A stretch of 64,000 bases of DNA from IMG/VR virus record IMGVR_UViG_2162886007_000107, positions 172,431-236,430 of that record; one strand, given 5' to 3'. Made by a program: the position numbers and the translations under genes. Positions 1 to 64,000 of the stretch are shown here, in pieces. How positions within the stretch are numbered: position 1 is the stretch's first letter; every line of letters begins with the position of its first letter. The notes beneath the pieces were generated by a model. That model worked only from the letters and a program-made list of their open reading frames with translations. It had not been told where the DNA came from and ran no database searches.

Positions 1-2
1 GC

Positions 3-401
3 AACGCCATCCAGCGCCATATCGACAAGACTGTTAAAGGTCTGTCGAGAAGCGCACGGCGCTTTAAGCTGGATGGCTACGACGTACCTATTGTCAATGG
101 CAATTCCGTGTTCCGTAACGAACTGGGTGCGATCTTGGCAGTAGATGAGCCGTTCTCTGTGACGTACACCGATCACCGTGACGGACGGCAGTATTCACTG
201 CGTAGCAAAAAGGATGGTTTGCATGTAGGTGACATTGCCAAGCGCTTCGGTGGCGGTGGTCATGCTAACAGTGCGGCTTTCCGTATCCACATGGATGATG
301 ACCAATTCCATAACTCTCATCTGGAACTCTCTTCTACTCGGCACGTCAAGAACGGCAACGAGTGGGTCGAAGTTCCACGTTATGCAAAGAAGGATAGTTA
401 A
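3..401 (+). CDS. DHH/DHHA1-family phosphoesterase, C-terminal part (5' truncated by the window)
   Basis: Frame is open from base 3. Contains the DHHA1 signature YSLRS...VGDIAKRFGGGGHANSAAF. Confidence 0.8.
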   Translation, partial: NAIQRHIDKTVKGLSRSARRFKLDGYDVPIVNGNSVFRNELGAILAVDEPFSVTYTDHRDGRQYSLRSKKDGLHVGDIAKRFGGGGHANSAAFRIHMDDDQFHNSHLELSSTRHVKNGNEWVEVPRYAKKDS

Positions 402-403
402 TA

Positions 404-868
404 GTGAGAATGCGCTCCCCACGGTTAAATAAATCCTTGGAACTCGGGCGTAGTCGTATGCGAGAAGCCTTTGTTACGGAGGAAATGCAACTCCTTCGTA
501 CCAAGGCTTTTGAAAATCTGGAGACCCTCGGGTATTTTGACAAAGCCAACAAAGAGCTTCAAGGCTTTGAAGTAAGTATCCGTAATGAAATGTATGGGTT
601 TGATAACCCTACTGCTCCAGAGTTCATCAAGATTCGCGTTACTACTACCCAAGAACCATACCCGATGTTTGTAATCACGCGCGACGTGAAAATTACTGGT
701 AAACGCTTTGATCCAAACAAAGCACGCTTCCGGTTTTGCGCGGGTACCAAGAAGTGGTCGATCTTCAGCGAAAGCGCTGGGTATCCACTCCATGTGTCTG
801 TTTACAAGAAAGTATTGGAAACTCTCGTTGCCCACGATAAGGCACCTGTCAGGAGACCTGTTAAATGA
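404..868 (+). CDS. hypothetical protein
   Basis: 154-aa ORF tightly packed in a + strand operon. Confidence 0.7.
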   Translation: MRMRSPRLNKSLELGRSRMREAFVTEEMQLLRTKAFENLETLGYFDKANKELQGFEVSIRNEMYGFDNPTAPEFIKIRVTTTQEPYPMFVITRDVKITGKRFDPNKARFRFCAGTKKWSIFSESAGYPLHVSVYKKVLETLVAHDKAPVRRPVK

Positions 869-1242
869 CTTGCAATAACTGCGGCAATTGCAAATGTGAG
901 CCACAACCAACCCAGTACGAACTCGCCATGAACAAAGCTGGCGACGTCCTGGAGTACGCTCTGGATCATGTGGACCATCCACAGTTCGATCGTATCAAGT
1001 ACCCTAACCGTGTTTCGGTTGGTGGCTACTTCGCCGGTATCCACGAAGACGAGTTCTTCGGTCCCCGCATTTATCTGTGGGAAAGCGACAAGCCTGATGA
1101 AGATCCGATCGTGTACATCAACCGTACTGCGATGGGTCTGCACAACGTGGATGCTACTCCTCCAATGATCACCTCCAAGGAAATGAATGATCTGATGGCG
1201 CAGTTCAAAGACCTGCTCAACAAACACTTCTTCCAGGGGTGA
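865..1242 (+). CDS. hypothetical protein
   Basis: 4-nt overlap with the upstream gene; N-terminal CNNCGNCKC. Confidence 0.7.
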   Translation: MTCNNCGNCKCEPQPTQYELAMNKAGDVLEYALDHVDHPQFDRIKYPNRVSVGGYFAGIHEDEFFGPRIYLWESDKPDEDPIVYINRTAMGLHNVDATPPMITSKEMNDLMAQFKDLLNKHFFQG

Positions 1243-1246
1243 TATC

Positions 1247-1966
1247 ATGAATCAGACTTCTCAAAACCTTTTTGATCGGATTGTTAACGTACTCGAATAT
1301 GCCTGGGTAGCTGCTCCAGGTATGGTACAAAAGACTTCCGTTACTAGTGCTACTTTTGTTTTCAAGAAAGATGGGGAATGGACGATCCACTATTACGAGT
1401 ACCCGCTTGTTATTGGCGCGCCCTTGTTCAGCATTTCCAAGAACGGCCTTCAAGCTGACTTGAATACGACTGACGCCATTGTCGAAAGTAAGCTTCGTAA
1501 TTTGCTACATCTTCTGCGCACCGAATACGGTAACCCGTTACAAGCTAAAATGGTGACGATCGATAATTTCGAAGCCCGAGGTATGGTATTACCACCGGGG
1601 GTTGAAAGTTCTATCCAACCAAACGAAATTCTCAGTGCGGTAAGTGAGCTGTATCACCGGATGTTGGAATCCCTTCGTGTTGCCAATGACTACTATGGCT
1701 TCACTGGTCGACTGGCTACTGTCAACGGAGTAATTGTAACTACTGGACAGAATCGTACTTATGGTAAGGAGTTCACTTTTGAATTTCCTGCCAAAGACGG
1801 GGTTCGATCATCCACGGTTAACCTCTATTCCACTGGGTTCACGTTCTACTCCGGTGAACAAAGAAACATACCGGATTGTGAAGCCATGTTGGTTAACCTC
1901 CGTGTTATCAGTAAGGCGGTAATCGAATCCCTCACTCCATCCGGCATCAGCCATTTGGCTAGCTAA
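1247..1966 (+). CDS. hypothetical protein
   Basis: 239-aa ORF; GGGG SD-like sequence; operon packing. Confidence 0.75.
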   Translation: MNQTSQNLFDRIVNVLEYAWVAAPGMVQKTSVTSATFVFKKDGEWTIHYYEYPLVIGAPLFSISKNGLQADLNTTDAIVESKLRNLLHLLRTEYGNPLQAKMVTIDNFEARGMVLPPGVESSIQPNEILSAVSELYHRMLESLRVANDYYGFTGRLATVNGVIVTTGQNRTYGKEFTFEFPAKDGVRSSTVNLYSTGFTFYSGEQRNIPDCEAMLVNLRVISKAVIESLTPSGISHLAS

Positions 1967-1975
1967 GGAATAAAC

Positions 1976-2659
1976 ATGAGTTCCATCCGTGACTGTATGA
2001 CTATAGCTGCTGATGTGGTATCGGTCTACAAGAAAATTCTGGATGTCAGTATAGGGGACGTACCTATTGGTTGCGTTTACGTAGCTGATGGTATCTACGC
2101 TTCCGTGCTGACCGATACCGAGCCGTATCGTGTTGCGTTCTATGACTTTACTGTTTCTCACGAACCGTTCTTTATTGTAGGTGAAAAGACCTACGATCCT
2201 CGTGCAGATGGTAAGGATGGGGTTTACTTCTATCCTTTTGTTGTAGAAGCTCTGTATGCGTTCCTACGTCTGTTCGTTTCACGCGATCAGGTCAGGCCAG
2301 TACAGAACCCTGACATCTGGGATTGGGATCGTTCTCCACGAGTGTTGGTTGCATTCCACCACATGTGGCGTCTCATGAAGAAGAGTTATCCGAAAAGCCA
2401 GGAGATTACCACGCGCGCTGATTACTTCGTTAAAGGCGAGTCAAGCATGTGTGTCTGGATATGGAACGACGAACTTCAAACGGTAACGGCCTTTTGGGGC
2501 GGTATTGATTTGAATGGTCAAACCCGCGGCTTGGGTATTACCTATGACGGTAAAGCTCTAAGCAATGTCCGTGCAGACTGGGGAATCCACCTTGACGGTA
2601 ATGACACTTTGTTCTGTAAGGCTATTGCACATATCCCGTTCAATCCAGCGTTGCAGTAA
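1976..2659 (+). CDS. hypothetical protein
   Basis: AAGGAA RBS; 227 aa; followed by a terminator. Confidence 0.75.
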   Translation: MSSIRDCMTIAADVVSVYKKILDVSIGDVPIGCVYVADGIYASVLTDTEPYRVAFYDFTVSHEPFFIVGEKTYDPRADGKDGVYFYPFVVEALYAFLRLFVSRDQVRPVQNPDIWDWDRSPRVLVAFHHMWRLMKKSYPKSQEITTRADYFVKGESSMCVWIWNDELQTVTAFWGGIDLNGQTRGLGITYDGKALSNVRADWGIHLDGNDTLFCKAIAHIPFNPALQ

Positions 2660-2675
2660 TTTGTAAATCGTATAG

Positions 2676-2722
2676 CCTACCAGGGGTAATTCCCTGGTAG
2701 GTACACCCTTCTTTATTTTTTT
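2676..2722 (+). terminator. intrinsic terminator-like hairpin
   Basis: CCTACCAGGG/CCCTGGTAGG stem with a T-rich tract downstream. Confidence 0.75.
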
Positions 2723-2737
2723 GTTCAAGGCCTCTTT

Positions 2738-3178
2738 ATGGATCGTGATTACAGCTACATACAGGTGTCTCTAAGAGACGATCTCGTACAGGACGTATAT
2801 AGCCAGCTCATTGAGATTGGCGTTGCTCCTAACGACAAGTACGACCTCCACACAACCATCATGTTTGATGAGCGTGATCTGGTTGCTCCTTTCTGTGAAT
2901 TGGAACCTAACAAGGAATTCGTTGCCAAGATCAACGGTATGGGTAAATTGGGGGATGCTTACGTATTCCACCTTTATAGTCCGCAACTGCACGAGGCTTT
3001 TACCAAGCTTACTGAAGCCGGCTACGAGCATTCGTACGGTACTCCGTTGTGGCATCTGTCTTTGGCATACAAGCTGGATGATTTCCAATACCTATCCATT
3101 GACCATGCATTTGCTCATTGGATGGGTCGTGAGATCGTGTTGCGCAATATGGCGTTTGGTTTTAAGAAGAATAAGTGA
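2738..3178 (+). CDS. 2H phosphoesterase, Acb1/T4 gp57B-like (putative anti-CBASS nuclease)
   Basis: Two Hx[T/S] motifs (DLHTTIMF, WHLSLAY). Size (146 aa) and the intervening FHLYSPQLHE...GYEHSY pattern resemble gp57B/Acb1 as recalled. Confidence 0.7.
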   Translation: MDRDYSYIQVSLRDDLVQDVYSQLIEIGVAPNDKYDLHTTIMFDERDLVAPFCELEPNKEFVAKINGMGKLGDAYVFHLYSPQLHEAFTKLTEAGYEHSYGTPLWHLSLAYKLDDFQYLSIDHAFAHWMGREIVLRNMAFGFKKNK

Positions 3179-3187
3179 GGCTGGAAA

Positions 3188-3232
3188 TTTAACTTCTAGG
3201 ATTAGACACGTCTATATTACTCCCGTGTATGA
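3188..3232 (+). promoter_or_regulatory. phiKZ-type early promoter (TTTAACTTCTAGG-N11-CTATATTAC)
   Basis: TATATTAC at 3213-3220 in an intergenic gap; matches the known phiKZ early consensus. Confidence 0.8.
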
Positions 3233-3287
3233 ATGACAAAGGTTTTTAATAATTGCCTTGTCTCAACTGATAGCCGCGGGAGGCTCC

Positions 3288-4403
3288 ATGTTTCAAATAG
3301 ACACGATCGTAGAAGCGGTAACCAAGCACTCCAAGGTCGAGGACGATCTGGCTGCGGCTATCGTTGGGTTCTATCTGCTGGACATCAAGTTCATTGCAGT
3401 AAACCAACGCAAGAAAGTTCTGGATGCGCTGAAAGAACGTTTGGGTAAAACCTGGACTATCAGCAAGATCCGTGGTGTCAATCCAAAGATCTTGGGTGAT
3501 CTGCAATTGCCATCGAAAGAACAACCGGTAACTGGCGATAACGTCAGCCCGACTCACAAAGTCGAGGTCACCCCAAATGCCGCTCTGCAATACGAGTGGC
3601 CAGAAGGGCAAGGTCCGACAGCCGTCCAACACCAAACCAACACCAACACCATTTCGCACTCCGAGGAAACCAGCATGACCAACACCGCCATCACTCTGAC
3701 CTCCGCCCCTGAAGTTATCCTGGCGCACGTCAAAGAAAACAAGAAGGCCATCAAGGCCCAGGTCGAAGATTTCAAAGAGCTGGTCGAATCCGACAAGAAG
3801 CGCAGCAAGGCCGTCCACAAGTGGATCGAAGCCGACGAAGATCGTGAAGAAGCCTGGAAAGCTTTCAACGCTCACCTCGACGGCGCGATCAAGGACAAAG
3901 ACACCCTGCTGATCACCTTCGTTCGTCTGAGCGAAAAGCCGAAGAAAGAATTCCGCAGCCTGGAAAAAGCCATGAAGTCCAAAGCGAAAGAAATCGCTGA
4001 AGCCTCGGGTGAAGGTCGCAAAGACGTCGCAACCAGCTTCGGCCTGGGCGCAATCGTCGGTGGTCTCGGCAACATGTTCATGAACGGTTTCACGCCTGGT
4101 GCGGCAGTGGGTACCGCAGTGGCCGCTGGCGGCTGCTACTACCTCGGCACCAAGATCGACGAGCAAGGCGACGACGACGGCATCGACAAGCGCGCTGGCG
4201 CCTTCCTGCTGGGCGGTGGTCTGGGCTACGGCGGTGCAGCTCTCGGCCGCATGGCTGAAGTGCATGTCATCGAACAATACGCCGAATGGTTCGGCGGCAA
4301 GGAAGACGGCGAAGTTTCCGACAGCGTGTCGGTAGTCATCCACAACAACAACCTTCCGGCCGATAGCACTCAGAACTCTCTGCGTGCTCTGGGTCTGATC
4401 TAA
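3288..4403 (+). CDS. hypothetical protein with coiled-coil and glycine-rich hydrophobic C-terminus
   Basis: GGGAGG RBS before ATG 3288; strong C-ending codon bias; has its own promoter and terminator. Confidence 0.8.
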   Translation: MFQIDTIVEAVTKHSKVEDDLAAAIVGFYLLDIKFIAVNQRKKVLDALKERLGKTWTISKIRGVNPKILGDLQLPSKEQPVTGDNVSPTHKVEVTPNAALQYEWPEGQGPTAVQHQTNTNTISHSEETSMTNTAITLTSAPEVILAHVKENKKAIKAQVEDFKELVESDKKRSKAVHKWIEADEDREEAWKAFNAHLDGAIKDKDTLLITFVRLSEKPKKEFRSLEKAMKSKAKEIAEASGEGRKDVATSFGLGAIVGGLGNMFMNGFTPGAAVGTAVAAGGCYYLGTKIDEQGDDDGIDKRAGAFLLGGGLGYGGAALGRMAEVHVIEQYAEWFGGKEDGEVSDSVSVVIHNNNLPADSTQNSLRALGLI

Positions 4404-4410
4404 CCAGGTA

Positions 4411-4457
4411 TAGCAGAGTACCCCGTGGGGTACTCTGCTAGCACCCTTTTCTTTTTT
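4411..4457 (+). terminator. intrinsic terminator-like hairpin
   Basis: TAGCAGAGTACCCC/GGGGTACTCTGCTA stem plus T tract. Confidence 0.8.
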
Positions 4458-4473
4458 GCTGCGAGGTCTATTT

Positions 4474-4683
4474 ATGCAACATGTCGTTTTTGCAGTTCTC
4501 ACTGTTCTCGGTAGTGCAGCACCGCAAGCGCCACAAGTTACAACCTTCAGAACGGATGACTGTAAGGCAGGCATGGAACAAGTAGTTCGTAGCTACAGCC
4601 TGCAACAGTTTGTTCGTTCTTGGTCCGTTAAAAGCATGACTGCCGATAACGGTAAACTTCATTTGAAAGTCACTTGTAATTAG
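4474..4683 (+). CDS. small putative exported protein
   Basis: GAGG RBS; hydrophobic N-terminus; two Cys. Confidence 0.6.
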   Translation: MQHVVFAVLTVLGSAAPQAPQVTTFRTDDCKAGMEQVVRSYSLQQFVRSWSVKSMTADNGKLHLKVTCN

Positions 4684-4693
4684 AGGGTATCCA

Positions 4694-5344
4694 ATGGATC
4701 TGTTTAATGTTTTGACTGACGAGGATAAATGCAAATCCATCGTCAAGTACTTCATGCTCAACTTCCTGAAACAACCGTTCAACTATCGCCAAACAATCGC
4801 GCACAACAAATACCAGTTGGTGTTGGAATATTCCTGCACGTCGCGCGGTCCTAACTACGTCGTCGAGATTCTCAAGATGACTAGCGGCATGTTCACGCCT
4901 GGTCAGTTCAGTCCTGCTACTCAGCAGCGCATGGGCTTCCGTTACTTCCAGGATCGCGATGGTGTTCTGTCTTTGGGTCATGCCGAATGGCCAGAAGTTC
5001 TCGACGTTCTGGAAGACTTCCTGGTTAAGCAGTGCTGTGTCGTAGGTCCTTTGCAAGAGATCATTGCAGAGAAGACCAAAGACGCTACAGAAGCATCACA
5101 AGAGATCATCATCGGTGATGCGACCCTCTACGGAACTGTCGAGTACAATTCCAAAGAAGGCTACAGTCTTTATCTTGCAGGCGGAGATCCTTCTCGTCCA
5201 AGTGAAAAGATCATCATGAAAAGCATGGATACCAGTAAAGACGGTGTGCAATCAGGACTTGTGCGCGGTAACCTCAAGGAGCTGGCAGGGAAGATTTTCG
5301 ATATCCATAAGGACATCTGTAAACAACCCAAACGCGTGGAGTAA
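4694..5344 (+). CDS. hypothetical protein
   Basis: GAGGG RBS; 216 aa. Confidence 0.75.
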   Translation: MDLFNVLTDEDKCKSIVKYFMLNFLKQPFNYRQTIAHNKYQLVLEYSCTSRGPNYVVEILKMTSGMFTPGQFSPATQQRMGFRYFQDRDGVLSLGHAEWPEVLDVLEDFLVKQCCVVGPLQEIIAEKTKDATEASQEIIIGDATLYGTVEYNSKEGYSLYLAGGDPSRPSEKIIMKSMDTSKDGVQSGLVRGNLKELAGKIFDIHKDICKQPKRVE

Positions 5345-5347
5345 ATC

Positions 5348-5650
5348 ATGCCAGAAAGATCTCAATCCTTTCGTCGCCCCTGGATCTTCAAATCAATCGA
5401 CGAGCCAGACATTAACTACGTCTGGTTAGCCGAATACATGGCTCAGCACAACCTGACAATGGAAGTTGCTTTGGAACACCTTTCGCACAAAATGCGAGAG
5501 TTCCTGGAGAAGGGTAAGGAAGTCCTGGAGCAACTGGACGGTAGTAATCCAGACCTGCTCAAGAACTGCGAGGTCTTTGTTGGTAGTTATCAACACGCTG
5601 TAGACTTCTACAGTCCCATTCCGTTGGTGCCGATTATAAAGGAAGAGTAA
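5348..5650 (+). CDS. hypothetical protein, NPxW-motif family
   Basis: INYVWLAEYMAQHNLTMEVALEH; paralog of the next gene. Confidence 0.75.
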   Translation: MPERSQSFRRPWIFKSIDEPDINYVWLAEYMAQHNLTMEVALEHLSHKMREFLEKGKEVLEQLDGSNPDLLKNCEVFVGSYQHAVDFYSPIPLVPIIKEE

Positions 5651-6078
5651 TGTCGGATAAAGACAACAGCCTAGGCTTAGACGACTTTGGTGAGGACCCT
5701 CTTACCAAGCCGGAATTTCTTCGCAAGAAGACTGGTCCTCGTCCAATGCCATGGCTGACGTGGGATAACCCCAAAGTAAACCCCATGTGGTTGGCCGAGT
5801 ATATGCATCAACACGATCTCTCTTTAGAGGTGGCGATGGAGCATTGGGCTGTTCACATGGGGCGCTTCATAAAGCAGCTTACTAAAACGGTAGAGCTGGT
5901 TGAAAGTAGCGACGATAAAACCGTTAACGCCATAAAGGTATTTATCAAAGACCACAAACAAGTCGATGGCTTTTATGGTGAAATGCCTTTGGTTAATGTT
6001 CTCGTTAAGGGTAGCGAATGTCCTGTCCCGTTGAAAAAGAGCTTGCTGCCAGGTTCGAAAAACTCTTCAGAGACTTAG
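5650..6078 (+). CDS. hypothetical protein, NPxW-motif family
   Basis: TAATG overlap; VNPMWLAEYMHQHDLSLEVAMEH. Confidence 0.75.
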   Translation: MSDKDNSLGLDDFGEDPLTKPEFLRKKTGPRPMPWLTWDNPKVNPMWLAEYMHQHDLSLEVAMEHWAVHMGRFIKQLTKTVELVESSDDKTVNAIKVFIKDHKQVDGFYGEMPLVNVLVKGSECPVPLKKSLLPGSKNSSET

Positions 6079-6347
6079 ACCCCAAAAAGGTCGAAGACTT
6101 GATGGAAGAGTTGATTGATCACTACACCTACGGGAAGTATGGGTTGTCTGTGATCAGTGAGGTACGCAAAGTTAAGAAGTTCCAATCTTGCGTATCTATT
6201 CAACCTGTTGCTGAAAAGGCGATCCTCGTAAGCCCCTACGGATTCGAGATCACTTCCGTAACCCAACATCCAAAAGGTGGGGTCCAAGTTATCATGAAGG
6301 AGACTACTCGGAACGAACACATCCGTGAACAAAGCAGTCGAGGTTGA
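6018..6347 (+). CDS. hypothetical protein
   Basis: 109-aa ORF ending just before a hairpin; start codon uncertain. Confidence 0.6.
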   Translation: MSCPVEKELAARFEKLFRDLDPKKVEDLMEELIDHYTYGKYGLSVISEVRKVKKFQSCVSIQPVAEKAILVSPYGFEITSVTQHPKGGVQVIMKETTRNEHIREQSSRG

Positions 6348-6360
6348 GAGCAAGAACTAC

Positions 6361-6400
6361 TCCCTACTCCCCGCTAAGGGAGTAGGGAGGACTATTTGCT
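6361..6400 (+). terminator. terminator-like hairpin
   Basis: TCCCTACTCCC/GGGAGTAGGGA stem. Confidence 0.7.
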
Positions 6401-6418
6401 TTTAAAAGAAACTCAAGC

Positions 6419-6434
6419 CTAAATTATTACGGTA
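6419..6434 (+). promoter_or_regulatory. possible variant early promoter (CTAAATTATTACGGTA)
   Basis: AT-rich, TATATTAC-like sequence between a terminator and the next gene. Confidence 0.35.
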
Positions 6435-6456
6435 AGAACATAACGGAATTTTAATA

Positions 6457-6897
6457 ATGACCATGAGTAAGCGGGACCAGTTATTCAATCAGGTGCTCGG
6501 TGATTTCAAAGAGTTTTTCAAAGTTCCTGTTCGTGATGGCATGGCTGACGCTCCTGTATTGAACGTTAGCAATAACAAGAAGTTTCCTAATCTTAACGGT
6601 CGTCATTTCCTGGCTGGTTATTCCACGCCCAATGATGTGAAGAACCGTGCAGAAGGCATTGCGTTTGTAGAGTACTTCCCTGACAGAATAGGGGTGCTCA
6701 ATGTGCAGTGCATTATTCATATCTCTCCAACATCCGTACCGTCTGATGTATTAGGCTGTGAGGCAGGGGAAGATTCGGATCTTACCATTGGTGAGTGTGT
6801 GGAGTTATTCCGCATCCTGGGGGATTTCCTCACCAATTGGAAAATGGAACGTGAGTTCCTTACATCGGCAATCCCTCCCACTACTACTAAACACTAA
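6457..6897 (+). CDS. hypothetical protein, LxGRxF family
   Basis: PNLNGRHFLA...EGIAFVE. Confidence 0.7.
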   Translation: MTMSKRDQLFNQVLGDFKEFFKVPVRDGMADAPVLNVSNNKKFPNLNGRHFLAGYSTPNDVKNRAEGIAFVEYFPDRIGVLNVQCIIHISPTSVPSDVLGCEAGEDSDLTIGECVELFRILGDFLTNWKMEREFLTSAIPPTTTKH

Positions 6898-6908
6898 GAG
6901 AGTTAATC

Positions 6909-7331
6909 ATGCAAAAGTCTATCGAAGTAACCCAAGAATTCACCTTCGCAGAAGTTTACCGCGACCTGGTCTGGTTCGGTAATGAGTTTCAAAAATGTGC
7001 GGCAGTGAAGTTCGAAGCGAGTGGTGATCCATCCATTCCCGCCGATCTGAGCGGCCGTCAGTTCGTGTTCGAAACCCGCGTCGGTACCAACCGTGCTACT
7101 GGTAAATCTCTTGCCGGCATCCTGATCTACGAGGTCAAAGTCGACGGTCAGGAAGGCGAATACTTTGCCAGTGTTTCTCGCGACCTGGATCTGACAGAAG
7201 ATCCTGAAGTTATCTTCGCTGATCCAGAGAATATGCTGACAGTAGAAAGTGTCGAAATGCTGCTGCTGGTGGTTCAGAAATCGGTAATCGAATTCCGCGG
7301 TGAACTCGACCAACCTAAGGTTGTTCATTAA
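6909..7331 (+). CDS. hypothetical protein, LxGRxF family
   Basis: PADLSGRQFVF...AGILIYE. Confidence 0.75.
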   Translation: MQKSIEVTQEFTFAEVYRDLVWFGNEFQKCAAVKFEASGDPSIPADLSGRQFVFETRVGTNRATGKSLAGILIYEVKVDGQEGEYFASVSRDLDLTEDPEVIFADPENMLTVESVEMLLLVVQKSVIEFRGELDQPKVVH

Positions 7332-7343
7332 GGAGGGGTAGTC

Positions 7344-7757
7344 GTGACTACTTCTGAACCTTTCATCGTGAAATACGCCAAGGACTTCAAACTTTGGCGT
7401 ATCCACAAAACGTTCCTGAATTTCGGCTTGGCTACTCGTACCAAGCCCGAGGTTCGCTTCATGAAGAACAATCAGACTCCAGCTATTCTTCAGGGTCGTG
7501 ATTTTGTCTTCAGTACTGCTGAGGGTCTTGACTCTCAGAATAATAATCGCCCAGTGATCGGTGTACAAATTACAGAACGTATCATGGGCATGGAAGTTGA
7601 TTTGTGCAAGGTTGTGCAGTTCAAAGACGACAGATCGTCACCTGCGGTTGTAATGTTACTCGGTGGTAACGTGTTGGAAGAAGCGTTCATTAAGGACGTT
7701 CTCAAAATTGCTGAAGCAGTTATCCGTAACCATCCGGACTACTTCGACCCTAATTAA
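7344..7757 (+). CDS. hypothetical protein, LxGRxF family
   Basis: AAGGAGG RBS with GTG start; PAILQGRDFVF...IGVQITE. Confidence 0.75.
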   Translation: MTTSEPFIVKYAKDFKLWRIHKTFLNFGLATRTKPEVRFMKNNQTPAILQGRDFVFSTAEGLDSQNNNRPVIGVQITERIMGMEVDLCKVVQFKDDRSSPAVVMLLGGNVLEEAFIKDVLKIAEAVIRNHPDYFDPN

Positions 7758-7768
7758 GGAAGTCACCC

Positions 7769-8203
7769 ATGAAAACCCCTTTCTACGTTATTCAAGCGGA
7801 ATCGCGTGCTCCTGGTGAAAGTGTTACCAAAGTCGGCTATCTGTACGTCGACTCCGAATGCGGTATCGTGTTTGCCGATCGTTTCAACAGCGGTGGTTGG
7901 TTCTACACCACCGAAGCCGCCATGCAGCGCTGGGATTTCATCATGAATGAAGAACCCACCAAGTACACCGCCGGCAGCCTCCCTGGCTATCAGTACGCCA
8001 TCCCTCACGTGTTGCGCAGCGCTGTTGGTGGTCGGATCGATGTAGACGGCCGCTACGAGTTCACGTTCAAGCTGATCGAAGTCATCGGTCCTAGCCTGGA
8101 CAAGATCGAAGTTACCGTGGTTCGTGAGGTGGAAGTTATCGCCATCCAGTTCCACAATGAGTACGACAAGAAACCGATCATCACCATCAACAACATCAAG
8201 TAA
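7769..8203 (+). CDS. hypothetical protein
   Basis: AAGGAAG RBS; strong codon bias. Confidence 0.75.
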   Translation: MKTPFYVIQAESRAPGESVTKVGYLYVDSECGIVFADRFNSGGWFYTTEAAMQRWDFIMNEEPTKYTAGSLPGYQYAIPHVLRSAVGGRIDVDGRYEFTFKLIEVIGPSLDKIEVTVVREVEVIAIQFHNEYDKKPIITINNIK

Positions 8204-8211
8204 GGCTTGTC

Positions 8212-8619
8212 ATGGCTAAGGTATCGTTTAAAGAGATCCACACCAATCTGTCTACTTACATGGAAGCTCGTAAGGAATACCCTGTAGTTACTTTCGAAGA
8301 CAACGAAACTGTTCTTCGTCAGCTGCGTGGTAAAAGTTTCATGTTCGCTGCCATGAAAGGTGAGGACAAGCACAAGAAACCACAACTGGGGATCATGGTC
8401 GTAGAAAAGACCCCAGTTGGTGGTAATCCAGTCTGTGCACTCACTGCGGCCGATAAAGCCAAAGATCGTCGATTCAAAGTGCAGTTCCAAGGCAAACTGC
8501 TGCTGCTGGACGAGGAAGTCAACGTCCTTCTCCAGCAACTGGGTAACCGTATGAAGGCTGCGGCTCTTACCAGTAATCTGGCACAAGGAGCTTCTGATGG
8601 CTCGCAAACAACGCAATAA
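8212..8619 (+). CDS. hypothetical protein, LxGRxF family
   Basis: RQLRGKSFMF...LGIMVVE. Confidence 0.7.
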   Translation: MAKVSFKEIHTNLSTYMEARKEYPVVTFEDNETVLRQLRGKSFMFAAMKGEDKHKKPQLGIMVVEKTPVGGNPVCALTAADKAKDRRFKVQFQGKLLLLDEEVNVLLQQLGNRMKAAALTSNLAQGASDGSQTTQ

Positions 8620-8857
8620 AGAACCGGCTATTACTCGTACTTGCCCAGACGGTACTCTCATTATTTCTCGTGAGTGGATTGGCTGGGTTGTTATCTCTGG
8701 GACTATTGGTCAGTATTCGGGTATTGAAAGTATCCTGGCCTACGCCACTCGTCGTCTCAATGAAGACGGCATTGCCCCAGAAGGCAAGTATGCTTTGGTT
8801 TCTTACGACGGTCGTGCGATCGTTACCTACGTAGATAAAGAGGGAGTTACACCGTGA
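8597..8857 (+). CDS. hypothetical protein
   Basis: AAGGAG RBS; 86 aa. Confidence 0.7.
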   Translation: MARKQRNKEPAITRTCPDGTLIISREWIGWVVISGTIGQYSGIESILAYATRRLNEDGIAPEGKYALVSYDGRAIVTYVDKEGVTP

Positions 8858-9939
8858 CCGCCAAAAAAGCTGCTCGTCGTAATGCTGCAAAAACCCTGGA
8901 TCAGATCAAAGAAGTTTTGTTTATGACTGGGTCTTCTGACGAACAAGTGTTGGAACACATTCGTCAGTTAGAGCATTACCATTTTTACTTGAAAGAACTT
9001 GGTACTGCTGTTGCCACAGATTTGTTTAACGAAAGTACTGTCGTAGGCCGCGCAGAGCTGTTGTTTGGTGACCAAGGTCCATTTAAAGCAATGGCATCTG
9101 GCAATGGTCGTAACCTGAGAATCACCGGCGGTATTCACGGAACTCGTGAACTGGTTAAGGGCTTTGTTCAAATTCTGTCTGAGCATGCGCTGGCAGAGGC
9201 TGAGAAGCCAAAAGACCTTTTCTACGATGCAGCGGATTTCATGATTCGCAACACGCCGTCTGATGATGCAAAGCCTCAGACACTCGGACAAAGGCTTTGG
9301 CTGCTTAATCAAAGCCAAGGAATGTTTGCGCTCATGCACAAGCATCCGTCCATCAGCAGTAATGGTCATGCTGTACTGCGCTTCATTCAAAATGTTGTGG
9401 AGCAGCAGGTCGAAGAAAACAAACAGCTGACCGGACAAATTGCCACGGCTTGTTTGGCATTGGGCCTCAACCCATCAGAACCCAACCGCCTACCAACGGC
9501 ATTGTCGAACCTCACCACTGCGTTGCGGTTACTCAAGCCATTTACTGGAGATCTGACTGCAGCAACAGCAACTTTGAAACCTGCTGAAAGGGTTCTTCCT
9601 GCTGAGCCTGCTGTAATGATGGAACCTTTGAGCGCTGGCTCTCATGGTGTGTTCAAGATCACCCAAGAGTGGTACGACTGGTTCTGGGCTATCGATGATC
9701 TGGATGAAAGCCTCAGCTCCAAGATTCTCGAACGCCAAGGTCGCATGCGTCAAGCCATCGACAAACGTGTCATTGAAAGAATGACGAGCAACAAAGATGG
9801 GTGGCCACGTAACCTTTCCTTGATGGTTAACTTCGAAAGCGAAAAAGCAATGGGTCGTCCTGTTGTTCTTTTCACCGCTCAGGTTAACGACCAGGTCAAT
9901 AAGAACTTTGGTCCGGCCGCTCTGCAACAACAATTTTAA
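8854..9939 (+). CDS. hypothetical protein
   Basis: GTGA overlap; GAGGGAG RBS; 361 aa. Confidence 0.75.
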   Translation: MTAKKAARRNAAKTLDQIKEVLFMTGSSDEQVLEHIRQLEHYHFYLKELGTAVATDLFNESTVVGRAELLFGDQGPFKAMASGNGRNLRITGGIHGTRELVKGFVQILSEHALAEAEKPKDLFYDAADFMIRNTPSDDAKPQTLGQRLWLLNQSQGMFALMHKHPSISSNGHAVLRFIQNVVEQQVEENKQLTGQIATACLALGLNPSEPNRLPTALSNLTTALRLLKPFTGDLTAATATLKPAERVLPAEPAVMMEPLSAGSHGVFKITQEWYDWFWAIDDLDESLSSKILERQGRMRQAIDKRVIERMTSNKDGWPRNLSLMVNFESEKAMGRPVVLFTAQVNDQVNKNFGPAALQQQF

Positions 9940-9955
9940 TCATTAGGAGAATGAT

Positions 9956-10531
9956 GTGGATACCGTAACTCAAGAACTGCAAGCGATGTTGGCTAAGCCG
10001 AAAAAGAAATATGGCTTTCCTCCGTTCGTGCTGGATGAGTCCCTGTACCCTATCGAGCAAGAAAACCAGGTTATCGATTACTTCCGCGACAACTGGGTAG
10101 ATAACGATAAAAAGATTATCAAGATGGTGAAGCACGTTTACAACTCTGTGCCTCGCTTTATCCAGAAGTCTTTCCTGGACGTCATCTTGAAGGTAGCTGA
10201 CCCGAAAAAGATGTTGGTCTTCTACTTTACAGAGAAAGAGCGTTGGACAGAAATCATCAACCAGATGGTTGCTGAAGGTAACCACGGGGTTATCTACGAC
10301 GACCACAACGTTTACGGGTTTGTTGTAGAGACTCGTGAGAACTGGTTGAAGGAAGGCGACAAGTGGCACAAGGATGACGAACGTGAAATCATCAAGCGCT
10401 CCTACTACAAGTGGGCTCGTGAAAAAGGTCTTACTCATTTCAAGGGTAAGGTCATGATGTTTCACCACTTTGGTTTCTCGGGGATGTCTTACTTCTTCGA
10501 CCACAAAATCGACGATAGCGAAGGCTACTAA
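9956..10531 (+). CDS. hypothetical protein
   Basis: AGGAG RBS; 191 aa. Confidence 0.75.
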   Translation: MDTVTQELQAMLAKPKKKYGFPPFVLDESLYPIEQENQVIDYFRDNWVDNDKKIIKMVKHVYNSVPRFIQKSFLDVILKVADPKKMLVFYFTEKERWTEIINQMVAEGNHGVIYDDHNVYGFVVETRENWLKEGDKWHKDDEREIIKRSYYKWAREKGLTHFKGKVMMFHHFGFSGMSYFFDHKIDDSEGY

Positions 10532-10542
10532 GGAGAGCTTCT

Positions 10543-11136
10543 GTGACGTTCTATAAAGGTGGCGAGTTGTTACCCCTAACGTTGTATCGGGGAGAAGTAG
10601 ATCACCCCAGTGTCAGCAAGCCACACAGCTTCCCGCGTGCTTTGTACTTCGGTGACTTGGAAACAGCTCATGCTTATTCCGATTACCTGGAAAACTCGGG
10701 CGATTACAAGACCAGTCGTATCTATCCGGTACACATTGTTCTTAAACGCCCATTTATCAATCAACCGGAAGATCCGTTTCTGGATATGCCAGAGATTGTT
10801 AGTCGTCTTGGTCTGGAAGAAGCTCGTCGTATTGCTAAGCGCTTTGCTAAGTACATCGAAGAGACGGATCAATGGCGGTATCGTGTCAATTCAGAAGGTC
10901 GGTATGATGGGGTAGAACATTACCTTGCCTGTCCGCGTTCTGATGTAAACAATCTGTGTTTCCAGGCGTATCGATTCTTCGATAGCCAAATGGAAGTAAA
11001 TCGTTTGAGAAGGTTAGGGTATGACGGTGCGATCCATGCTGGTAGTGGAAGTGGAAGTGCCGGTAAACCCGAGTACTGCGTGTTCAACATCGAACAAGTC
11101 TTTTCCATACCCGGTCAGTCTTTTCTGAGTAAATGA
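10543..11136 (+). CDS. ART-PolyVal-like ADP-ribosyltransferase fold protein
   Basis: Ordered motifs LYRG, ALYFG..ETAHAY, IYPVHIVLKRPF, GYDGAIH and EYCVFNIEQV match the ART-PolyVal pattern. Confidence 0.65.
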   Translation: MTFYKGGELLPLTLYRGEVDHPSVSKPHSFPRALYFGDLETAHAYSDYLENSGDYKTSRIYPVHIVLKRPFINQPEDPFLDMPEIVSRLGLEEARRIAKRFAKYIEETDQWRYRVNSEGRYDGVEHYLACPRSDVNNLCFQAYRFFDSQMEVNRLRRLGYDGAIHAGSGSGSAGKPEYCVFNIEQVFSIPGQSFLSK

Positions 11137-11495
11137 AAATGGCTAATGATGAGGTATATAAAGCGGGGCTTGACGAACCTTCCGTCTTTAGTGGTGATGG
11201 GGAGCAACCAGTCAGTATCCACTGGCTGGCCTGGTACGTCCGTAACAACCATGGGGCTAGCCTCATGGTAGCAATGATCGCTGGCAACAATCTGATCCGT
11301 CAGCTGTGTAGCGAGGGGCTTCGTGCAGTCTGTACCAATAGCGAACCTATCATGTTTGTAGAAGTGTTCATCAATGAGACAGCATTTAGTGTGCCTCGGA
11401 TGGAATGGGTTATCTGGTACGCCAATCTACACAAGGTTGGTTATACCAGCGCTAACTGGGCAGGAAAGCTTCAAAACTATATCACTAACAGGTAA
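11133..11495 (+). CDS. hypothetical protein, NPxW-motif family
   Basis: VSIHWLAWYVRNNHGASLMVA. Confidence 0.7.
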   Translation: MKMANDEVYKAGLDEPSVFSGDGEQPVSIHWLAWYVRNNHGASLMVAMIAGNNLIRQLCSEGLRAVCTNSEPIMFVEVFINETAFSVPRMEWVIWYANLHKVGYTSANWAGKLQNYITNR

Positions 11496-11514
11496 TCAAT
11501 AGGAGGTATCCAGG

Positions 11515-11991
11515 ATGGCTGGCTTTAGTTACATTCCTTTGATCAACGAACCGTGCATGTTTACCGGAGTACGTTTCCGCTTAAACAGGGATTGGGTTTT
11601 CTTCGTTAAACGGTTGGCGGCTGGTATCGCTGTAAACAAAGGTCAGGAAAAGTTTAATGAGAGTGTGAAAGCATTTGAAGAATTCTTTTCGCCAACCATC
11701 CTGGGCTTCAATCAAGACAAATCCCTGCGGTCTCAACACAACTTGCAACACCAACGGGATATGGCTCTCTTTGTGAACAACATGGAGCTGGTTAAGTCGG
11801 GGATGAATGTGATGCACAACATCCATCAAGAGTTGAAAGATGATTTGGATGAAGACGGGTTTGCACAACCAACTTCAATCCTGACCATGGACAAACTCAT
11901 CAGTATGCGTTGGGTGATGCATACTGCTCGCGTAGATCGCATGCTTCCTGAAGAAGCCTATGTGCTTGCTCAGGCTTTAACTAAATCTTAA
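11515..11991 (+). CDS. hypothetical protein
   Basis: AGGAGG RBS; LNRDWVFFV weakly resembles the NPxW motif. Confidence 0.75.
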   Translation: MAGFSYIPLINEPCMFTGVRFRLNRDWVFFVKRLAAGIAVNKGQEKFNESVKAFEEFFSPTILGFNQDKSLRSQHNLQHQRDMALFVNNMELVKSGMNVMHNIHQELKDDLDEDGFAQPTSILTMDKLISMRWVMHTARVDRMLPEEAYVLAQALTKS

Positions 11992-12006
11992 TTAGGGGTA
12001 ACAACC

Positions 12007-13305
12007 GTGTCTGATAAGAATGTAACGAATTCGAACGACCCTGTTGAAAAGATCGAATATTTCGAGGACAAGCTCCACAGTGAGCATCATGTCCACACTG
12101 GATTCGCCAGCATTGCCAAAGCAGCGGATAACTCGCTGTGTGAGCGTGAAGAACTCGCTCTGGGCGATATGTCCGACAACGACCTGGCAAAGGAAGTGCT
12201 CAAGCTGCAAGAGTACCTGCAACTTCCTAGCGGTATTTATTACGGTGAGCTGCTCAAGGCCATTGTTCACCGGCTGCGTTTCCTGAGCGGTCGTCTGCGC
12301 CACTATGAAGGCAAAGAAGTCTTCGACATGGAAGACCCAACTCCAAATTTGGATGCTGCAAGGAAACGAGTTCAGGATTACCTATCGGGCCTTCCCCCAA
12401 CAAACCTCAACGATATTCTTACTCACCCCGGTGGTGGTGATCCACAGCATTTGGTGGACACTGAAGTTGTTTTCAGCTCTCCTGCAATGGAAGCCTTTGT
12501 TCGTGACAATCCTCAGTTGTTGGAGGTTCGTCTTGGCAAGCTGCGGCCACAAGGTACTTTCCATGGTGGACTGTATTACGCGATAGGGAAACCTAATCTC
12601 GATTTCAATGGCGATGGTGAATTCACCATGCCTAAAGCCGGGGAGGATATTGGTCCTGAGTATAAATACGTTTCTGCTCAGTCCACGCTAAACATGTCTC
12701 CTGAATTGCAGAAACTGATTGCCGACTCAGCGCCAAAGTTTGATGGTTCTACTTTGCGTGATATCGGCACGTCACAGACTGTTCATGTTGAAGTCAGCGG
12801 CCCTGGCGCCGACGATCTGGTTCAGTCGGCTAACCTCAAAGACCAGCCTTATCTAGTAAAGGTTGGCACCATGTTGGCGTACACCCATCCAGTAGGCGGT
12901 CTTCTCGTGAGCGACAATTTCGAGAGGACTCGTCGTGACATTCGTAATACACTGGATGCGCAAGCCGACGTATACCGTCGCACCAAAACCATGTTTGATC
13001 GTCTGTGCTTCTTCCTGGGAATTCAGGATAAAGAAAACCTAGGGGCAATTGCTCACAAGTTAGTCGAGAAACACAACGCCACTGGTGAAGGAGTGTTCGT
13101 AGTACTTCGTGCGGCTGCGCTCATGGACGGTAAAGCATCTCTCGAAGAAGCTGATAAATGCTACTTTGAGTTGCGCGATCTGGTACTGGCTATCAATCCA
13201 GGTTACGGCAAAGAGCCTAAGTACGACGCCAAGAATAGCCACGAGAGTTTCTTCAAAACAATCGTGCTCCCTTTTCCTGAAACTGGTAACGAGGAGAAGC
13301 CATAA
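12007..13305 (+). CDS. hypothetical multidomain protein
   Basis: 432 aa; N-terminal REEL..DMSDNDLA...RLRFLSGR segment shared with 44389. Confidence 0.75.
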   Translation: MSDKNVTNSNDPVEKIEYFEDKLHSEHHVHTGFASIAKAADNSLCEREELALGDMSDNDLAKEVLKLQEYLQLPSGIYYGELLKAIVHRLRFLSGRLRHYEGKEVFDMEDPTPNLDAARKRVQDYLSGLPPTNLNDILTHPGGGDPQHLVDTEVVFSSPAMEAFVRDNPQLLEVRLGKLRPQGTFHGGLYYAIGKPNLDFNGDGEFTMPKAGEDIGPEYKYVSAQSTLNMSPELQKLIADSAPKFDGSTLRDIGTSQTVHVEVSGPGADDLVQSANLKDQPYLVKVGTMLAYTHPVGGLLVSDNFERTRRDIRNTLDAQADVYRRTKTMFDRLCFFLGIQDKENLGAIAHKLVEKHNATGEGVFVVLRAAALMDGKASLEEADKCYFELRDLVLAINPGYGKEPKYDAKNSHESFFKTIVLPFPETGNEEKP

Positions 13306-13655
13306 TGGCTGATATCAACCCTGCTGCTGAACTGCCAAAACGCAATGCGGTTGTTTATCCTGTGGGTCGTGATCCAGAAGGTAAGCAGATCTGGTCTGTA
13401 AGTGTTCTCGGTCATTGCACTCTCAACCGTGCTCTGATGACCGAGATCTCGGCAGACGCCTGCGGAGAAGTAGAAAACGTTGTTTGGGCTACCGAACCTC
13501 CTCTTGTTGATGGGACAACTCTCAACAAGGATTGGTTGGTATGGTGTATGTCTACTCACCACATTGGTGAAGACGAAGCCAGGCACGAAGGCCATCGTCG
13601 ATTGCAGTTCTTTCAGTTCTGCGCCATTGCACGAGAAAGAAGCAATGGACAGTAA
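13305..13655 (+). CDS. hypothetical protein, NPxW-motif family
   Basis: TAATG overlap; LNKDWLVWCM. Confidence 0.7.
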   Translation: MADINPAAELPKRNAVVYPVGRDPEGKQIWSVSVLGHCTLNRALMTEISADACGEVENVVWATEPPLVDGTTLNKDWLVWCMSTHHIGEDEARHEGHRRLQFFQFCAIARERSNGQ

Positions 13656-13950
13656 AGAACCCACCTTGGAAGGTAGCCTTCGCGGTGGAATGAGTAAGTC
13701 CTGGGTGGAGTGGTATCGTGCTCAAGGCTACTCGTTATTGGAAGCTCGTGAAGAAGCCTTACGTCGCCTTGAACTTAAACGCGATAAAGCGGCTGAATTG
13801 GCTTCTAACAAACCGGAACCTTCCCTGCTCAATATTCATGGAAGAAAAAATCCGGAATGGGTGCGGTGGTATCGCGATAAAAATGGGGTAACTTTACTTG
13901 AGGCTTTGAATGCTCAGGTTAGTCGTATTTCTCAACTGAACAAGCAATAA
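13645..13950 (+). CDS. hypothetical protein with two NPxW-motif repeats
   Basis: SWVEWYRAQGYSLLEA and NPEWVRWYRDKNGVTLLEA. Confidence 0.75.
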   Translation: MDSKEPTLEGSLRGGMSKSWVEWYRAQGYSLLEAREEALRRLELKRDKAAELASNKPEPSLLNIHGRKNPEWVRWYRDKNGVTLLEALNAQVSRISQLNKQ

Positions 13951-13958
13951 ATATGCTG

Positions 13959-13993
13959 CTGTCAGGCTCCTCCGGGGGCCTGGCAGTCTTTTC
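13959..13993 (+). terminator. terminator-like hairpin
   Basis: CTGTCAGGCTCC/GGGGCCTGGCAG stem (G-U pairs) followed by TCTTTT. Confidence 0.65.
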
Positions 13994-14013
13994 TGTCAAA
14001 TGGGGGAATTGTT

Positions 14014-14574
14014 ATGCCGGATATGGTTAAAGGTGGGTTAATTGTTGCGTTTGCTGTTGGTCTGTTTTTCTTTTTCCGTTGGCTGATGAAACCGGAACCA
14101 GCGCTCAAGAAACGCGCTGAAGAATTCAATCGTCAATATGAGGAAGCCCAAGGCTACCCAACTGACGAACAACAACAACCGATCTACGACGAGCGTAAAG
14201 AAAAGGTTCGAGATCCAGTACCTGCTTTCCGTGAAGGTTATCCGCAACACCGTACTCGTTCCAACCCTCCTCCTCGCCCTAGTACTCCACCGCCACCTCC
14301 AGGTATGCGTGAAGGCAGTGGTCGTGAAGTACCTCTGACTTCTTCGCGTGATCGTGCTCGTGGTCTGCACCATCATCAACATTCTCGCGTATCCCATGAT
14401 GACAACATGGGTACCGGCGTAATGATGGGTATGATGTTATCCAGTAACAACCACAGCTCTCCTAGCCAGAGTGCGTGCTCTCCTTCACCTTCCTACGACC
14501 GCGACAGTCGTGCGGATGACAATCGTTGCGACGACAATAACAGCAGCTCTTCCAGCAACGATTCGAGTGATTAA
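14014..14574 (+). CDS. membrane-anchored protein with Pro-rich region and Ser/Asp-rich tail
   Basis: N-terminal TM segment; PPPRPSTPPPPP; low-complexity C-terminus. Confidence 0.7.
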   Translation: MPDMVKGGLIVAFAVGLFFFFRWLMKPEPALKKRAEEFNRQYEEAQGYPTDEQQQPIYDERKEKVRDPVPAFREGYPQHRTRSNPPPRPSTPPPPPGMREGSGREVPLTSSRDRARGLHHHQHSRVSHDDNMGTGVMMGMMLSSNNHSSPSQSACSPSPSYDRDSRADDNRCDDNNSSSSSNDSSD

Positions 14575-14579
14575 CCGTC

Positions 14580-14849
14580 ATGGAAAACGATGAAGAGATT
14601 GAAAAGCTCCCGACTGCTGCTAAAGTAATTTTGTGGGTACTGTTTCTTTGTTTGTGCGTGGCTTTGCGTAGTTGTTACGTTGATGCCAGGAAAGTAGCCG
14701 ACGATCCCAATGTTGGGGTGGCTGCCGATCTGAAGCGTTTGAAGATGAGTACTTGTTCTAATGAGTACGACACTCCTCAATGCCGTGAAGATCAGGCTGC
14801 TCGTAGAGCCGAAGCTTACGAAAAAGACAAGCACTTAATGGATAAGTAA
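14580..14849 (+). CDS. small membrane protein, Cx8C-loop family (1)
   Basis: TM followed by CSNEYDTPQC. Confidence 0.7.
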   Translation: MENDEEIEKLPTAAKVILWVLFLCLCVALRSCYVDARKVADDPNVGVAADLKRLKMSTCSNEYDTPQCREDQAARRAEAYEKDKHLMDK

Positions 14850-14851
14850 TT

Positions 14852-15109
14852 ATGTGGGACAGCAGTGGAGGTGGTGGGGTGAGCAATTCAAGTAGGTTGA
14901 ACTGTAAAGAAGGACTCGGCCTTTTGGGTGTGTTTTCCTTTATCGGTGCAATAATTTATGGTGCCTGTTATTTGCAGGATATAGAAAACCAAGATCGTTG
15001 CATGGGTAAATACAACACCTCCGCTTGCTTTGAGCTTAAAGCTAAAGAAGCTAAAGCCAAAGAAGAATACCTGTTAAAGGTTGAGGGACTTCGTAATGGA
15101 AGTAGTTAA
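14852..15109 (+). CDS. small membrane protein, Cx8C-loop family (2)
   Basis: TM followed by CMGKYNTSAC. Confidence 0.7.
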   Translation: MWDSSGGGGVSNSSRLNCKEGLGLLGVFSFIGAIIYGACYLQDIENQDRCMGKYNTSACFELKAKEAKAKEEYLLKVEGLRNGSS

Positions 15110-15203
15110 AATTGTTTTTGCTGTGCTTCTGGTAGTTATGTTTGTGGACCTGGCAGTTGATAGTTTCCGGGAACATCCCACTTGTTGCGAAGAAGATGAT
15201 TAA
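15096..15203 (+). CDS. small hydrophobic peptide (35 aa)
   Basis: Read manually as MEVVKIVFAVLLVVMFVDLAVDSFREHPTCCEEDD; GAGGGA RBS; fills the gap. Confidence 0.5.
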   Translation: MEVVKIVFAVLLVVMFVDLAVDSFREHPTCCEEDD

Positions 15204-15212
15204 GGGGTAGCA

Positions 15213-15452
15213 ATGAAATCTCTGACTCAAGCATCGTTAAAAGACGGTGTGGTCGTATGTTTGAAAATGGTCGTTATGATTACAGCGGCTTTTGCAATTG
15301 TTTTTGGTGCCGAGCATCTGCGTGACCGTATCAAGGATCAACGCGGCGGGTTTAACGACCAGAACTGCGTGGGTAGTTTCAACACTATCCCTTGCCACCA
15401 GATGAAGATCAACCAGCTCCTCAAAGAGCGGGATCTAAAAGGAGTCCAGTAA
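15213..15452 (+). CDS. small membrane protein, Cx8C-loop family (3)
   Basis: TM followed by CVGSFNTIPC. Confidence 0.7.
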   Translation: MKSLTQASLKDGVVVCLKMVVMITAAFAIVFGAEHLRDRIKDQRGGFNDQNCVGSFNTIPCHQMKINQLLKERDLKGVQ

Positions 15453-15733
15453 TGGGCGATTGGTTTAAAAACTGGTGTGGTATAAACAAACCTGTCGTAG
15501 TCGGCATTATTTGTGTCGTCGTGATCGGGGCACCCATTATGTATTGGGTATCTAAAGCAGTGGATAATTTCCAAGCTGCTAACCGGCAGATTATTGCGCG
15601 TAATAACGCAAGTAATTGCCAAGGACAGTGGCGCACTATCGAGTGCTATCAGTTCAAGATTGACCAGCTCAAACTGGAGCAATCCTACCAGGAGGTTCTC
15701 AATGCAAAACAACCTGGTAAAAGCGCCAATTGA
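15452..15733 (+). CDS. small membrane protein, Cx8C-loop family (4)
   Basis: TAATG overlap; TM followed by CQGQWRTIEC. Confidence 0.7.
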   Translation: MGDWFKNWCGINKPVVVGIICVVVIGAPIMYWVSKAVDNFQAANRQIIARNNASNCQGQWRTIECYQFKIDQLKLEQSYQEVLNAKQPGKSAN

Positions 15734-15989
15734 AGGTGAGTATTTAGCCAAGGGCGAGTATTGTCGTGACGAGGTCACCGTTGATATGGCTGACCTATTC
15801 CGAACTGTTATTGTCCATTCAGAAGAATCTTTCTGCCAATGGAAAAAGACAGAAAGCACACCTAAGCCTAAGCCCACTTTCATGAGTAAGGTAAAGGCAA
15901 ACCCTTGGCCGTATGTTTTGTTCTGCATGCAAATGTTCTGGCCAACTGTTTTAGTAGTCTGGTTAATCTTTCGACAGTTCTGGAGATAA
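15702..15989 (+). CDS. small protein with C-terminal TM segment
   Basis: GGAGG RBS before ATG 15702. Confidence 0.6.
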   Translation: MQNNLVKAPIEGEYLAKGEYCRDEVTVDMADLFRTVIVHSEESFCQWKKTESTPKPKPTFMSKVKANPWPYVLFCMQMFWPTVLVVWLIFRQFWR

Positions 15990-15991
15990 CT

Positions 15992-16486
15992 ATGGCAATT
16001 GACATGAGGGAGTTTCCTATGGTAGCTAATACCCTGCCTCCACCTGATGGGTTGGTTGGTCGCGTATATCCGGGTCATCAATACCGGCGTCCGCCTCCAC
16101 CAGCTCCTCCGCCTCCTAAAGGCGGGTTTCATGACGTGCCTTGGCCTCCAGTGCCTCCAAGGCTTGGTGAGAAGACAGATATCATTCCGCCAGCTCCTGT
16201 GAAAAGGCTGGAACTTACTTTGCCTCCACCATGGGAGCGTAAGAAAATGATAGTCAATCGTGAAAAAGAAAAGCCACCCACTCTCATTGCTTGGTTGGGG
16301 CTTATTGTAGGTATTGTTACCTTCAGTTGGCTGATGGCATTGGGTATGGAAAAGCAACAGAAGGATGTTTCCGACTGGGCTAAGGGTTTTGATTATCGTC
16401 ACTGTTGGGGTAAGTTCGACACTCCGGCTTGTCATGAACGCAAGGCTAAAGAAAATGCTGAAGCCTACAAAAATTACAAGGACTAA
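15992..16486 (+). CDS. Pro-rich membrane protein, Cx8C-loop family (5)
   Basis: Poly-Pro N-terminus, TM, then CWGKFDTPAC. Confidence 0.7.
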   Translation: MAIDMREFPMVANTLPPPDGLVGRVYPGHQYRRPPPPAPPPPKGGFHDVPWPPVPPRLGEKTDIIPPAPVKRLELTLPPPWERKKMIVNREKEKPPTLIAWLGLIVGIVTFSWLMALGMEKQQKDVSDWAKGFDYRHCWGKFDTPACHERKAKENAEAYKNYKD

Positions 16487-16489
16487 GTA

Positions 16490-17575
16490 ATGGGCTTTTA
16501 TTTGCCTCTTATTTTGATACCGGCCTTCTTAGTGGCTTTGATCGGAAAGTTCTTCTTTCCGCACAAGATCACTTTGAAGGAGTGGGGGTTGCAAGGACTT
16601 GGTGTGATTATTAGCACCGCTCTTTGCATGGGGATCGTTACCGTGTCTTCTTTCGGTTATAGTTCCGACATCTCCATCTTCAATGGGGAAGTTACTGGTA
16701 AAGACAGTGTTCACGTAAGCTGTAGTCATCAGTATGTGTGCGGGGAAACCTGCCGCACGGAAACTACAACCGACTCCAAGGGCAAGCGTTCTTCTCGTCG
16801 GGTGTGTTCGCCTAAATACTGTGACGAGCACGCCTACGACATCGACTGGGATGTTTATACGACTCTGGGGACGTACACCATTGATCGTGTAGATCGTCGC
16901 GGTACGAGCATGCCAGTGCGTTGGGATTTGGTTAACAATGGAGACCCTGTTTCCAAGAGTGTCATGGTAACCAACTACATGTTACTGGATGAGGATCGGT
17001 TTAAAACCAGTTCTGCTATTCATGCTCGTTTTGCTGAGCAGTTGCCTGCTTATCCTGAGATCTTCAACTACTACATGATTCATCGTGTCATCGTCACATT
17101 CCCTGGCGAGTACGAGAAGATCGGTGACTGGCTTAGCAACCAGTTGAGGAAGGATGGTAAAGAGAAAGAGCTAAACGTCATCCTGGTAGTTACTCGTAAC
17201 CAGCCTGACTATTTCTATGCTCTCATGGAGCACTGGAAAGGCGTTAAGAAGAATGATGTGGTCATCGTCTATGGTGTTGACGAAGAACAGAACGTCACGT
17301 GGGCTCAAGCAATGTCTTGGGCTGAAGGTCAGAACAACCAGGTTATGCTCAAGCAACTTCAGAGCATGACCTACGAACGTAAGTTCGATCAAAAGCTCGT
17401 GGAAGAACAATACGGGCTGATTGTGAAAGAATTCAAACGTGTGCCTAATGAGCACTTTGAATACATGCGTGCCGGCTGGGTTCCTCCGACTTGGATCATT
17501 GTCTTAATGGCTTTGTTCAACCTGGGAACTGCTGTTGGTATTGCATGGTTTGTTATTAAAGAAGACGTCGCCTAA
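16490..17575 (+). CDS. multi-TM membrane protein with Cys-rich loop and TPM-like domain
   Basis: N- and C-terminal TMs; CSHQYVC...C..KYC; HWKGVKKNDVVIVYG. Confidence 0.7.
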   Translation: MGFYLPLILIPAFLVALIGKFFFPHKITLKEWGLQGLGVIISTALCMGIVTVSSFGYSSDISIFNGEVTGKDSVHVSCSHQYVCGETCRTETTTDSKGKRSSRRVCSPKYCDEHAYDIDWDVYTTLGTYTIDRVDRRGTSMPVRWDLVNNGDPVSKSVMVTNYMLLDEDRFKTSSAIHARFAEQLPAYPEIFNYYMIHRVIVTFPGEYEKIGDWLSNQLRKDGKEKELNVILVVTRNQPDYFYALMEHWKGVKKNDVVIVYGVDEEQNVTWAQAMSWAEGQNNQVMLKQLQSMTYERKFDQKLVEEQYGLIVKEFKRVPNEHFEYMRAGWVPPTWIIVLMALFNLGTAVGIAWFVIKEDVA

Positions 17576-17591
17576 TCAAGGAAATGAACGA

Positions 17592-18161
17592 ATGAAAATT
17601 GTCGGTATTGTTTTTGGTGTGCTGCTGGCCTTTGCGGTTGTAGCCGGTGGTTCTGTGTTCCTGGCTTACCAGTCGATGTATGACACCGCGGTAGGCTTCG
17701 AGAACAACATCAAGAAGCTGGACAAGCAAAGTGAAGCTTCGCTGTCGTCCACTACCATCAAGATCCAGAACGCTGTGGGTCTGACCGCTCAATACACCGA
17801 ATCCCTCAAGGAAGTGGTGCGTGCTGCGGTCGAAGGCCGTTACGGTAAGGACGGTAGTAAAGCTACCATGCAGTGGATCCAGGAACAAAATCCGGTTTAC
17901 GATTCGAAAGTGATTCTGAAAGTTCAAGACATCATCGATGGTGGTGGTAGTGAATTCAAGATCACTCAGGATCGCAAGATCGAAGAATGTACCAAATACG
18001 AAACTTCTCGTGATTCCCTGGTTCGTGGCTTCTTCCTGCGCCTGGCTGGCTTCCCGAAGAAAGACGTCGAAGACATGTGTAAAGTGATCTCCGACGCTTC
18101 CACTCGTGAGGCCTTCTCGACTGGTCTGCAAAAACCAGTGATTCAAGCACCAAGCAAGTAA
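17592..18161 (+). CDS. LemA-like membrane-anchored coiled-coil protein
   Basis: N-terminal TM; YDTAVGFENNI and EQNPVYDS...KVQDII...KYE...FFLRLAGFP resemble the LemA pattern. Confidence 0.6.
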   Translation: MKIVGIVFGVLLAFAVVAGGSVFLAYQSMYDTAVGFENNIKKLDKQSEASLSSTTIKIQNAVGLTAQYTESLKEVVRAAVEGRYGKDGSKATMQWIQEQNPVYDSKVILKVQDIIDGGGSEFKITQDRKIEECTKYETSRDSLVRGFFLRLAGFPKKDVEDMCKVISDASTREAFSTGLQKPVIQAPSK

Positions 18162-18172
18162 TACCGCAGTAA

Positions 18173-18212
18173 ACTACCTAGAGGGTCTGGCCCTCTAGGT
18201 AGTATTTATTTT
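18173..18212 (+). terminator. intrinsic terminator
   Basis: ACTACCTAGAGGG/CCCTCTAGGTAGT stem plus ATTTATTTT. Confidence 0.8.
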
Positions 18213-18236
18213 CTTAACCAAAAGAGTACTTTGTTT

Positions 18237-18704
18237 ATGAATGCACTAATACAGCGAGCTAAAGATTACCTTTTTGGTAAAACCACTGTCGAGAAGATCC
18301 CTTCCTACGACAAAGAACAAATCAACAAGGAACTGGCAGTAGAGTTACAAGAAACGCTCAAGGTCGATCTGATCATGCAAGCCAAGACCGTTCCGTTATC
18401 AACGCTGGACGGCAAGCCAAACCCACAATGGGTAAAGATCTTCAAGCTGGGATTCCCCAACCTGCTCGAAGAAGAAATCAAAGCCAAGCAACTGGAACTT
18501 ATCCAGGCGGAAGTTGCAATCATCGATGCCTTCCTCGATAAGGAAGATGTCGAGGTAGATGACAGTTGGATCGACGACCTGAACCCCGAAGTCAAGATGG
18601 ACGACCTGGGTTACTGGCATGTGAAGATCAACGGTCAGTGGTGCGCTATCGCCAGTAGTACGGCAAGCGGCCACTCCATCAGAGACACGTTGTTCAATCG
18701 ATAA
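18237..18704 (+). CDS. hypothetical protein
   Basis: About 155 aa; GKPNPQWVK motif. Confidence 0.7.
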   Translation: MNALIQRAKDYLFGKTTVEKIPSYDKEQINKELAVELQETLKVDLIMQAKTVPLSTLDGKPNPQWVKIFKLGFPNLLEEEIKAKQLELIQAEVAIIDAFLDKEDVEVDDSWIDDLNPEVKMDDLGYWHVKINGQWCAIASSTASGHSIRDTLFNR

Positions 18705-18718
18705 GCAATACCAGGGCA

Positions 18719-18746
18719 CTCCTAACCTCCGCAAGGAGGTTAGGAG
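18719..18746. terminator. hairpin between convergent genes
   Basis: CTCCTAACCTCC-GCAA-GGAGGTTAGGAG. Confidence 0.75.
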
Positions 18747-18769
18747 CATCTGATATATTATTTTTTACT

Positions 18770-19480
18770 TTAGAAAGGTTGTGGGGTGTAATCACCAACA
18801 TATCTGGCAAAGTTAGAAAAACGAATACGTCCGAAGTTACCTGGATAGCAACGGTTCGTGGCGTTAAAGTACCCAAGATACATTTTGGTAACTGTAGGTA
18901 AAGCTTGGGTTTTATTAAAAAGACTTTGTTTGGTGCCGTTAACTGTACCGTTCTCTAAGAGTTGTCTTACTCCATTTAACATTACAAAAAAGTAACTTCC
19001 TTTACGTACCAAAGCCCAGCGATTAAGTTGACCAATTACTTGGGTTTTAGTAGAGCTTGGTCTCCAGATACGAGCATTGTTCCAATCAGAGGCGTTGAAC
19101 TGATTACGTTCTTGGTACCCGCCATCTGTCCAACGGCAACCTATCGGAAAACCTGCGGTATTAGTGATATCCATGAAAAGCTCAGTCGCATAACCTGACT
19201 GGTAAGCGTTCCAAATAGACGACCATTCCAAGGTCCAATTCTGCATAGTCTCTAAATCTAATGCCGTCGGTAATGTAATTAGGACACCAGAGTTAACCGA
19301 AGAAGTTTTAAGAGTGGATTGCCCGTCAATTAAAACAGCGGGGTCTACTTCAGTAGCTGTTTTAATTGCACCTACAACCGTGTCGCTAATCAAATCTTTA
19401 TTTGTAGCGGGGTCGTATAAAAAGAGGACGTCACCAGTTTGGGGTTCTTCTGCCTTGGTACCTCCAAGAAGCTCGATCAT
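18770..19480 (-). CDS. putative virion protein, ConA/LamG-like lectin fold
   Basis: MIELLGG start; WTLEW, LNRWALVRKGSYFFVMLNG and FGRIRFSNFARY are typical of LamG-like domains. Confidence 0.6.
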   Translation of the reverse strand: MIELLGGTKAEEPQTGDVLFLYDPATNKDLISDTVVGAIKTATEVDPAVLIDGQSTLKTSSVNSGVLITLPTALDLETMQNWTLEWSSIWNAYQSGYATELFMDITNTAGFPIGCRWTDGGYQERNQFNASDWNNARIWRPSSTKTQVIGQLNRWALVRKGSYFFVMLNGVRQLLENGTVNGTKQSLFNKTQALPTVTKMYLGYFNATNRCYPGNFGRIRFSNFARYVGDYTPQPF

Positions 19481-19528
19481 GTTATTTCTCACTAGGGTAG
19501 GTATAAATGGGACATCCCATAAAGTTGC

Positions 19529-19568
19529 CTTAACTCTTGAAAAAATTCAAACCTAGATTATTAGGGTA
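19529..19568 (+). promoter_or_regulatory. variant early promoter (CTTAACTC...CTAGATTATTAGGGTA)
   Basis: Same spacing of the TTAAC element and core as the canonical copies. Confidence 0.5.
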
Positions 19569-19586
19569 ACAGTACAAGAGGTAATT

Positions 19587-20186
19587 ATGAACATTAACGA
19601 ACTGCGCGTCGAAATTGTCAAAGAATTTTCCCCTGTATGGGAACTTAACGATAGAGCCCATCGAGTTGAACATTTTGAAGAAGTGTTCAACTGTGGTGTA
19701 GCAATCAACGAAAAGCTGAATCTGGGTTTCGATCCAAAGTTGATTCTCTTTGCTGCTTATTTCCACGATATGTTTGCGTGGAGTCGTAACAATCATCATG
19801 AACTCAGTTTTCACTGGATGATGTCTACGGATAACAAGTTGATTCTGGATAACTTGAATCCTCGTGAAACAATGATTGTGGCGTGGGGTTGTCAGCAACA
19901 TCGTGCTTCGTTTAAAGGCAACTTCAAAAGCGTGTTCTGCGAACTGATCAATTCTGCTGATCGTGGTTTTCCTGGTGACGTTGGGGCTATGTTGAATCGA
20001 GCTGTTCAATTCAGGGAGAAGAAATTTCCCGAGATGACACCGGGTGAACGTGTAGCAGGTGCTGTAAATCACCTGAAAGAAAAGTACGGTACTGGAGGTT
20101 ATGCTCGCTATACCGAAATGTATTTGGAAGTGTTCGGTGATCAGCTTTATCAACAGCGCGCTGATATAGACACTTTGCATTGTTAA
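19587..20186 (+). CDS. HD-domain phosphohydrolase
   Basis: H...H (AHRVEH), FHD, QHR and NSAD metal-binding pattern. Confidence 0.8.
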   Translation: MNINELRVEIVKEFSPVWELNDRAHRVEHFEEVFNCGVAINEKLNLGFDPKLILFAAYFHDMFAWSRNNHHELSFHWMMSTDNKLILDNLNPRETMIVAWGCQQHRASFKGNFKSVFCELINSADRGFPGDVGAMLNRAVQFREKKFPEMTPGERVAGAVNHLKEKYGTGGYARYTEMYLEVFGDQLYQQRADIDTLHC

Positions 20187-20196
20187 GGAGATTATT

Positions 20197-20736
20197 TTGA
20201 ACAAATGGCCAGCTCCTCTTCCTCGTCACCCGCACGTAACCAACCATTTTCCTCAGATGGATCTTCGTGCAATGATGCCTATTATCGAAATCGATAAAGA
20301 AGGGTATCCTGTTAACAGCGGTTTTAGCTTTCTGTCTGGTGTGCAGGCTGACGCAGAAAAAGCTACCAAGAATCGCCCTCTGCAAATCGGGAAGACTGTA
20401 GTCCCTCCATTCGATCCATTCCATGATCACCTGACTACATTGATCCTCAAAGATCCTCAGGTTATGTGGCATGTTAATCGGCTGAACGCATTGCAAGAAA
20501 TTTCACAGACTCCTCTTGGCTATATGTGTAAAAACATGGCCAAGTCGTTCATTAAAGATTTCTGTGGCGAAAATCAGTTGCGGCAAATGTCTGCAAGGTC
20601 CAGCTGGATAATCTCGGATGAAGAAGCAAGTAAGTTGCGTGATGTTCTCACGCATCCTACTCCTTACGTATGTCCTTACCCTGATACGCAAGTATTGGGA
20701 TATGACAGATTCGGTACACCTAAAAAGGATAGTTAA
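20197..20736 (+). CDS. hypothetical protein
   Basis: AAGGAG RBS with TTG start. Confidence 0.65.
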   Translation: MNKWPAPLPRHPHVTNHFPQMDLRAMMPIIEIDKEGYPVNSGFSFLSGVQADAEKATKNRPLQIGKTVVPPFDPFHDHLTTLILKDPQVMWHVNRLNALQEISQTPLGYMCKNMAKSFIKDFCGENQLRQMSARSSWIISDEEASKLRDVLTHPTPYVCPYPDTQVLGYDRFGTPKKDS

Positions 20737-20738
20737 TT

Positions 20739-21182
20739 ATGACTCGTATGCGTAATGTAATTCGTGGTGCTGATAAAGATGTTTTTGATAAAGCTTTCGA
20801 CGCTTTTAACAAAGACGCCCAAATCGCAAAAGGTGAGTTTTATATCAGTGGTATCGTCGCCACCGGTGACGTTACCCGGCATTTCATTCTGGAAGGCCTG
20901 GAGCTACGTCGTGAAACCAAGGACCGCATAATGTCTGCTATCGAAGCTAACCGTTATAAGCCTTCGATAGTAGAGGTAAATAATGCAAAAAATCATTTGG
21001 GACGGCTCAACGATATCGCTAAAGGTCTGGGCGGAGCGACTCATTTGATTAAGTCTTCCGCAAAGATCGTTGCTAAAGGCTCCATGGATAAACTGGGCCA
21101 TGATGAGCCGGTACAAAGTGTTACTCGGAACATCGGGGAACTGGAAGCCACCATCCGTGGCGTTAAACAGTGTTTCCACTAA
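20739..21182 (+). CDS. hypothetical protein
   Basis: AAGGA RBS; 147 aa. Confidence 0.7.
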   Translation: MTRMRNVIRGADKDVFDKAFDAFNKDAQIAKGEFYISGIVATGDVTRHFILEGLELRRETKDRIMSAIEANRYKPSIVEVNNAKNHLGRLNDIAKGLGGATHLIKSSAKIVAKGSMDKLGHDEPVQSVTRNIGELEATIRGVKQCFH

Positions 21183-21199
21183 GTCTCGGGGAGTTTTAA

Positions 21200-21520
21200 A
21201 TGACCGAGGGTGACAAGCCAGAACCTATTCTGATCTCCTCTAAAGGAGAAATGAATACGCAAGCCTGGTGTGCATGGCATCGTGAAAAGTTCAAGAGTAC
21301 TGTCCATCGGGCTCAGATGGCTTTCAATGAGAAAGTCCAGTGCATGCCTGAGCCCGAGATGATCCTTAAAGGAAACAAGGTTAATCCTGTCTGGGTCAAA
21401 TGGTATCGCATGCGCAAAAAGGTTTCTACTAACGTCGCAATATCTGTAGCCCGCAGAAGGCAAACGGCTATTGCAGAAGGTAGAAAACCATTGGAAGAAC
21501 ACCTTACAGCCTGGTGGTAA
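21200..21520 (+). CDS. hypothetical protein, NPxW-motif family
   Basis: KVNPVWVKWYRMRKKVSTNVA. Confidence 0.7.
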   Translation: MTEGDKPEPILISSKGEMNTQAWCAWHREKFKSTVHRAQMAFNEKVQCMPEPEMILKGNKVNPVWVKWYRMRKKVSTNVAISVARRRQTAIAEGRKPLEEHLTAWW

Positions 21521-21522
21521 AT

Positions 21523-21891
21523 ATGCGTGACCATAAACATTTCAAAGGTCCCCTGCCAGTTTTTAATCTGGTTCTTACAGAAGAGATGAAGGAAATTATG
21601 GATAAGAATACTCCGGCAGAAGCTTACGCAAAAGGTCTGCTTGATCCTGAAAAAGTTCAGGCAGTTGAAGTTGATCTCAGTGGGTTCAACGTCAGCCGTC
21701 ACGTCAACTATGAGTCGGCCAAGCAACACGGTTTCGAAGGCACGCCTCATCGCTGGGAGCAAGTCAAGCACAAATACGCTACTGACATGCTCGAAAAGTT
21801 TGGTCCAGATCACCGTATCGATTTCAACAATCTGTTGATCGGTACCGATAACTGGTTTGAATTCCCACCGGAACATCAACAAGGGTTCTGA
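21523..21891 (+). CDS. hypothetical protein
   Basis: Operon packing; 122 aa. Confidence 0.65.
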   Translation: MRDHKHFKGPLPVFNLVLTEEMKEIMDKNTPAEAYAKGLLDPEKVQAVEVDLSGFNVSRHVNYESAKQHGFEGTPHRWEQVKHKYATDMLEKFGPDHRIDFNNLLIGTDNWFEFPPEHQQGF

Positions 21892-21893
21892 TC

Positions 21894-22517
21894 ATGAATC
21901 TGCAAGACATTGTGAACGCAACTCTCCTCGGCACTTTCCAAGGTAACCGTGAGGAATTTGCTCTCGACTGCTTTAAGAAGTACGAAGTTGAAGAACCGGC
22001 CTTGTTTCTCAAGAAGCACGTCTCTGTCAACCAGTGGTGGGTTCTTTGGTACATGGCAAAGAACGACGTAGACCGCTTCAAAGCAGCCATGGCCATCATG
22101 CCCCGTTGTAAGGAACTGGCTGCCGATCCAAAAGCCTTTCACTGGTTGCGTCGCCATTGCCAACAGCGTCTGGCTCTTCGTAACCGGATCAAACGCCAGT
22201 ACCAAGCACTGAAAGAAGGGGGTTCTGGCATACCGCTAGATGACATGGTGGAAAATGCGCTTGGGGAACGCATGACCAAGAAAGATAACTTTGAAACAGA
22301 AATCATCTTCCAGGCCGATCTGGTTCCTAAGCATCGTTTCAAGCTTACGGACATGCATGGAGGCAAAGGCGTGATCGTTAAGGTTATCCCTAATGATCAA
22401 CTCCCGAAAGACCGCAATGGCAAGGTTGCGGACATTACCCTCCACGACTACCCGTCTTCTCCGTTCCGTCGTCCTGAAGGCGACAGCTGGATTAGCAATC
22501 TTCCCCGCAAGAAATAA
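21894..22517 (+). CDS. NPxW-family protein fused to an RNA polymerase beta-like fragment
   Basis: VNQWWVLWYM in the N-terminal half; C-terminal FKLTDMHGGKGVIVKVIPNDQLPKDRNGKVADI. Confidence 0.7.
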   Translation: MNLQDIVNATLLGTFQGNREEFALDCFKKYEVEEPALFLKKHVSVNQWWVLWYMAKNDVDRFKAAMAIMPRCKELAADPKAFHWLRRHCQQRLALRNRIKRQYQALKEGGSGIPLDDMVENALGERMTKKDNFETEIIFQADLVPKHRFKLTDMHGGKGVIVKVIPNDQLPKDRNGKVADITLHDYPSSPFRRPEGDSWISNLPRKK

Positions 22518-22569
22518 AAACGCTGTAACCTTACAAACTGTTGGCTACATTTCTTATTAGGAGTTTCAC

Positions 22570-23001
22570 ATGTTCAAGAAAGTAATCTTGGTAGTAGCGC
22601 TGTTCCCTACTCTGGCTTTTGCTGCATTGTCTAACAATCGTGTCATCGACAGTGCTCCGGTGTTGAACTCGTTTACTTGCCAGAAATACACCGACAATGA
22701 ACTGAGCATGGAACAAGGATATCTGACCGATAACCCGGCGACCGATCTGGTCTTCAATATCGATCAGACCAAATACGAGTTCATCGTTAAGAAGAACGAT
22801 CTACTCAAGAAAGATATTCGCCTCACCATTCCTGAAGGCGGAAACATCAGTGGCATGTCTGGCAATGCCCACGAAATGATGTTCAAGCGAATCGACGGTG
22901 ATGACAAGCCGTATTTCGTTATCTACTTCACCAACTCCGATCCAAAGTCGGATGGTGGTATCAATCGCGCGGTATTCATCGCCAAGTGCGACAAGGGTTA
23001 A
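22570..23001 (+). CDS. putative exported/periplasmic protein
   Basis: AGGAG RBS; signal peptide MFKKVILVVALFPTLAFA; two Cys. Confidence 0.75.
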   Translation: MFKKVILVVALFPTLAFAALSNNRVIDSAPVLNSFTCQKYTDNELSMEQGYLTDNPATDLVFNIDQTKYEFIVKKNDLLKKDIRLTIPEGGNISGMSGNAHEMMFKRIDGDDKPYFVIYFTNSDPKSDGGINRAVFIAKCDKG

Positions 23002-23004
23002 GTC

Positions 23005-24156
23005 ATGAACTTTATTACCGATACTGATCCAAGCCAAACGTTTTCAATTGTTACCACTATCAATGGTAGCGCCCAAGACATCCAGCGTTGCAACCTGGAC
23101 CTGATCCCACTCGTTGAACATCTGCTCGACGGGTTCCGTGAAGAAACCTCCCTCCGCCACTTCGTGGATGTGCAGGATCGTTTCTTTGTTGCGATCGAGA
23201 ACTCCACCGGTTTGGCGGTCGCATTGCTGGTGTTGACGAAGGAGACTGTAAAGTTTCTTTACGTACACAAGCCTTACCGTCGCCAGGGCCTGGCCACCAA
23301 ACTGTACAAGGAAGCAGTCGAGTATGGTGAAAAACAACCATACTTTGTTTTCATGTACAACCCTGTGGTAAAGGAGGCCGGGAAGTTCTTGACCTCTATC
23401 GGCGCGCTGGATGCCTTTTTGCAAGATTCAGCAGAAGGTGTGTCAGGCGGGAAAGTTCTCGTCCATACCCGTCGTGTCTATCTGAAGCCTGGCGGCTTAC
23501 ATCAACCAAAACACAAGCCTTGGGAGTTGCACGGTCTTCCGGTTAATGTGCATTTGGAGTTTTCTAGCCAGACTACAACTAACCTGAACGTCAAAACCCA
23601 GCTGGCAGAAATGATCAAGCTGTTGAAAGAAGAGGTCGGTGACACTGAAGCTACCACTGAACAAAATTATATTTTGGCAGTGGAGTACCCGAGCAATACT
23701 CCGATCGGTTTCCTTACAGCAGAACAGTCTTTTGCCTGCCGACGGTTAACCGGTGTTTGGATCAAGCCGGAATATCGTCGTAAGAACATTGCAACTGTTT
23801 TGGTTGCAACTCTTATTTCGTATGGCACCCTGGACGACGCCACCATGGCTGCTGTCGGTGTAAACAATTTGGCAGCTCGTGAGTTCTTTGGGTATGTTGG
23901 ATTTGAGCCCACCAATCTCAGTCCAAATAAACAAGAACAGTTTTACAGAATGACCAATGGGGATCTGAAACGCCAAGAGTACCTTTGTAAAGATCGTCAA
24001 ACAATCATCGACTCCAAGAGCTACGTGTATTGGGACGGTCCTGAAGAAGTAACTCTTGACGGCAGTTACAACCTGACTGAACTGAAGGCGCTTGTTCGTT
24101 TCATCGAGAACGGTGGTCCTGGTAAGGGTCACAAGAAACACGAAGAAATCTTTTAA
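23005..24156 (+). CDS. tandem GNAT acetyltransferase (two domains)
   Basis: Motif A twice: LYVHKPYRRQGLA and VWIKPEYRRKNIA. Confidence 0.8.
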   Translation: MNFITDTDPSQTFSIVTTINGSAQDIQRCNLDLIPLVEHLLDGFREETSLRHFVDVQDRFFVAIENSTGLAVALLVLTKETVKFLYVHKPYRRQGLATKLYKEAVEYGEKQPYFVFMYNPVVKEAGKFLTSIGALDAFLQDSAEGVSGGKVLVHTRRVYLKPGGLHQPKHKPWELHGLPVNVHLEFSSQTTTNLNVKTQLAEMIKLLKEEVGDTEATTEQNYILAVEYPSNTPIGFLTAEQSFACRRLTGVWIKPEYRRKNIATVLVATLISYGTLDDATMAAVGVNNLAAREFFGYVGFEPTNLSPNKQEQFYRMTNGDLKRQEYLCKDRQTIIDSKSYVYWDGPEEVTLDGSYNLTELKALVRFIENGGPGKGHKKHEEIF

Positions 24157-24166
24157 TAAACCTTAA

Positions 24167-24196
24167 TAGCAGAGTACCCCTAGGGGTACTCTGTTT
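24167..24196 (+). terminator. hairpin nearly identical to 4411-4440
   Basis: TAGCAGAGTACCCC-TA-GGGGTACTCTG. Confidence 0.65.
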
Positions 24197-24215
24197 CACT
24201 TTGAGAGTATTTTTT

Positions 24216-24911
24216 ATGAACGGCGAAATCCCTAAAGACTATCTGGCTATTCCTTTGCAAGAAGGTCGTACTGTTCGCAGTATCAACGTTGCTGTTATCC
24301 AAAAGGATTTCGGTGACATGCTCAAAGAGCAGCGTTATACCAACATGCATCATGCTCTTGTTTCTTTGTTTGTAATGCGTAATCAAGAAGTAGCTCCGAG
24401 CAATGAAGTTTTTGTTATTAGCGCGCTGGAGCATTACATCAAACACACCACCCACATTTATTTGGCTTTGACCGAAGAGAATGTGGTTATCGGCTATGCC
24501 TTGGCCGATAAAGCTTACGTACATGACATTTTTGTCGCAAAAGAATATCGTCGTGATCGCATCGGCATTAGCCTGGTCAACATGATCATGCACAAAAACC
24601 AGGAAGCCGAATACGTCAACTTCCTCAGCAAACGGGAAAAGAAAGAGCCTTGCGAAAGTTACTTCTTCAGTAAGCTTGAGGCCAGTCACCCGCACTGTGG
24701 ATACAACAACGATCATTTCAAGCATTCGCATCAAGTGGTTAACCAGGTCGCTCGTCGGGAAAAGGCCCGCAAAGAAATCACCGGACGTTTGGCTGTATTG
24801 GCTGCAGATTACGAGGTTGTCCAAGGTAAGGTTAAACTGGATGGCCTATTTAGTGTCAAACAATTGCACCTGCTCGCTGAATTGGCCGAGCTTGAAGAAG
24901 GAACGCGTTAA
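24216..24911 (+). CDS. GNAT acetyltransferase
   Basis: VIGYA...DIFVAKEYRRDRIG. Confidence 0.75.
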   Translation: MNGEIPKDYLAIPLQEGRTVRSINVAVIQKDFGDMLKEQRYTNMHHALVSLFVMRNQEVAPSNEVFVISALEHYIKHTTHIYLALTEENVVIGYALADKAYVHDIFVAKEYRRDRIGISLVNMIMHKNQEAEYVNFLSKREKKEPCESYFFSKLEASHPHCGYNNDHFKHSHQVVNQVARREKARKEITGRLAVLAADYEVVQGKVKLDGLFSVKQLHLLAELAELEEGTR

Positions 24912-25549
24912 TGGAATTTAAACACTTCAAACGAATTAAAGATCTGGTCGATGGTGAACTAGCTTTCTCCAATGGGTGGATGGATTATCGTCAGAAGCTA
25001 ATGTGCTTTGTAACTCGGCATGATGGTCTGGATCCGATTGAAGATCACCAATATGCTACAAACTATTTTGGTCAACTAATCCGTGGTTACGATATCAAAG
25101 ACGTCGTAATTGCTCTGGACGATAACGACGAGATCATCGGGTTTATCTGGGGCGACAATGGCGACATTGGTTTGGTGAAGGTTCCCCTAGCTTTGCGTCG
25201 TAAGCAGATCGCTACCAAAATGCTTAAACTGTATTTGGAGAAGACCGAGCCAAAAGCCGGTAAGTACGAATACTACTCTCACTGGTTCCATGAAGATGTA
25301 GGCCTGGCCAAGCTTTTTCTTGCACAAGGGTTTACTATCACCAGTATCCATGATGTCCAGTCGCCCACGCTGACTCGCATCATTGCAACCAAAGCAGCTC
25401 CTGATGATTTTCATGAGAAGCGTTTGGATGCTGCTGATCGTGGATATGTTGACTTCCGTGAGGATTATGCGGTGGTTGATGGTCATTACACGTTGGATCA
25501 ACTGGAGTCTCTGCTCGTGCTTGCACGTAAGGAACTGAAAGGTGGTTAA
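24911..25549 (+). CDS. GNAT acetyltransferase
   Basis: IIGFI...LVKVPLALRRKQIATKML...FLAQGF. Confidence 0.7.
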   Translation: MEFKHFKRIKDLVDGELAFSNGWMDYRQKLMCFVTRHDGLDPIEDHQYATNYFGQLIRGYDIKDVVIALDDNDEIIGFIWGDNGDIGLVKVPLALRRKQIATKMLKLYLEKTEPKAGKYEYYSHWFHEDVGLAKLFLAQGFTITSIHDVQSPTLTRIIATKAAPDDFHEKRLDAADRGYVDFREDYAVVDGHYTLDQLESLLVLARKELKGG

Positions 25550-26075
25550 GAATAACCAGTGGTTGGGTTCGTATTACAAAGTTCGGATGTTTCACAAGGA
25601 CGCTCTGTGTGAACGCACAAAGCAATTACTTTGTAATGCGTGGAATGACCTTACCAAACACGAAATGCGTCTGGTACTGCGTCACGAAGCCATTGCAAAG
25701 GTCTTTGAGCAACATGTCGGGGAACATACTTCATTTGGTCGTGATTCAGAGAAGTTCCATGCTTATTTGGCAGATGTGGAGTGGGTTTACATTATTGAAC
25801 GGATAGGTGTTCCTGGTGTCAGTGCTTTCATGGCTGTTACCAAGGATCAACAAATCCTTTCTCTATTTGTGGCTCCTCCATACCGCGGGAAGAAGCTAGG
25901 GACGTATCTGGTAAACAACCATCTGGAGATCTTCGGCAAGCCGGTGTCGTTGCAGTGCTTTAAGTTTAATGAACTAGCTTTAAAGTTCTACTCGTTCATT
26001 GGCTTCAAAGCCAGCTATGTGGCTAGCCGTGAAAATAATGGTGATCTGTATGACACACTGGTTCGTATGGTTTAA
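25542..26075 (+). CDS. GNAT acetyltransferase
   Basis: LFVAPPYRGKKLG...NELALKFYSFIGF; start could be ATG 25587. Confidence 0.8.
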   Translation: MVKNNQWLGSYYKVRMFHKDALCERTKQLLCNAWNDLTKHEMRLVLRHEAIAKVFEQHVGEHTSFGRDSEKFHAYLADVEWVYIIERIGVPGVSAFMAVTKDQQILSLFVAPPYRGKKLGTYLVNNHLEIFGKPVSLQCFKFNELALKFYSFIGFKASYVASRENNGDLYDTLVRMV

Positions 26076-26117
26076 CTTCTAGGCGGTCTTAAGCCTATAT
26101 TACTCCGGTGTATCAAT
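26071..26117 (+). promoter_or_regulatory. phiKZ-type early promoter
   Basis: TTTAACTTCTAGG-N11-CTATATTACTCCGGTGTATCAATG; core at 26096-26103. Confidence 0.8.
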
Positions 26118-26161
26118 GGAAAAAAGACATTCGGTCTGACTGATACATCGGAGTTTTCGAC

Positions 26162-26374
26162 ATGCTCTATCGACTGCAAATTTTGGCTTTACTGATGGTC
26201 CCCTTGTGCCTGTTTCTCGCAGGCTGCTGGCTCATCATCTGGGCTGCTAAACGGTATTACCCTGACTGCAAAGAGCGTCAGGTTTCCATCGCCATCATTC
26301 ACGGTGGTGTGGTCTTAGGCACATTTGGGCTTATGGGTCAAATCATGTATCACTTGCATGATCTTGATATGTAA
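26162..26374 (+). CDS. small two-TM membrane protein
   Basis: GGAG RBS; two hydrophobic segments. Confidence 0.65.
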   Translation: MLYRLQILALLMVPLCLFLAGCWLIIWAAKRYYPDCKERQVSIAIIHGGVVLGTFGLMGQIMYHLHDLDM

Positions 26375-26416
26375 GCAGTAAACCAAACGTCGAAGATTCT
26401 GGTGGAACAGTTTTAC

Positions 26417-26448
26417 CGTATGCACTGGAACAGCTATCAGTGCATACG
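26417..26448 (+). other. perfect 11-bp intergenic hairpin
   Basis: CGTATGCACTG/CAGTGCATACG with a 10-nt loop. Confidence 0.6.
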
Positions 26449-26500
26449 TTTACCTTTATTACTAACGGCTAGCTATTTCGGCAGCCAAAGGAGATTTACC

Positions 26501-27091
26501 ATGACTCAACTTTTCTCTGATCGTAAATTCGTAGACACTTTCTCCACTCGCAATGTAGTGTTTGAAAGCTACGCCGGTTTCGACAAAGCAGGTGACTTGG
26601 TTCTGCGCACCTGCATGGAGTTCGCTCACAACGGCCGTATCAAACGCACCAAGGTCATCAAGACCGAAGGCATGAGCGTCCACGCTATCCACACCGCCGT
26701 TGGTGAGTATCAGGCTGAAGTCCTGGACATCATCAACGTTCTGGAAGACTACTGCTCCTGGGTCCGTTCTGGCAAGGTAGAAGTCTTCTCGGAATTCATC
26801 GGCACCGATGATAGCCCGCTGTATTTCCACGGCCACTGCACCAAAGGCTACCCATCCCTGTTCATCTTCGGTCAGGAACTGCACAGCCTAGAACTGTACG
26901 GCAAAGGCACTCTGAAATCTCAGGGCGAGAAAGTCCCTTACATCGAGCGTATCGAATCGCTCGCTGAGTGCTATCGTGAACACCTGAAATCGCTGGATGC
27001 CGTTCCGGCTAATGCTTTTAAAGGTGGTTACGTAGAACGTGTTTCCAAAGGTTCGGTAATTTCCATTGAACAGTATGCAACCGCACGATAA
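26501..27091 (+). CDS. hypothetical protein
   Basis: AAGGAG RBS; strong codon bias. Confidence 0.8.
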   Translation: MTQLFSDRKFVDTFSTRNVVFESYAGFDKAGDLVLRTCMEFAHNGRIKRTKVIKTEGMSVHAIHTAVGEYQAEVLDIINVLEDYCSWVRSGKVEVFSEFIGTDDSPLYFHGHCTKGYPSLFIFGQELHSLELYGKGTLKSQGEKVPYIERIESLAECYREHLKSLDAVPANAFKGGYVERVSKGSVISIEQYATAR

Positions 27092-27103
27092 GGAAAAGCT
27101 TTA

Positions 27104-27571
27104 ATGAACAAGGTGTTCGCAGTAATTGTTTTTGCTTTGGCTGGTAATGCATTTGCCGGTAGTGCTAACACAATCACTTGTGCTCAGTACGGTTATACCA
27201 ACAACCCTGACAACTTTGCTGATATACCGGTTGCTGCAAAGCAATCGGTATTTAAGGTTAACGACCTTACCGTATCGTTGGATGGGAAAGTTTACAAAGT
27301 GATCGATCCAGAAATGGTCGGTCTGGAAGGCCTCGCTGTCGTTTACAAAGACAGTAAAAATAACCAACTCCTCTATCTTTATATGAACGATAATGGGGAG
27401 AAGGAAATCGGGGTTTCCAATATACCGGAAGATTCTGATACTTTCTTCGGAGATAAAGGTGTGTACAAGCAGTGCACACTTACCGAGGATAAAGAGGATG
27501 CTTCTACCGAATCGGTACTTAGAACTGCGGGAGGAAGAGTTTCGACTACTCTCCCGGTTTACAGTTTTTAA
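27104..27571 (+). CDS. putative exported/periplasmic protein
   Basis: Signal peptide MNKVFAVIVFALAGNAFA; two Cys. Confidence 0.75.
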   Translation: MNKVFAVIVFALAGNAFAGSANTITCAQYGYTNNPDNFADIPVAAKQSVFKVNDLTVSLDGKVYKVIDPEMVGLEGLAVVYKDSKNNQLLYLYMNDNGEKEIGVSNIPEDSDTFFGDKGVYKQCTLTEDKEDASTESVLRTAGGRVSTTLPVYSF

Positions 27572-27572
27572 A

Positions 27573-27722
27573 GTGAAAGTCATTAAGGGAGCCGGAGCAG
27601 TTATTGCTTGCGGTTCTCTTAATTTTTTTATTAAGTCTGGTCAAAATAACTTAAAGGTTGGCGAGAGTTTGAAGTTCCAAGGTGGACTACTCGTACCTAA
27701 AGACCAAGGGTTGTGGATATAG
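27573..27722 (+). CDS. possible small protein (49 aa)
   Basis: GTG-start ORF filling the gap; weak RBS. Confidence 0.3.
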   Translation: MKVIKGAGAVIACGSLNFFIKSGQNNLKVGESLKFQGGLLVPKDQGLWI

Positions 27723-27731
27723 GAGCTTGTA

Positions 27732-28202
27732 ATGCGTGTTGAACACCTGATGTACGCGGACGACTTCAAACTCCTCCGTGGTCGGTTAAGCGTTGTTCAA
27801 GAAAAGGATCTTGATCCTCATATTGTCCCATTCTTAACCGCAGCAAATTGTTCCGACGAATTGGTTACCGTTTGGTCCTGTGAAGGTCACCGTGGTAGTC
27901 GTCGTTGGAACAAGGGTTACGTTATCCTGGGTGTTCGTGATCGTGACCATATGTACAAGTTGTATGACTTGGTTCGCCAAGAGTTTGGTGAAAGCCAACA
28001 CTTGGTCAGTTTGAATATGACCACCCGTCTTAACTTCGTCAAGGGCAAAAATCCCAAGACTGGGTTGCATGGCTGGTTTGCTGTTTGGATTCTAAACTGG
28101 AAGCATGATAAGAATGTTTCCAGAGAAAAAGGTTGGGAGCATTTAGAGGCTGCCGGGGTAAAGTTTATCGAATGGTTGCAAGGACCGAGGTTGATGACAT
28201 GA
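27732..28202 (+). CDS. hypothetical protein with TYW3-like N-terminal motif
   Basis: LDPHIVPFLTAANCSDELVTVWSCEGH. Confidence 0.65.
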   Translation: MRVEHLMYADDFKLLRGRLSVVQEKDLDPHIVPFLTAANCSDELVTVWSCEGHRGSRRWNKGYVILGVRDRDHMYKLYDLVRQEFGESQHLVSLNMTTRLNFVKGKNPKTGLHGWFAVWILNWKHDKNVSREKGWEHLEAAGVKFIEWLQGPRLMT

Positions 28203-28588
28203 GTGAAGTAGTCGAAAAAGAAGAAGTAAAAGAAGTCGACATTATCAAGGATTTTGTTGACTACGTCTTTGACACGACCAACATCTTTGATCGTGAGAAG
28301 TTTTTGGGTGGTCGTAACGTGACTGGTAATGCTTTCGGTAAAGAAGCTAACCTGCGTTACCAGTACTGCTCTGGTGGTTACTACGCCGAAGGTTGGGCTG
28401 GCAATATCAAGTTCCGTATCTACGGCTTGACCAGTCGTACTGTTACAACCTGGCGTTATCACGTCTGTCCGATTGATGACCAGATCAATGAAGAAGACAA
28501 TGAGTTCTGCTTCATCGGCCGGCGTAAAGAAATGTTGTTGGATGAACTCAAACGTCACGTCCTGGAAGACATCTGTCCGGACATTTAA
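28199..28588 (+). CDS. hypothetical protein
   Basis: ATGA overlap; GAGG RBS. Confidence 0.7.
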   Translation: MSEVVEKEEVKEVDIIKDFVDYVFDTTNIFDREKFLGGRNVTGNAFGKEANLRYQYCSGGYYAEGWAGNIKFRIYGLTSRTVTTWRYHVCPIDDQINEEDNEFCFIGRRKEMLLDELKRHVLEDICPDI

Positions 28589-28600
28589 AGGAATAGCGTT

Positions 28601-28855
28601 GTGTCGTGGATTATTATTCAGACTATGCTGTGGTCAATCGTGTGGTACCTGTGGATTGTGCGCAGGGGCTATATCCAACACATGAGTGAAGTGCTTACAG
28701 ATACTTTCGAGTATCATGCTTTCCTGCTCAAAGAAAGTTACTGGCTTAAGTTGGTAACCAGCTTTGTGGCTGTTCTGTCGGTTTCAGATTTTGTAGTAAA
28801 GACCTGGAACCTTATTCAATACATCAAGTACTCGGGGTTACCTCATGTCTACTGA
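28601..28855 (+). CDS. small membrane protein
   Basis: AAGGA RBS with GTG start; two hydrophobic segments. Confidence 0.6.
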   Translation: MSWIIIQTMLWSIVWYLWIVRRGYIQHMSEVLTDTFEYHAFLLKESYWLKLVTSFVAVLSVSDFVVKTWNLIQYIKYSGLPHVY

Positions 28856-29246
28856 ACATCAAAAACCTGTTCCAACTATGGAAGAGTATGACATCCTGGA
28901 ACGTTGGGTGGACTTCATCCGTGCTACCGATAACTACTGGGATCCAACTACGTTCGGCACCAAGGACAGCTACGGCAAGATCTTCGGCAAGCAGGCTGCC
29001 ATGCATACGGTCTTCTGCCTGGGTAATGCCTTCGCTGATATCCGTATGACTCGGGAACGCACTAATCCAGAAGTGGCTGAAGTGCGGGTGTTTGTGTTCT
29101 TCAACTCCCTCCAAAACTTCCAGGTCTACGTTGGCTACGGTTTTGCCAATGAAGAAGTGGTCGTCAACATGGAAAAGGCCTCGGCTACTTTCCAACCGTT
29201 CCAACACGCTCGCTTCATGGAGCACATGAAAGAACTGTTCGCATAA
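28845..29246 (+). CDS. hypothetical protein
   Basis: 133 aa; codon bias. Confidence 0.75.
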   Translation: MSTEHQKPVPTMEEYDILERWVDFIRATDNYWDPTTFGTKDSYGKIFGKQAAMHTVFCLGNAFADIRMTRERTNPEVAEVRVFVFFNSLQNFQVYVGYGFANEEVVVNMEKASATFQPFQHARFMEHMKELFA

Positions 29247-29253
29247 GGAGCGG

Positions 29254-29511
29254 GTGATGGAGTGGTATTTCAAAGTACTGGCATTCGTGGTTGTTTACAT
29301 CTTGTTGTGGAAGTTCTTTTTCCATGCATTCGTTTCTGAGCTTATCGCCAATCAAAACGGCGGATTGTTGCAAGCTGGAATCATGAACAAATACGGTCTT
29401 CCGTTCAAAAAGACCAAACTGTTGTGGACCATGTATGGTTGCAACATTCTTTATGCGTTGTGCTGGATCTACATCGTGATCCTGGCCATCGTTATCATCT
29501 TCAAGTCTTAA
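29254..29511 (+). CDS. small two-TM membrane protein
   Basis: AAGGAG RBS; two hydrophobic segments. Confidence 0.7.
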   Translation: MMEWYFKVLAFVVVYILLWKFFFHAFVSELIANQNGGLLQAGIMNKYGLPFKKTKLLWTMYGCNILYALCWIYIVILAIVIIFKS

Positions 29512-29521
29512 AGGGGTTGCC

Positions 29522-29794
29522 GTGTCAACATTCAAGTTTCTCCAAAAGGTAAGTCAACCTGACTTCAAACAGATCACCGAGCAAATGCGCGGCGCTGGTC
29601 TGCACGTAATGCGGGACCCTAAACCAGGTGGTCTGAAGATGGATCATGTGGTCGGTCGCGTGTCGTCTGCGTTCAACCTGGGCAAAAAGGTTGAAGTAAC
29701 CGCCAACATTTTGTACGACCCTAAGGATGAGGTGAAACTCACCAAAGACGACGGTGTCTGGTATCTGGTGATCAAAACCAATTCCAACAAGTAA
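29522..29794 (+). CDS. hypothetical protein
   Basis: AGGGG RBS with GTG start; followed by a terminator. Confidence 0.7.
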   Translation: MSTFKFLQKVSQPDFKQITEQMRGAGLHVMRDPKPGGLKMDHVVGRVSSAFNLGKKVEVTANILYDPKDEVKLTKDDGVWYLVIKTNSNK

Positions 29795-29809
29795 CAACTA
29801 CGGTATCTT

Positions 29810-29843
29810 CTAACCCTTACCGCTATCGGTAAGGGTTAGTTTA
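29810..29843 (+). terminator. terminator-like hairpin
   Basis: CTAACCCTTACCG/CGGTAAGGGTTAG stem. Confidence 0.75.
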
Positions 29844-29869
29844 CCTAATTTTTGTTTGGGGAATTTTTT

Positions 29870-30517
29870 ATGTCATTAGGTAAGGAATACGAAGAAGGGA
29901 CTGTTGTATTCGATCCCTTAATGGTCGTAGGTAAAGATTTCGTATCAGGTAGTGGCATCGACACCCACTATTTTGATTACGCCTACACCGTCACCCCAGT
30001 AATGTCGCAAAAGAAACGCAAGAAAGGAGATCCCGAACATTTCAGATATGACTGGAACGGTTATCTCAACATCGGTTTGAAGTACCGGATTCATTTACAC
30101 AACATCGAACCTGATGTTGGACTGGTAGAGCAAGAAGCTAAGCTACAACTGCTTAAGGATACCTTAGACGAATTCTTGAAGGAATTCAGGGCTCGTCTGA
30201 AGACTCCTGGTAAGAAAGATCTGGTGGTTAAAAACTGGCTCAATCCAGAGACTAGCCGTTACACCAGTTTCGCTGCATACAACTTGGATAAGAATGGCAA
30301 TGGGTCTTTCAGTATTTCTGATTGCCATAAGAGCAACGTCATCTGGGTTTATACTGTGCGTGATGACAGTGGTAAAGTGCGTGGTGGACACTACAGCACT
30401 AAAGAAATCCAAACCCTAGAGGAAGTAAGCAAGGGTGTTGGTAAGAGTATCAGGGCGATACAGCAGCTGCGCAAGTTCTTTGAACGGGAAGTCCTGGACA
30501 GCCCTTCTGAGAAATAA
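29870..30517 (+). CDS. hypothetical protein
   Basis: 215-aa ORF. Confidence 0.7.
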   Translation: MSLGKEYEEGTVVFDPLMVVGKDFVSGSGIDTHYFDYAYTVTPVMSQKKRKKGDPEHFRYDWNGYLNIGLKYRIHLHNIEPDVGLVEQEAKLQLLKDTLDEFLKEFRARLKTPGKKDLVVKNWLNPETSRYTSFAAYNLDKNGNGSFSISDCHKSNVIWVYTVRDDSGKVRGGHYSTKEIQTLEEVSKGVGKSIRAIQQLRKFFEREVLDSPSEK

Positions 30518-30524
30518 TTGAAAC

Positions 30525-30550
30525 CTATATTACCTAGGTAGCTGTATCAA
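30525..30550 (+). promoter_or_regulatory. TATATTAC early promoter of the chaperonin gene
   Basis: Core at 30526-30533; the upstream TTAAC element is not at the usual spacing. Confidence 0.7.
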
Positions 30551-30572
30551 CAGAATTTGTAACCGGAGTAAT

Positions 30573-32210
30573 GTGATGTCTGATAACACTTTGCAATTTA
30601 TCACTCTCGATGAAACCAAACGTCTGGCCGAAGATGTGGTCAATGACGTCGAGCGTGCCGTTGTCGCGACCATGGGTCCGAACGGTCGCTTGTCCGTAAT
30701 TACTGTGGGCACTACACCTAAAGTAACCAAAGACGGTGTAACCGTAGCAAAAGGTCTGAAGTTCAACGATCCACGCAAGGAACTGATCAACAAGATCATT
30801 ACCGAACCGGCGATCAAAACCGACGAAGAATGTGGTGATGGCACCACCACTACCATCATGTTGATGGCACAGTTCTTCCGTGTGTATCGGGCCTTCCCAA
30901 GCTACCGTCAGCACGCGTTCATCGATGAAGTTACCAAAGCCTGGATCGAAGAACTGCGTCGCCTGAGCATCCAGCTGGAAGTGGATGATCCACGTCTGAT
31001 GCAAATGGCTCTGACCTCTTCGAACAACGATGCGGAAATGAGTCGTATCGTAGTAGATCTGTACCGTGGCAGTAAGGAACACTTCCCATCGATCGAACTG
31101 GTTTACGGCGTGGAAGATACCGACCGTGTGATTCACACCGACGGTCTGCGCATGAACATGGAACTGAGCAATCCTCAGTATGCAGGTAACACTGCCGGCA
31201 CCCTGACTCTGGATAATTACATCCCAGTTCTGGTAGATGGTTTCATCAAACCAGAAAACGTTCAGGAGCTGATTAAGTTCTGTGGTGAGATGACCAATCT
31301 GCATGGTGACTCTCCAGTTACTGTTGTGATCATTGCTCGTGCGCTGGAAACCCAGATCGATGGTGCCATCCTGAAACTGAATGCTCAGTTGAGACAGGCT
31401 GGCAAGAAGATCAGTTTCGCTGGTGTACGTACCAACCTGGGTGGTTCTCTGGGTAGCAACATCATGCAGGACATGGCGTGCATGCTGAACTCCAGCATGG
31501 TCAGTGATCTGGATCAAGCTTGCAGTGTTACGTGGGAAGTCAACAATGACCAGTTGACCATCACCAACAACAAAGCAATCCTGATCCCAACTGAGAAAGC
31601 TGCCACTCGTATCGAAGAACGCGTGGAAGAAATCCGCAAGGTCCTCGAAAACTACGATGCTCGTACTCGTTGGAGTCGTCGTGCTCGTTTCGACGAAGAT
31701 CGTCTGCGTAACCTGACTGGTGAAGTTGTCAACCTGTGGGTTGGTGGTGAAACTCAGTCGGAAGTCAAAGAACGTCATGCACGTTTTGAAGACGTTATCA
31801 AAGCGGTCAAGAGCGGTCTGGTTAACGGCATCCTTCCAGGTTGCGGTATCAGCCTGATCGAGAGCCTGGAAGTAGCAGGGGCCAAGTTCCTGAAAGAAGA
31901 AATGTCTGAAGAAGACCGTAGCTTCAAAACCGAAATCATCGGTGCACTGGTAGAAGTTTCTCGTCACCAGTACAAGTACCTGATGGAAAAGGTTTCCGAT
32001 GTTTACATGCAACGGAACGAAGAAGGTCGTCTGATGGTAACCAACCTGGCCACTGGCGAAAATGGTTCTCCAGAATCGTTGGGTGTGTTCGACACTGCTT
32101 ATGCGTCGATCACTGCGCTGAAGGGCGGTTCTCAAACTGCCAAGATCGTAGCGACCCTCGACTCGGTAATCATCAGTGACAAACTGACAACTGTGGCCGT
32201 ACAAGGCTAA
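30573..32210 (+). CDS. phage GroEL-like chaperonin (EL gp146 / OBP gp246 type)
   Basis: TMGPNG, TKDGVTVAK, EECGDGTTT, VGGETQSEVKER..RFED, GILPGCG, DTAYASITALKG. Confidence 0.95.
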   Translation: MMSDNTLQFITLDETKRLAEDVVNDVERAVVATMGPNGRLSVITVGTTPKVTKDGVTVAKGLKFNDPRKELINKIITEPAIKTDEECGDGTTTTIMLMAQFFRVYRAFPSYRQHAFIDEVTKAWIEELRRLSIQLEVDDPRLMQMALTSSNNDAEMSRIVVDLYRGSKEHFPSIELVYGVEDTDRVIHTDGLRMNMELSNPQYAGNTAGTLTLDNYIPVLVDGFIKPENVQELIKFCGEMTNLHGDSPVTVVIIARALETQIDGAILKLNAQLRQAGKKISFAGVRTNLGGSLGSNIMQDMACMLNSSMVSDLDQACSVTWEVNNDQLTITNNKAILIPTEKAATRIEERVEEIRKVLENYDARTRWSRRARFDEDRLRNLTGEVVNLWVGGETQSEVKERHARFEDVIKAVKSGLVNGILPGCGISLIESLEVAGAKFLKEEMSEEDRSFKTEIIGALVEVSRHQYKYLMEKVSDVYMQRNEEGRLMVTNLATGENGSPESLGVFDTAYASITALKGGSQTAKIVATLDSVIISDKLTTVAVQG

Positions 32211-32221
32211 CTGGTAAAACA

Positions 32222-32245
32222 GCTGGGGAGGGAAACCTCCTCAGC
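32222..32245 (+). terminator. GNRA-loop hairpin after the chaperonin gene
   Basis: GCTGGGGAGG-GAAA-CCTCCTCAGC; no adjacent U tract. Confidence 0.5.
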
Positions 32246-32265
32246 CGTTAGGAGTTCTATTTTTT

Positions 32266-32481
32266 ATGACCGAAGGCATGCAAAGACTGTGGGCTCAAAA
32301 ACCCATGTTGCTTATGAGTCTTGTATTAGGGTTAGCGTTACCTAGCAAGGCTTTGATTATCTGGATTATAATTGCCTCGTTCTTTTTGTTGGCAACTAAA
32401 TTCAGCACCATCAATTCAATCTTGCTTACTTTTACCATTAACTTCTTGTTAGTGGCGTATTTCCCCGAATTTTACATCTGA
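32266..32481 (+). CDS. small hydrophobic membrane protein
   Basis: 71 aa, almost entirely hydrophobic. Confidence 0.55.
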   Translation: MTEGMQRLWAQKPMLLMSLVLGLALPSKALIIWIIIASFFLLATKFSTINSILLTFTINFLLVAYFPEFYI

Positions 32482-32535
32482 TGCCTTAGGGATCTTATAG
32501 CTTAGCACCCGCAAGCTGCAATTTCCCGGGAAGGT

Positions 32536-33120
32536 ATGAGCATGGCCGATAAACAACATATGGAATTGTTCTTTGATCGATTCCTCGAATTCAACCTCGA
32601 TCGATTCAAAGACGATCCAAAATGGTTGCCCAAGTTTACTGGGCTGACCTTCAACATGTTGACCATTTCGGATATCACTCCGATCATGGGCAATACCCGT
32701 CGCAACTCGGCAGTCTTCTCTGCTGCCCGTCGCTTCCGCGGTCTCAACCAGTCTTGGACTCCAGCCAAGGCCGAAACCGATCTGAAGCTGTACAAGCCAG
32801 TCACTCCTGATGCACTGCCAAGTGTCGACAAGCTCTCTGAGCAAGTTGAAGCTGGCGTGTACTTCTACGTTGACGGTCAAGACGTTAAAGTTGGTGTTGT
32901 AATTGCCAACGGCGTCGAAGCAGGTCAACAAGCCGCTGCTGTGGAATCCACCCTGCGTGCTGCTCTGGTCTACGACATCCCAACGGTTACCGTCGCTGGC
33001 GTTGGTAACAGCGTTGCACTGGTGGGCGACTCCTACGAGGGCTCCCTGGTCTGGGCAATCGGTCAGGAAGCTATCGAAGTCATCCCTGATACCGACTACG
33101 GTCAACTGGTAGGTAAATAA
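32536..33120 (+). CDS. putative virion protein, paralog of 60187-60759
   Basis: LFFDRFLEFNLDRFKD versus LFLDRFIEYNVERYQD. Confidence 0.7.
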   Translation: MSMADKQHMELFFDRFLEFNLDRFKDDPKWLPKFTGLTFNMLTISDITPIMGNTRRNSAVFSAARRFRGLNQSWTPAKAETDLKLYKPVTPDALPSVDKLSEQVEAGVYFYVDGQDVKVGVVIANGVEAGQQAAAVESTLRAALVYDIPTVTVAGVGNSVALVGDSYEGSLVWAIGQEAIEVIPDTDYGQLVGK

Positions 33121-33130
33121 CAAGTAATCT

Positions 33131-33162
33131 CTTATCCCGGTCCCCAAAAGGACCGGGATAAG
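33131..33162 (+). terminator. terminator-like hairpin
   Basis: CTTATCCCGGTCC/GGACCGGGATAAG stem. Confidence 0.75.
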
Positions 33163-33238
33163 GGTTATGTTTGCAATATCATAAATTATAACGAAGTAAG
33201 CTATATTTTTGTGCATCAACGCACTAAGGAATTTTGTT

Positions 33239-33781
33239 ATGGAAACTCTTCAGCAGTATTACGACCGCCATCGTCGTGCCTTGGATCAGAAGACCCTGGA
33301 GGTGTTCTTCTCAGGTACACGTTTCAACGATAGCGACATGGTTGATTTTGTGAATGCATTAGACTTGTTGGATGACATTACTCGTACCCAGTATTTCAAG
33401 TCTGATCGTTACCTGGAAACCCCTGATACTTACGTTTGCAGAGCCGAGTCTCATCGTCTCTTCAATCTGAAGAAGGGTCCGCTTCCTAGTTCGGTAAACA
33501 AGATCAAAAAGGTTGGACACCCTACTAATGGACTTATCAAAGAGTTTCTAGACGGTCCTTACGTCGGTTTGTTTTACCGCATGATGTACGAGATCAAAGA
33601 AAACCGCATTGATGTAATCTGTGATCTGAGGCCAGTTAGTGTTCGTCTCGATCCAGCCGCACCCCACCCGATGTATGGTGTTATTGAATACCTGGACGTC
33701 GAGAAGAAGAACTTGTTGAAGCTTCCCTTCTTTTTACACCGCCTAGGACCGGCAAACATGCAAGCTCGGACGGGGACTTAA
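33239..33781 (+). CDS. hypothetical protein
   Basis: AAGGA RBS before ATG 33239. Confidence 0.7.
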   Translation: METLQQYYDRHRRALDQKTLEVFFSGTRFNDSDMVDFVNALDLLDDITRTQYFKSDRYLETPDTYVCRAESHRLFNLKKGPLPSSVNKIKKVGHPTNGLIKEFLDGPYVGLFYRMMYEIKENRIDVICDLRPVSVRLDPAAPHPMYGVIEYLDVEKKNLLKLPFFLHRLGPANMQARTGT

Positions 33782-33823
33782 CTTCTAAAGTTATTCAGCC
33801 CTACATTACTAGGGTAGCTGAAT
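33777..33823 (+). promoter_or_regulatory. early promoter variant (CTACATTAC)
   Basis: CTTAACTTCTAAA-N11-CTACATTAC, same spacing as the other copies. Confidence 0.65.
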
Positions 33824-33849
33824 GACAGCATTTCAAAGAGGTATCCGCT

Positions 33850-34404
33850 ATGAACGAGGCCATGAAAATGGAGGAGTCTTATGTAGACGCAGACACATTG
33901 GGTAATTACAGCTTAAACTACTTTAACGAAGTTCTATCTCCAGACTTCGTTAAAGAACTGATGGCGATCTTTGGTTTGAATGCCAAGCATCTCATCAAGG
34001 AATTCATCTTCGGGGTGGATATCCTGGTAGAGTTGGTAAATAGCCCAACCGTCCCAATGAAGCGTCTACTGAACAACAAAGACGTAACCGACGCTCTGGT
34101 CTTCAAGATGAAAGACCGAGCCTTCTCGGAAGGCAAGCCTGAGTATTACGGCTGCCAAGTCAACGCTTACGTTACCGATCTTATCGACGAGTTCTTTGAG
34201 CGCAAATATTTGCGTCTCTTCAACTATGTCCTCTCGGAGACTCGTCCTCATCTGGTAATCAAACTTGATGGCAGCGAATACCTGCTGACTATCAATAAAG
34301 CTTTGTCCCTGAGCACGCAACACTGCTCCGTGAATTTCAAGAACTTGGGAGATGGTGATCGACGGATCGTCATTCCTTTTAATACAAAACGGTTGACACA
34401 ATAG
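33850..34404 (+). CDS. hypothetical protein
   Basis: GAGG RBS; 184 aa. Confidence 0.75.
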   Translation: MNEAMKMEESYVDADTLGNYSLNYFNEVLSPDFVKELMAIFGLNAKHLIKEFIFGVDILVELVNSPTVPMKRLLNNKDVTDALVFKMKDRAFSEGKPEYYGCQVNAYVTDLIDEFFERKYLRLFNYVLSETRPHLVIKLDGSEYLLTINKALSLSTQHCSVNFKNLGDGDRRIVIPFNTKRLTQ

Positions 34405-34409
34405 GACTG

Positions 34410-34446
34410 TCCTGCTCGTCCTTAGGGGCGGGTAGGGCTTTATTTA
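34410..34446 (+). terminator. terminator-like hairpin
   Basis: TCCTGCTCGTCC/GGGCGGGTAGGG stem plus TTTATTT. Confidence 0.6.
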
Positions 34447-34464
34447 ACACGAGGAGAATGGTAA

Positions 34465-36837
34465 ATGTCTGAGCATGAATTTTTGGGTCACGGTGGTCAA
34501 GTGATGATGCGTAAAAACCTCACGGTTATTTTGACTGTTCGTGATGAAAGTTCCATGGGTCCCTTCAGTGAAAGTGAAGCGAAGGATCTGGCTGATTCGT
34601 TTAAAGTACTGGGGACGATGAAACAAGAAGAAGGTGTCTTTACCTTCGACATGGGCAAGTATGCTCGTGCAACGGATCACAAGCGCATCACTGAAGTGTT
34701 GGAAGCTTACTCCGTACGTCATCAGCGTCGAATGGTTTTCACCATGCGTTCGTCGGATGGTGAACTCGACGTCGCCAAGATCCTTCTAGAAAACAAGGAG
34801 GTCGATTCTGTCAGCATGATGGATCCTCGGCCACCTGAACTGAAGCCTGCTTCAGAAACGGTGGAAAGCACTGGCTTCATCGACGGCGTCTGGATTGCTG
34901 GTCGTAACAAAGCGGTTGCTGTTTATCTGATTGTTCCGGAAAGCCAAGACGTGTCTCTGAATTCGGAAGAGTTGATGGACGCCAACTTCATGGATTTCAA
35001 ACGGATCGATTCTCACCAGTTGTTCCTTACCTATCGTCGTTTGCAGGAAACTGCTTTCAATGATATCAAGCAACGAGTGGAATTGTTTAACCGGGGTACC
35101 GGCAATGTCGTTGTGGCCGACGTGAAGGTTCTCACTGCTGAAGAGATCGACTCTATTAATGAGAAGATTGCTCAGCGTGAAGCAATGCTGGAACGTGATC
35201 CTTTGCCAAAGGTGAATACATCCGTCCCCATGCCTCCTGTAAAGCCGCCTAAGCTCGAACTGGTTACTCGGGCTGCAGTACACCCAGATATGTTCAATCT
35301 TGACGTGAGCGTGATGCAGCGTGTCACAACAAAGGTTCTTGATGTAACCATCGGTGCTGATCGACCTTGGGGATCCGAATATCTGGCTACTGCAATTGAA
35401 ATGGAAGCTTGGCGTTTGGTCGCCCAAACCTTTCGTTCCATCCGTCAGCATCGATCTGCCACTCGTGTGCACAACAGCTTTACCGGCACTGGGATAATCA
35501 TGCTGGATGACTGCTGTGATGATCCGCACAAAATGCTGGAGACTCTTGACAAGATCAACAAAGAGTTTCCATGCAACATGCAGGTGAAGTTGTACGATCC
35601 GAACCTTATTCCGGTGAAGCCGATCGAACCTGGCGTTCGCATCATGAAGAACCACAAGGACATCAGTAACTATCGAGTGATGGCTCGTGTTACTGTAAAC
35701 GGTTTGGAAAAGTCAGAACGTGAGTTCTTCCAGCTGTTGTGTGCCGCTATGAACGGTACAGTTGTTTCGGCCAATGATTTTGAAATCGATTTGGGTGAAG
35801 CTCCTGATGAGTACACTTTGCGGGCTATTGTTGCCGGACTTATCCGAGTCAGCGATCTGCAAACAGGTAACGCGACCTACGACTACCGCTTCTACAAGAA
35901 GCATGTCTCTGATGGTACTGTTATCAAAGACGCAGTAACGTTCGACGAGGGCAAGAAAGTAGTACAGGCGACTATCCATGGTGAAATGACTACTGACATT
36001 GTTCAGAAGTTCAGTAAAGCCTTTCCTGTTACTGGTTCCTGGCTCAACTCCAATACCTTCCAGGTAGAGTGTGGTGAGCACGAAACTCCGTTTGAAGTGG
36101 CAGTTGCTTTGAACACCATGGTCAATGAAGTAAACAATGAGCGGCCTAAGGGATTCATCTCCCGCTTCTTGAGCAACCGTAATCCTCTGCGTCCACCACC
36201 ACGTCCTGGTAGCGCAGAACAAAAACGTCAGTCTGCTGTATGGGGGGCTGTGAACCAAAACTTCAACAACAATCTTGACGGAGCCATCTACGAACTGGAA
36301 AGGCAGATCGAAGAACGTCCACTGGAGAACATTCCAAAAGACGAACTGGCCAATGATCCTGCGATCAAAGCTCTGGGTGCTTTACGTTACACCAAGGCTG
36401 CTGCACGTAAACGAGTCATCAAAACTCGTCTGTGGCGATTCTTCATCGTTGCTCTGCTGATTGCTATCGGTGGTGCAATTTACCAATACAACGAGTACCT
36501 GTTTGACCGTGGTTATGCTACCTCGGTTCTGGATTGTTCGGTGCCTTATGGTAGCGATCGTTTAACCGGTAAACGCTACGTAACTAGCGAATACCGTTCT
36601 CTGTTTGGCGTACGTCTTTCCTTCGATAGCAATATCAAGGATGTGACGAAACTGGATCTGCCGAATGACAACATTATTCTGTTGGGTATCAACCCGAAGA
36701 ATAACAAGCCATGGCGAATGAATTTCGGTAAAGGTGAACAAGGCGCTCAGCCTTTGCAACCAACCGAGCAATACTGGTTCGTGGGTAACAAAGATGCCGC
36801 GACCGTTTCTTACTCCAACTTCTGCACTAAGGGCTAA
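34465..36837 (+). CDS. large membrane-anchored hypothetical protein
   Basis: 790 aa; GAGGAG RBS; single TM near residue 655 (FFIVALLIAIGGAIY). Confidence 0.8.
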   Translation: MSEHEFLGHGGQVMMRKNLTVILTVRDESSMGPFSESEAKDLADSFKVLGTMKQEEGVFTFDMGKYARATDHKRITEVLEAYSVRHQRRMVFTMRSSDGELDVAKILLENKEVDSVSMMDPRPPELKPASETVESTGFIDGVWIAGRNKAVAVYLIVPESQDVSLNSEELMDANFMDFKRIDSHQLFLTYRRLQETAFNDIKQRVELFNRGTGNVVVADVKVLTAEEIDSINEKIAQREAMLERDPLPKVNTSVPMPPVKPPKLELVTRAAVHPDMFNLDVSVMQRVTTKVLDVTIGADRPWGSEYLATAIEMEAWRLVAQTFRSIRQHRSATRVHNSFTGTGIIMLDDCCDDPHKMLETLDKINKEFPCNMQVKLYDPNLIPVKPIEPGVRIMKNHKDISNYRVMARVTVNGLEKSEREFFQLLCAAMNGTVVSANDFEIDLGEAPDEYTLRAIVAGLIRVSDLQTGNATYDYRFYKKHVSDGTVIKDAVTFDEGKKVVQATIHGEMTTDIVQKFSKAFPVTGSWLNSNTFQVECGEHETPFEVAVALNTMVNEVNNERPKGFISRFLSNRNPLRPPPRPGSAEQKRQSAVWGAVNQNFNNNLDGAIYELERQIEERPLENIPKDELANDPAIKALGALRYTKAAARKRVIKTRLWRFFIVALLIAIGGAIYQYNEYLFDRGYATSVLDCSVPYGSDRLTGKRYVTSEYRSLFGVRLSFDSNIKDVTKLDLPNDNIILLGINPKNNKPWRMNFGKGEQGAQPLQPTEQYWFVGNKDAATVSYSNFCTKG

Positions 36838-36840
36838 ATC

Positions 36841-37611
36841 ATGAAATCTGTAAAAGCAGTTATTGTTGTTGATGCAATGCAATTTCCTGATCCTCTCTCC
36901 GGCCAGCACGGACCCATTGATTGCATGCAGTTCAAAGGTAACCCTCTCTGCACGCCGGTCGGCAAATTGCGTGTCTCAATGAGCCGTCCCCCAATCAACA
37001 TGATGCAGGGTCAGATGCACATGTATCAGGCTCAACATCATGGAGTTGATGCGTATCTGAGCATGCACAACCCAGGTATGTGGATGACCAAAGAAGGTCA
37101 ATTCTCTTTCAACTGTGTCGACGGCAATGCACTAACGGCAACCCTTCCACAGTTGCTGGAAAAGCTCAAAGAAAATCTGGGAGGTGGGGATGACGTAGAG
37201 ATCATTAACGCTCATCTCCATAACCCAGGCACCCTGATGCATCTGGCCGGTATCCCTCGTTACGACGTTCGTTTTGAAACGATACTGGGTCAAGCAGTCA
37301 AGATCGCTGCTTTTGACGAGCACGACTGGGGTGTTCTGGATTTGGCGACCCGGAACTGGTACGGGGTCAATCTGAAACGGCACGTGCCAGGTGTCTTCAC
37401 CATTGAAGAAGGGGCAAAGGATATCACCTTGCACATGGCCAACGTCAATGACATTGTGTGTCGTTTTAACAAGGCGGGGCATCTCGTCAATGTTTTCTAC
37501 AAAGACACTGAAGAGCCCGTGGAGTCCTTGCACCTGAACGTCAACAACCCATTCCTCGACCTCATCGAGTCTGATGGCGTCGCAATTACCACCACCACCG
37601 AACAAGAATAA
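36841..37611 (+). CDS. hypothetical protein
   Basis: 256 aa; operon packing. Confidence 0.75.
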   Translation: MKSVKAVIVVDAMQFPDPLSGQHGPIDCMQFKGNPLCTPVGKLRVSMSRPPINMMQGQMHMYQAQHHGVDAYLSMHNPGMWMTKEGQFSFNCVDGNALTATLPQLLEKLKENLGGGDDVEIINAHLHNPGTLMHLAGIPRYDVRFETILGQAVKIAAFDEHDWGVLDLATRNWYGVNLKRHVPGVFTIEEGAKDITLHMANVNDIVCRFNKAGHLVNVFYKDTEEPVESLHLNVNNPFLDLIESDGVAITTTTEQE

Positions 37612-37620
37612 CCTGGCGAT

Positions 37621-37646
37621 AGCCCTGGAGTGACGCCCAGGGCTTT
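37621..37646 (+). terminator. hairpin
   Basis: AGCCCTGG/CCAGGGCT stem. Confidence 0.45.
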
Positions 37647-37651
37647 AAGGA

Positions 37652-38146
37652 ATGACCATGAAAGAGCATTATGGGGCGGAGATTAAACAGCTTTTCGATC
37701 GGATCTATTTGATCGATGGGGATAAGCACTCTTTCTTTTATCACAAGAAAGATTTCCGAGTGCTCGGGCCAGATGATGTGGTTAGTGTTTACGATCTCGA
37801 ACATGTGACTCGTATCAACACTGGGCTGACTGATCAGCGTGCTCTTAACTACATTGTCGTGTTGGGGGATGATGAGTTCCAGTTCGTATTCATCAGCAAC
37901 AAGGTTAGTACTTGTGTTGTCCTGTTTTCTATCTTCAGTCCACAGGGCCACAAGATCATTCTGGATCAGGGAGTGTCTGAACCGATTCTGGGTCTTAGTT
38001 CGTTAGTGAACGTGACCGGTGAAAAGGTTAAGGCAGGGATGGGTAACTGGTCGCATATTCATGGGTATGCTTCTAAACTGTTGGCGGTTCATTGTGATCC
38101 CAGCAGGCCGTCTATTGTTAAGTCTATTTATCGTGATGGAGTATGA
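37652..38146 (+). CDS. hypothetical protein
   Basis: AAGGA RBS. Confidence 0.7.
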   Translation: MTMKEHYGAEIKQLFDRIYLIDGDKHSFFYHKKDFRVLGPDDVVSVYDLEHVTRINTGLTDQRALNYIVVLGDDEFQFVFISNKVSTCVVLFSIFSPQGHKIILDQGVSEPILGLSSLVNVTGEKVKAGMGNWSHIHGYASKLLAVHCDPSRPSIVKSIYRDGV

Positions 38147-38149
38147 TTC

Positions 38150-38608
38150 ATGCAAGAAGTCGTCGAAACACCAGACACCGAGGAAATGCTGAAACTTTGC
38201 ACAGCTCGTCCGTTTGTTAACCGCCTTACAGGTCTGCCGGTCTCTCCTAAAGAAGCCGACAAGCTCGGTCACATCGAAGGCCGACACACTCTGCGTCTGA
38301 TCGCACCATGCATTCCAACCTATCTGAAAAAGAAGGTTGTGTTCCTTGCAGTGTTCCAGGCGAAGAACTCCAAGTTCACTGTAATGAGCGATGGTCTCAT
38401 TACTTTGTACATTTACCTGGGTGCTCCTGAAGATGGGTATACGACAATGCGTATGCGCATTCGTGCCGGTTCTCGGGATGTAGAAGAAGCTCGTTATTTC
38501 TTCCTCAACAGACCAAGCATTTCGTCTCCGGCAATTGTGTCGTTGATGCGTAACAAGATGAAAGACATCGAAGAGATCCCTCTCTTGTATAGTTTTTCTG
38601 AACTGTAA
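38150..38608 (+). CDS. hypothetical protein
   Basis: GGAG RBS; 152 aa. Confidence 0.7.
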   Translation: MQEVVETPDTEEMLKLCTARPFVNRLTGLPVSPKEADKLGHIEGRHTLRLIAPCIPTYLKKKVVFLAVFQAKNSKFTVMSDGLITLYIYLGAPEDGYTTMRMRIRAGSRDVEEARYFFLNRPSISSPAIVSLMRNKMKDIEEIPLLYSFSEL

Positions 38609-38663
38609 CCACCATTCTTATTGGGGCAATTCGCCCTTTGACTTTCTTTAAGGAGAAATTCGC

Positions 38664-39245
38664 ATGTTGACTAAAGCCTTTGAGTTGAAAAAAGAATTCC
38701 CGTTTCCCTTCCGTGGCGGCAAGCTGCTGTTGGACAAACGCACGTTGGTGCCTACCAACCTTAACGTTGCTGTAGCCATCAACAATGATCTGGTTTACAC
38801 TTTGAAACCAGACTTGAAAGGCGAGATCACTCTGTACGGTATCACCTACGGTAACCAAGGGTTGCCTATGGTTGTCATGAGTGACGGTCATCACACCCGT
38901 TACTACTGGTTCAGTCGCAAACGCCATTACACCTACCTGGTCGAAAGCGGTAGCAATGATCTGGACGAAGCCTGGCTGAACCTGTTCAAATCCATCGTCA
39001 CCAACACTCGGTCGAAAGTGATCGACATGTACGAGATCATGCGGACATTCATTCGTGAATACTTCTGGACTCTCGGTGACAAGGAACTGCACCTTACATT
39101 GTCGACGAAACACAACGATGAATTGTTGTACATCGAAGTGGCCAAAGAACACGGCATGCGTCGGGCGATGTTCATTACTGTCAATGGCAAGAACCGGTTG
39201 GTAGATTTCAGCAAGCATCCATTGCTGGAAGTATTGGAGGCCTAA
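38664..39245 (+). CDS. hypothetical protein
   Basis: AAGGAG RBS; 193 aa. Confidence 0.75.
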   Translation: MLTKAFELKKEFPFPFRGGKLLLDKRTLVPTNLNVAVAINNDLVYTLKPDLKGEITLYGITYGNQGLPMVVMSDGHHTRYYWFSRKRHYTYLVESGSNDLDEAWLNLFKSIVTNTRSKVIDMYEIMRTFIREYFWTLGDKELHLTLSTKHNDELLYIEVAKEHGMRRAMFITVNGKNRLVDFSKHPLLEVLEA

Positions 39246-39299
39246 GGGCTTTGACAGGGGTGGATTGTTCCGCCCCTTTTCTTATTTGAGGGATTAAAC

Positions 39300-40634
39300 G
39301 TGTCTAAGAAACAAACTCCGTTGCAGGTTCCATACAGCGTGGCTAAAGCCTTGTTAGCAGTTCACCTCGCAGGAAAAGGGGTGGATGTACACAGTAAAGA
39401 TTTCGATAAAGAATACGGTCCGTCTATCATGAAGCTTTACGGTACGGATGAGCCGCCGGTCAACATGGATCACCTGGTCCGTCCTGATCTGAATGACGAA
39501 CAGTTCGACGAACTCATCCGCCAAAGTCGTAGCCTGCGCATGTGGGACAAGCTAAGGGAGATTAACGATAAGTCTCCTACCGGCACGGCGTACATGATGT
39601 ATACCGATGCAAACGGTCACCCTACCTGTGCTGGCAGGAATTGCGGCGAGTGCGCTTCTTGCTACGACAAGGAGCTTTCTTTTAATCCGGTAATCGTTGG
39701 GGGCAACATGGGACCTGTTGATTACTTGAATGGTCTGCACATGAGCGGTTCCGGCAAGACTGGGTTGCTTTCAGCATTCCACAGTGCCAAGCACATTCCG
39801 GACAATATCCCCTTGACCAGTCTGTGCAGAACCGGTGGCTTCCGTCGTGGTGAGTTTGCGACGATAAGCTCCCTTGGTTTCGGTCGTTTTGACAAGCCGA
39901 CTACCAGCCATATCGCCAATCTGGTTCGTTCCATGATTGACAAGAAACCTTTGTGGCACATTAGCCTGGAGAACACTCCTCGCGGGTTTGCCTATGACTT
40001 TGAAATGGATGTCCATACCCCATCACATCCGATAACGAAGATGGCAATGTGGGGTAACGGTCCTCTTCGGGCTTATCGCTCGCGTCCTGGTAATCCTCAT
40101 CGTCCTACTCTTTATCCGGAGCAGATATTCAATCTGAAGGAACTGGAAAGCAAATCCTACATCTCAGTTACCTATTACGGTGACATCGAAGTAGGTGGTA
40201 AAAAGGTTCCAGGCGTTAAAGGTGTTCCTGCAACACCACGCAATGGGTATCACGAATACTTTTACGCAGATAGCTTGTCCGACAGGACTCTTTATCGTAA
40301 GCATTATTACGCGCGTAATGGTGTTTCTGGTATGCATGGTCTGGACGCCGATTATTACGGCGAAAGCATGTTGCTCCGCCCTATCGGTCCACGTGACAGC
40401 CTGGGGTACCCGGTGCGTGAAGACTGGGCTGAAGAAGCCATCGACAAAATGATCTGGTTGCAGTTGAACAAAGATCACATCCCGCTGACTTTTGACCCGA
40501 CGTATGGTCATGTCCGAAGCATCACCAACATCGGTAAGCCTAAAGCTACCTGGCAAACCCGTCATATCAAAGAAACAGCGCGCGAGCGTCTGCGTCAAGC
40601 CACCTCGCCAGGGAAGGATAAGCGTGGGTATTGA
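39300..40634 (+). CDS. mosaic hypothetical protein with Cys cluster and degenerate DnaB-like segment
   Basis: CAGRNCGECASC; GGFRRGEF...KKPLWHISLEN. Confidence 0.7.
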   Translation: MSKKQTPLQVPYSVAKALLAVHLAGKGVDVHSKDFDKEYGPSIMKLYGTDEPPVNMDHLVRPDLNDEQFDELIRQSRSLRMWDKLREINDKSPTGTAYMMYTDANGHPTCAGRNCGECASCYDKELSFNPVIVGGNMGPVDYLNGLHMSGSGKTGLLSAFHSAKHIPDNIPLTSLCRTGGFRRGEFATISSLGFGRFDKPTTSHIANLVRSMIDKKPLWHISLENTPRGFAYDFEMDVHTPSHPITKMAMWGNGPLRAYRSRPGNPHRPTLYPEQIFNLKELESKSYISVTYYGDIEVGGKKVPGVKGVPATPRNGYHEYFYADSLSDRTLYRKHYYARNGVSGMHGLDADYYGESMLLRPIGPRDSLGYPVREDWAEEAIDKMIWLQLNKDHIPLTFDPTYGHVRSITNIGKPKATWQTRHIKETARERLRQATSPGKDKRGY

Positions 40635-41262
40635 TTATTACGTACAAGACTTAGAGAACGGGGGGTACAAGTTGGACAGACGAATTGATGGAAATGCACA
40701 GCGTGTGTTTGATCACTCTTCGCGTTTTAGTTTTGCTGCGCGTCATGACGTGGGTTGGCCTTATCCACAGAGTCGTCTCATGCGAGACCTCAAATTCATG
40801 AAAGTCTTTGGTGGTTTCCAGAAATGTGAGACACCAATTACAGAAGGTTCTAATCCCTTCATACGCGTGGTCTACGTGCCTAAGCTTGCTCCGCTTATGG
40901 TGCTGGACAGAAAGATGTGTATCACTGTAGCCGGTCACAAGGTCTATGTTGGTTGGATTGCCCGTTTAGGCCAGAACATGTGGCGGGATATTTCCAACAG
41001 CATTAAGTCAGTGCATCACGCGATCAGAAACTTGGATAAAGATGGTTACCCACGAGATCCGGTTAATCGTAATACTGATCGTGCTGAATGGGTGGAGAAG
41101 GCCATGTACCAAATGGGGTTCTCTCGTTCCAACTACAAACCAACGTTTCAAGAACGGTTTCCATACGTCAACGTAGGAACCATCGGTCACCGGGATCATC
41201 CAAAAGCGTTGACCCCAAACACTATTAAAGCAACTATTAAGGAATTTCTGCATGACTTCTAA
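40624..41262 (+). CDS. hypothetical protein ending in an EF-Tu G1-like motif
   Basis: AAGGA RBS with GTG 40624; [23 protein letters not shown]. Confidence 0.7.
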   Translation: [212 protein letters not shown]

Positions 41263-42052
41263 AACTGATAATCTGTTGGGTCTGTTCACTATCTGCACTG
41301 GTTATGTGGCCCTGACCGGTAACTACCACAAAGACGACAACAAGACCGTCCAGGAATGGATCAACGGCTATCGCCATGCTCACGAAATCACTGCTGAAGA
41401 AAAAGCAGAGATGGTTGAACTCGACCAGGTCATCACCATCGATTTCTGGCTGGATCGTTTCGGTGAACGCTACACCTGCTTCGGTGGTTCGGTAGAAGCT
41501 GCTGCGGCTCGTGCTTTCGAACGTGCCAAAGTGCTGACCGAAAAAGCCGACTTCACCTTCGAGCTGGGCAAGATTAACCTGACCGAAGCAGTCGAACTGT
41601 TGGTCAAGATCTGTGCCAAGTCGGTGGATCTGGAATACAACCAGTACAAATCCACCAACTGGGGCTACCACGGCACGCAGGGCGAAGACCGTACTGCTGC
41701 CGATTACGTGGCGTTCCTGAAAGACACCAATCCGGAAGATTTCGTACCGGATATGGATGGTGACGTCGTCTTCACTCAGGAAGTTTGTGAGAAGATGATC
41801 GAGACTGGTGAAGTCTTCGAACTCCGCATCTATCCTCACACTACGATCGGTTCTTACTCTTACCTGCATCACGACATCGGCTTCATTGTCTATGGCGCTC
41901 TGGTAACGGTCAAAGACGAGAACCTTTTCAACGGTGGTGACGTCGAACAAAATCGCGCCCTCTCCCAGGCCATCCAAAACCTGGAAGTTAATCCAGCGAT
42001 CAATACAGTCGGGTTCGATAACGTTAACCTCAACGGCGGGTGGAAACCCTAA
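41252..42052 (+). CDS. hypothetical protein with internal domain duplication
   Basis: AAGGA RBS; strong codon bias; two similar halves. Confidence 0.8.
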   Translation: MTSKTDNLLGLFTICTGYVALTGNYHKDDNKTVQEWINGYRHAHEITAEEKAEMVELDQVITIDFWLDRFGERYTCFGGSVEAAAARAFERAKVLTEKADFTFELGKINLTEAVELLVKICAKSVDLEYNQYKSTNWGYHGTQGEDRTAADYVAFLKDTNPEDFVPDMDGDVVFTQEVCEKMIETGEVFELRIYPHTTIGSYSYLHHDIGFIVYGALVTVKDENLFNGGDVEQNRALSQAIQNLEVNPAINTVGFDNVNLNGGWKP

Positions 42053-42613
42053 ATGACGCTCCCCAACTTCAAGACTACAAAAGCGAAGCCGGGGCGGGCA
42101 GAGTTGTACCACATCTCGTTTAAGGATCGTTCCTTTGGCGGGATGTGGAGTCCTGATAACCCAGCAGGGTTTGATGAGTCGGAAGAAAGTTCTCCAGGGG
42201 TCGTGGGTGATCCCTCCTGGCCTTATGGGGAACCTAGCCTCCCTCGCATCAGTGTAGGTCCAACCATCGAACAATGTTTCCGTGGTGTGTTCCCCAATGT
42301 AGCGCAGTTCTTCGAGAAGAAGAATTATCCCTACATGCAGTTCAGTGTGTTCTCTCCTAAGTTTGTTGGTACTGAACGTATCATCACTCCGGAAGAACTC
42401 ACTAAGCACCGTATGGTTTGGGATGCGTGTGTCAATGATGAGCATTGCATCTTGGATGAAGTTTACATGGGCTACGTGGGCACTGTGATTGTGTATAACA
42501 CGAATAAGTCGCCTACCATGTATATCCATCCCTTCGGTGATGAAAAGCTTAAGCTGGAGAGTGTAGGGCCTGCTACCATCAAGTGGAAGTGGGAAACCAA
42601 ACTAGTTCCTTAA
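42053..42613 (+). CDS. conserved phage protein, possible ART-like fold
   Basis: LYHIS...EPSLPRISVGPTIEQC...VWDACVNDEH. Confidence 0.7.
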   Translation: MTLPNFKTTKAKPGRAELYHISFKDRSFGGMWSPDNPAGFDESEESSPGVVGDPSWPYGEPSLPRISVGPTIEQCFRGVFPNVAQFFEKKNYPYMQFSVFSPKFVGTERIITPEELTKHRMVWDACVNDEHCILDEVYMGYVGTVIVYNTNKSPTMYIHPFGDEKLKLESVGPATIKWKWETKLVP

Positions 42614-42654
42614 CTTGAAGATGAAGTTGGGTCTATATTACCAGAGTGTATGAA
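42609..42654 (+). promoter_or_regulatory. phiKZ-type early promoter
   Basis: CTTAACTTGAAGA-N11-CTATATTAC; core at 42634-42641. Confidence 0.8.
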
Positions 42655-42687
42655 GAAACAACTTTTATTTTCCAAGGAGAAAGTGTC

Positions 42688-43260
42688 ATGGGTCTGGGTC
42701 CTGGCGTCGAACCTGATGCTAAAGAAGCATCTGAAAGTAATAACAAAAACATGTATCGCGATAAAGATGATCGCGATGGTGTTTCCAGCATCCTGTTGTC
42801 TGTTGGTCCGGAAGACGAAACCCAGATCATCAAGCGTGGTGCTCTGGCTGAAAAGCAATCCGGCCTGATTGAAATGGATAACCGCTACCTCGCTCAAGGC
42901 GTAGCAAAGCTGGCTGACTTCGGTAATGTCGGTCGCGATGTGGCAAACATGCTGCGTGTCGTAGCCGGTCGTCTAATTCTGGAAAGTGTCCCACGTGATT
43001 TGTGGCGTGAGTACATTCCAGAAGGTAGTGAAGCCAAGGCCTGGTCGCTGATCGAATACCGTTCTTTCGGCACTATCGCTCGCTACACCATTTTCAAACA
43101 AGGACCTGGCAACGATCGTCGTGATGAAGATTCGGTAATGCAGATCCTCATGATCAGTAGCTCTGGTCAATTGCTGGAACGTCAACACCTCACTGGTGGC
43201 AAGGCTGAAGAACATCGCAACTATCTTGACGCCTGGATGCACCAGCAGCGTAGTTGCTAA
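42688..43260 (+). CDS. hypothetical protein
   Basis: AAGGAG RBS before ATG 42688. Confidence 0.75.
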   Translation: MGLGPGVEPDAKEASESNNKNMYRDKDDRDGVSSILLSVGPEDETQIIKRGALAEKQSGLIEMDNRYLAQGVAKLADFGNVGRDVANMLRVVAGRLILESVPRDLWREYIPEGSEAKAWSLIEYRSFGTIARYTIFKQGPGNDRRDEDSVMQILMISSSGQLLERQHLTGGKAEEHRNYLDAWMHQQRSC

Positions 43261-43283
43261 GTTTCAACTGTAATCTGTAATAC

Positions 43284-43309
43284 CTAAGGAGGAAATGATT
43301 TCTCCTTAG
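43284..43309 (+). promoter_or_regulatory. hairpin sequestering a perfect SD sequence
   Basis: CTAAGGAG...CTCCTTAG. Confidence 0.4.
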
Positions 43310-43354
43310 TTTCTCTTGTTGGATACACTTCTACTAGTAAAAAGGAATCTTTCC

Positions 43355-44305
43355 ATGTCCGCTGTTAAAGCCGCAGTCCCTGCTTCTTCCGTTACCGTCC
43401 AGAACAAGAAAGCGTTGCAGTTCGTTCTCGACACCGGTCCAAACGAAAAGAATCTGGAAGAACTCGGTATGAGCCGTGACTTCCAGCGTGATACCAAGAA
43501 CCGCATGATCGAGATCAACGTCCAGACCGGCCTGCCAGCCAAGCAAGGTCAAGACGTTCCGGTGCACGTCGTCTACCTCAACGGTCCGGTCATCGCTTAT
43601 GGTCTGATCTCCACTGTCGAAGATGGCTTCCGCCTGGCCACGATCTGCACCCAAGCCAGCACCACTTACATGGTCATGGTCGGCAAGAAGTGCTTCCACT
43701 TCGTCTACGACAAGACTGCTCGTTCGTGCCGTGAAGCGCTGGAAACCCTGTTCACCGAATGCCTGAATCGTGGTCCTCGTGGCTACGAAAACAACAACAC
43801 CATGATCCCGGACTTCTGGGACCGTCTGCTAACCCTGCTGATGCCTGAAGGCGGCATCCTGGAATTCGGTCTGTTCACTCGTGACAAAGACTACGTTCCT
43901 TCCCGTCTGTACTTCACCGTCGGTGCCAAAGACCACACCCTGTCGGTTGGCGGTCTGTGCTACAACCTGGTGTTCGACAAGTTCCCACGCGAGTCGATCA
44001 ACAAAGGTCTGAACAAGTGGAACGATCAGCAGAAGCAGGCTGGCAAAGCTGTGGGTGCTCGCGTTTCCCTGGGCGACCTCATCGTCCCAAAAGGCAACAA
44101 GGACAAAGCCAAACGTCCTGAAGCTATCGATCCTGCAAAGCTGGGTATCAAGCCGTGGGAAGAGCTGGTGAAAACCCACGAGCGTACTCCTGCTGAAATC
44201 GAAGGCGATCGCAAGCGTGCTCTGGCGGTACAAGCCAAGCGTGAAGCCAAAGGCGGTACCAAGCCTGCTGCAAAGCCTGAAGGCAAGGGCAAAGCCAAGA
44301 AGTAA
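43355..44305 (+). CDS. hypothetical protein with Lys/Ala-rich tail (probably highly expressed)
   Basis: AAGGA RBS; very strong codon bias. Confidence 0.8.
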   Translation: MSAVKAAVPASSVTVQNKKALQFVLDTGPNEKNLEELGMSRDFQRDTKNRMIEINVQTGLPAKQGQDVPVHVVYLNGPVIAYGLISTVEDGFRLATICTQASTTYMVMVGKKCFHFVYDKTARSCREALETLFTECLNRGPRGYENNNTMIPDFWDRLLTLLMPEGGILEFGLFTRDKDYVPSRLYFTVGAKDHTLSVGGLCYNLVFDKFPRESINKGLNKWNDQQKQAGKAVGARVSLGDLIVPKGNKDKAKRPEAIDPAKLGIKPWEELVKTHERTPAEIEGDRKRALAVQAKREAKGGTKPAAKPEGKGKAKK

Positions 44306-44324
44306 GTAACAACGCTGCGCATAT

Positions 44325-44370
44325 CCTCCTAGTCCCTAAACAGGACTAGGAGGTTTTATTTCTTTTATTT
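44325..44370 (+). terminator. intrinsic terminator
   Basis: CCTCCTAGTCC/GGACTAGGAGG stem plus TTTTATTT. Confidence 0.85.
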
Positions 44371-44388
44371 GTTTTAGGGGTAGTTGTT

Positions 44389-45294
44389 GTGTCTAAAGAA
44401 GAACGTCCTGCACCAGTAGATATGCTTTGGTTGGCCAATGGTGAAAAAGATCTGCATCCTCGTTATGTAGAGATTGGTCGTGAAGAACTGATGGGTGCTC
44501 ATCGCCTCAGTGATGATGAACTCGCCTGGCATCTGGCTATGATGTCAACTATTAGCGAGGCTGAAGATACTCAGCGCATGATGCAGTCTCATCGTACCGG
44601 TGGCGACTACATTAACAAAAGCACCCTGGGTGAAATGGGTAAAGACCGCATTCGTTGGTTGTCTCGTCGGGTGGCTGTGCTGGAAGGTCGGTATCCAGGC
44701 GTTCTCCCGCCAATCTCTGCCCAACCAGCACCGCCTGTTGCTCTGGACGATATCAAGATCGATCCTCCAGAGTTGGTTGCTGAAGCAGAGTTGGAATTCC
44801 ATCTGCCAAGACTGACTGCGGTATTGGGAATTACTCCGGATACTCCAAGCACGTCGGTTCCTCGGATCCTTCGTGAGAAGAAGTTCGGACTCAACCCGGT
44901 TAAAGTCGGTATTGTCTTTGGGCATCTGCTCAAGAGCAAATCGTCAGAGCGTTGGCATCTGTACGTGGAAATGGTTCGCGATCTCCTGAAGAACTACAAG
45001 CTTTATGTTCCATTCCGTGAAGACGAGTTCTCATTGATTCGTCATGAGCGCGGTGAACGTACTGTTCTCATCGGGAAGTCGCGTTACCTATCCAGCGGGT
45101 CCCACGTTATCCGGGAAACCCCTACCACTGGTTTCAGTCAACAGGCTATCGATCATGAAGCTGAGAAGATCTACAACTCCTGGAAAGAACAGGAAGGGTG
45201 GACTCCTTGGCAGAAAGGTGGTAACTCAACCAAACAAACCGAAGCCCGCCAACTAGCTCTCCAAGCACTGACCAAGGAACATAACGATGTCTAA
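44389..45294 (+). CDS. mosaic hypothetical protein
   Basis: REEL...LSDDELA...KDRIRWLSR at the N-terminus; GWTPW..GGNS.KQ.EAR at the C-terminus. Confidence 0.75.
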   Translation: MSKEERPAPVDMLWLANGEKDLHPRYVEIGREELMGAHRLSDDELAWHLAMMSTISEAEDTQRMMQSHRTGGDYINKSTLGEMGKDRIRWLSRRVAVLEGRYPGVLPPISAQPAPPVALDDIKIDPPELVAEAELEFHLPRLTAVLGITPDTPSTSVPRILREKKFGLNPVKVGIVFGHLLKSKSSERWHLYVEMVRDLLKNYKLYVPFREDEFSLIRHERGERTVLIGKSRYLSSGSHVIRETPTTGFSQQAIDHEAEKIYNSWKEQEGWTPWQKGGNSTKQTEARQLALQALTKEHNDV

Positions 45295-45937
45295 TTCTTA
45301 CATTCCAGATTCTCCACAAGGCCACCTTGAATGGTCCGGGCAAAAGATCAAGAACCTGCTGGAAATCCATGATTACAGCAACACCAAGGCGATCATCAAA
45401 CAGTTGATTGTCAAAGACATCAACTTGAACCCTCGTCACCTTTCTGTCTTGTTTGACCAAAGACTTCCTCTTATCACCGATGGTGACCGTTTCACGGTAC
45501 TCAAAGAAGTGATGGAAAACCTGCGGTCTCAAGGCATCTACATTCCGTACATACTGGACAGCTACACCCTGAAAAACGGTGTTGGGTATATTGTCAAGTC
45601 CAGTCATCATATACTCGGCACTTTGCCTATTACCAAACACAACGCCCTGGATCTCTGGCGTTGGATGAAGTACGGTCAAAGCGTTCAGTCTCTTGTCGAA
45701 CGACATGAGAAGGTTGCGGCTATCGCCAAGGAAATCCATGCCGGCTGGAACCACCGCCTGGGTTGGCAACCGTGGGTTCCTACAACTATGGCGGAGGGTT
45801 ATCAGCTTTACGCAATTAACGCAGCCATGGATCAGATCGATCAAGAAGATCGTACCGAAATGAAATGGGACCAGGTAATGGAGTACGCCAAAAGCATGAT
45901 GGAGGGTAATCTTCCTCTGGAGCTTCCAAGTGCCTAG
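45287..45937 (+). CDS. hypothetical protein
   Basis: AAGGA RBS; A..I...W...GWQPW motif shared with the upstream gene. Confidence 0.75.
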   Translation: MSNSYIPDSPQGHLEWSGQKIKNLLEIHDYSNTKAIIKQLIVKDINLNPRHLSVLFDQRLPLITDGDRFTVLKEVMENLRSQGIYIPYILDSYTLKNGVGYIVKSSHHILGTLPITKHNALDLWRWMKYGQSVQSLVERHEKVAAIAKEIHAGWNHRLGWQPWVPTTMAEGYQLYAINAAMDQIDQEDRTEMKWDQVMEYAKSMMEGNLPLELPSA

Positions 45938-46361
45938 ACGTCCAACCAAGAACCCGGGTACTAATGAAAAGGTAGTCATCAGTAAAAAGCACGAGATGCT
46001 TGCACTGACCCTGTCTATCCTTCGTCTGTGCCCGCTGTACCTGTTTTATCGTTACGACCGTGCAAAGGTAGGTCTGGAATGGGATCGTCCCGCTAACACG
46101 GTTGTGGTGACTTACTGGTATAACGAAGTATTGATGTACCGGGTTAAAGCATACGTGCATCAAAATGCCGATAAAGAAAAGGTCGAAATCGATCTACGGC
46201 ATATGTACGTGCCTGACCACACGCCGGAAGAATTGGCGTTGTTAAAGGGCATGACTATTATCACGGCGTTCTACAACTTGATGGGGGTTATTACTCGCGT
46301 TACGTGGCAGAACAATCGTGAAGCTGAAGATACTGAAGATAGTTGTACTCGACAGTATTGA
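45930..46361 (+). CDS. hypothetical protein
   Basis: GGAG RBS with GTG start; ends before a terminator. Confidence 0.65.
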   Translation: MPRRPTKNPGTNEKVVISKKHEMLALTLSILRLCPLYLFYRYDRAKVGLEWDRPANTVVVTYWYNEVLMYRVKAYVHQNADKEKVEIDLRHMYVPDHTPEELALLKGMTIITAFYNLMGVITRVTWQNNREAEDTEDSCTRQY

Positions 46362-46369
46362 TCGGTATA

Positions 46370-46410
46370 CTACCTCTACTCCCAAACGGGAGTAGAGGTA
46401 GGTCTTTTCC
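46370..46410 (+). terminator. terminator-like hairpin
   Basis: CTACCTCTACTCCC/GGGAGTAGAGGTAG stem. Confidence 0.8.
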
Positions 46411-46413
46411 TTA

Positions 46414-46459
46414 TTTAATTTCTGGGCCTTTTTAAACCTATATTACTTGGGTATATCAA
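46414..46459 (+). promoter_or_regulatory. phiKZ-type early promoter
   Basis: TTTAATTTCTGGG-N11-CTATATTAC; core at 46439-46446. Confidence 0.8.
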
Positions 46460-46504
46460 TAGTAACAATGATTCATTCTGGATCATTAAACTAAGGGACT
46501 AAAA

Positions 46505-47017
46505 ATGAAACTGATTAACTCTGATCTGCGTACCTTCATCGATGCTTTCGGTATTGAAGGTGTTCGTCTGGTAGAAGCCTTCAATGTAGATATCTACATG
46601 CTGGATGATGCAACCGCCCAATCCTTGAACCTGGGTGAAGTTGGTGCGATGACTGCTGGTAACTGGTTCCGTAAAGACGGTGAAGCTGTTGCCATGATGT
46701 TCTTCAACATGGACCGCATTGCCGCATCGGTTGATCCACTGACCCGTCATATCAAAGGTTCGGTCTCCAAAATCTTCTGCTCCTACTTGGTGCATGAACT
46801 GACCCACGTTCAACAAATCATCGACGGTCGTATGAACCAGAAAGATGGTAAGTTGATCTGGGAAGGCAAGGTTTGGAAATTCAAGAACGATGGCTCGGCA
46901 GAGTACTACAACTACCCGTGGGAGCAGGAAGCCCACATGGCTCAGTTCACTTACCAGTGTGATGGTGATGTGAAAGCCGCTCGTAAAGCTCTGAACAAAC
47001 TGGCTAAAGCCGCTTAA
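46505..47017 (+). CDS. putative zincin metallopeptidase
   Basis: VHELTHVQQ...YYNYPWEQEAH. Confidence 0.7.
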   Translation: MKLINSDLRTFIDAFGIEGVRLVEAFNVDIYMLDDATAQSLNLGEVGAMTAGNWFRKDGEAVAMMFFNMDRIAASVDPLTRHIKGSVSKIFCSYLVHELTHVQQIIDGRMNQKDGKLIWEGKVWKFKNDGSAEYYNYPWEQEAHMAQFTYQCDGDVKAARKALNKLAKAA

Positions 47018-47027
47018 GGATAAGCAA

Positions 47028-47597
47028 ATGAAGTTTGAGAATTTCAACATTACTCTGTTCCGGGCAATGTTTGGTAGTGATGTTTATGACCTTGTTAAAC
47101 ACCTTGACTTTACGTTCAAGGTTACTAACAACCCAGTCAAAAATTTCAAGACCCTTAGTCCGGCGCATACCACTTGGTATGTCAACGAGGATGGCAAGAA
47201 CTGCATCATAGTTGAGTACAACATGCACCAGGTAATGGTGGCAGCCCAATTGGAGGGTCGCAGTAAAGGAGACTATTTGCGGGCATATCGCTGTGGTGTC
47301 TTTGCTCATGAACTCAAGCATGTGATTCAGATGTTGGATAGTCGTCTGTCAGGTAATAAGAAACACATTATCTGGGAAGGCAAGAAGTATCCAATGAAGC
47401 CAAGGAATCACTGGAAGTATTTGCAACAGCCTTGGGAGACTGAGGCTTTTGTAGCTGGGTACGTAATCACTTACGGGATCAGCGAGCAAGCAGCAATTAA
47501 ACTCTACCATGCAGCGGTCCACCGTGCGCGTCCTGCGTACATCGTTGTTTGGGATTGTCTTAAAGCCCTATTCGGGAAGGAACAGAAAAATGGCTAA
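47028..47597 (+). CDS. putative zincin metallopeptidase (paralog of 46505)
   Basis: AHELKHVIQ...YLQQPWETEAF. Confidence 0.7.
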   Translation: MKFENFNITLFRAMFGSDVYDLVKHLDFTFKVTNNPVKNFKTLSPAHTTWYVNEDGKNCIIVEYNMHQVMVAAQLEGRSKGDYLRAYRCGVFAHELKHVIQMLDSRLSGNKKHIIWEGKKYPMKPRNHWKYLQQPWETEAFVAGYVITYGISEQAAIKLYHAAVHRARPAYIVVWDCLKALFGKEQKNG

Positions 47598-48057
47598 CGT
47601 AACTGGTTATCGCGCTACCACCACTTTCCGCTACTTGGATCAATCTGACTTCTGCGACCATGTTTCTCATGGCGATGTCAGCAATGCGGTTGGCGAGTTT
47701 TACGAAGACGATAGTTTCGGCCCAGTTGGTATTTATATCGTCTGTGCTGCTTGCCGTGATAAATGTTTGGAATCTCAGGGTAATGAACCTAAAGTTTGCC
47801 ACGACTGCCGTATGACTGTCTTGCATAAAGACACCATCACCTGGAAGTGGTATGACTTCGATTCCAGACAAGGTGACGAGCCGCTCGTGATCTGCAATGG
47901 TTGCTGTGTTCTCCCTACTCACATTGCGCGGGTAGATAACGACACTCGTAACTATCGCGAAGAAATGGGCTACGAAGATGAAGATGACCGCGATGACGAT
48001 GATCAAGATGATGATCGCGATCGTTTCGATGTAGAAGACGAGCTTCTCGGGATGTAA
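47590..48057 (+). CDS. Cys-rich (putative Zn-binding) protein with acidic tail
   Basis: CDH, CAAC, CHDC and CNGC motifs; D/E-rich C-terminus. Confidence 0.7.
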   Translation: MANVTGYRATTTFRYLDQSDFCDHVSHGDVSNAVGEFYEDDSFGPVGIYIVCAACRDKCLESQGNEPKVCHDCRMTVLHKDTITWKWYDFDSRQGDEPLVICNGCCVLPTHIARVDNDTRNYREEMGYEDEDDRDDDDQDDDRDRFDVEDELLGM

Positions 48058-48145
48058 CAATGAAATACAAAAAGCCCGGCAAGTTAAAGCACTTGTACTT
48101 GTTGTTAAGAAGACTCTTTTCCAAAGATGCGTAATAAGGTTAATA

Positions 48146-48196
48146 CCTCCTATCTCCCAAGTGGGAGATAGGAGGATAACTTGTTTCTTTTTTTTG
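48146..48196. terminator. terminator between convergent early and late blocks
   Basis: CCTCCTATCTCCC/GGGAGATAGGAGG stem plus T tract. Confidence 0.8.
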
Positions 48197-48198
48197 CT

Positions 48199-49536
48199 TT
48201 AGACTTCTTCGATGATTGGTCTCCAACCAGCGTAGGTTTGAGTGCCGTTTAAAGCAACATACCAGCCAGCCAAAAGTTGACGGTTACCTGCGTTGTCAGC
48301 ATCGTTGTAGCCACGAACCAAATGAGCACTGTTACCAGTGATAATTTCCTGACACCAGGTCATTACACCAGCGCCTGCTGAGGTAGCTTTACTGGTAGAA
48401 AGCCCCAGTTCAGCATCCGTGTAAGCAGCCCAACGTGGATAAGCTTGCACCTCTGGCTGATTCAACGATACACCGCCGTATACGGGGTATATGAGGTCGT
48501 TAAACGAACCACCTGTGGCAATGGTGCCATAACCAGCAGGCTCGCTAGCAGCGCCTGTAGGAAGCCTCAGGGTATGTGCTTTACCATTGATCTGGAACTG
48601 TGTCGTCCCTTTGGTAATACCCAAATTATTCATTGCTTCCCATGTCATGCCATGACGCAGAGCTTTCTTCGGCATGTACACAGTCTTGCCTTTATAACGA
48701 TACTTCAACCAGGTGGTGTTAGCATTCGTTACAGAACCAATGGAACCCATACCAACCAAGGACGTCAGTGCAGCAACAGTAATGAAGTCTGCTTCAGCTA
48801 CTTCCCCATAGAACAAATCTTCAGGAGGAAGTTCACCAATGAATTCCAACACAGGACGGAAGCCATAAACATCCAACGTACCTTGTCCGTTACCTTCACT
48901 AGCATTAGCGTCATTGATAATGGTGTGCCGGGCAATTGGATTAAGACTTGTGCCAGCAGAGTAATCCCAGCCACGAGCAGACAAAGCAGTAGTAATGCTG
49001 GTATGTTGGTTTTTACATACCGAGATCACACCTCTTTGTCCAATCAAGTTGGGCGCTGTTAGCAAACCTAGATCTCCTGCGGTGTAATACGACCACACAT
49101 CAGCAGAAGGACGATCGGGAGCAGAAAAAATTGGCCACAGATATTGATCCCACTCACCGCCACCGTTGTTGTTCAGGATGGAAGAGAAAGGGTCAATAGA
49201 CATACCAGACATCAGACGGACCTTGTAACCTAATCCGCCGATAAGAACTTGCTTACCTGTCAGCAAAGAAGCTGCCTTTAAAGCAGCGACTGTTGTGCCA
49301 TAACGCAATGGTTTACGTGCAATGTAAAACGTCTTGCCTGCATCGATGTATTTCAACCAACCAGCTTTATCGTTGATCGGTGTCCCAGAGGTCAAGTTTA
49401 ACAAACTAGCCAATGCAGGACCATCAATCAGATCATCAGAACTCACCCATCCTTGGAATGGTTTACCTGCCACTACGGCAGGAGGGACAAACGGGAGCAC
49501 TCCGGTACTCCCAACAGAAATCAATTGTTCTATCAT
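48199..49536 (-). CDS. virion structural/putative receptor-binding protein, two GWRP domains
   Basis: MIEQL start; WLKY...GKT...P...; GFRPVLE and GWRPIIE. Confidence 0.75.
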   Translation of the reverse strand: MIEQLISVGSTGVLPFVPPAVVAGKPFQGWVSSDDLIDGPALASLLNLTSGTPINDKAGWLKYIDAGKTFYIARKPLRYGTTVAALKAASLLTGKQVLIGGLGYKVRLMSGMSIDPFSSILNNNGGGEWDQYLWPIFSAPDRPSADVWSYYTAGDLGLLTAPNLIGQRGVISVCKNQHTSITTALSARGWDYSAGTSLNPIARHTIINDANASEGNGQGTLDVYGFRPVLEFIGELPPEDLFYGEVAEADFITVAALTSLVGMGSIGSVTNANTTWLKYRYKGKTVYMPKKALRHGMTWEAMNNLGITKGTTQFQINGKAHTLRLPTGAASEPAGYGTIATGGSFNDLIYPVYGGVSLNQPEVQAYPRWAAYTDAELGLSTSKATSAGAGVMTWCQEIITGNSAHLVRGYNDADNAGNRQLLAGWYVALNGTQTYAGWRPIIEEV

Positions 49537-49546
49537 GAAATGGCAC

Positions 49547-50008
49547 CTATGCCGCCATAGCAACAGGCTTTGGCAAAGTTGGATTCTTAACGATACGGTA
49601 CACGTTAACACCGGCCATGATTACTTTCTTCTTCCATGGGGTTACTTCTAGCACATCCATTGACTCTTTCAAGATAGCGTCAATTTCTTTGCGTGTAACC
49701 GGTACTCTGGTTTCAACTCCATTTACCAACTCAATGATGTAGTAAGTAGTACAGAGCTTGTCATGCAAAGTGGTGCATTGAGTGTACTCGCCAATCGGAG
49801 GAAGCAACCACCACAGCCAACGTGGGATAGTAGCGCCATCCGTTTGAAAGCCTGTCTCAACAGTGACGTAGCGTTTGGAGTTCTCTACGCCAATGTAATA
49901 ATTAAACCCAGGAACAGTGTCCCAAAGATCCTTCTTATTAATCGCGCTCGCAAGTTTGTTGTAACGCAACTGCTCTTCAGCGCTAAACCGTGTGAATGCG
50001 CTCATCAT
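49547..50008 (-). CDS. DUF1353-like protein
   Basis: VTVETGFQTDGATIPRWLW...LHDKLC...RKEIDAIL. Confidence 0.75.
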   Translation of the reverse strand: MMSAFTRFSAEEQLRYNKLASAINKKDLWDTVPGFNYYIGVENSKRYVTVETGFQTDGATIPRWLWWLLPPIGEYTQCTTLHDKLCTTYYIIELVNGVETRVPVTRKEIDAILKESMDVLEVTPWKKKVIMAGVNVYRIVKNPTLPKPVAMAA

Positions 50009-50031
50009 TAAGCTCCGTGCAAGTGTTCGGT

Positions 50032-50661
50032 CTATACCCAGGGCTGGTATCCAGAAACCCAGATAAGAAGAGGACGCCAACCGTTAGAAGCAAAGGTGGT
50101 ATCCATGTTCTGATTATAGAGCGTTGTGTATTCGCCCTTAACTCCACGCGTGTAATACTGGAATTGGTTGTAGGTTTCGGTAATGTAGTTACTGACACCC
50201 TGACCAGCCGTGTTTTCTGGACCTATACCAATATCGTCATAGCTAAGGTTTGCCCAGCGGATTGGTGGATTTTGCCCATTCTGCAATTTACCACCAACAA
50301 TGATGCCAGACATAATCCTCATCCAATCGCTAGTATTGCCGTCTAAACCAGTAAAAGCCTTAATCATCCAGACACCACCCGCAATGTTCACATTCTTGCC
50401 GTACAGCAAGTTAGCGCTTTGCATGGTGCGATAAGAAACAGAATGGCGCAAAGGTTTCTGAGGAATGGCGTAAACGGTGTTGCCCTCGCGAAGAATCATC
50501 CATTGGATGCTGTCTCCTCCAGGCATTAACGTCCCCATCGACCCGGCACCTACAAGTGTGGACAAAGCAGACGCAGTAATAAAGTCGGCTGGATCAACTT
50601 GTACAAAAATTGGTTTGGGAGGAGTACCCTCAGTTGGGTTACTTATTAGCGCTTCGATCAC
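50032..50661 (-). CDS. virion structural protein, GWRP domain
   Basis: MIEAL start; C-terminal GWRPLL. Confidence 0.7.
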   Translation of the reverse strand: MIEALISNPTEGTPPKPIFVQVDPADFITASALSTLVGAGSMGTLMPGGDSIQWMILREGNTVYAIPQKPLRHSVSYRTMQSANLLYGKNVNIAGGVWMIKAFTGLDGNTSDWMRIMSGIIVGGKLQNGQNPPIRWANLSYDDIGIGPENTAGQGVSNYITETYNQFQYYTRGVKGEYTTLYNQNMDTTFASNGWRPLLIWVSGYQPWV

Positions 50662-50680
50662 GGTAAAACTCCTTCAGGAC

Positions 50681-50707
50681 TATCCTCCCCCAACTAGGGG
50701 GAGAATA
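50681..50707 (-). terminator. hairpin within the late cluster
   Basis: CTCCCCC/GGGGGAG stem. Confidence 0.45.
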
Positions 50708-50729
50708 ACCTGTTTACTTAAGCGCTTTA

Positions 50730-51386
50730 TTACGCGGTGAAGAAATCTTCTTCTGTTGGCAGGGTCGGAAGTTCTTCAATGGTGGTGGCGTCACGAGCAG
50801 CGTCTTTCACGTCCCAAGTTTTCTTGTAGCCAAGGTTAGCAGCAGTAAATGCGGCGTTAGCCACTTCTACCATTTCAGCTGCACTGATGTCTACCACAAC
50901 GTTTTCATAGACGCGGAACGAGAAGGTTTGTTCGACGTTTGCTTCCACCATTTCTTTAGCAATGATGCGCAACCCAGTCAAGTTAGCGCGGTCGGCATTG
51001 CGAATCTGAACGTGATAAACGTTCTCGCCGAAAGTGTGAGGGAAGCCACGATCGAACATAGCGATACGCATGGTTTCAGCCTGAGTCTGCAACAGAGCTT
51101 TAGCGGTAGCCAGTTTCTCGGCCATCTCGACTTCACTGAAAGTACGAGAAATCCAAGTCTGACGCCATTCGCCATTAACTTCTTCAGGTGGGCCTTCAGT
51201 TACAACATCATTCACTGGAGGAGAAACTTCGGTCACAACTTCCAAGCCGAACTCGATCAGAATTTCAGCAGTGCTGGTTGGACCAAAAGAAGTATTCGGT
51301 GCAAAGGCCGACAGATCGGTCAGGAACAACGGATACGTGCCGGATTCAGAATGGATCAGGCGGGTTTGACGGGTTACTGTGGTCAT
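50730..51386 (-). CDS. tail fibre assembly-like protein (DUF4376-like C-terminus)
   Basis: VTEGPPEEVNGEWRQTW; QIRNADRANL...FRVYENVVVDISAAEM. Confidence 0.65.
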   Translation of the reverse strand: MTTVTRQTRLIHSESGTYPLFLTDLSAFAPNTSFGPTSTAEILIEFGLEVVTEVSPPVNDVVTEGPPEEVNGEWRQTWISRTFSEVEMAEKLATAKALLQTQAETMRIAMFDRGFPHTFGENVYHVQIRNADRANLTGLRIIAKEMVEANVEQTFSFRVYENVVVDISAAEMVEVANAAFTAANLGYKKTWDVKDAARDATTIEELPTLPTEEDFFTA

Positions 51387-51398
51387 GAATTGTTCTCC

Positions 51399-52304
51399 TT
51401 ACAGAACTAGTTCAAAGAGTGGACGCCAGCCGTGTTGAGGGTGTACTGCGGCTGTAGTCAGGCTGACGTTAAGCAAATCGGGGTTTGTCCCGCTACCACG
51501 GTTAATGCAAGTACTGGTTTGCAAGTCTGTGGAGAAGGTAATCCATCCGGCGTTAGCAATGTCATCCATTTGCCGGATACCCAATGTATCTGGATATGCG
51601 CGTGCTTGGAAAACATAAGGAAGAATCAGATCGTATTCGCCACCAACCTGATCAGCTGCCGCACCACTGGTACTGGACATTACTGCACGAGACGTAGGTA
51701 CTCGCATGATGAAAGAATGGTCACCCTTCGTTACTCCTTTGGCTTGAGGGATAGTACCAAAGGTAGTTTTAGCGTAGGGAGCCCAATCCGCACTTGGGAA
51801 GTTACCGTAGATCACACCGGCACGATACAACAGCTCCCAGGTCAGGTTGGTATAGATAGCCTGGCTTGCGATAAAGAGGATCTTCCCTTTATACACAAAC
51901 TTAAACCAACCTAGGTTAACGTCGGTGTTCTCGGTAGCAGAGCTAGGAATAGTTCCGACAAAGTTTTTACACTCTTGGGTCGTGAACAAATCAGACATTG
52001 CAAGTTTGCCGAAATAACCGAAGTTCCAATCACCACGATTAAGTACCTGAGGTCCCGGACCGGTGTATGGCATGTAAGCCAATGCCTTGTTTGGTGTCAA
52101 AGCTACGTCGGTTCCTTTACGAGAAGCTACGCGATAGTAGTACAGCTGATTACGTACCGCGGTATCGTCTGTGTAGGTCAGAGTGCCGCCGGGAACGACT
52201 ACCAATGGAGCTGGTAACGCGCCATCAGCAATCGGCGAAGCAGACCGATAGATCGTGTAATCATCAGCCGCATTTGAATCGGTCCAATCAATTTTGACGG
52301 GCAT
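51399..52304 (-). CDS. virion protein: FN3-like N-terminus plus GWRP domain
   Basis: IDWTD...YTIYRS...YYYRV; GPGP..L..GD..FGYFG; GWRPLFEL. Confidence 0.75.
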   Translation of the reverse strand: MPVKIDWTDSNAADDYTIYRSASPIADGALPAPLVVVPGGTLTYTDDTAVRNQLYYYRVASRKGTDVALTPNKALAYMPYTGPGPQVLNRGDWNFGYFGKLAMSDLFTTQECKNFVGTIPSSATENTDVNLGWFKFVYKGKILFIASQAIYTNLTWELLYRAGVIYGNFPSADWAPYAKTTFGTIPQAKGVTKGDHSFIMRVPTSRAVMSSTSGAAADQVGGEYDLILPYVFQARAYPDTLGIRQMDDIANAGWITFSTDLQTSTCINRGSGTNPDLLNVSLTTAAVHPQHGWRPLFELVL

Positions 52305-52315
52305 TTAACCCTCCG

Positions 52316-53269
52316 TTAAGCAGGAATGTATTCAAGAACAGGCACCCAGCTAACCCAAGCTCCAGAAGCCGCACCAGTAATGGCCCGGGGGAACACATCA
52401 GACCAGTTGGCGTTACTAACCGACCAGTTGTTAGTAGTGTTGAAATGCTGGGTAGCCATTAATGGATAAGGAACACCAGAAGCATCGCCCCATTTAAAAG
52501 GCTGTAGTAAAGGGACGTCAGCAGCAAGAATAGACGTGGTCATAGAGCACATCAACTCACACCACTCGCTTCCTTTAAACGTGCTACGATCAGGAACGTT
52601 TTGATCCGTTGCCAAAGTACTGTTTTTAGGAATACGTACCAAGAAACTATCGCTACCGACGGTGACGACCTTTTTCTGGTTAACTGGGGCCGAGATAACA
52701 GGACTGGCTCCAACCGTTGTCAGGTTAAATGGAGCAGCCCCTGGGCCATCAACACCGTAAACCAATCCCAAGTTATAAATCTGAGACCAGGTGGAAGTGC
52801 CTGCTACGGAGAACGTGTTGTTGGGGAAAAACAAGATTTTGCCATTAAAGACAAACTTGTACCAACCGGTCATTGTGCCATCGGCCGGAGCAGATCCCAG
52901 CTGATTACTGGCATTTACTGCTGTACGCAATCCAGAGATAGTAAACAGCTGGGCAGCGGGCACAAAGCCCATATACCCAGCATTCCAGTTACCGCGCAAT
53001 ACGGTATTGCCGCCTGGCCCTGTCTTGGAGAAGTTTCCGTACAACATGCACTGACTGTATTGAGTATTGGACCCGGCCTTAACGGCCTCAACCATGTAAT
53101 ACCGAGTGCTTCGATCTGGGACCGTAGTGTCGGTATACGTGACGGCTGTTGGATCCAACACCGCTTTGGTGCCTGGCAATGTTGCTGGAGTGAACGCCGT
53201 ATCGGACCAGTAGATCGTCAACGTGTCAGGAAGGCTGGACATTGCAGGCCAATCAATTTTGATAGACAT
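52316..53269 (-). CDS. virion protein: FN3-like N-terminus plus GWRP domain
   Basis: Paralog of 51399; WYKFVFNGK; WVPVLEY. Confidence 0.75.
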   Translation of the reverse strand: MSIKIDWPAMSSLPDTLTIYWSDTAFTPATLPGTKAVLDPTAVTYTDTTVPDRSTRYYMVEAVKAGSNTQYSQCMLYGNFSKTGPGGNTVLRGNWNAGYMGFVPAAQLFTISGLRTAVNASNQLGSAPADGTMTGWYKFVFNGKILFFPNNTFSVAGTSTWSQIYNLGLVYGVDGPGAAPFNLTTVGASPVISAPVNQKKVVTVGSDSFLVRIPKNSTLATDQNVPDRSTFKGSEWCELMCSMTTSILAADVPLLQPFKWGDASGVPYPLMATQHFNTTNNWSVSNANWSDVFPRAITGAASGAWVSWVPVLEYIPA

Positions 53270-53278
53270 GGAATCTCC

Positions 53279-54229
53279 TTAGCTTTCGATCAATTCCAGT
53301 ACTGGCCACCAGCCGTAGAGTACACCGTTCCAGGTGGCCGCAGCTCGGTTGGCAGGACCGGTACGGTTAGCAGTACCGTTACCACGAACCAAGTTGTTGG
53401 CGGAGTTACCAGCGGCAATACGTTCTTGAACGACACTGCCAGAAGTCACGCCAGTGGAGGACATGAACAGGTCGGCTACAGTAGCTTGTTGAACGTTAGC
53501 CATTCGTTGCAGATCTGGGCAATACATCGACAATGGATAGACAATGTCATTCCATTCGTTAGGCCACAATTCAGTAGGCTCGGTAACGCTTGGTGTAACA
53601 GGATAACGTGCCAAAGTATCGTCAAAGCCAGTCATGCAGCGCACACGGTAGAGTTCACCGCCAATGGTTACCTTAGCACTTTGGTTAACGTTAGCCCCGG
53701 CGTTAGTTGGGCCAGGACCATCAACACCGTAAACCAGCCCGAGGTCATAAAGAGTTTTCCAACCAATGTTACCGCAGATAGGACCATTAGGAACGTACAA
53801 CACTTTCCCGTTACGAATCCATTTATGCCACAAAGGACCTGGTTGGTTAACTACACCAATGGTCAGACCTACAGCAGTACGCAGATCAGTGGTATTGATA
53901 AACTCGCCAGAGGTCAGTGTACCAAAGTAACCATAATTGAAATCACCAATCTGCAAACTAACAGGCCCAGCACCTTTACGAGGGACAGCCCGAATAGGGA
54001 TGTTGTCGGTGCTTTGTTTATCGCCGTTGCTATTGATGGTGGTTTCAAACACGTAGTAGTACAACGTGTCGCGAACAGTGGTAGTGTCGGTGTAAGTGGT
54101 TTCGTTATTGGTCAATGTCGCAATGGGGTTAGCGAGATTAGAACGATCCAATTTACTGGTACCACGATAGATCTTGGTGGTGAATGTACCTGGAGCATTC
54201 AGGTTAGTCCACTGAAGAATCGTATCCAT
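53279..54229 (-). CDS. virion protein: FN3-like N-terminus plus GWRP domain
   Basis: Paralog of 51399; WHKWIRNGK; GWWPVLEL. Confidence 0.75.
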   Translation of the reverse strand: MDTILQWTNLNAPGTFTTKIYRGTSKLDRSNLANPIATLTNNETTYTDTTTVRDTLYYYVFETTINSNGDKQSTDNIPIRAVPRKGAGPVSLQIGDFNYGYFGTLTSGEFINTTDLRTAVGLTIGVVNQPGPLWHKWIRNGKVLYVPNGPICGNIGWKTLYDLGLVYGVDGPGPTNAGANVNQSAKVTIGGELYRVRCMTGFDDTLARYPVTPSVTEPTELWPNEWNDIVYPLSMYCPDLQRMANVQQATVADLFMSSTGVTSGSVVQERIAAGNSANNLVRGNGTANRTGPANRAAATWNGVLYGWWPVLELIES

Positions 54230-54241
54230 TATTTACTTCCT

Positions 54242-55246
54242 TTAAGCGACATACGAGCCGGTGATAGTAAAAGCCTTAAGGCCCGGAGACTCCGCGGTAC
54301 CTCTAGGTGCCGATGGTTTAAGAGCCTGATTAACAAAACTGTAAGTCGGGTTAGGTAGCTGATAAGGCCAAGTTTTTTGTCTTGGAGCTGCCGGTTTTTG
54401 AGCCGGGCTACCTGTCCACTGCCGAACATCATTAATGACTGGAGCAAAAGGACCTGGGGTTCTGTACAACAGGGTATATGGATCTTTAGCCTCTGTATCA
54501 GGAATCAGCTCCAGCACTGGACGCCAGTAATGGCCACTAATGCCTGATACTCGATCTGTTTTAAGGATCGTTCTGTAAGCACCCATGATCACACCACTAG
54601 CGCCATCACCACGTACGTTACACTGGTTAACGTTGTTGGACATGGTTTCCATGGTAACGGAGTCAGGGCTAGACTGACTCCACCCTAAGGCGTTATAGGA
54701 CATTGTAGCAAACTTTGGGGTAATGTTGCCATCAAGCGAAATACTGCAACGACCCAGCAATTGACTCCATTCACCCGTGTAGTCCCCGACGTTTGCAGGG
54801 GCAACAGGATCAGCAGCGTAACCTCTAACTAGTCGAGGTTTTAATACCCAGAGTTTTTCACCCTCATATTTAGGCATCTGAATGAACTGATGCTTAGGAG
54901 TGGCCAGAGGGTATTTGCCGTTATCGCGCGTCCCATACACCATACCAGCAGCATACAGGTCAGCCCAGGACACGTTACTGCGGAAAGGTCGTTTAGCAAT
55001 GAAGATGACCTTGCCGTTCCAGATGAATTTAAGCCAGTGGTTAGCACCAGGGACCAAGTCTGGGTGGTCGGTACCTTGATACATACCACCCGCACCAGCC
55101 ACCTGGGAAATGCCAAACAGTTGAGTGTCCGTCACTTCACCAAAGTAACCCAGGTTCTGATCACCGCTAAGCAGTGCTTTTGGTCCAGGACCTGAGTTAC
55201 CGATGTAAATAGCTTTACTACCTGTAGTAAGTAGTTGCTCAATCAT
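54242..55246 (-). CDS. virion protein, GWRP domain
   Basis: MIEQL start; GPGPKALLSGD..GYFG; YWRPVLEL. Confidence 0.75.
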   Translation of the reverse strand: MIEQLLTTGSKAIYIGNSGPGPKALLSGDQNLGYFGEVTDTQLFGISQVAGAGGMYQGTDHPDLVPGANHWLKFIWNGKVIFIAKRPFRSNVSWADLYAAGMVYGTRDNGKYPLATPKHQFIQMPKYEGEKLWVLKPRLVRGYAADPVAPANVGDYTGEWSQLLGRCSISLDGNITPKFATMSYNALGWSQSSPDSVTMETMSNNVNQCNVRGDGASGVIMGAYRTILKTDRVSGISGHYWRPVLELIPDTEAKDPYTLLYRTPGPFAPVINDVRQWTGSPAQKPAAPRQKTWPYQLPNPTYSFVNQALKPSAPRGTAESPGLKAFTITGSYVA

Positions 55247-55259
55247 GTTGTTCCCTCCA

Positions 55260-56516
55260 TTAAGGGACTAATTCGAGTACCGGTCTCCAGCCATAACCAG
55301 CATGAGTGGTGTTAGCGATCTGGTACCATACGCCAAGGAATCCAGGATAACCGCGTGTCAACCATCCACCATTAGCACTGTTGGCTTCTTGGCACAAGGT
55401 CAGCTCGCCGTTGCCTGTACTACCAGTCCAACCAACATCAGTATTGGTAAGAGAGTCCCAACGATCAGCAGCTTGTCCCGAATAGTTGACAGTAACGCGG
55501 GAGAAGTAACTGTTATATTCACCACCAGCCGTAGCGCCTGGGTTAGAGGTCGCGCCTGTCATTAAACGAACTTTGTAGTTAAGCCCACCAATGTTAACAA
55601 CCTTCGTACCGTTAACAGCGCCAACGGCATTCAGTTGCTCATATGTAATCGCACCGAAGAAAGGAGTCTTGGCAATGTAGAACGTTTTGCCGTTGTCAAC
55701 AAACTTCAGCCAACCACCGTCCGGTTGGATAGATACTTTACCGGTGTTAGTAACACCAAGAAGGTTGTACAACGCCAGACCACCAATTAAGTTAGCTGCC
55801 GTTACTACACCTCTATAAGGAGATGGAGGAATGGTAGATTTCTTAACAAGTACTGGACGCCAACCGTAATACGTCTGCGGGTTATTAGGCGGCATGTTCC
55901 AGATACCCATGATAGGGTGGTTACCACTGGAATTCTGCCAGTCATTGCCTCGCAAACAATAACCGTTAGCTAAAGTCTCGGCGCAAATAGTGAAAACACC
56001 ATCGCCAAGGTCGGCTCCTCCTGGAGCACCAAGTCCTAACATTGTTCTTGTGTAGTTACCCCAAATGGGGGCTCCACTAATGCCACCACGGTCAGAGTTA
56101 TCATAGATCGCATACATGTAGCGATTCCACTCACCCCCAGCGTTGGACGGCACTGCATTTGCAGAAGAAGAAATTGCACCTGTCATCATTCGACAGATGT
56201 AAACCTCCCCTCTGATAGTAATCTCTTTGGCACCATTGTTGGTGGCCTGCATGATTTGTTCGTAAGTAGTCGCGTAACGAATCGGCTTCTTAGCGATAAG
56301 CAGTTCTAGTCCGCTGTCTTCAATGAAATGAAGCCAACCACCATCCCTATTCATTGTTGCGCCGGGAGTTAACCCGATAAGTGTAGCGAGGGCATCACCA
56401 TAAATAAAGTCAGCTGACTTTGTTATTCCTTTAAACGGAGTCCCTTCCGGAAAAGGTATGTCGGAATTGTCATCAGCTCCCTGTTTATATCCGGTCCCAA
56501 TCAGAGCTTCGATCAT
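55260..56516 (-). CDS. virion protein, two GWRP domains (paralog of 48199)
   Basis: MIEAL start; GWRPVLV and GWRPVLEL. Confidence 0.75.
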   Translation of the reverse strand: MIEALIGTGYKQGADDNSDIPFPEGTPFKGITKSADFIYGDALATLIGLTPGATMNRDGGWLHFIEDSGLELLIAKKPIRYATTYEQIMQATNNGAKEITIRGEVYICRMMTGAISSSANAVPSNAGGEWNRYMYAIYDNSDRGGISGAPIWGNYTRTMLGLGAPGGADLGDGVFTICAETLANGYCLRGNDWQNSSGNHPIMGIWNMPPNNPQTYYGWRPVLVKKSTIPPSPYRGVVTAANLIGGLALYNLLGVTNTGKVSIQPDGGWLKFVDNGKTFYIAKTPFFGAITYEQLNAVGAVNGTKVVNIGGLNYKVRLMTGATSNPGATAGGEYNSYFSRVTVNYSGQAADRWDSLTNTDVGWTGSTGNGELTLCQEANSANGGWLTRGYPGFLGVWYQIANTTHAGYGWRPVLELVP

Positions 56517-56547
56517 CTTGTGATCCTTTAAAGGAAGAAACGAACAC

Positions 56548-56575
56548 TAGGAACCTCCCCGTAAGGAGGTCCCTG
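56548..56575 (-). terminator. hairpin after the tail fibre gene
   Basis: ACCTCC/GGAGGT stem. Confidence 0.4.
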
Positions 56576-56586
56576 TGTCCATGAGG

Positions 56587-59500
56587 TTACGGAACTACAG
56601 CGCCCGCTGCACCGACCCACTCAACACCATCCCAGGTGAAGGTAATGAAGGTACGGCTACCAGTCAACGATGGAGGAGCACCAGTGTTCCATACCAGAGC
56701 CGTAGCACCAGTAGGAGCAAAGGTGATCGCACCAGTTGCACCATTGATCTTGAACACCAGTACCTTGGCACGAACAGGACCTTTCGGACCATCGCTCAGG
56801 GTAATGGTTTTAGCAGTGGCTGCAGTGTTGGTGATAACAATGAATTGATCCACCAGCGCATCGACAGTACCAGTCGCAGACAGAGTCTTGATTGGCAGGT
56901 CGTACTGGTTGAACTCGATCCATTGGCTGTTCTTGTACACGTAGGTCTTGCCGTCGTTACCGCCAACAGGACCAGAGATGCCAGACGAAGGTGCGGTGTA
57001 AACCACCCAGGTCTTGTCACCTTTACGAAGGTACAGATTGCTGTCTGTCGGAACATCAGCAAAGCCAGGTACAAACGCATTGATCTGCGCCTGGATTTTA
57101 CCGAACGCCTGGATCACCGTGTCAGCAGCAGCGATCGCGCTGTTGGTTGCCAAGCTCAAACCAGTCAGAGGCGTCGAACGAACACGAGCCTGAGTGAAGT
57201 AGAGGTTAGTAGTACCCTCCACAACAGCATCAGTGGTGCCAGGCGAAGCCACCAGCTGGATGTACGCGGAACCAGACCAGCGATACTGAACGTTGGTGTT
57301 GAGGGCGATGTAGATTTTGCCAGTTTCACCAGTAGCCGGGAAGGCTGCAAGGTTGGCAAACTCCAGCACGTCATCAACGTAGCTTGGCAATTGGCTTGCA
57401 GGAACGAAACCGTTAACCAGCGTAGCAACCGACACACCCAGTTCTGCGACAGGAACACCACCCAAGCTCATGAGAGTCGGAGGCTGGTATTTCAACCAGT
57501 CACCGTTATCAGCACCTTCGGTACGAGTACGCATGTACGGGAAACCGTCATCAGGCACGTCGTCCTGAATTGCAGCGGGCACCCAGTTACCGCCCAGACG
57601 CACAACTTTGCCCAGAGACAGCAGTGGCGAGTTAACGTCACCAGCAACCAGACGACCCCACAGTACCCAGCCATCAGTAGCCGTCTTATAAAAGACGTTG
57701 AAGGTAGCCGAGATAGCCCAGTCGCCAACACGACCAGAGAAGGTATCGGAAGGAGCATCCATGCCAGCAGGCAGAGTCAACCAACGGCTACCCTGATCAC
57801 CTTTAACACCAGGCTTACCAGGCAGGCCTTCACCAGGAGGACCTTCTTTACCCTCAGGACCACGGAACTCACCAACGTCTTTCCAGTCGGTAATGCTCGG
57901 AGCCCAAATAACCAGGTGACCGTTTTCCAACATGTAAGCGTCGGTCTGGGTACCGGTAGGGTGAGCAGCACGCAATGCGGCCATGTCTGCGAAGGTGTCT
58001 TTGATGGCTACGGTCGCGCCAGGATCGCCCTGGATACCTTTACCGCCATCAGGACCTACAAAGTCAAACGGACCGTTGTACTGACCATCGACAACAACAT
58101 AAACCTGCTTGTCGTCCAGAGTCTGCCAGCCGTCGCCTTCTTCAGCAAAACCATCGCCTTCACCGATTGGAGGAAGTGCCGCCAGGTTTTCAACAACGCC
58201 ACGCAGTTTGAGCGGAGTACCGTTCTTACCGATGTCACCTTGTTGACCCTGGAACTTACCCGCATTCTGCCAAACGTTTTCGACGTTCACCCAGACAAAC
58301 TTGTCGAGATCGACGTAAGCTTTGCCTTTGGTGATATCGGTGGCTGGAGGAATGGTCTGATCTTCTTCGGTCAGGATCTTGATGATGTCGAGGGATTTAC
58401 CATCTTTACCATCAGTACCTTTGAAGCTACCCATCTTCAGCCAGGAGCTGCCGATGTAAGCGTACAGAGCGTTTTCATCCTGTACCGAGTACACCCACTG
58501 ATCTTGCGGGCTAGCCGGCAAGTCAGCAAAGGTCGCCACAACACCACGCAGATAAATGGACTGGCCGTCAGCACCTTTAAGCGAAGTATTGAAGTCAGCT
58601 TCAGATCCAGAGTTACCCAGATCCAACCAGTTTTGGTAAGCGGACTTACCATCAGCGCCTTTGAAAGGACCGAGGTCTTTCCAGCCACCACCCGAAGTGC
58701 TCCAGACCCACAGACGATGAGTGGAGTTAACCACGTATGCGTCTTGATCCTGAGGAGAAGGAATGGCTTGAAGTGCTGCGTCATCGGCTACGGAGCCTTT
58801 GATTTGCAGGTTCTTACCGTCTTCACCATCAGCGCCTTTCTGAGCAATCCAGTAATCTGCTTCAGTCTTGCCATTGTTTTCTGGCAGGGTCAGCCAGTAG
58901 GCAACAGCGTTAAGACCAGGATCACCTTGGAGACCTGGTTCACCTTTGAACTCACCCAGGCGAACCCAAGCGGCGTTGATGTAACCGTAAATCGAGTTAT
59001 CTGCACGTACAGCCCAGATATCCTGTTCTTCAGGTTCAGCAGGCAGATCACCGACGGTGTTAACTGCGCCCTTCAGGATCAGGCTTACACCAGGAGTACC
59101 GTCGATACCTTGGAAGCGACCCAGGTTTACCCATGCATCGACAATCCACATCCAGACGGTGCTGGTGTCTTGGACGGCCCAAGCATCCTGATCGGCAGGA
59201 GAGGCAGGTAATGCAGACTGAGTAGCCACGGCGCCTTTGATAATGACGTTACGACCGTCAGTACCGTCTTCACCTGGTTCCCCGTCTTTACCGTTGAATT
59301 TGCCCAGGTCTTTCCAGACAGCATCTACTTCAACGTATACCCACAGGTGGGACGTATCACGCAGAACGTAAGCGGCCTGGTCATCCTTAGGCTTGGTGTC
59401 GAGTTCGGCAGCATTAGCAACCGTACCAAGGATCTGGAGGTTTTTACCAGGGATGCCCTGATCGCCTTTGGTGGACTCTTGCCATTCTTCAATGGTCTTG

Positions 59501-60168
59501 TTTTCGTTACCAGGAATTTTCTTCCAGGTTGCGAAGGCGTCGTCACCAGGGTTACCTTTCAGACCGCGTTGAGCCTCGATGAACTCAGCTTCGGTCTTGT
59601 TCTCGTTACCTGGCTGACGTTTCCAGATATCGTAGTTGGATTCACCGGCAGGACCACGGATACCCAGTGCTTCCCATTTCTGGGTGTCATCACTTGGAAC
59701 CAATACGTGGATGTCGTGTTGCCAGATGTAAGCATCACCGATTTCATTCTCGGTAATTTCTGGCAGTTCGAGGTTGTCAGGCCAGGTACCCAGGAGGTTC
59801 AAACCATTCTTACCACGCAGGCTACCGGAGCTAGCCCATTCAGTACCGTTCCATACACGCAGAGAGAACTCCACGAAGTAAGCAGTACCTACTTTCAGAC
59901 CTACGGTAGGAATGGCATTCAGTTCGTCTTCGTCACGCAGCTCACCCTTGAGGATGATACCGCCTGTAGCTAGACCCTGAATGATTTCGTACAAGTAACG
60001 AGTACGTGCATCCAAGACACGAGCCTGGAAGTTAGCAGCACCCAAGCCATCAGCACCACCACGGACCTTTACGCCAGTGACAAGAGCCGGAAGGTGTTCT
60101 ACCCACAATGCCTCTTCGGCAATAGCAGGCAACTCACCAGGAGTTACAGAATCATCATCGATAGCCAT
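56587..60168 (-). CDS. long tail fibre-like protein with collagen G-X-Y repeats
   Basis: N-terminal W...GG.DG.AN.QA..L..RT.YL; about 10 repeated ~45-aa modules separated by GXY runs. Confidence 0.85.
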   Translation of the reverse strand: MAIDDDSVTPGELPAIAEEALWVEHLPALVTGVKVRGGADGLGAANFQARVLDARTRYLYEIIQGLATGGIILKGELRDEDELNAIPTVGLKVGTAYFVEFSLRVWNGTEWASSGSLRGKNGLNLLGTWPDNLELPEITENEIGDAYIWQHDIHVLVPSDDTQKWEALGIRGPAGESNYDIWKRQPGNENKTEAEFIEAQRGLKGNPGDDAFATWKKIPGNENKTIEEWQESTKGDQGIPGKNLQILGTVANAAELDTKPKDDQAAYVLRDTSHLWVYVEVDAVWKDLGKFNGKDGEPGEDGTDGRNVIIKGAVATQSALPASPADQDAWAVQDTSTVWMWIVDAWVNLGRFQGIDGTPGVSLILKGAVNTVGDLPAEPEEQDIWAVRADNSIYGYINAAWVRLGEFKGEPGLQGDPGLNAVAYWLTLPENNGKTEADYWIAQKGADGEDGKNLQIKGSVADDAALQAIPSPQDQDAYVVNSTHRLWVWSTSGGGWKDLGPFKGADGKSAYQNWLDLGNSGSEADFNTSLKGADGQSIYLRGVVATFADLPASPQDQWVYSVQDENALYAYIGSSWLKMGSFKGTDGKDGKSLDIIKILTEEDQTIPPATDITKGKAYVDLDKFVWVNVENVWQNAGKFQGQQGDIGKNGTPLKLRGVVENLAALPPIGEGDGFAEEGDGWQTLDDKQVYVVVDGQYNGPFDFVGPDGGKGIQGDPGATVAIKDTFADMAALRAAHPTGTQTDAYMLENGHLVIWAPSITDWKDVGEFRGPEGKEGPPGEGLPGKPGVKGDQGSRWLTLPAGMDAPSDTFSGRVGDWAISATFNVFYKTATDGWVLWGRLVAGDVNSPLLSLGKVVRLGGNWVPAAIQDDVPDDGFPYMRTRTEGADNGDWLKYQPPTLMSLGGVPVAELGVSVATLVNGFVPASQLPSYVDDVLEFANLAAFPATGETGKIYIALNTNVQYRWSGSAYIQLVASPGTTDAVVEGTTNLYFTQARVRSTPLTGLSLATNSAIAAADTVIQAFGKIQAQINAFVPGFADVPTDSNLYLRKGDKTWVVYTAPSSGISGPVGGNDGKTYVYKNSQWIEFNQYDLPIKTLSATGTVDALVDQFIVITNTAATAKTITLSDGPKGPVRAKVLVFKINGATGAITFAPTGATALVWNTGAPPSLTGSRTFITFTWDGVEWVGAAGAVVP

Positions 60169-60186
60169 TGAGCTTTTCCTCTGACT

Positions 60187-60759
60187 TTACAAGTAGCGCA
60201 GATTTGGTTCGTCGTAACTGTGCAAGCCGTTATAACGAAGTACATTGTCGTAAAGAGACTCGTACACAGTGAACAGACCAAAAATAGTCTCGTTACGAAT
60301 ACTTACCTGACCACCACCGTAGCCAAGGTCAACATCCGCCGCACTGTATTTCAAAGAATTCTTCACTTGAGCGAGGACGTAATCCGGATCCCCTTTCTTG
60401 CCACTAATGACAAGTAGGCTGGCAATCATTGCCTCGCCCATGGTGTAAACACCTTCTTCGGTTTTCAACGACAATTCGTTCTCGTCGTCTACATGACCAA
60501 GGATGGTGAAAAGTTTGCCGGTTTCTACGTCGGCTGGAATGAACTTCTGATTGATGCCCATAAAGACGCCTGGCATGCTCACATCGTAGAAATGAACAGG
60601 GCGGGCGGGATTAGTGTTGTCAACCTGGAAGTTCGTAATCGTGATTTGATCCAGAGTGAGGCCCTGGAGCACTGCAACAAGTAACGGCTTATCCTGGTAA
60701 CGTTCGACGTTATATTCGATAAACCGATCCAAGAACAGTTGCCGATTTGGAATGGCCAT
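60187..60759 (-). CDS. putative virion/tail-associated protein
   Basis: First gene of the late operon; paralog of 32536. Confidence 0.7.
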   Translation of the reverse strand: MAIPNRQLFLDRFIEYNVERYQDKPLLVAVLQGLTLDQITITNFQVDNTNPARPVHFYDVSMPGVFMGINQKFIPADVETGKLFTILGHVDDENELSLKTEEGVYTMGEAMIASLLVISGKKGDPDYVLAQVKNSLKYSAADVDLGYGGGQVSIRNETIFGLFTVYESLYDNVLRYNGLHSYDEPNLRYL

Positions 60760-60801
60760 GTTCTTTTTCCCGGGAAAGGTTAAGAGCCTTAGGAGCTAGG
60801 G

Positions 60802-60805
60802 CATA
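60802..60805 (-). promoter_or_regulatory. candidate phiKZ-type late promoter (TATG)
   Basis: TATG on the - strand about 45 nt upstream of 60759. A 4-mer, so position is the only support. Confidence 0.35.
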
Positions 60806-60847
60806 ACATTGATCAAAATAGAATATAACTAGCATGGCTAAAATATA

Positions 60848-60892
60848 CTTGACTTTTGCAATTTCTCAGACCTATATTACTTGAGTAGATAA
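60848..60892 (+). promoter_or_regulatory. phiKZ-type early promoter
   Basis: CTTGACTTTTGCA-N11-CTATATTAC; core at 60873-60880. Confidence 0.8.
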
Positions 60893-61002
60893 ACAACAAC
60901 GGATTATTTCGTTCTTGTTTATTTGGTAAATGAAGTTACTTGTTGATAGGACGAGAAGTATTCTGCTTCTCTCACTTGGATAGTCTTAAGGAAAGAACCG
61001 TA

Positions 61003-61248
61003 ATGGCAAAGTCTGCTCTGGTAGTAACTCTGGAAAATCGTGCACTGCGTCACATGTCTGCTATGGAAAAGCTGAATAAGCGGATCGATAGTTTGTACAA
61101 CCGCGTGGTTAAATGCACCTGCCCAGAGAAGCGCAATGAACATATGCTGAAAGCTATGGAGTTGCGTAAAGATCTCAACCTGGCCAAGTTCAATTATGAC
61201 GTAGTCATGACTGAGTTGTATGGCACTGCACACAAACGTGTTTCCTAA
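61003..61248 (+). CDS. small helical hypothetical protein
   Basis: AAGGA RBS before ATG 61003. Confidence 0.7.
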   Translation: MAKSALVVTLENRALRHMSAMEKLNKRIDSLYNRVVKCTCPEKRNEHMLKAMELRKDLNLAKFNYDVVMTELYGTAHKRVS

Positions 61249-61270
61249 ATCACTAAAAGAGGATAGTTCA

Positions 61271-61525
61271 GTGATCGATGTTAAAGTTGCGAAGGATCGT
61301 GCTCAACGTGTTGCCCAGATTAAACAATTGATCGAAGACGGTAACCGTATCTGCTCCCAGGGTTTGAGCCACCCTAACGATACAACGTATCAAGAACTTG
61401 TAAAAGAAGGCCAAGCCAAGCTGCAAGAAGCAGCTCAGCTTCGGGATGAGTTTTGGGAGTTGTACCCTAATGCTCTGATTATGAACAACTGTCCGTGGAT
61501 GGCTCGACAAGTCACCCATTCTTAA
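61271..61525 (+). CDS. small helical hypothetical protein
   Basis: GAGGA RBS with GTG 61271. Confidence 0.65.
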   Translation: MIDVKVAKDRAQRVAQIKQLIEDGNRICSQGLSHPNDTTYQELVKEGQAKLQEAAQLRDEFWELYPNALIMNNCPWMARQVTHS

Positions 61526-61538
61526 TTAGGAGAAACTG

Positions 61539-61751
61539 ATGGGCCAGGTCATCGATTTCATTCGTTACAAGAAGGCTCGTAATTCCAACGAGCTTGTCCA
61601 GATTGATGGCCTGCGTCGTCAACTGGCAGAGCTAGAAACTGTCTTGCACACTTCTGGTAACTACTTGCTTCGTGAGCAGGCGGCTATTGAAATGAGCACG
61701 GTACAGATGGAGATTGTTGAACGCATGCACAAGTTGGGAATCATGCGATGA
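61539..61751 (+). CDS. small helical hypothetical protein
   Basis: AGGAG RBS. Confidence 0.7.
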   Translation: MGQVIDFIRYKKARNSNELVQIDGLRRQLAELETVLHTSGNYLLREQAAIEMSTVQMEIVERMHKLGIMR

Positions 61752-62065
61752 ACAAAATCCTTCAGTTTCCTGTGAATCCAAAAGTTGCTCACCTGGGCAA
61801 GATTCGTTGTGAACTGCAAGTGGTGCTGAATGATTTTGCGAAAGCTCAGACTCTTGAGGAACGCGATCGTTTGGCTACTCGTTTTCTGGAACTTGAAAGT
61901 GAGATTGGTGAAGCGGAGATCAGCATTCGTACTACGCTGTTTGTTCCTAATCACCGGGCCGACAACTACATGTTCCTTAAAAACAACTTTAAGGTCACCA
62001 TCAAAAATGAAGTGACCTTTAAACCTTTCAATTACATTCCTCCGGATCAAACCCCGGAAGAATAA
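61748..62065 (+). CDS. hypothetical protein
   Basis: ATGA overlap. Confidence 0.7.
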   Translation: MNKILQFPVNPKVAHLGKIRCELQVVLNDFAKAQTLEERDRLATRFLELESEIGEAEISIRTTLFVPNHRADNYMFLKNNFKVTIKNEVTFKPFNYIPPDQTPEE

Positions 62066-62099
62066 ATTTAGTAAGCAACTAAGACTCTAGGATTAAACA

Positions 62100-62444
62100 A
62101 TGAGCCAAGATCTGAACAACCCCGCTCGCCGCCGCGTTGTAGCTACTATGACTCGCGGTCAATCCAAAGAAGTAATCATGACTCGTCATTATGCTTATTT
62201 CGATACCGCCATGCCCCGCATGTTGCAAATGGCTATCAGCTATTGCAACGAGGGCGATTTTGTTGAATTCGCCAGCATCGAGCATGGCTTCCAGCTCGGT
62301 GTGTTGCATGTTCGCAAAGGCGGTAAGTTTGAGGTGAGCATGAGTGCTCTGGTTAAAGCCAGTCCGTCTCTCCTCAAACTCATGTCCGAAGACGCCAACT
62401 GGGATAACCCGTTGATCAACTCGGCAATGCGTAAAGCTTCTTAA
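62100..62444 (+). CDS. hypothetical protein
   Basis: AGGA RBS; codon bias. Confidence 0.75.
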   Translation: MSQDLNNPARRRVVATMTRGQSKEVIMTRHYAYFDTAMPRMLQMAISYCNEGDFVEFASIEHGFQLGVLHVRKGGKFEVSMSALVKASPSLLKLMSEDANWDNPLINSAMRKAS

Positions 62445-62470
62445 ACTCATCGATCAGAGGACGTGCTGAA

Positions 62471-62740
62471 ATGGGCAAAGTCGTGTATATCGAAGACTAT
62501 CGAAAGGAATCTCCGGAACAGATGTGGGATCGCATCGTGGGAATCCATCTGGTAATGCTTACGGTGATCCAAGACCCTCGCAGCACTGTCCTGGATCTTG
62601 AGATGGTAATGAAGCTGGATAGCCTCAAGGACCTTCTTGTAGATAAGGTCCTCACTTATCAGGAGCAACATCAGTATGGCGAAGTCCAAAGCACAGAAAC
62701 AAGAGGAAGCACTTCAACGCAAACGACGGTTGTTTGGTGA
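62471..62740 (+). CDS. hypothetical protein
   Basis: GAGGA RBS. Confidence 0.65.
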   Translation: MGKVVYIEDYRKESPEQMWDRIVGIHLVMLTVIQDPRSTVLDLEMVMKLDSLKDLLVDKVLTYQEQHQYGEVQSTETRGSTSTQTTVVW

Positions 62741-63086
62741 GAAGAAGTCCGACAACATCCGTTACAACCCAGGTGGTATGTGGTACGAGAACTGTAAGAA
62801 GTTCCAAGGTCAGGAGTTAGCCGACCGACGTGCTGCGGAGAACAATACAGCATTCGGTCGCTATCTGCGAGAAGCACAACTCACCAGCGAAGGCCTGCCG
62901 TATTACCCCGGTCAAAAGGTGGTAGTCGAAGCCGGCGAAAGCGTTTTGGGTGACATCATGACGATCGCTGCTCTTACTGGCGGCAAGTTCGTCAAGCGCC
63001 CGCCAGAATGGCAAGGCGCATACACCATCGAAAATGGTCAAACGGTCAAACGTACTCCTACTGGGAAAGAAACAGCATGCCATTAA
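62676..63086 (+). CDS. hypothetical basic protein
   Basis: AGGAG RBS inside the upstream gene. Confidence 0.7.
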   Translation: MAKSKAQKQEEALQRKRRLFGEKKSDNIRYNPGGMWYENCKKFQGQELADRRAAENNTAFGRYLREAQLTSEGLPYYPGQKVVVEAGESVLGDIMTIAALTGGKFVKRPPEWQGAYTIENGQTVKRTPTGKETACH

Positions 63087-63274
63087 TAATGTCGGTTGAG
63101 CAACGCTTCAAAAAGGTAGAAGATTACTGCAAGACTAACCATATTGCACTGAGCCTTGACTTCGACCACGTTACTGGTACTTGGACCGCATGGGAAGACC
63201 AGGAACAACTCACCGATGCCGCTGACGGCTGGGCTGAGTTGGTCGAAGCTCTCGAATCAGAGTTCTCGATTTAA
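63077..63274 (+). CDS. hypothetical protein
   Basis: ATG 63077; ends before a terminator. Confidence 0.65.
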   Translation: MPLIMSVEQRFKKVEDYCKTNHIALSLDFDHVTGTWTAWEDQEQLTDAADGWAELVEALESEFSI

Positions 63275-63283
63275 CACCATGGT

Positions 63284-63316
63284 AAAAGCTCTCTTTATGG
63301 GAGCTTTTATTTTTTT
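63284..63316 (+). terminator. intrinsic terminator
   Basis: AAAAGCTCTC/GGGAGCTTTT stem plus T tract. Confidence 0.75.
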
Positions 63317-63335
63317 GCATTAGGGGAAGGGAAGG

Positions 63336-63770
63336 ATGTCAAGAAAGCATTTGGAAACACCAGTCATTATCAATGTGTATGCTGCATTGCGTAAACGTAA
63401 GGGTGCGCCGATGGTCACTCTGCGGCATGATATGAAAAAGGTTATCAGCAAGATCACTTCTGATATCGGAGTTAGTGCTCGTCCTGGGTTCCCTCAGGAG
63501 GGTGTTCGTTATTCCAGAATCAGTAGTGAAATTGATCGGTTGGGTGAATCCCTGGCACAAGGCGATCACGATAACAATCTCTATCTGGTGCTGGGTAACC
63601 ATGATACTGTAGCCAACGGTAACTGGGAAGATCCGCAGTTCCAGGCTTTCTTGATGGACCACCTGGCCAACAACTTCAGAAGCGATTACCCAGGCTTCAT
63701 GTTTATCAAGAACGTTCCAAGAAACTTGAGCACTATTCTGCTCGAACGCGACATGACCTGTCACGGATAA
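63336..63770 (+). CDS. hypothetical protein
   Basis: 144 aa; GGGAAGG RBS. Confidence 0.7.
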   Translation: MSRKHLETPVIINVYAALRKRKGAPMVTLRHDMKKVISKITSDIGVSARPGFPQEGVRYSRISSEIDRLGESLAQGDHDNNLYLVLGNHDTVANGNWEDPQFQAFLMDHLANNFRSDYPGFMFIKNVPRNLSTILLERDMTCHG

Positions 63771-63791
63771 TTTAACTTTGGGGGGCTTATC

Positions 63792-63950
63792 ATGAGAATT
63801 CGCATGACTTATGAAGAAGCCCTCGAAGGCTTCCGAGAGGCTACAGAACACCTCGCACGTTTACACCCTGATGACGAGTTGGTCTACTTAGTAAAAGCTC
63901 AGGTAGAACAGTATAGACGTCTTGTAGCGGCATTTGAGAAGCATAAATAA
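63792..63950 (+). CDS. small hypothetical protein (52 aa)
   Basis: Read manually as MRIRMTYEEALEGF...FEKHK; GGGGG RBS. Confidence 0.55.
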   Translation: MRIRMTYEEALEGFREATEHLARLHPDDELVYLVKAQVEQYRRLVAAFEKHK

Positions 63951-64000
63951 CCTACTCTTAGCCCTGAGGCTAAGAGTAGGTTAGATACATTCTTTTTTTT
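63951..64000 (+). terminator. terminator
   Basis: CCTACTCTTAGCC/GGCTAAGAGTAGG stem plus T tract. Confidence 0.8.

What the first reader, a model, noticed from the sequence alone, without database searches (positions are those of the whole stretch)
5348..22517. Dispersed family of at least 8 early proteins sharing an NPxW(V/L)xWY helix module
Seen: the motif occurs in 5348, 5650, 11133, 13305, 13645 (twice), 21200 (twice) and 21894, and weakly in 11515 and 18237. Consensus is approximately [VL]N[PK]xW[VL]xWY[MR]x4-5[ST]LxxA. It is fused to different partners, including the RNAP-like fragment. The WYRxxxGxSLLEA form resembles the helix-turn-helix of ribosomal bL12 CTD/EF-Ts N-terminal domains. 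Inference: an expanded, reusable binding module aimed at one host or phage surface.
Basis: partly seen in the sequence, partly recalled or inferred. Interest (0 to 1): 0.6.

Follow-up and report, generated by a model that had tools for sequence, protein, structure and literature searches.

The report
New 42-residue module in jumbo-phage proteins
A soil jumbo phage related to Pseudomonas phage EL carries ten copies of a previously unnamed 42-residue protein module in seven to nine small genes. The module is real, moves between proteins and is shared with EL and PaBG, but its function is still unknown.

Summary
The W-x-x-W-Y motif is the core of a ~42-residue unit: (P)EPxL-x4-G-x2-NPxW[VI]xWY[RK]-x3-G[VC][ST]LxEA-x6-[RK]I. 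It occurs 10 times in 7 plus-strand genes at window 5348-22517. Two further genes (11515, 18237) hold degenerate copies. No other coding frame of the 236-kb genome has it.

An HMM built only from foreign sequences recovers window genes that were never used as queries (E 7e-7 to 8e-5). A profile search of 1.84 billion proteins finds only about 41 relatives, all unnamed, several on 223-243 kb contigs. EL gp133, EL gp084 and an unannotated PaBG ORF carry the module.

AlphaFold (pLDDT 89.5) gives a short hairpin plus two helices per unit, with tandem units forming one body. No solved or predicted fold matches it. The module sits next to different partner domains in close relatives.

Likeness to the bL12 C-terminal domain is co-linear but weak, and membership is not met. 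Function is inferred only: most likely a docking or pairing module. That it binds anything, and a single shared target, are untested. 'Early' timing is untested.

The parts
5348..5650 (+). g5348, 100 aa. One module (about 5411-5497, WLAEY form) plus a C-terminal region shared with g5650.
   Evidence: External-only HMM E 0.03. Full-length paralogue of g5650, blastp 1e-18. Orthologue in relative L005.
5650..6078 (+). g5650, 142 aa. One module (5773-5853).
   Evidence: External-only HMM E 8e-5.
11133..11495 (+). g11133, 120 aa. Two modules (11172-11303 and 11391-11468) separated by a long linker. It overlaps the stop of the ART-like gene g10543 by 4 nt.
   Evidence: HMM E 3.5e-20. Relatives P0003, P0011, P0013, P0037, P0040, P0042 and P0044.
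11515..11991 (+). g11515, 158 aa. Degenerate two-module protein (N-terminal 'EPCMFTG...RDWVFF' at 11548-11598; C-terminal 'MRWVMH').
   Evidence: HMM E 0.13 here and 0.004 for its L005 orthologue. hhalign against the g11133 family: P 2.5e-5, probability 75%.
13305..13655 (+). g13305, 116 aa. N-terminal domain ('VYPVGRDPEGK...') plus one module (13494-13607, WLVWC form).
   Evidence: External-only HMM E 9e-7. The same N-terminal domain is fused to two modules in P0014, P0021 and P0024.
13645..13950 (+). g13645, 101 aa. Free-standing tandem pair of modules (13654-13773 and 13813-13935). It overlaps g13305 by 11 nt.
   Evidence: HMM E 5e-27. AlphaFold pLDDT 78. The same cassette is fused to the g12007 homologue in P0039/L005.
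18237..18704 (+). g18231, about 155 aa. Doubtful relative: only the hairpin and helix-cap part (18393-18437) is alike. Orthologue of EL gp142.
   Evidence: HMM E 0.08. hhalign P 2e-4 over 21 columns. blastp to EL gp142 1e-11.
21200..21520 (+). g21200, 106 aa. Tandem pair (21218-21346 and 21347-21460) plus a conserved C-terminal '...EHLTAWW' tail. Orthologue of EL gp133.
   Evidence: HMM E 4e-25. tblastn to EL-like phages 2e-7. AlphaFold pLDDT 89.5, pTM 0.75. Foldseek BFVD hit to EL Q2Z0U8, TM 0.70/0.82.
21894..22517 (+). g21894, 207 aa. One module (21990-22100) followed by a basic stretch and a ~60-residue copy of an RNA polymerase beta segment (residues ~138-193).
   Evidence: HMM E 7e-7. phrog_3295 at 5.6e-15. 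44% identity to the phage's own beta gene at genome 87790-87954.

Best explanation
The region encodes a real, previously unnamed protein module of about 42 residues. Each unit is predicted as a short beta-hairpin ('EPxL...G'), a helix capped by 'NP' that carries W-[VI]-x-W-Y-[RK], a tight 'G-[VC]-[ST]' turn and a second, longer helix ('LxEA...RI'). The W/W/Y residues most likely form the hydrophobic core (inferred). Units occur as tandem pairs predicted to form one compact body, or singly at either end of unrelated domains. The module has been duplicated and moved between genes within a clade of Pseudomonas-type jumbo phages (EL, PaBG and uncultured 220-245 kb phages). I take it to be a portable docking or pairing domain that gives otherwise unrelated small phage proteins a common handle. 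Single units would pair with another unit or with a shared partner (inferred). The partner is unknown. The only specific lead is the exposed helix-turn-helix face, which is co-linear with the factor-binding helices 4-5 of ribosomal bL12. Shown: that the module exists, how far it spreads, that it moves between proteins, its predicted shape and that the genes are under purifying selection. Inferred: that it binds anything, and what it binds.
For: The copies are clustered and exclusive to this region. Cross-validated and foreign-only HMMs recover them. About 41 true relatives exist among 1.84e9 proteins, all with the same unit and the extra EPxL...G element. The module is present in EL gp133 and gp084, confirmed by structure, and in an unannotated PaBG ORF (E 1.2e-13). 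Relatives carry 4-8 module genes per 20 kb. Domain shuffling: P0039/L005 has the g12007 homologue plus two modules, whereas here g12007 and the pair (g13645) are separate genes. The g13305-type N-terminal domain carries one or two modules. At the g21894 position the L005 protein has a different partner. AlphaFold with 24 sequences gives pLDDT 89.5 and pTM 0.75 for the tandem pair. Strain variants in metagenomes are mostly synonymous (g11133: 11 synonymous, 5 not; none at W/W/Y).
Against: No partner or activity is shown. The one complex prediction (g5348 with g5650) gave no answer. Net charge of units ranges from -4 to +8, so one common target is doubtful. No known fold or family gives a functional anchor. 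Pairing of single units rests only on the compact tandem model, and coordinates could not be inspected.
Confidence: 0.5

Rival explanations
1. The module is a stripped-down mimic or remote derivative of the first half (strand, helix 4, helix 5) of the bL12 C-terminal domain, or of the like motif in the EF-Ts N-terminal domain. It would bind the G domain of translational GTPases (EF-Tu, EF-G, IF2) and let phage proteins tap or block host translation.
For: There is a co-linear pattern with identical spacing: G-x6-[VI]-x3-R-x3-G-h-[SG]-L-x-E-A, matching bL12 residues 62-83. Pfam Ribosomal_L12 hits P0020 exactly on the module (E 0.0023). An L12-CTD HMM ranks P0020 and the PaBG ORF first and second, and P0015 fifth, among 49 module proteins plus 7,027 background ORFs. 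hhalign of the g13645-type subfamily against the L12 CTD gives P 0.0015 over 25-36 columns. In the reverse search L12 proteins rank 2nd and 5th-13th of 7,107. An Atlas shape search lists an L12-CTD cluster among the 30 nearest models (TM 0.42). Phage-borne bL12 domains are known to be mobile within larger proteins (PMC6375957).
Against: Whole-family hhalign is not significant (P 0.06-0.1, probability below 1%). I picked the subfamily for its L12-like turn, which inflates its P-value. All Pfam scores are below the gathering cut-off, and nothing matches in the window's genome. The second half of the L12 fold is absent. No L12 or EF-Ts N-domain structure appears among the fold matches. Most copies lack the K and E equivalents.
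Confidence: 0.13
2. The unit is a helix-turn-helix-like nucleic-acid-binding element, and the tandem proteins are small DNA- or RNA-binding regulators.
Confidence: 0.15
3. The module is only a stable folding scaffold, or a self-association domain. It has no shared external partner, and each paralogue has evolved its own unrelated function.
For: Conservation is concentrated in core-type positions. Surface charge and flanking domains vary widely. Tandem units are predicted to pack on each other.
Against: Repeated retention of the same unit on many unrelated partners, and its movement as a cassette between close relatives, are more typical of a domain that brings a function of its own.
Confidence: 0.2
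4. The motif is a chance or compositional recurrence, and the proteins are not homologous.
For: The units are short and pairwise identity is only 17-37%. g13305 failed the first leave-one-out test.
Against: The foreign-only HMM is significant for genes never used as queries. An unselected upstream element is co-conserved. Structure prediction is confident and matches the independent BFVD model of EL gp133. There are no hits in non-coding frames.
Confidence: 0.02

Closest known systems
Pseudomonas phage EL gp133 (YP_418166, UniProt Q2Z0U8) and gp084 (YP_418117, Q2Z0Z7), both annotated 'hypothetical protein'
   Same: They are true relatives. gp133 is the two-module orthologue of g21200 (tblastn 5e-7, HMM 1e-28, predicted structures TM 0.70/0.82). 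gp084 carries one C-terminal module (HMM 1e-8).
   Different: EL has only 2-3 module genes, against 7-9 here. The syntenic stretch is about 4.4 kb in EL and about 19 kb here. Neither EL protein has a described function.
Ribosomal protein bL12 C-terminal domain (Pfam PF00542), including the mobile bL12 domains found inside phage proteins (PMC6375957)
   Same: The order strand, loop with G, helix, 'TG-x-G'-type turn, helix is co-linear, with the same spacing of G, [VI], R, G, L, E and A. Both behave as small mobile domains placed variably within larger phage proteins.
   Different: The module lacks the second half of the fold (strand, helix, strand). It replaces small core residues with W/W/Y. 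It scores below Pfam's cut-off and shows no significant profile-profile or fold match. The phage bL12 domains in the paper are 30-40% identical to cellular bL12; these modules are not.
EF-Ts N-terminal (UBA-like) domain
   Same: From my own knowledge, it shares the '[VI]K-x-[LV]R-x2-TG-x-G' helix-turn-helix motif with bL12.
Classic helix-turn-helix DNA-binding motifs
   Same: Two helices joined by a glycine-containing tight turn, followed by a Ser/Thr helix cap.
   Different: There is no third helix, no family match and mixed charge.

Membership tests
New 'EPxL-NPxWxxWY' module family (defined here) | Significant match to an HMM of the ~42-residue unit built without the sequence under test | tested here: met
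   g13645, g21200 and g11133 score E 1e-20 to 1e-27. These three seeded the search, so their scores are partly circular. g21894 at 7e-7, g13305 at 9e-7 and g5650 at 8e-5 are independent. g5348 scores 0.03, g18231 0.08 and g11515 0.13.
New 'EPxL-NPxWxxWY' module family (defined here) | Predicted hairpin plus two helices per unit, with tandem units forming one body | tested here: met
   AlphaFold models of g13645 (pLDDT 78) and g21200 (pLDDT 89.5, pTM 0.75). They agree with the BFVD model of EL gp133. Single-unit proteins were not modelled.
bL12 C-terminal domain (PF00542) | Score above Pfam's gathering cut-off (25.9 bits) | tested here: not met
   There is no hit for any window protein and none in the whole genome. 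The best family member, P0020, scores 18.7 bits.
bL12 C-terminal domain (PF00542) | Full strand-helix-helix-strand-helix-strand fold | tested here: not met
   The models show only hairpin-helix-helix per unit. No bL12 chain is among the Foldseek or VIA matches. The Atlas row with an L12-CTD cluster reaches only TM 0.42.
bL12 C-terminal domain (PF00542) | Conserved factor-binding residues of helices 4-5 (V66, I69, K70, R73, L80, E82; positions from my own knowledge) | tested here: inconclusive
   Equivalents of I69, R73, G77, L80, E82 and A83 are common in the g13645/PaBG/P0020 type and variable elsewhere. hhalign gives P 0.0015 for the subfamily and 0.06 for all repeats.
bL12 (whole protein) | N-terminal dimerisation and uL10-binding domain with a flexible hinge | tested here: not met
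   No such region is present in any module protein (sequences). The L12 HMM built from full-length proteins aligns only to helices 4-5.
EF-Ts N-terminal / UBA-like domain | Compact three-helix bundle | tested here: inconclusive
Helix-turn-helix DNA-binding domains | Tri-helical (or winged) HTH recognised by family models | tested here: not met

The most novel reading that the evidence does not exclude
The module is a minimal, tryptophan-cored descendant or mimic of the bL12 / EF-Ts factor-binding helix-turn-helix. Nucleus-forming Pseudomonas jumbo phages would have multiplied it to tether a set of effectors (the neighbouring ADP-ribosyltransferase-like protein, an RNA polymerase beta fragment and others) to host translational GTPases or the ribosomal stalk. 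That would be a modular host-translation takeover kit.
Probability: 0.1. Interest if true: 0.8.

Novelty: new variant of a known kind. Interest (0 to 1): 0.5.

Why it matters
Most small genes of nucleus-forming jumbo phages have no annotation. This work gives a sequence definition, a confident model and a census for one domain family that ties together 7-9 orphan genes of this phage. It also covers two orphan genes of the cultivable phage EL and an unannotated ORF of PaBG, so function can be tested directly in Pseudomonas aeruginosa. Between close relatives the module moves as a cassette between partner proteins, which makes it a clean example of domain shuffling among phage proteins of unknown function. 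If the weak bL12/EF-Ts likeness proves functional, it would point to a new way for phages to engage the host translation factors.

Tried and rejected
- Pfam and PHROGs scans of the nine proteins and of ten fused relatives gave no family above threshold.
- megablast of the region against phages found nothing.
- The search for related loci in viral contigs with g13645, g21200 and alignment A2 found nothing or could not run.
- The word-based protein search with g13645 found only itself. The exhaustive profile search was then used once, because the family was still open.
- The PDB sequence profile search gave 0 hits.
- Foldseek against PDB gave nothing below E 1 for either model.
- The Atlas shape and feature searches gave nothing above TM 0.46 or score 0.80.
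- Complex prediction of g5348 with g5650 returned 'no answer' (score 0.01). This is no evidence either way.
- The EL-type promoter word is not enriched in the window (10 hits against 7.8 expected). The only copy within the finding's span is at 19549, so 'early' could not be supported.
- Linkage of the module to the ART-like gene holds only in the closest relative.
- Papers on EL gp133 or Elvirus early paralogues: none found.
- tblastn with g11133 against phages gave no match.
- No other genetic code was needed.
Full report
**Setting**

The window is the last 64 kb of a 236,430-bp virus record judged complete. Its tail-fibre protein is 53% identical to that of Pseudomonas phage EL. Gene order matches EL from the DHH phosphoesterase and RNA ligase genes to the GroEL-like gene and the tail genes. 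EL is annotated with a nuclear shell protein, PhuZ tubulin and split RNA polymerase subunits. The window's phage is therefore an EL-like, presumably nucleus-forming jumbo phage.

Near-identical DNA occurs in soil and indoor metagenomes. Smaller shares of its sequence words also turn up in rhizosphere and plant metagenome runs. The stretch under study (window about 3.2-22.5 kb) corresponds to only about 4.4 kb in EL. It is a lineage-specific expansion of small plus-strand genes.

Yes. A loose pattern for the core (W-[VLICW]-x-[WE]-[YHC]) hits ten times in seven plus-strand genes between 5423 and 22038. In the other 172 kb it hits only short non-coding frames.

- Leave-one-gene-out HMMs put the omitted gene first among 3,667 six-frame ORFs for six of seven genes (E 1e-3 to 8e-9). 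g13305 failed this test.
- The decisive test came after foreign relatives were found. An HMM built only from non-window sequences recovers g21894 (7e-7), g13305 (9e-7) and g5650 (8e-5), none of which was ever a query. It recovers g5348 at 0.03. g5348 is in any case a full-length paralogue of g5650.

The full unit is about 42 residues: (P)EPxL-x4-G-x2-NPxW[VI]xWY[RK]-x3-G[VC][ST]LxEA-x6-[RK]I.

- g11515 is likely a decayed two-unit paralogue of its neighbour g11133 (hhalign P 2.5e-5).
- g18231, the orthologue of EL gp142, shares only the hairpin and helix cap (P 2e-4).

**Relatives**

No Pfam or PHROG family covers these proteins. The word-index search found only the query itself. I therefore ran the exhaustive search with a profile of g13645, g21200 and g11133. 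It found 43 proteins at E <= 1e-3 among 1.84 billion, two of them low-complexity junk.

All the true hits are unnamed. Several sit on 223-243 kb contigs. They fall into four groups:

- a g21200/EL gp133 type, which carries a conserved C-terminal '...EH-x3-WW' tail;
- a g13645 type;
- a g11133 type;
- proteins with three or four units.

EL itself has gp133 (two units), gp084 (one unit, E 1e-8) and a doubtful gp092. Foldseek against BFVD finds exactly these two EL proteins and nothing else. Pseudomonas phage PaBG, of another genus, has a clear unit in an unannotated 117-codon ORF (E 1.2e-13). P0020 lies on a contig of a different phage type. tblastn of g21200, g13645 and g11133 against all 50,697 phage records finds nothing beyond EL-like phages and PaBG.

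**The module moves**

Twenty-kb stretches of three related uncultured phages hold 4-8 module genes each. In the closest relative (L005, 60-72% identity in flanking genes):

- the homologue of g12007 ends in a tandem pair (P0039), whereas here g12007 lacks it and the pair is a separate gene, g13645, downstream of g13305;
- the g13305-type N-terminal domain carries one unit here and in L005, but two in P0014, P0021 and P0024;
- at the g21894 position the L005 protein has the module at its C-terminus, behind an unrelated N-terminal domain. g21894 instead has it near the N-terminus, ahead of a 60-residue copy of the phage's own RNA polymerase beta.

This is the behaviour of an autonomous, portable domain.

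**Shape**

AlphaFold with 3 sequences gave pLDDT 78 for g13645. With 24 sequences it gave pLDDT 89.5 and pTM 0.75 for g21200. Each unit is a short hairpin, a helix of 11-12 residues bearing W-x-x-W-Y, a three-residue turn and a helix of 13-17 residues. The high pTM suggests the two units pack into one body.

The i, i+1, i+3, i+4 hydrophobic pattern of the first helix suggests that W/W/Y are core residues. This is an inference, because coordinates could not be inspected.

No solved or predicted structure matches above noise:

- Foldseek against PDB: nothing below E 1;
- Atlas: TM at most 0.46.

**The bL12 / EF-Ts idea**

The conserved columns G, [VI], R, G, h, [SG], L, E, A have the same spacing as bL12 residues 62-83 (strand 1, loop, helix 4, turn, helix 5). 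The supporting evidence is as follows.

- Pfam's L12 model hits P0020 on the module (E 0.0023, below cut-off).
- My L12-CTD HMM, built from 80 bacterial sequences, ranks P0020 and the PaBG ORF first and second, and P0015 fifth, among 7,076 sequences.
- hhalign of a g13645-type subfamily against the L12 CTD gives P 0.0015.
- In the reverse search L12 proteins rank near the top.
- One Atlas row is an L12-CTD cluster.

Against it:

- The whole-family profile comparison is not significant (P 0.06-0.1).
- I chose the subfamily partly for that turn.
- No window protein reaches any L12 threshold.
- Half of the L12 fold is missing.

Membership is therefore not met. A functional analogy remains a lead at roughly one chance in eight. 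Phage-borne genuine bL12 domains are known and are likewise mobile within larger proteins (PMC6375957).

**What it probably does**

Nothing here shows binding. The module is portable across many partners and is retained as tandem pairs, and the genes are under purifying selection: strain variants are mostly synonymous and none falls at W/W/Y. I therefore favour a docking or pairing domain (confidence about 0.5).

The spread of net charge (-4 to +8) argues against a single shared target and against a general nucleic-acid role. The strongly basic second unit of the gp133 type keeps nucleic-acid binding open for that subfamily. The one complex prediction allowed (g5348 with g5650) gave no answer.

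Contigs from an RNA-seq library cover parts of g10543-g11515 and g13305, but DNA carry-over cannot be excluded. 'Early' timing is untested. The EL-type promoter word is not enriched in the window, and within the finding's span it occurs only at 19549.

**Verdict**

It is a new small domain family of jumbo phages whose function is testable in EL and PaBG.

Noticed in passing
window 21894-22517 (residues ~138-193 of g21894); genome 87790-87954, outside the window: g21894 ends in a ~60-residue copy (44% identity) of the conserved 'GxKGV...DI' segment of the phage's own RNA polymerase beta gene. It also resembles EL gp038. The protein at the same position in the closest relative lacks this fragment. 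Possible readings are a decoy, a spare part or a duplication remnant.
   Followed up: partly
window 10543-11136: A 197-aa protein with a sub-threshold match to ADP-ribosyltransferase ART-PolyVal (E 1.4e-4, 23 bits against a cut-off of 31). It overlaps the start of module gene g11133 by 4 nt. The pair is conserved in relative L005 (72% identity) but was not found in EL or the other loci.
   Followed up: partly
window 14580-16486: A second paralogue family: five small single-pass membrane proteins (14580, 14852, 15213, 15392, 15905) that share a C-terminal C-x-G-x-[FY]-[ND]-T-x2-C-x3-K motif (jackhmmer E 1e-8 to 1e-21). A Pro- and Ser-rich membrane protein at 14014 precedes them.
   Followed up: partly
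window 6457-8619: An array of five genes of similar size (135-146 aa). The genes at 6909, 7344 and 8212 are detectably related to each other (phmmer about 1e-6 in a five-sequence set). The genes at 6457 and 7769 are not clearly related. The same five-gene array exists in relative L005.
   Followed up: partly
window 19549, 30521, 46434 (+ strand): Three intergenic sites match the 19-nt 'putative phage promoter' annotated in EL (T-rich, then AAACCTA[GT]ATTA, then GGGTA). They lie upstream of the HD-domain gene, the GroEL-like gene and the gene at 46505. None precedes the module genes at 5.3-14 kb.
   Followed up: partly
L095 5785-6138 (Pseudomonas phage PaBG NC_022096, about 10738-11091, minus strand): An unannotated 117-codon ORF between gp018 and gp017 of PaBG encodes a clear copy of the module (E 1.2e-13). 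It is a missed gene in the public record.
   Followed up: yes
window 21461-21520 and relatives P0002, P0005, P0012, P0016, P0023, P0036: The g21200/EL gp133 subfamily ends in a conserved tail, '(K)EH-x3-[WY]W'. This looks like a separate short docking peptide.
   Followed up: no
window 48199-56516 (- strand): Four paralogous tail-fibre-like genes (48199, 50032, 51399, 55260; blastp 1e-7 to 1e-56), located next to the 1,193-aa tail fibre gene.
   Followed up: no
window 11084-11248 and 13338-13403, run X1: One short, high-depth soil-metagenome contig joins 11084 to 11221 and 11248 to 13338, with sides of only 27-28 letters. It is probably an assembly artefact or a piece of another phage. I do not take it as evidence of rearrangement.
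   Followed up: no

What the first reader, a model, noticed from the sequence alone, without database searches (positions are those of the whole stretch)
14580..16486. Tandem array of five small membrane proteins carrying a CxGx[FYW]xTxxC loop
Seen: each has one TM segment followed by an exact Cx8C motif: CSNEYDTPQC, CMGKYNTSAC, CVGSFNTIPC, CQGQWRTIEC and CWGKFDTPAC. The rest of each sequence is highly divergent. The array lies in a terminator-bounded block (13959-18212) made up entirely of membrane genes and ending in the TPM-like/LemA-like pair. Inference: periplasmic disulfide-stapled mini-binders, diversified like an allele set, acting in superinfection exclusion, receptor masking or inhibition of an envelope machine. 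I know of no described family with this motif.
Basis: partly seen in the sequence, partly recalled or inferred. Interest (0 to 1): 0.72.

Follow-up and report, generated by a model that had tools for sequence, protein, structure and literature searches.

The report
New phage family of disulfide-hairpin membrane proteins
Five neighbouring genes of an uncultured giant phage encode small inner-membrane proteins of an undescribed family, whose short outward-facing tail is probably a helix-turn-helix hairpin pinned by one disulfide; the family is real, conserved and under selection, but its job in infection is unknown.

Summary
Five + strand genes (W1 to W5) each encode one TM helix, then C-x3-[YFW]-x-T-x2-C, then a charged helix. 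About 2 such motifs are expected by chance in the whole 236-kb genome. Seven occur, five of them in this array.

An exhaustive profile search of 1.84 billion proteins found 74 cluster representatives. Seventy-three are small proteins (64-172 aa) with this architecture. None has a Pfam, PHROG, NCBIfam or PADLOC match. Every context inspected is the same membrane-gene block, on large phage-like contigs or short fragments of it.

AlphaFold2 (pLDDT 83) models a helix-loop-helix hairpin with the two Cys at its base. In 77 of 77 sequences the predicted periplasmic part has exactly two Cys.

The paralogs are old. At least one type forms a well-supported clade with one member per phage. Listed strain differences are 23 synonymous to 3 non-synonymous. 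The conserved loop residues look like helix caps, so the loop looks like scaffold, not a variable binding loop.

Function is untested. My best guess is non-enzymatic, periplasm-facing adaptor or blocker subunits of a phage envelope module. The downstream pair is LemA-like (fair support) and TPM-like (weak support), and the family also occurs without it.

The parts
13958..13987 (+). Hairpin plus T-run (terminator-like) 26 nt before the first gene of the block. The stem is kept with changed bases in relatives L011 and L003.
14014..14574 (+). 'Head' gene, 186 aa. It has an N-terminal TM, a Pro-rich middle and an acidic Ser/Asp-rich tail with two Cys that ends in Asp. It precedes the array in every locus whose upstream side is present.
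   Evidence: weak phrog_10669 match, E 4.6e-4
14580..14849 (+). W1, 89 aa, family member with loop CSNEYDTPQC (no Gly).
   Evidence: ortholog P0046; 3 synonymous, 0 non-synonymous
14852..15109 (+). W2, 85 aa, family member with loop CMGKYNTSAC. This is a core paralog type.
   Evidence: 5 synonymous, 0 non-synonymous
15096..15203 (+). Small ORF of 35 aa: a TM peptide with an acidic tail containing CC. It is not a family member and is absent from relative L011.
   Evidence: GAGGGA ribosome-binding site; status uncertain
15213..15452 (+). W3, 79 aa, family member with loop CVGSFNTIPC. This is the most conserved paralog type, with one ortholog in each of seven loci.
   Evidence: AF2 pLDDT 83; clade support 99/94
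15452..15733 (+). W4, 93 aa, family member with loop CQGQWRTIEC. It is sister to the W3-type clade.
   Evidence: (P0017)
15702..15989 (+). C-tail-anchored protein, 95 aa, not a family member. It is conserved at this position in the window, L003, L005, L007 and L011.
15992..16486 (+). W5, 164 aa. It has a Pro-rich cytoplasmic N-terminus, a TM, and a hairpin with loop CWGKFDTPAC. This type is always the last family member and lies directly before phrog_2087 when the pair is present.
   Evidence: (14 synonymous, 2 non-synonymous)
16490..17575 (+). phrog_2087 membrane protein, 361 aa. It has two N-terminal TM segments, one C-terminal TM segment and a Cys-rich middle. It is only weakly TPM-like.
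   Evidence: (E 5.8e-111)
17592..18161 (+). phrog_1383 protein, 189 aa, with an N-terminal TM and a LemA-like helical domain.
   Evidence: (E 3.5e-59)
18173..18203 (+). Terminator-like hairpin (14 pairs) plus T-run that closes the block.

Best explanation
W1 to W5 are translated genes of an undescribed family of small single-pass inner-membrane proteins. The family was found only in one set of uncultured jumbo phages whose nearest cultured relatives are EL-like phages, from soil, rhizosphere, plant and indoor samples.

Anatomy:
- The N-terminus is cytoplasmic. It is short in most members and long and Pro-rich in the W5 type.
- One TM helix runs on into a periplasmic helix.
- A tight turn (G, aromatic, T, often P) leads into a second charged helix of about 20 residues.
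- The two invariant Cys sit at the end of the first helix and in the first turn of the second. A disulfide made in the periplasm would staple a hairpin of about 45 residues.
- The conserved loop residues read as helix-capping and packing residues. The loop would then be scaffold, and any specificity would lie on the variable helix faces. This is inference from established helix-capping rules.

Gene context: three to seven old, diverged paralogs are co-transcribed with two other conserved membrane proteins. These are a Pro-rich 'head' protein and a C-tail-anchored protein. A mobile LemA-like/phrog_2087 pair often follows.

Inferred function, not shown: they are non-enzymatic, periplasm-facing adaptor or blocker subunits. 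They would bind each other or host envelope proteins at the inner membrane and so alter the envelope of the infected cell. Exclusion of other phages or protection of the envelope are examples.
For: Real family:
- The motif clusters far above chance.
- 74 cluster representatives had E <= 1e-3 among 1.84e9 proteins. Seventy-three are 64-172 aa with a TM and the motif; the other (P0079, 1744 aa) had no aligned stretch.
- The logo from 77 sequences has C, T (74/77), an aromatic residue (Y, F or W, 74/77) and G (56/77).

Coding and selection:
- The W genes show 23 synonymous to 3 non-synonymous differences against strains in other metagenomes.
- Ribosome-binding sites and coupled start and stop codons are present.

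Fold: AF2 with the 77-sequence alignment gives pLDDT 83, with helix 8-51, loop 52-58 and helix 59-78. pLDDT is 90-96 over the hairpin.

Topology and disulfide:
- W5-type N-termini reach 108 aa without a signal peptide, and flank charges favour N-in.
- The predicted ectodomain has exactly two Cys in 77 of 77 sequences. All 47 other Cys lie in the TM or N-terminal part.

Conserved block: it recurs in 11 other loci.

Old paralogs: the W3-type clade (support 99/94) has one member per phage. The W5-type clade has support 88/91.
Against: - No experiment bears on this. Topology, disulfide and fold are all predictions.
- K+R counts alone do not separate the two TM flanks.
- The complex prediction for W2+W5+W3 gave no answer, so nothing shows that the paralogs bind each other.
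- Relative L008 carries a W5-type gene with the hairpin deleted in frame, so the hairpin is not always needed.
- No host target is known, and the host itself is unknown.
Confidence: 0.45

Rival explanations
1. Lysis control. The proteins act like i-spanins, holins or antiholins: type II membrane proteins whose periplasmic helices and Cys take part in envelope disruption or its timing.
For: - The predicted N-in/C-out topology and periplasmic helices with Cys recall Rz-type i-spanins and T4 RI (my own knowledge).
- No holin or spanin lies next to the endolysin-like gene. The rest of the genome was not searched for them.
Against: - No lipoprotein partner was found in the block. The only lipobox-like ORF is a 29-aa out-of-frame ORF inside phrog_2087.
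- The ectodomain after the TM is only about 36-63 residues and folds back on itself, so it is too short to span the periplasm.
- Three to seven paralogs are not expected for a lysis function.
- The only endolysin-like gene found (genome 30952-31860) is about 155 kb away.
- The family is absent from EL.
Confidence: 0.12
2. Dedicated accessory subunits of the LemA-like/phrog_2087 pair. The hairpins would dock on the Cys-rich outward-facing domains of those two proteins.
For: - The W5-type gene lies directly before phrog_2087, with 0-4 nt between stop and start, in the window, L003, L005, L011, L017 and L018. L008 keeps the position but its W5-type gene has lost the hairpin.
- Both pair proteins carry conserved Cys and predicted outward-facing domains.
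Against: - L007, L009 and L016 have 3-7 family members and no pair.
- The pair occurs in 489 phage records, including T5-like phages and Erwinia and Serratia jumbo phages. Two records checked (SA002, KKP_3711) have no family member.
Confidence: 0.1
3. One reading: an allele-like, fast-diversifying set of loop-based mini-binders for superinfection exclusion or receptor masking.
For: - Overall identity between paralogs is low, 10-30%.
- Copy number varies from 3 to 7 between phages.
- The proteins probably face the periplasm.
Against: - The loop is the most conserved part.
- The W3 paralog type is orthologous across seven phage loci.
- Strain-level changes are almost all synonymous.
Confidence: 0.1
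4. The C-terminus is cytoplasmic and the Cys pair, with the frequent His that follows it, binds a metal, perhaps across a dimer.
For: - K+R counts are similar on both TM flanks.
- His follows the second Cys in 37 of 77 sequences.
- The tail helix is highly charged.
Against: - The His is not conserved: Leu, Phe or Arg take its place in 37 of 77.
- Long Pro- and Arg-rich N-termini would have to cross the membrane without a signal peptide.
- Extra Cys are strictly excluded from this domain but common in the TM, which fits an oxidising compartment.
Confidence: 0.07
5. Chance ORFs or non-coding sequence. For example, the real gene could be the 365-aa antisense ORF at 15338-16435.
For: A long mechanical ORF exists on the minus strand.
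Against: - The strain differences that fall in the + strand genes are mostly at third codon positions and synonymous.
- The family is conserved in 73 clusters with the same architecture.
- The genes are syntenic in many loci.
Confidence: 0.01

Closest known systems
i-spanins (lambda Rz, T4 PseT.3); comparison from my own knowledge
   Same: They are phage-encoded type II inner-membrane proteins. They have periplasmic alpha-helices and functionally important periplasmic Cys.
   Different: - Spanin ectodomains are long coiled coils that reach an outer-membrane lipoprotein partner, and their disulfides link subunits.
- Here the ectodomain is a hairpin of about 45 residues with one probable internal disulfide.
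- No lipoprotein partner was found, there are 3-7 paralogs, and the block is far from the endolysin.
T4 RI antiholin, Imm and Spackle: small envelope-directed phage proteins; comparison from my own knowledge
   Same: They are small phage accessory proteins that act in the inner membrane or periplasm without enzymatic activity. They control lysis timing or block superinfection.
   Different: - No sequence relationship was found: none of the W proteins matched any Pfam family at E <= 1.
- Those are single-copy genes of T-even phages with other folds.
- No functional data exist here.
Disulfide-stapled helix-loop-helix proteins of the mitochondrial intermembrane space (small Tims with twin Cx3C; CHCH proteins with twin Cx9C); from my own knowledge
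   Same: They are very small helical hairpins held together by disulfides formed in an oxidising compartment, the counterpart of the periplasm.
   Different: - Those have two Cys pairs, one Cys of each pair on each helix, and they are soluble.
- This family has a single Cx8C that spans the turn, and it is membrane-anchored.
- The likeness is structural only; no homology is implied.
Bacterial LemA/TPM-type gene pairs (relevant to the two downstream genes only)
   Same: - The 189-aa protein groups in the ESM Atlas with viral clusters named LemA family. One near cluster has Pfam LemA in 11% of its members. The structural TM-score of 0.86 was measured from the model of the best-matching cluster, not of this protein.
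- It is paired with a larger multi-TM protein.
   Different: - Neither protein reaches Pfam LemA or TPM at E <= 1.
- The 361-aa protein matches TPM clusters only at TM 0.30-0.46 over part of its length.
- AFDB hits are unnamed membrane proteins.

Membership tests
New Cx8C-hairpin family (defined here) | One TM helix, then 8-35 residues, then C-x3-[YFWH]-x-T-x2-C, then a charged helix of 13-37 residues that ends the protein; no other Cys after the TM. | tested here: met
   W1 to W5 all fit. Seventy-three cluster representatives fit.
i-spanin (Rz-like) | Type II (N-in/C-out) inner-membrane topology | tested here: inconclusive
   Predicted from flank charge, long N-termini and Cys distribution. 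There is no experiment.
i-spanin (Rz-like) | Long periplasmic coiled-coil domain able to span the periplasm | tested here: not met
   The ectodomain is about 36-63 residues and is modelled as a folded-back hairpin.
i-spanin (Rz-like) | Cognate o-spanin lipoprotein gene, embedded, overlapping or adjacent | tested here: not met
   A lipobox scan of 13900-18300 on both strands found only a 29-aa out-of-frame ORF inside phrog_2087.
i-spanin (Rz-like) | Location in a lysis cassette with endolysin or holin | tested here: not met
   The only endolysin-like ORF found (PG_binding_1) is at genome 30952-31860, about 155 kb away. No SLT or Phage_lysozyme domain was found.
Hok/Gef, T4 Imm, T4 RI and other Pfam families of small membrane proteins | Match to the family HMM | tested here: not met
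   W1, W2, W3 and W5 had no Pfam match at E <= 1; W4 had one far below cut-off (Sensor, E 0.12). No useful PHROG, NCBIfam or PADLOC match.
Twin Cx9C (CHCH) and twin Cx3C (small Tim) hairpins | Two Cys pairs, one Cys of each pair on each helix | tested here: not met
   There is a single Cys pair, and no further Cys in the ectodomain of any of 77 sequences.
Type IV pilin-like (N_methyl) proteins | Prepilin cleavage and methylation motif at the N-terminus | tested here: not met
   No Pfam N_methyl match. The Atlas shape match at TM 0.57 covers only the long helix.
LemA (PF04011), for 17592-18161 | Match to the Pfam LemA HMM, or a shared fold | tested here: inconclusive
   No Pfam match at E <= 1. 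Atlas feature score 0.96-0.97 to viral clusters, one with PF04011 in 11% of members. TM 0.86 to clusters named LemA family, measured from the model of the best-matching cluster, not of this protein.
TPM domain (PF04536), for 16490-17575 | Match to the Pfam TPM HMM, or a shared fold | tested here: inconclusive
   No Pfam match. Atlas TM 0.30-0.46 over at most residues 61-361. My AF2 model was poor, pLDDT 58. AFDB hits carry no TPM name.

The most novel reading that the evidence does not exclude
The hairpin paralogs, the Pro-rich head protein and the tail-anchored protein, with or without the LemA-like pair, assemble into a multi-subunit, periplasm-facing inner-membrane complex of a kind not yet described for phages. 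It would be built from disulfide-stapled helical hairpins and would shield or rewire the envelope of cells infected by a jumbo phage that is probably nucleus-forming.
Probability: 0.15. Interest if true: 0.75.

Novelty: new variant of a known kind. Interest (0 to 1): 0.45.

Why it matters
Small membrane proteins are the least understood part of phage genomes, yet the few that have been studied control lysis timing, superinfection exclusion and envelope takeover. This finding offers:
- a sharply defined, easily recognised family, with about 73 sequence clusters and a simple signature;
- a confident fold prediction;
- clear comparative evidence for a periplasmic disulfide;
- a conserved operon context in relatives of nucleus-forming jumbo phages, whose membrane biology is little explored.

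It gives concrete, cheap experiments: topology fusions, DsbA dependence, interaction mapping and exclusion assays. The limits are that the phage is uncultured, its host is unknown and the family is narrow.

Tried and rejected
Searches that found nothing or gave no usable answer:
- megablast and blastn of the block against 50,697 GenBank phage records gave nothing useful.
- tblastn of a W3-type and a W5-type protein against the same records found no homolog.
- Pfam, PHROG, NCBIfam and PADLOC gave no useful match for the small proteins.
- PDB sequence searches for the two downstream proteins gave only chance-level hits.
- Foldseek of the W3 model against the PDB gave 0 hits. The Atlas shape search matched only long single helices. 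The Atlas feature search for W2 gave nothing above chance level.
- The complex prediction for W2 + W5 C-terminal part + W3 gave 'no answer' and counts neither way.
- The AF2 model of phrog_2087 from 6 sequences was poor (pLDDT 58), so its AFDB search is of little value.
- Three literature searches on LemA/TPM in phages and on chimallivirus membrane proteins found nothing relevant.
- The upstream 432-aa gene has no homolog in GenBank phages, so synteny with EL could not be used.

Readings rejected or left weak:
- The antisense 365-aa ORF is not the real gene.
- A lipoprotein partner is not present.
- The block is not a lysis cassette.
- An RNA-seq library from a plant metagenome holds short contigs of the block, but DNA carry-over cannot be excluded and no silent control stretch was laid. 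This is not evidence of transcription.
Full report
**The observation**

ORF listing of 13000-19500 shows the five + strand ORFs with the loops exactly as quoted. After checking start codons and ribosome-binding sites, the genes are as follows:
- W1 14580-14849
- W2 14852-15109
- W3 15213-15452
- W4 15452-15733
- W5 15992-16486

The window is the last 64 kb of a single-contig virus record of 236,430 bp. In the six-frame translation of that whole genome, C-x3-[FYW]-x-T-x2-C occurs 7 times, 5 of them in this array. Composition predicts 1.9 and 20 shuffles give a mean of 2.1. The version with Gly occurs 4 times against 0.1 expected. W1 lacks the Gly.

The array is interrupted by two other membrane ORFs: a 35-aa TM peptide (15096-15203) and a C-tail-anchored protein (15702-15989). 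Strong hairpin-plus-T-run sites lie at 13958-13987 and 18173-18203. Every ORF between them has a predicted TM segment.

**A real family**

None of the small proteins has a useful match in Pfam, PHROGs, NCBIfam or PADLOC.

A first alignment search found related proteins on other very large contigs. I fetched their loci and built a 25-member alignment. I then ran it as a profile against all 1.84 billion cluster representatives.
- Seventy-four had E <= 1e-3 and 22 had E <= 1e-10.
- One 1744-aa hit had no aligned stretch. The other 73 are proteins of 64-172 aa with one TM segment and the Cys loop.

A motif-centred logo of 77 sequences reads [ND]-K-x-[NH]-C-[VLT]-G-[KE]-[YF]-[DN]-T-[PIV]-x-C-[HL]-[QE]-x-[KR], followed by about 20 charged helical residues. 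Both Cys are invariant. T is present in 74 of 77, an aromatic residue (Y, F or W) in 74 and G in 56.

tblastn of two conserved members against 50,697 GenBank phage records found nothing. A profile search of the EL, SA002 and KKP_3711 records and of a 437-kb viral contig also found nothing.

**Context is constant**

I inspected eleven other loci: L003, L005/L006, L007, L008, L009, L011, L012, L014, L016, L017 and L018. Where enough of the contig is present, the order is the same:
1. A 'head' protein with an N-terminal TM, a Pro-rich middle and an acidic Ser/Asp tail (alignment).
2. Family members, 3 to 7 in all counting the last one below.
3. Usually a C-tail-anchored protein.
4. A last family member of the W5 type, mostly with a Pro-rich N-terminus.
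5. Optionally phrog_2087 plus phrog_1383.

L007, L009 and L016 have the family but not that pair. Conversely, the pair occurs in 489 phage records, including T5-like phages and Erwinia and Serratia jumbo phages. The two inspected, SA002 and KKP_3711, have no family member nearby or anywhere in the record. The family therefore does not depend on the pair, which behaves as a mobile module.

In L008 the W5-type gene has an in-frame deletion of the whole hairpin.

**Fold, topology, disulfide**

AlphaFold2 on W3 with the 77-sequence alignment gives mean pLDDT 83, and 90-96 over the C-terminal 30 residues. The model has helix 8-51 (the TM running on into the periplasmic linker), loop 52-58 and helix 59-78. 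The Cys are residues 52 and 61, the end of helix 1 and the first turn of helix 2, so they are placed to cross-link the hairpin. I could not measure the distance because the coordinates are not exposed.

By established helix-capping rules (my own knowledge), four conserved positions have structural readings:
- the Gly two residues after the first Cys fits a C-cap;
- the Thr fits an N-cap;
- the frequent Pro fits position N1 of the second helix;
- the aromatic residue fits a packing staple.

The conserved loop is therefore more likely scaffold than a binding loop.

Evidence on topology:
- W5-type members carry up to 108 N-terminal Pro- and Arg-rich residues with no signal peptide.
- The mean net charge of the 15-residue flanks is +1.5 on the N side and about 0 on the C side. 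K+R counts alone are similar on both sides.
- Most telling, the part after the TM has exactly two Cys in 77 of 77 sequences. All 47 additional Cys lie in the TM (42) or the N-terminus (5). That pattern is expected for a domain folding in an oxidising compartment.

**Evolution**

A maximum-likelihood tree of 32 members from 9 loci gives these groupings:
- The W3 type forms a clade with one member from each of seven loci (support 99/94).
- W4 is its sister (99/96).
- A W5-type group has support 88/91.
- W2 pairs with its L011 counterpart (93/95).

The paralogs therefore predate the divergence of these phages and are kept as distinct types.

Contigs from other metagenomes that carry 95-99% identical copies differ from the window mostly at third codon positions. 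Among the differences listed, the W genes have 23 synonymous and 3 non-synonymous changes. The list was truncated to the best supported. This is purifying selection in the annotated frames. It shows the genes are translated and speaks against allele-like diversification. It also rules out the 365-aa antisense ORF as the real gene.

**Genome and neighbours**

The closest cultured relatives are EL-like Pseudomonas phages, and they are distant. A 1193-aa tail-fibre-like protein is 53% identical, and the C-terminal fifth of another protein is about 40% identical.

The genome encodes a divergent tubulin-like ORF, which fits a relative of nucleus-forming phages. I did not test for chimallin.

The sample types holding it are soil, rhizosphere, plant and indoor metagenomes.

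The only endolysin-like ORF found (PG_binding_1) is at genome 30952-31860. That is about 155 kb from the block, and it has no holin or spanin beside it.

phrog_1383 groups with viral clusters named LemA family in the ESM Atlas. The TM-score of 0.86 comes from the model of the best-matching cluster, and one near cluster has PF04011 in 11% of members. phrog_2087 resembles TPM clusters only weakly, at TM 0.30-0.46. My own model of it was poor, and AFDB gave unnamed membrane proteins.

The upstream hairpin is conserved with changed stem bases in L011 and L003. It is absent in L005, L007, L008 and L012, where the block simply continues an operon.

**Mechanism**

Shown or strongly supported by comparison:
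- a translated, selected, clade-restricted family;
- a single TM;
- a C-terminal helix-loop-helix hairpin, as a prediction;
- a Cys pair with the signature of a periplasmic disulfide;
- a conserved membrane-gene operon.

Inferred: the proteins have no room for catalysis, so they most likely act by binding. They could bind each other and the head and tail-anchored proteins, which would make a hetero-oligomeric inner-membrane module. Alternatively they could bind host envelope proteins, as blockers or adaptors that serve exclusion or envelope protection. I cannot separate these two readings. The one complex prediction gave no answer.

The rivals are weighed in their own sections:
- lysis control;
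- a dedicated partner of the LemA-like pair;
- allele-like binders;
- a cytoplasmic metal site.

**Comparison and novelty**

The family works most like other small envelope-directed phage proteins, such as i-spanins and T4 RI, Imm and Spackle. It fails the tested defining features of spanins and matches no family model. Its hairpin recalls the disulfide-stapled helical hairpins of the mitochondrial intermembrane space, but with a single Cys pair and a membrane anchor.

I rate it a new family within a known broad kind, small phage membrane effectors. Its function is open.

Noticed in passing
window 15096-15203 (+): A 35-aa ORF with a good ribosome-binding site. It encodes a TM peptide with an acidic tail containing two adjacent Cys, and it sits between W2 and W3. 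It is absent from the close relative L011. Strain differences are 2 synonymous and 1 non-synonymous.
   Followed up: partly
window 16490-18161; L001, L002 and 489 phage records: The phrog_2087 / phrog_1383 (LemA-like) membrane pair is a widespread mobile module. It occurs in T5-like phages, where it sits among tRNA genes, and in Erwinia, Serratia and Salmonella jumbo phages and others. Both proteins have conserved Cys in predicted outward-facing domains. Its function is unknown.
   Followed up: partly
L008 5861-6157: The W5-type gene of this 242-kb relative has an in-frame deletion of about 24 residues. The deletion removes exactly the Cys loop and most of the tail helix, and keeps the Pro-rich N-terminus, the TM and the last residues.
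   Followed up: no
window 14014-14574 and 15992-16486: The head protein and W5 share a cytoplasmic motif: Y-P-[GQ]-H, a few residues, Arg, then a run of Pro. The motif is also seen in L003 and L016. It hints at a common cytoplasmic partner.
   Followed up: no
window about 13700-13950 and 18237-18704; L007 6538-7122; L011 4850-5155: Small soluble proteins flanking the block carry repeats of an N-P-x-W-[VL]-x-W-[YF] type helix motif. This is another uncharacterised family abundant in this phage clade.
   Followed up: no
window 13958-13987: The terminator-like hairpin ends 26 nt before the head gene's ATG, with no room for a sigma-70-type promoter. Its stem is kept with changed bases in L011 and L003. 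It may attenuate or process a longer transcript and need not be a simple operon boundary.
   Followed up: partly
family-wide (alignment A4): Twenty-one of 77 members end in Lys, against a Lys frequency of 16% in the preceding eight residues (binomial p about 0.01, not corrected for relatedness). This is a faint echo of Lpp, whose C-terminal Lys is linked to peptidoglycan. It is probably compositional.
   Followed up: partly
genome G000:C1 64706-65143, 30952-31860 and 18283-18447: A divergent tubulin-like ORF of 348 aa, an endolysin-like ORF with a PG_binding_1 segment (303 aa), and a glycoside hydrolase 19 segment inside a 2649-aa ORF that is probably a virion-associated lysin.
   Followed up: partly
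window 16989 (+), inside phrog_2087: A 29-aa out-of-frame ORF with a lipobox-like L-S-S-C. It is too short and too hydrophobic after the Cys for an o-spanin, so it is probably chance.
   Followed up: no
run X4 (plant metagenome RNA-seq) on window 13962-17970: Eight short contigs, 95-99% identical, from a transcriptomic library cover parts of the block. This may be transcription or DNA carry-over. No control stretch could be laid.
   Followed up: partly

What the first reader, a model, noticed from the sequence alone, without database searches (positions are those of the whole stretch)
21894..41262. Candidate system: most-conserved motifs of transcription, replication and translation machines embedded as short tags in accessory proteins
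Seen: three independent ORFs each carry a 20-60-aa piece of the signature nucleotide-binding motif of a core machine: RNAP beta (22290), DnaB (39831) and EF-Tu (41146). The latter two are in adjacent genes. In the DnaB and EF-Tu pieces the P-loop is broken, and all three are too short to fold into active enzymes. Random gene-fragment capture would not be expected to favour the hallmark motifs. Known: some bacterial immune sensors and effectors recognise conserved core proteins. Inference: a 'motif decoy' strategy. The alternative is that conserved motifs are simply the pieces I can recognise among many captured fragments.
Basis: inference. Interest (0 to 1): 0.8.

Follow-up and report, generated by a model that had tools for sequence, protein, structure and literature searches.

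The report
Core-enzyme look-alike tags in phage proteins
Two small jumbo-phage protein families really do carry short, long-conserved copies of the RNA polymerase beta active-site loop and of the first 25-35 residues of EF-Tu, but the DnaB piece is not real, the three do not form one system, and what the two tags do is unknown.

Summary
The window is the last 64 kb of a ~236-kb phiKZ-like jumbo phage from soil and rhizosphere metagenomes. Two of the three motif pieces are real.

**RNAP beta piece (real).** ORF1 (21894-22517) has a helical N-terminal part. Its residues 126-193 are homologous to the DPBB active-site loop of phage non-virion RNAP beta (phiKZ gp71-73 residues 361-420, E 1.5e-9; profile E 8e-14). 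The source is the phage polymerase, not host RpoB. A deeply diverged relative keeps a shorter ORF in which this loop is the only clearly conserved part.

**EF-Tu piece (real).** ORF3 (true start 40624, 212 aa) belongs to a phage-only family of about 16 clusters. Its conserved C-terminal module ends in a copy of EF-Tu residues ~3-25(36). Eleven of 17 members hit the EF-Tu N-terminus as their best match (z 5.6-10).

**DnaB piece (not real).** ORF2 against DnaB gives z 0.7. The motif GGFRRGEF is a family motif, and ORF2 is a diverged tandem paralogue of ORF3 with a decayed tail.

All three ORFs are under purifying selection (dN/dS 0.14-0.20). Nothing links ORF1 to ORF2/3. No known EF-Tu-directed defence touches the copied segment. 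The most likely role is a non-catalytic interaction or mimicry module, but this is untested.

The parts
21894..22517 (+). ORF1, 207 aa. Lineage-restricted chimeric protein: helical N-terminal part (aa 1-129) followed by an RNAP-beta-derived segment.
   Evidence: The only same-length homologue is P0009 (72% identity); dN/dS is 0.20.
22269..22472 (+). RNAP beta DPBB active-site loop copy (ORF1 aa 126-193). It includes K150 and K158, which match phiKZ gp71-73 K386 and K394. It spans the HGG|KGV intron-insertion hot spot of chimallivirus nvRNAP beta genes.
39300..40634 (+). ORF2, 444 aa. Diverged long-form paralogue of the ORF3 family.
   Evidence: colinear with P0004 and P0010; dN/dS 0.147.
39834..39857 (+). 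It is a family-specific motif with no demonstrable DnaB homology.
40491..40544 (+). Decayed counterpart of the EF-Tu-like tail in ORF2 (aa 398-415).
   Evidence: Alignment A3.
40624..41262 (+). ORF3, 212 aa, GTG start. It overlaps the end of ORF2 by 11 nt. Short-form member of a chimallivirus-specific family.
41053..41136 (+). Conserved family module upstream of the tag (DPV.R....EWVEKAM..MG.SRSNY).
   Evidence: Alignment A2. Invariant or nearly invariant positions: P146, W156, V157, M161, P173.
41137..41250 (+). EF-Tu N-terminus look-alike (ORF3 aa 172-209, matching EF-Tu residues 3-36: N-terminal tail, strand beta1, P-loop, start of helix 1). The P-loop is degenerate here.
   Evidence: AF2 predicts aa 183-194 at pLDDT below 50.
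41252..42052 (+). Downstream 266-aa ORF. Its start overlaps the ORF3 stop, and it is syntenic in the relatives L003 and L007. Function unknown, and it shows no GTPase features.
30573..32210 (+). Phage GroEL-like chaperonin, a conserved upstream neighbour (6-8 kb) of the family in every related contig examined.

Best explanation
This is not one system. It is two unrelated, genuinely homologous core-enzyme tags plus one false positive.

**ORF1.** ORF1 is a rare chimeric accessory protein. Its C-terminal ~70 residues descend from a partial copy of the phage non-virion RNAP beta subunit. The copied part is the DPBB active-site loop with the two conserved lysines.

**ORF2 and ORF3.** These are tandem paralogues of a chimallivirus-only family. 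The family's ancestral C-terminal module ends in a copy of the first ~25-35 residues of bacterial EF-Tu (N-terminal tail, strand beta1, P-loop). ORF3 keeps the tag with a broken P-loop. In ORF2 it has decayed almost beyond recognition.

**Shown.** Neither tag can be an enzyme. Both are kept by purifying selection and are among the best-conserved parts of their families.

**Inferred (about 40% likely).** The tags work as non-catalytic interaction or mimicry modules. Under this reading:
- The ORF1 loop would bind what that loop binds in the polymerase (the beta'-like DPBB, a gp68-like subunit, or the template/RNA). It would thereby modulate or poison assembly of a phage RNAP, the phage's own or a co-infecting relative's.
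- The EF-Tu tag is predicted to be flexible and exposed. It would engage a factor that reads the EF-Tu N-terminal or P-loop sequence. The family conserves the EF-Tu-specific side chains (H19, D21 in GH.D.G). It does not conserve the Walker-A Lys/Thr that phosphate binding would need.
For: **Homology of ORF1 to phage RNAP beta.**. The two DPBB lysines are named in PMC8287921.

**ORF1 family retained across deep divergence.** L013 comes from a relative whose GroEL is only 42% identical. It has a 146-aa ORF in which only the beta-like core aligns (51% identity), and it sits at a different genomic position.

**EF-Tu tag.**

**Paralogy of ORF2 and ORF3.**

**Purifying selection.** dN/dS is 0.20, 0.147 and 0.144 for ORF1, ORF2 and ORF3.

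**Tag exposure.** The tag is predicted disordered or exposed and the core has no known fold.

**Context.** The neighbourhood is accessory or anti-defence: Acb1-like, ART-like and several GNAT genes.
Against: - No partner has been identified, and no co-fold or experiment was possible.
- Both AF2 models are of low confidence (pLDDT 67 and 53).
- The tag was lost or decayed in 6 of 17 family members and in ORF2.
- In the window's own sub-lineage the tag is no more constrained than the rest of ORF3: pN is 0.18 against 0.13. Its G23 and K24 equivalents have changed.
- In folded EF-Tu strand beta1 is buried, so mimicry could only concern unfolded or nascent EF-Tu, or the P-loop surface.
- The ORF1 family has only three known members. 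Its close relative P0009 has lost three nearly invariant beta residues.
- The phage's own full-length beta gene was not located, so a trans-supplied polymerase segment is excluded only indirectly.
Confidence: 0.45

Rival explanations
1. One reading: a coordinated 'motif decoy' strategy. Tags copied from core machines would divert bacterial immune sensors or effectors that recognise conserved core proteins.
For: - The tags are non-enzymatic and selectively retained.
- The region also holds an Acb1-like anti-CBASS gene and other accessory genes.
- EF-Tu is a known target or cofactor of defences: Lit, type IV Thoeris caspase and Avs7.
Against: - Only two tags are real, and they are unlinked. The two adjacent genes are paralogues.
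- The RNAP tag copies a phage protein, not a host one.
- Known EF-Tu-directed defences act at R45, R59 or G59-I60, or on domains II/III, not on residues 3-36.
- No further core-gene fragments appear among the 77 other ORFs.
Confidence: 0.1
2. Relics. Both tags would be leftovers of old partial gene captures or duplications. They would be recognisable only because the source motif is extremely conserved. The selective value of the proteins would lie elsewhere, in the ORF1 helical domain and in the ORF3 N-terminal beta/alpha core plus the EWVEKAM helix.
For: - The tag was lost or decayed in 6 of 17 members and in ORF2.
- The P-loop is broken in the window's copy.
- The tail is not more constrained than the rest in the window-versus-L007 pair.
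- P0009 has mutated conserved beta residues.
- The tags are disordered in the AF2 models.
Against: - The tag is the best-conserved block in most of the ORF3 family, even though the rest is only 30-40% identical.
- In the ORF1 family, the beta-like core is the only part still alignable with L013.
- A neutral 20-35-residue stretch would not keep 13 of 15 identities to EF-Tu across such divergence, as it does in P0010.
Confidence: 0.25
3. The ORF1 fragment would be a by-product or a player of intron and homing-endonuclease warfare. It is centred on the HGG|KGV site where many chimallivirus nvRNAP beta genes carry a group I intron. It could therefore be a relic of ectopic homing or co-conversion, or a second target site.
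For: - Twenty-five protein clusters of ~390-420 aa are exon-1 products ending at ...TD.HGG, including phiKZ gp71.
- The ORF1 fragment spans ~27 aa upstream and ~39 aa downstream of that site.
- Its 54 nt around the site are as similar to beta genes as those genes are to each other: mean 0.63, maximum 0.85.
- ORF1 sits between two genes that are adjacent in L013, so the gene has moved.
- Intron endonucleases in chimallivirus RNAP genes act as weapons between phages (PMC12908238).
Against: - The window holds no intron, endonuclease gene or Rfam group I intron.
- The fragment is at most 49% identical to any sampled beta, so the copy is old.
- Both the intron site and the detectable homology are expected to centre on the most conserved motif, so the coincidence may carry no information.
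- The whole ORF is under purifying selection as a protein.
Confidence: 0.1
4. The EF-Tu-like tail would be a minimal phosphate-binding (strand plus P-loop) element that the family uses to bind a nucleotide or nucleic acid. It would not be a mimic.
For: Some members keep a formally intact G-x4-G-K-[ST] motif (P0017, GHIDFGKS) or near-intact versions (P0007, P0011, P0014).
Against: - Lys is replaced by Arg in several members, and the Ser/Thr position is not conserved.
- The EF-Tu-specific H19 and D21 are conserved instead.
- No other G-domain element follows. Pfam GTP_EFTU reaches at best 13.5 bits against a cut-off of 26.5, covering profile positions 3-19 of 188.
- The window's own copy has Pro at the second Gly.
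Confidence: 0.1

Closest known systems
phiKZ non-virion RNA polymerase beta subunit gp71-73 (PDB 7OGP chain C; PHROG 3295; Pfam RNA_pol_Rpb2_6)
   Same: ORF1 aa 126-193 align to gp71-73 residues 361-420. This is the DPBB loop FK.TD.HGGKGV...MP.D..G..AD with both conserved lysines.
   Different: Only ~70 of ~700 residues are present. The rest of ORF1 and its neighbouring ORFs show no beta homology. The Pfam score is 13.9 bits against a cut-off of 23.4. It cannot form a polymerase subunit.
Bacterial elongation factor Tu, N-terminal residues 1-36 (the region of the elf18 peptide plus the P-loop)
   Same: The family consensus ..F.ERFP.VNVGT[IV]GH.D.G[KR] matches EF-Tu [20 protein letters not shown] without gaps. 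P0010 shares 13 of 15 residues.
   Different: - The tag lies at the C-terminus of an unrelated phage protein.
- There are no G2-G5 motifs and no domains II or III.
- The Walker-A Ser/Thr, and often the Lys, are not conserved.
- It scores below the Pfam GTP_EFTU threshold.
Group I intron and HNH endonuclease insertions in chimallivirus RNAP genes (phiKZ gp71/gp72/gp73; PhiPA3 intron endonuclease, Birkholz et al. 2024, as reviewed in PMC12908238)
   Same: The ORF1 fragment is centred on the same HGG|KGV position that these introns occupy.
   Different: ORF1 has no intron or endonuclease. It is a contiguous, translated and selected coding sequence at an ectopic locus.
Phage proteins that mimic host macromolecules or sequester defence signals (for example the Acb1, Tad and Acb2 classes of anti-defence proteins)
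   Same: Small, phage-specific accessory proteins in a region that also encodes an Acb1-like protein. The tags are possible mimics.
   Different: There is no sequence or fold relationship to any known anti-defence family. The function is untested.

Membership tests
Translational GTPase / GTP_EFTU (PF00009) | Reaches the Pfam gathering score over the G domain | tested here: not met
   ORF3 has no hit. The best family member, P0007, scores 13.5 bits against 26.5, covering only profile positions 3-19 of 188.
Translational GTPase / GTP_EFTU (PF00009) | Intact Walker A G-x4-G-K-[ST] together with the G2-G5 motifs | tested here: not met
   The window's copy reads GHRDHPKA. No EF-Tu-like sequence follows in any frame.
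EF-Tu N-terminal segment (homology of the tag only) | Significant, position-specific similarity to EF-Tu residues ~1-36 | tested here: met
   PDB E 0.0037. Eleven of 17 members score z 5.6-10 against shuffles, always at EF-Tu residues 1-36. The family profile retrieves true EF-Tu N-termini.
DnaB-type replicative helicase / RecA-like P-loop ATPase | Detectable similarity to DnaB around Walker A | tested here: not met
   No PDB hit at E <= 10. No tblastn hit at that site at E <= 50. Smith-Waterman z is 0.7 for the whole protein and -0.55 for the motif region. No Pfam family.
Multisubunit RNAP beta subunit (RNA_pol_Rpb2_6, PHROG 3295) | Full beta C-terminal module (~700 aa in chimalliviruses) reaching the family threshold | tested here: not met
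   Pfam scores 13.9 bits against 23.4. Homology is limited to aa 126-193, matching beta 367-432. Flanking ORFs are unrelated.
Multisubunit RNAP beta subunit (homology of the fragment only) | Significant similarity to the DPBB loop with its conserved lysines | tested here: met
   E 1.5e-9, 5.6e-15 and 7.8e-14. K150 and K158 align with gp71-73 K386 and K394.
Group I intron / homing endonuclease element | Intron RNA or endonuclease ORF at the locus | tested here: not met
   The window has no Rfam family at gathering score. Pfam and PHROG scans of the ORFs found no HNH or GIY-YIG endonuclease.
   Lit cleaves at G59-I60, the type IV Thoeris caspase at R45 and R59, and Avs7 binds domains II/III. The tag covers residues 3-36.
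   This needs infection assays. No cultured relative was found.

The most novel reading that the evidence does not exclude
Nucleus-forming jumbo phages would maintain small accessory proteins whose functional core is a peptide-sized copy of the most conserved segment of a core machine. The EF-Tu N-terminal/P-loop peptide and the RNAP beta DPBB loop would be exposed mimics. They would compete for, or recruit, the cellular or viral factors that normally read those segments. Candidates are a chaperone, a modifying enzyme or an exchange factor acting on EF-Tu, and the beta'-like partner of a rival phage's polymerase. This would be a new mode of host takeover or of interference between phages.
Probability: 0.15. 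Interest if true: 0.8.

Novelty: new variant of a known kind. Interest (0 to 1): 0.5.

Why it matters
If the tags are functional mimics, they would show viruses copying short linear segments of the most conserved cellular and viral enzymes, rather than whole domains, to interfere with them. They would also point to an unknown factor that reads the EF-Tu N-terminus or P-loop sequence.

The ORF1 case bears on competition between co-infecting jumbo phages, whose RNAP genes are already known battlegrounds for intron endonucleases.

If the tags are relics, the result is still a caution. Signature motifs are the last part of a captured gene fragment to fade. Motif-spotting in raw sequence will therefore over-report 'tags', and will also throw up false ones such as the DnaB piece here.

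Tried and rejected
**Chance resemblance for the EF-Tu piece: rejected.** The tag is conserved across the family and passes shuffle tests.

**DnaB homology: rejected**.

**ORF1 and its four neighbours as a decayed or multiply split beta gene.** Their lengths sum to ~728 aa, close to a beta subunit. Rejected because the neighbours show no profile similarity to beta.

**Remains of a GTPase downstream of the EF-Tu tag, or in other frames.** None found. The downstream 266-aa ORF has no family hit.

**Nucleotide-level rather than protein-level conservation of the EF-Tu tag.** Rejected: pS is 0.72 in that stretch between the window and L007.

**Fold recognition.**
- The ORF3 model has no match in PDB or BFVD.
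- The ORF2 Atlas model is unusable, with pLDDT 0.29.
- The ORF1 model has low confidence.

**Relatives in cultured phages.** There is no DNA match and no tblastn match for ORF2 or ORF3.

**Locating the phage's own nvRNAP beta gene.** Two IMG/VR scans did not return the window's contig, so I gave up on this.

**More ORF1-like genes in IMG/VR.** Only the window's own contig and L013 turned up.

**Scan with the full ORF3-family alignment.** It failed because the alignment had no sufficiently conserved stretch.

**Literature search for the EF-Tu peptide in phage proteins.** Nothing relevant.

**The DHH phosphoesterase piece at the window start.** It looked like another fragment but is simply a gene cut by the window edge.


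Full report
**What the window is**

The sequence is phage DNA with no close cultured relative: megablast against 50,697 phage records found nothing.

Its content points to a phiKZ-like (chimallivirus-type) jumbo phage:
- a GroEL-like chaperonin at 30573-32210 (Pfam 1.3e-19; PHROG 5725, 9e-118);
- an array of PHROG 1062 virion-protein paralogues on the minus strand at 48-56 kb;
- a 1193-aa tail-fibre protein.

The same proteins occur on a contig of 236,564 bp. IMG/VR holds the genome as a 236,430-bp contig, on which the window is the last 64 kb. Near-identical DNA is found in soil, rhizosphere, indoor and plant metagenomes. The window holds no tRNA and no Rfam family.

**ORF1 (21894-22517, 207 aa): a real piece of RNAP beta, from the phage enzyme**

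Residues 125-184 match phiKZ non-virion RNAP beta gp71-73 (PDB 7OGP chain C, residues 361-420) at E 1.5e-9. Bacterial RpoB (E. coli 1065-1100) scores only 0.03. PHROG 3295, 'RNA polymerase beta subunit', scores 5.6e-15.

I built a profile of 94 chimallivirus beta sequences. It aligns ORF1 aa 126-193 to beta 367-432 with probability 98% and E 7.8e-14. The four flanking small ORFs show no similarity to beta. That rules out my idea that the five ORFs, which sum to ~728 aa, are a decayed or multiply split beta gene.

The copied segment is the beta double-psi beta-barrel loop. ORF1 K150 and K158 align with gp71-73 K386 and K394, the two conserved lysines named in the phiKZ nvRNAP structure paper (PMC8287921). 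The fragment is at most 49% identical to any of ~115 sampled beta proteins, so the copy is old.

**ORF1 is a real gene, and its family is rare**

Its one same-length homologue among 5.8 billion proteins is P0009 (72% identity, same synteny). dN/dS is 0.20 overall and about 0.36 within the beta-like part.

A much more distant relative is IMG/VR contig L013, whose GroEL is only 42% identical. It has a 146-aa ORF whose C-terminus carries the same loop (…FKLTDMHGDRGV…), and that loop is the only part that still aligns by tblastn (51% identity). In L013 the homologues of ORF1's two neighbours are adjacent, and the ORF1-like gene lies 3.5 kb away. The gene has therefore moved. Two IMG/VR scans found no further members.

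AlphaFold2 gives a helical N-terminal part (aa 1-129). The beta-like segment is largely unstructured on its own, and the mean pLDDT is 53.

**A coincidence at the intron site**

In the beta search, 25 protein clusters of ~390-420 aa, including phiKZ gp71 itself, are exon-1 products that all end at '…TD.HGG'. HGG|KGV is therefore a recurrent group I intron insertion site, and it lies in the middle of ORF1's fragment.

Intron endonucleases in chimallivirus RNAP genes are known weapons between co-infecting phages (PMC12908238). At the DNA level, ORF1's 54 nt around the site are as similar to beta genes as those genes are to one another: mean 0.63, maximum 0.85.

Both the intron site and the limit of detectable homology are expected to centre on the most conserved motif. 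No intron or endonuclease is present in the window. I therefore treat this as a lead, not a finding.

**ORF3 (true extent 40624-41262, 212 aa): a real and ancient EF-Tu N-terminal tag**

The ORF as listed starts at 40492. The database protein P0001 and its orthologue both start at the GTG at 40624, overlapping ORF2 by 11 nt.

Residues 172-209 align to E. coli EF-Tu residues 3-36 (PDB phmmer E 0.0037; tblastn E 0.001). With ~90 ORFs in the window, that score alone is borderline.

Conservation settles it:
- A word-indexed search gave 7 homologues, and a full profile search of 1.84 billion representatives gave 16 family members.
- The only other hits in that whole library were genuine EF-Tu N-terminal fragments, matched through profile positions 172-206 (E 9e-8 to 3e-4).
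- In the 17-sequence alignment, the family signature is a C-terminal module: DPVPRN..REEWVEKAMW.MGMSRSNY.PTF.ERFP.VNVGT[IV]GH.D.G[KR].
- Eleven of 17 members each have the EF-Tu N-terminus (residues 1-36) as their best local alignment to the whole of EF-Tu. Their z-scores are 5.6-10 and 0 of 500 shuffles reach the score.
- The other six keep the 'KPTF.ERFPH' lead-in but have lost the rest, so the tag is ancestral and was lost secondarily.
- P0010 shares 13 of 15 residues with EF-Tu [15 protein letters not shown].

**What the EF-Tu tag is not**

Nothing downstream, in any frame, resembles the rest of EF-Tu. Pfam GTP_EFTU reaches at best 13.5 bits against a cut-off of 26.5, over profile positions 3-19 only.

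The family conserves the EF-Tu-specific H19 and D21. The Walker-A Lys is often Arg and the Ser/Thr position is not conserved. This argues against phosphate binding and for recognition of the EF-Tu sequence as such.

Conservation is at the protein level, not the nucleotide level: pS is 0.72 in this stretch against the closest relative.

AlphaFold2 (17 sequences, pLDDT 67) gives a beta-sheet-plus-helix core and leaves aa 183-194 below pLDDT 50. The tag is therefore predicted to be flexible. No fold match was found in PDB or BFVD. The Atlas language-model neighbours of ORF3 are short GTP_EFTU fragments in 92 of 100 cases, at a weak score of 0.68.

**ORF2 (39300-40634, 444 aa): no DnaB piece, but a paralogue of ORF3**
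- phmmer against PDB finds no DnaB at E <= 10.
- tblastn with E. coli DnaB finds nothing at this position at E <= 50.
- The Smith-Waterman score is ordinary. For the whole protein z is 0.7, and 116 of 500 shuffles do as well. For the motif region z is -0.55.

P0004 is a 348-aa single-gene form that combines an ORF2-like N-terminus with an ORF3-like C-terminus.

ORF2, its orthologues and the long-form members P0004 and P0010 align colinearly through VRPDLNDEQF, GGFRRGEF, the EW[AV]E[EK]A helix and the tail. ORF2's 'FDPTYGHVRSITNIGKPK' is the decayed counterpart of the EF-Tu tag.

The two 'adjacent genes with two different motifs' are therefore one family, duplicated in tandem, with one real tag. 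ORF2 and ORF3 are under purifying selection, with dN/dS 0.147 and 0.144. The locus is syntenic with GroEL 6-8 kb upstream in every related contig examined. RNA-library contigs from a plant metagenome lie on ORF2, ORF3 and the next gene at low depth. This is weak evidence for transcription at best.

**Is it a system?**

I scanned the 77 other predicted ORFs of the window. Only accessory functions appeared: GNATs, an Acb1-like protein, weak ART and HD matches, and a DHH phosphoesterase cut by the window edge. No further core-machine fragment scored at Pfam E <= 0.05.

ORF1 and ORF2/3 are 17 kb apart and unrelated. Their spreads also differ: three known members against about 16 clusters.

The known EF-Tu-directed defences act outside the copied segment:
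- Lit cleaves at G59-I60.
- The type IV Thoeris caspase cleaves at R45 and R59.
- Avs7 binds domains II/III.

The 'motif decoy system' is therefore not supported as stated.

The two real tags are not neutral debris. They are selectively retained and are among the best-conserved parts of their proteins over deep divergence.

**Most likely mechanism**

Shown: homology, non-enzymatic nature, retention and paralogy.

Inferred, at roughly 40%: the tags are interaction or mimicry modules.
- The ORF1 loop would bind the partners of the beta DPBB loop and modulate or poison a phage RNAP.
- The EF-Tu tag would be an exposed peptide read by a factor that recognises the EF-Tu N-terminus or P-loop. In folded EF-Tu strand beta1 is buried, so that factor would have to act on nascent or unfolded EF-Tu, or on the P-loop surface.

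Rivals are relics (about 25%), immune decoys (about 10%), an intron-homing origin for ORF1 (about 10%) and a minimal P-loop (about 10%).

Not done: the phage's own nvRNAP beta gene was not located. No co-folding or experiment was possible.

Noticed in passing
window 2738-3178 (+): A 146-aa ORF matches Pfam Acb1, the anti-CBASS 2H phosphodiesterase, above its gathering score (32.6 bits against 27, E 8e-8). It probably also accounts for the 'RNA ligase' PHROG 755 hit.
   Followed up: partly
window 23005-26075 (+); locus L006 1934-5005: There is a cluster of GNAT acetyltransferase genes directly downstream of ORF1, including a 383-aa protein with two GNAT domains. The close relative L006 has the same region as four or five separate GNAT genes.
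   Followed up: no
many beta proteins (P0060, P0086, P0088 and others); phiKZ gp71: The nvRNAP beta gene of many chimalliviruses is interrupted at exactly the same place, after ...TD.HGG and before KGV. Twenty-five protein clusters of ~390-420 aa end there, marking a recurrent intron insertion hot spot in the catalytic loop.
   Followed up: partly
window 21514-23001 compared with L013 1831-2528 and 5674-6114: The homologues of the two genes flanking ORF1 are adjacent in the distant relative L013, and the ORF1-like gene lies 3.5 kb away. The ORF1-type gene has been inserted or moved.
   Followed up: partly
window 48199-56516 (-): There is an array of at least seven paralogous genes of the PHROG 1062/16120/21620 'virion structural protein' group next to the 1193-aa tail-fibre gene at 56587-60168.
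   Followed up: no
window 10543-11136 (+) and 19587-20186 (+): Two sub-threshold matches appeared: ADP-ribosyltransferase ART-PolyVal (23.1 bits against 31.2) and the HD domain (19.6 bits against 22).
   Followed up: no
window 3-401 (+): The C-terminal DHHA1 part of a DHH phosphoesterase (PHROG 4771, 3.8e-18) is present. The frame is open to the first base, so this gene is cut by the window edge and is not a captured fragment.
   Followed up: yes
window 40624-40634 and 41252-41262: ORF2/ORF3 and ORF3/next ORF overlap by 11 nt each (GTG start inside the ORF2 end; ATG inside the ORF3 end). This arrangement is typical of translationally coupled genes and is conserved in L003 and L007.
   Followed up: no
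P0021, P0022, P0023, P0025: Public protein sets contain predicted proteins with tandemly duplicated EF-Tu N-termini. These are probably assembly or gene-call artefacts at tuf loci. They were the only non-family hits of the ORF3-family profile.
   Followed up: no
ESM Atlas clusters: Several Atlas clusters hold small proteins of 129-184 aa that carry only an RNA_pol_Rpb2_6 piece; for two of the top three, the few members with a taxon record are mostly viral. These may be exons of intron-split beta genes, or further ORF1-like chimeras. I did not resolve which.
   Followed up: no
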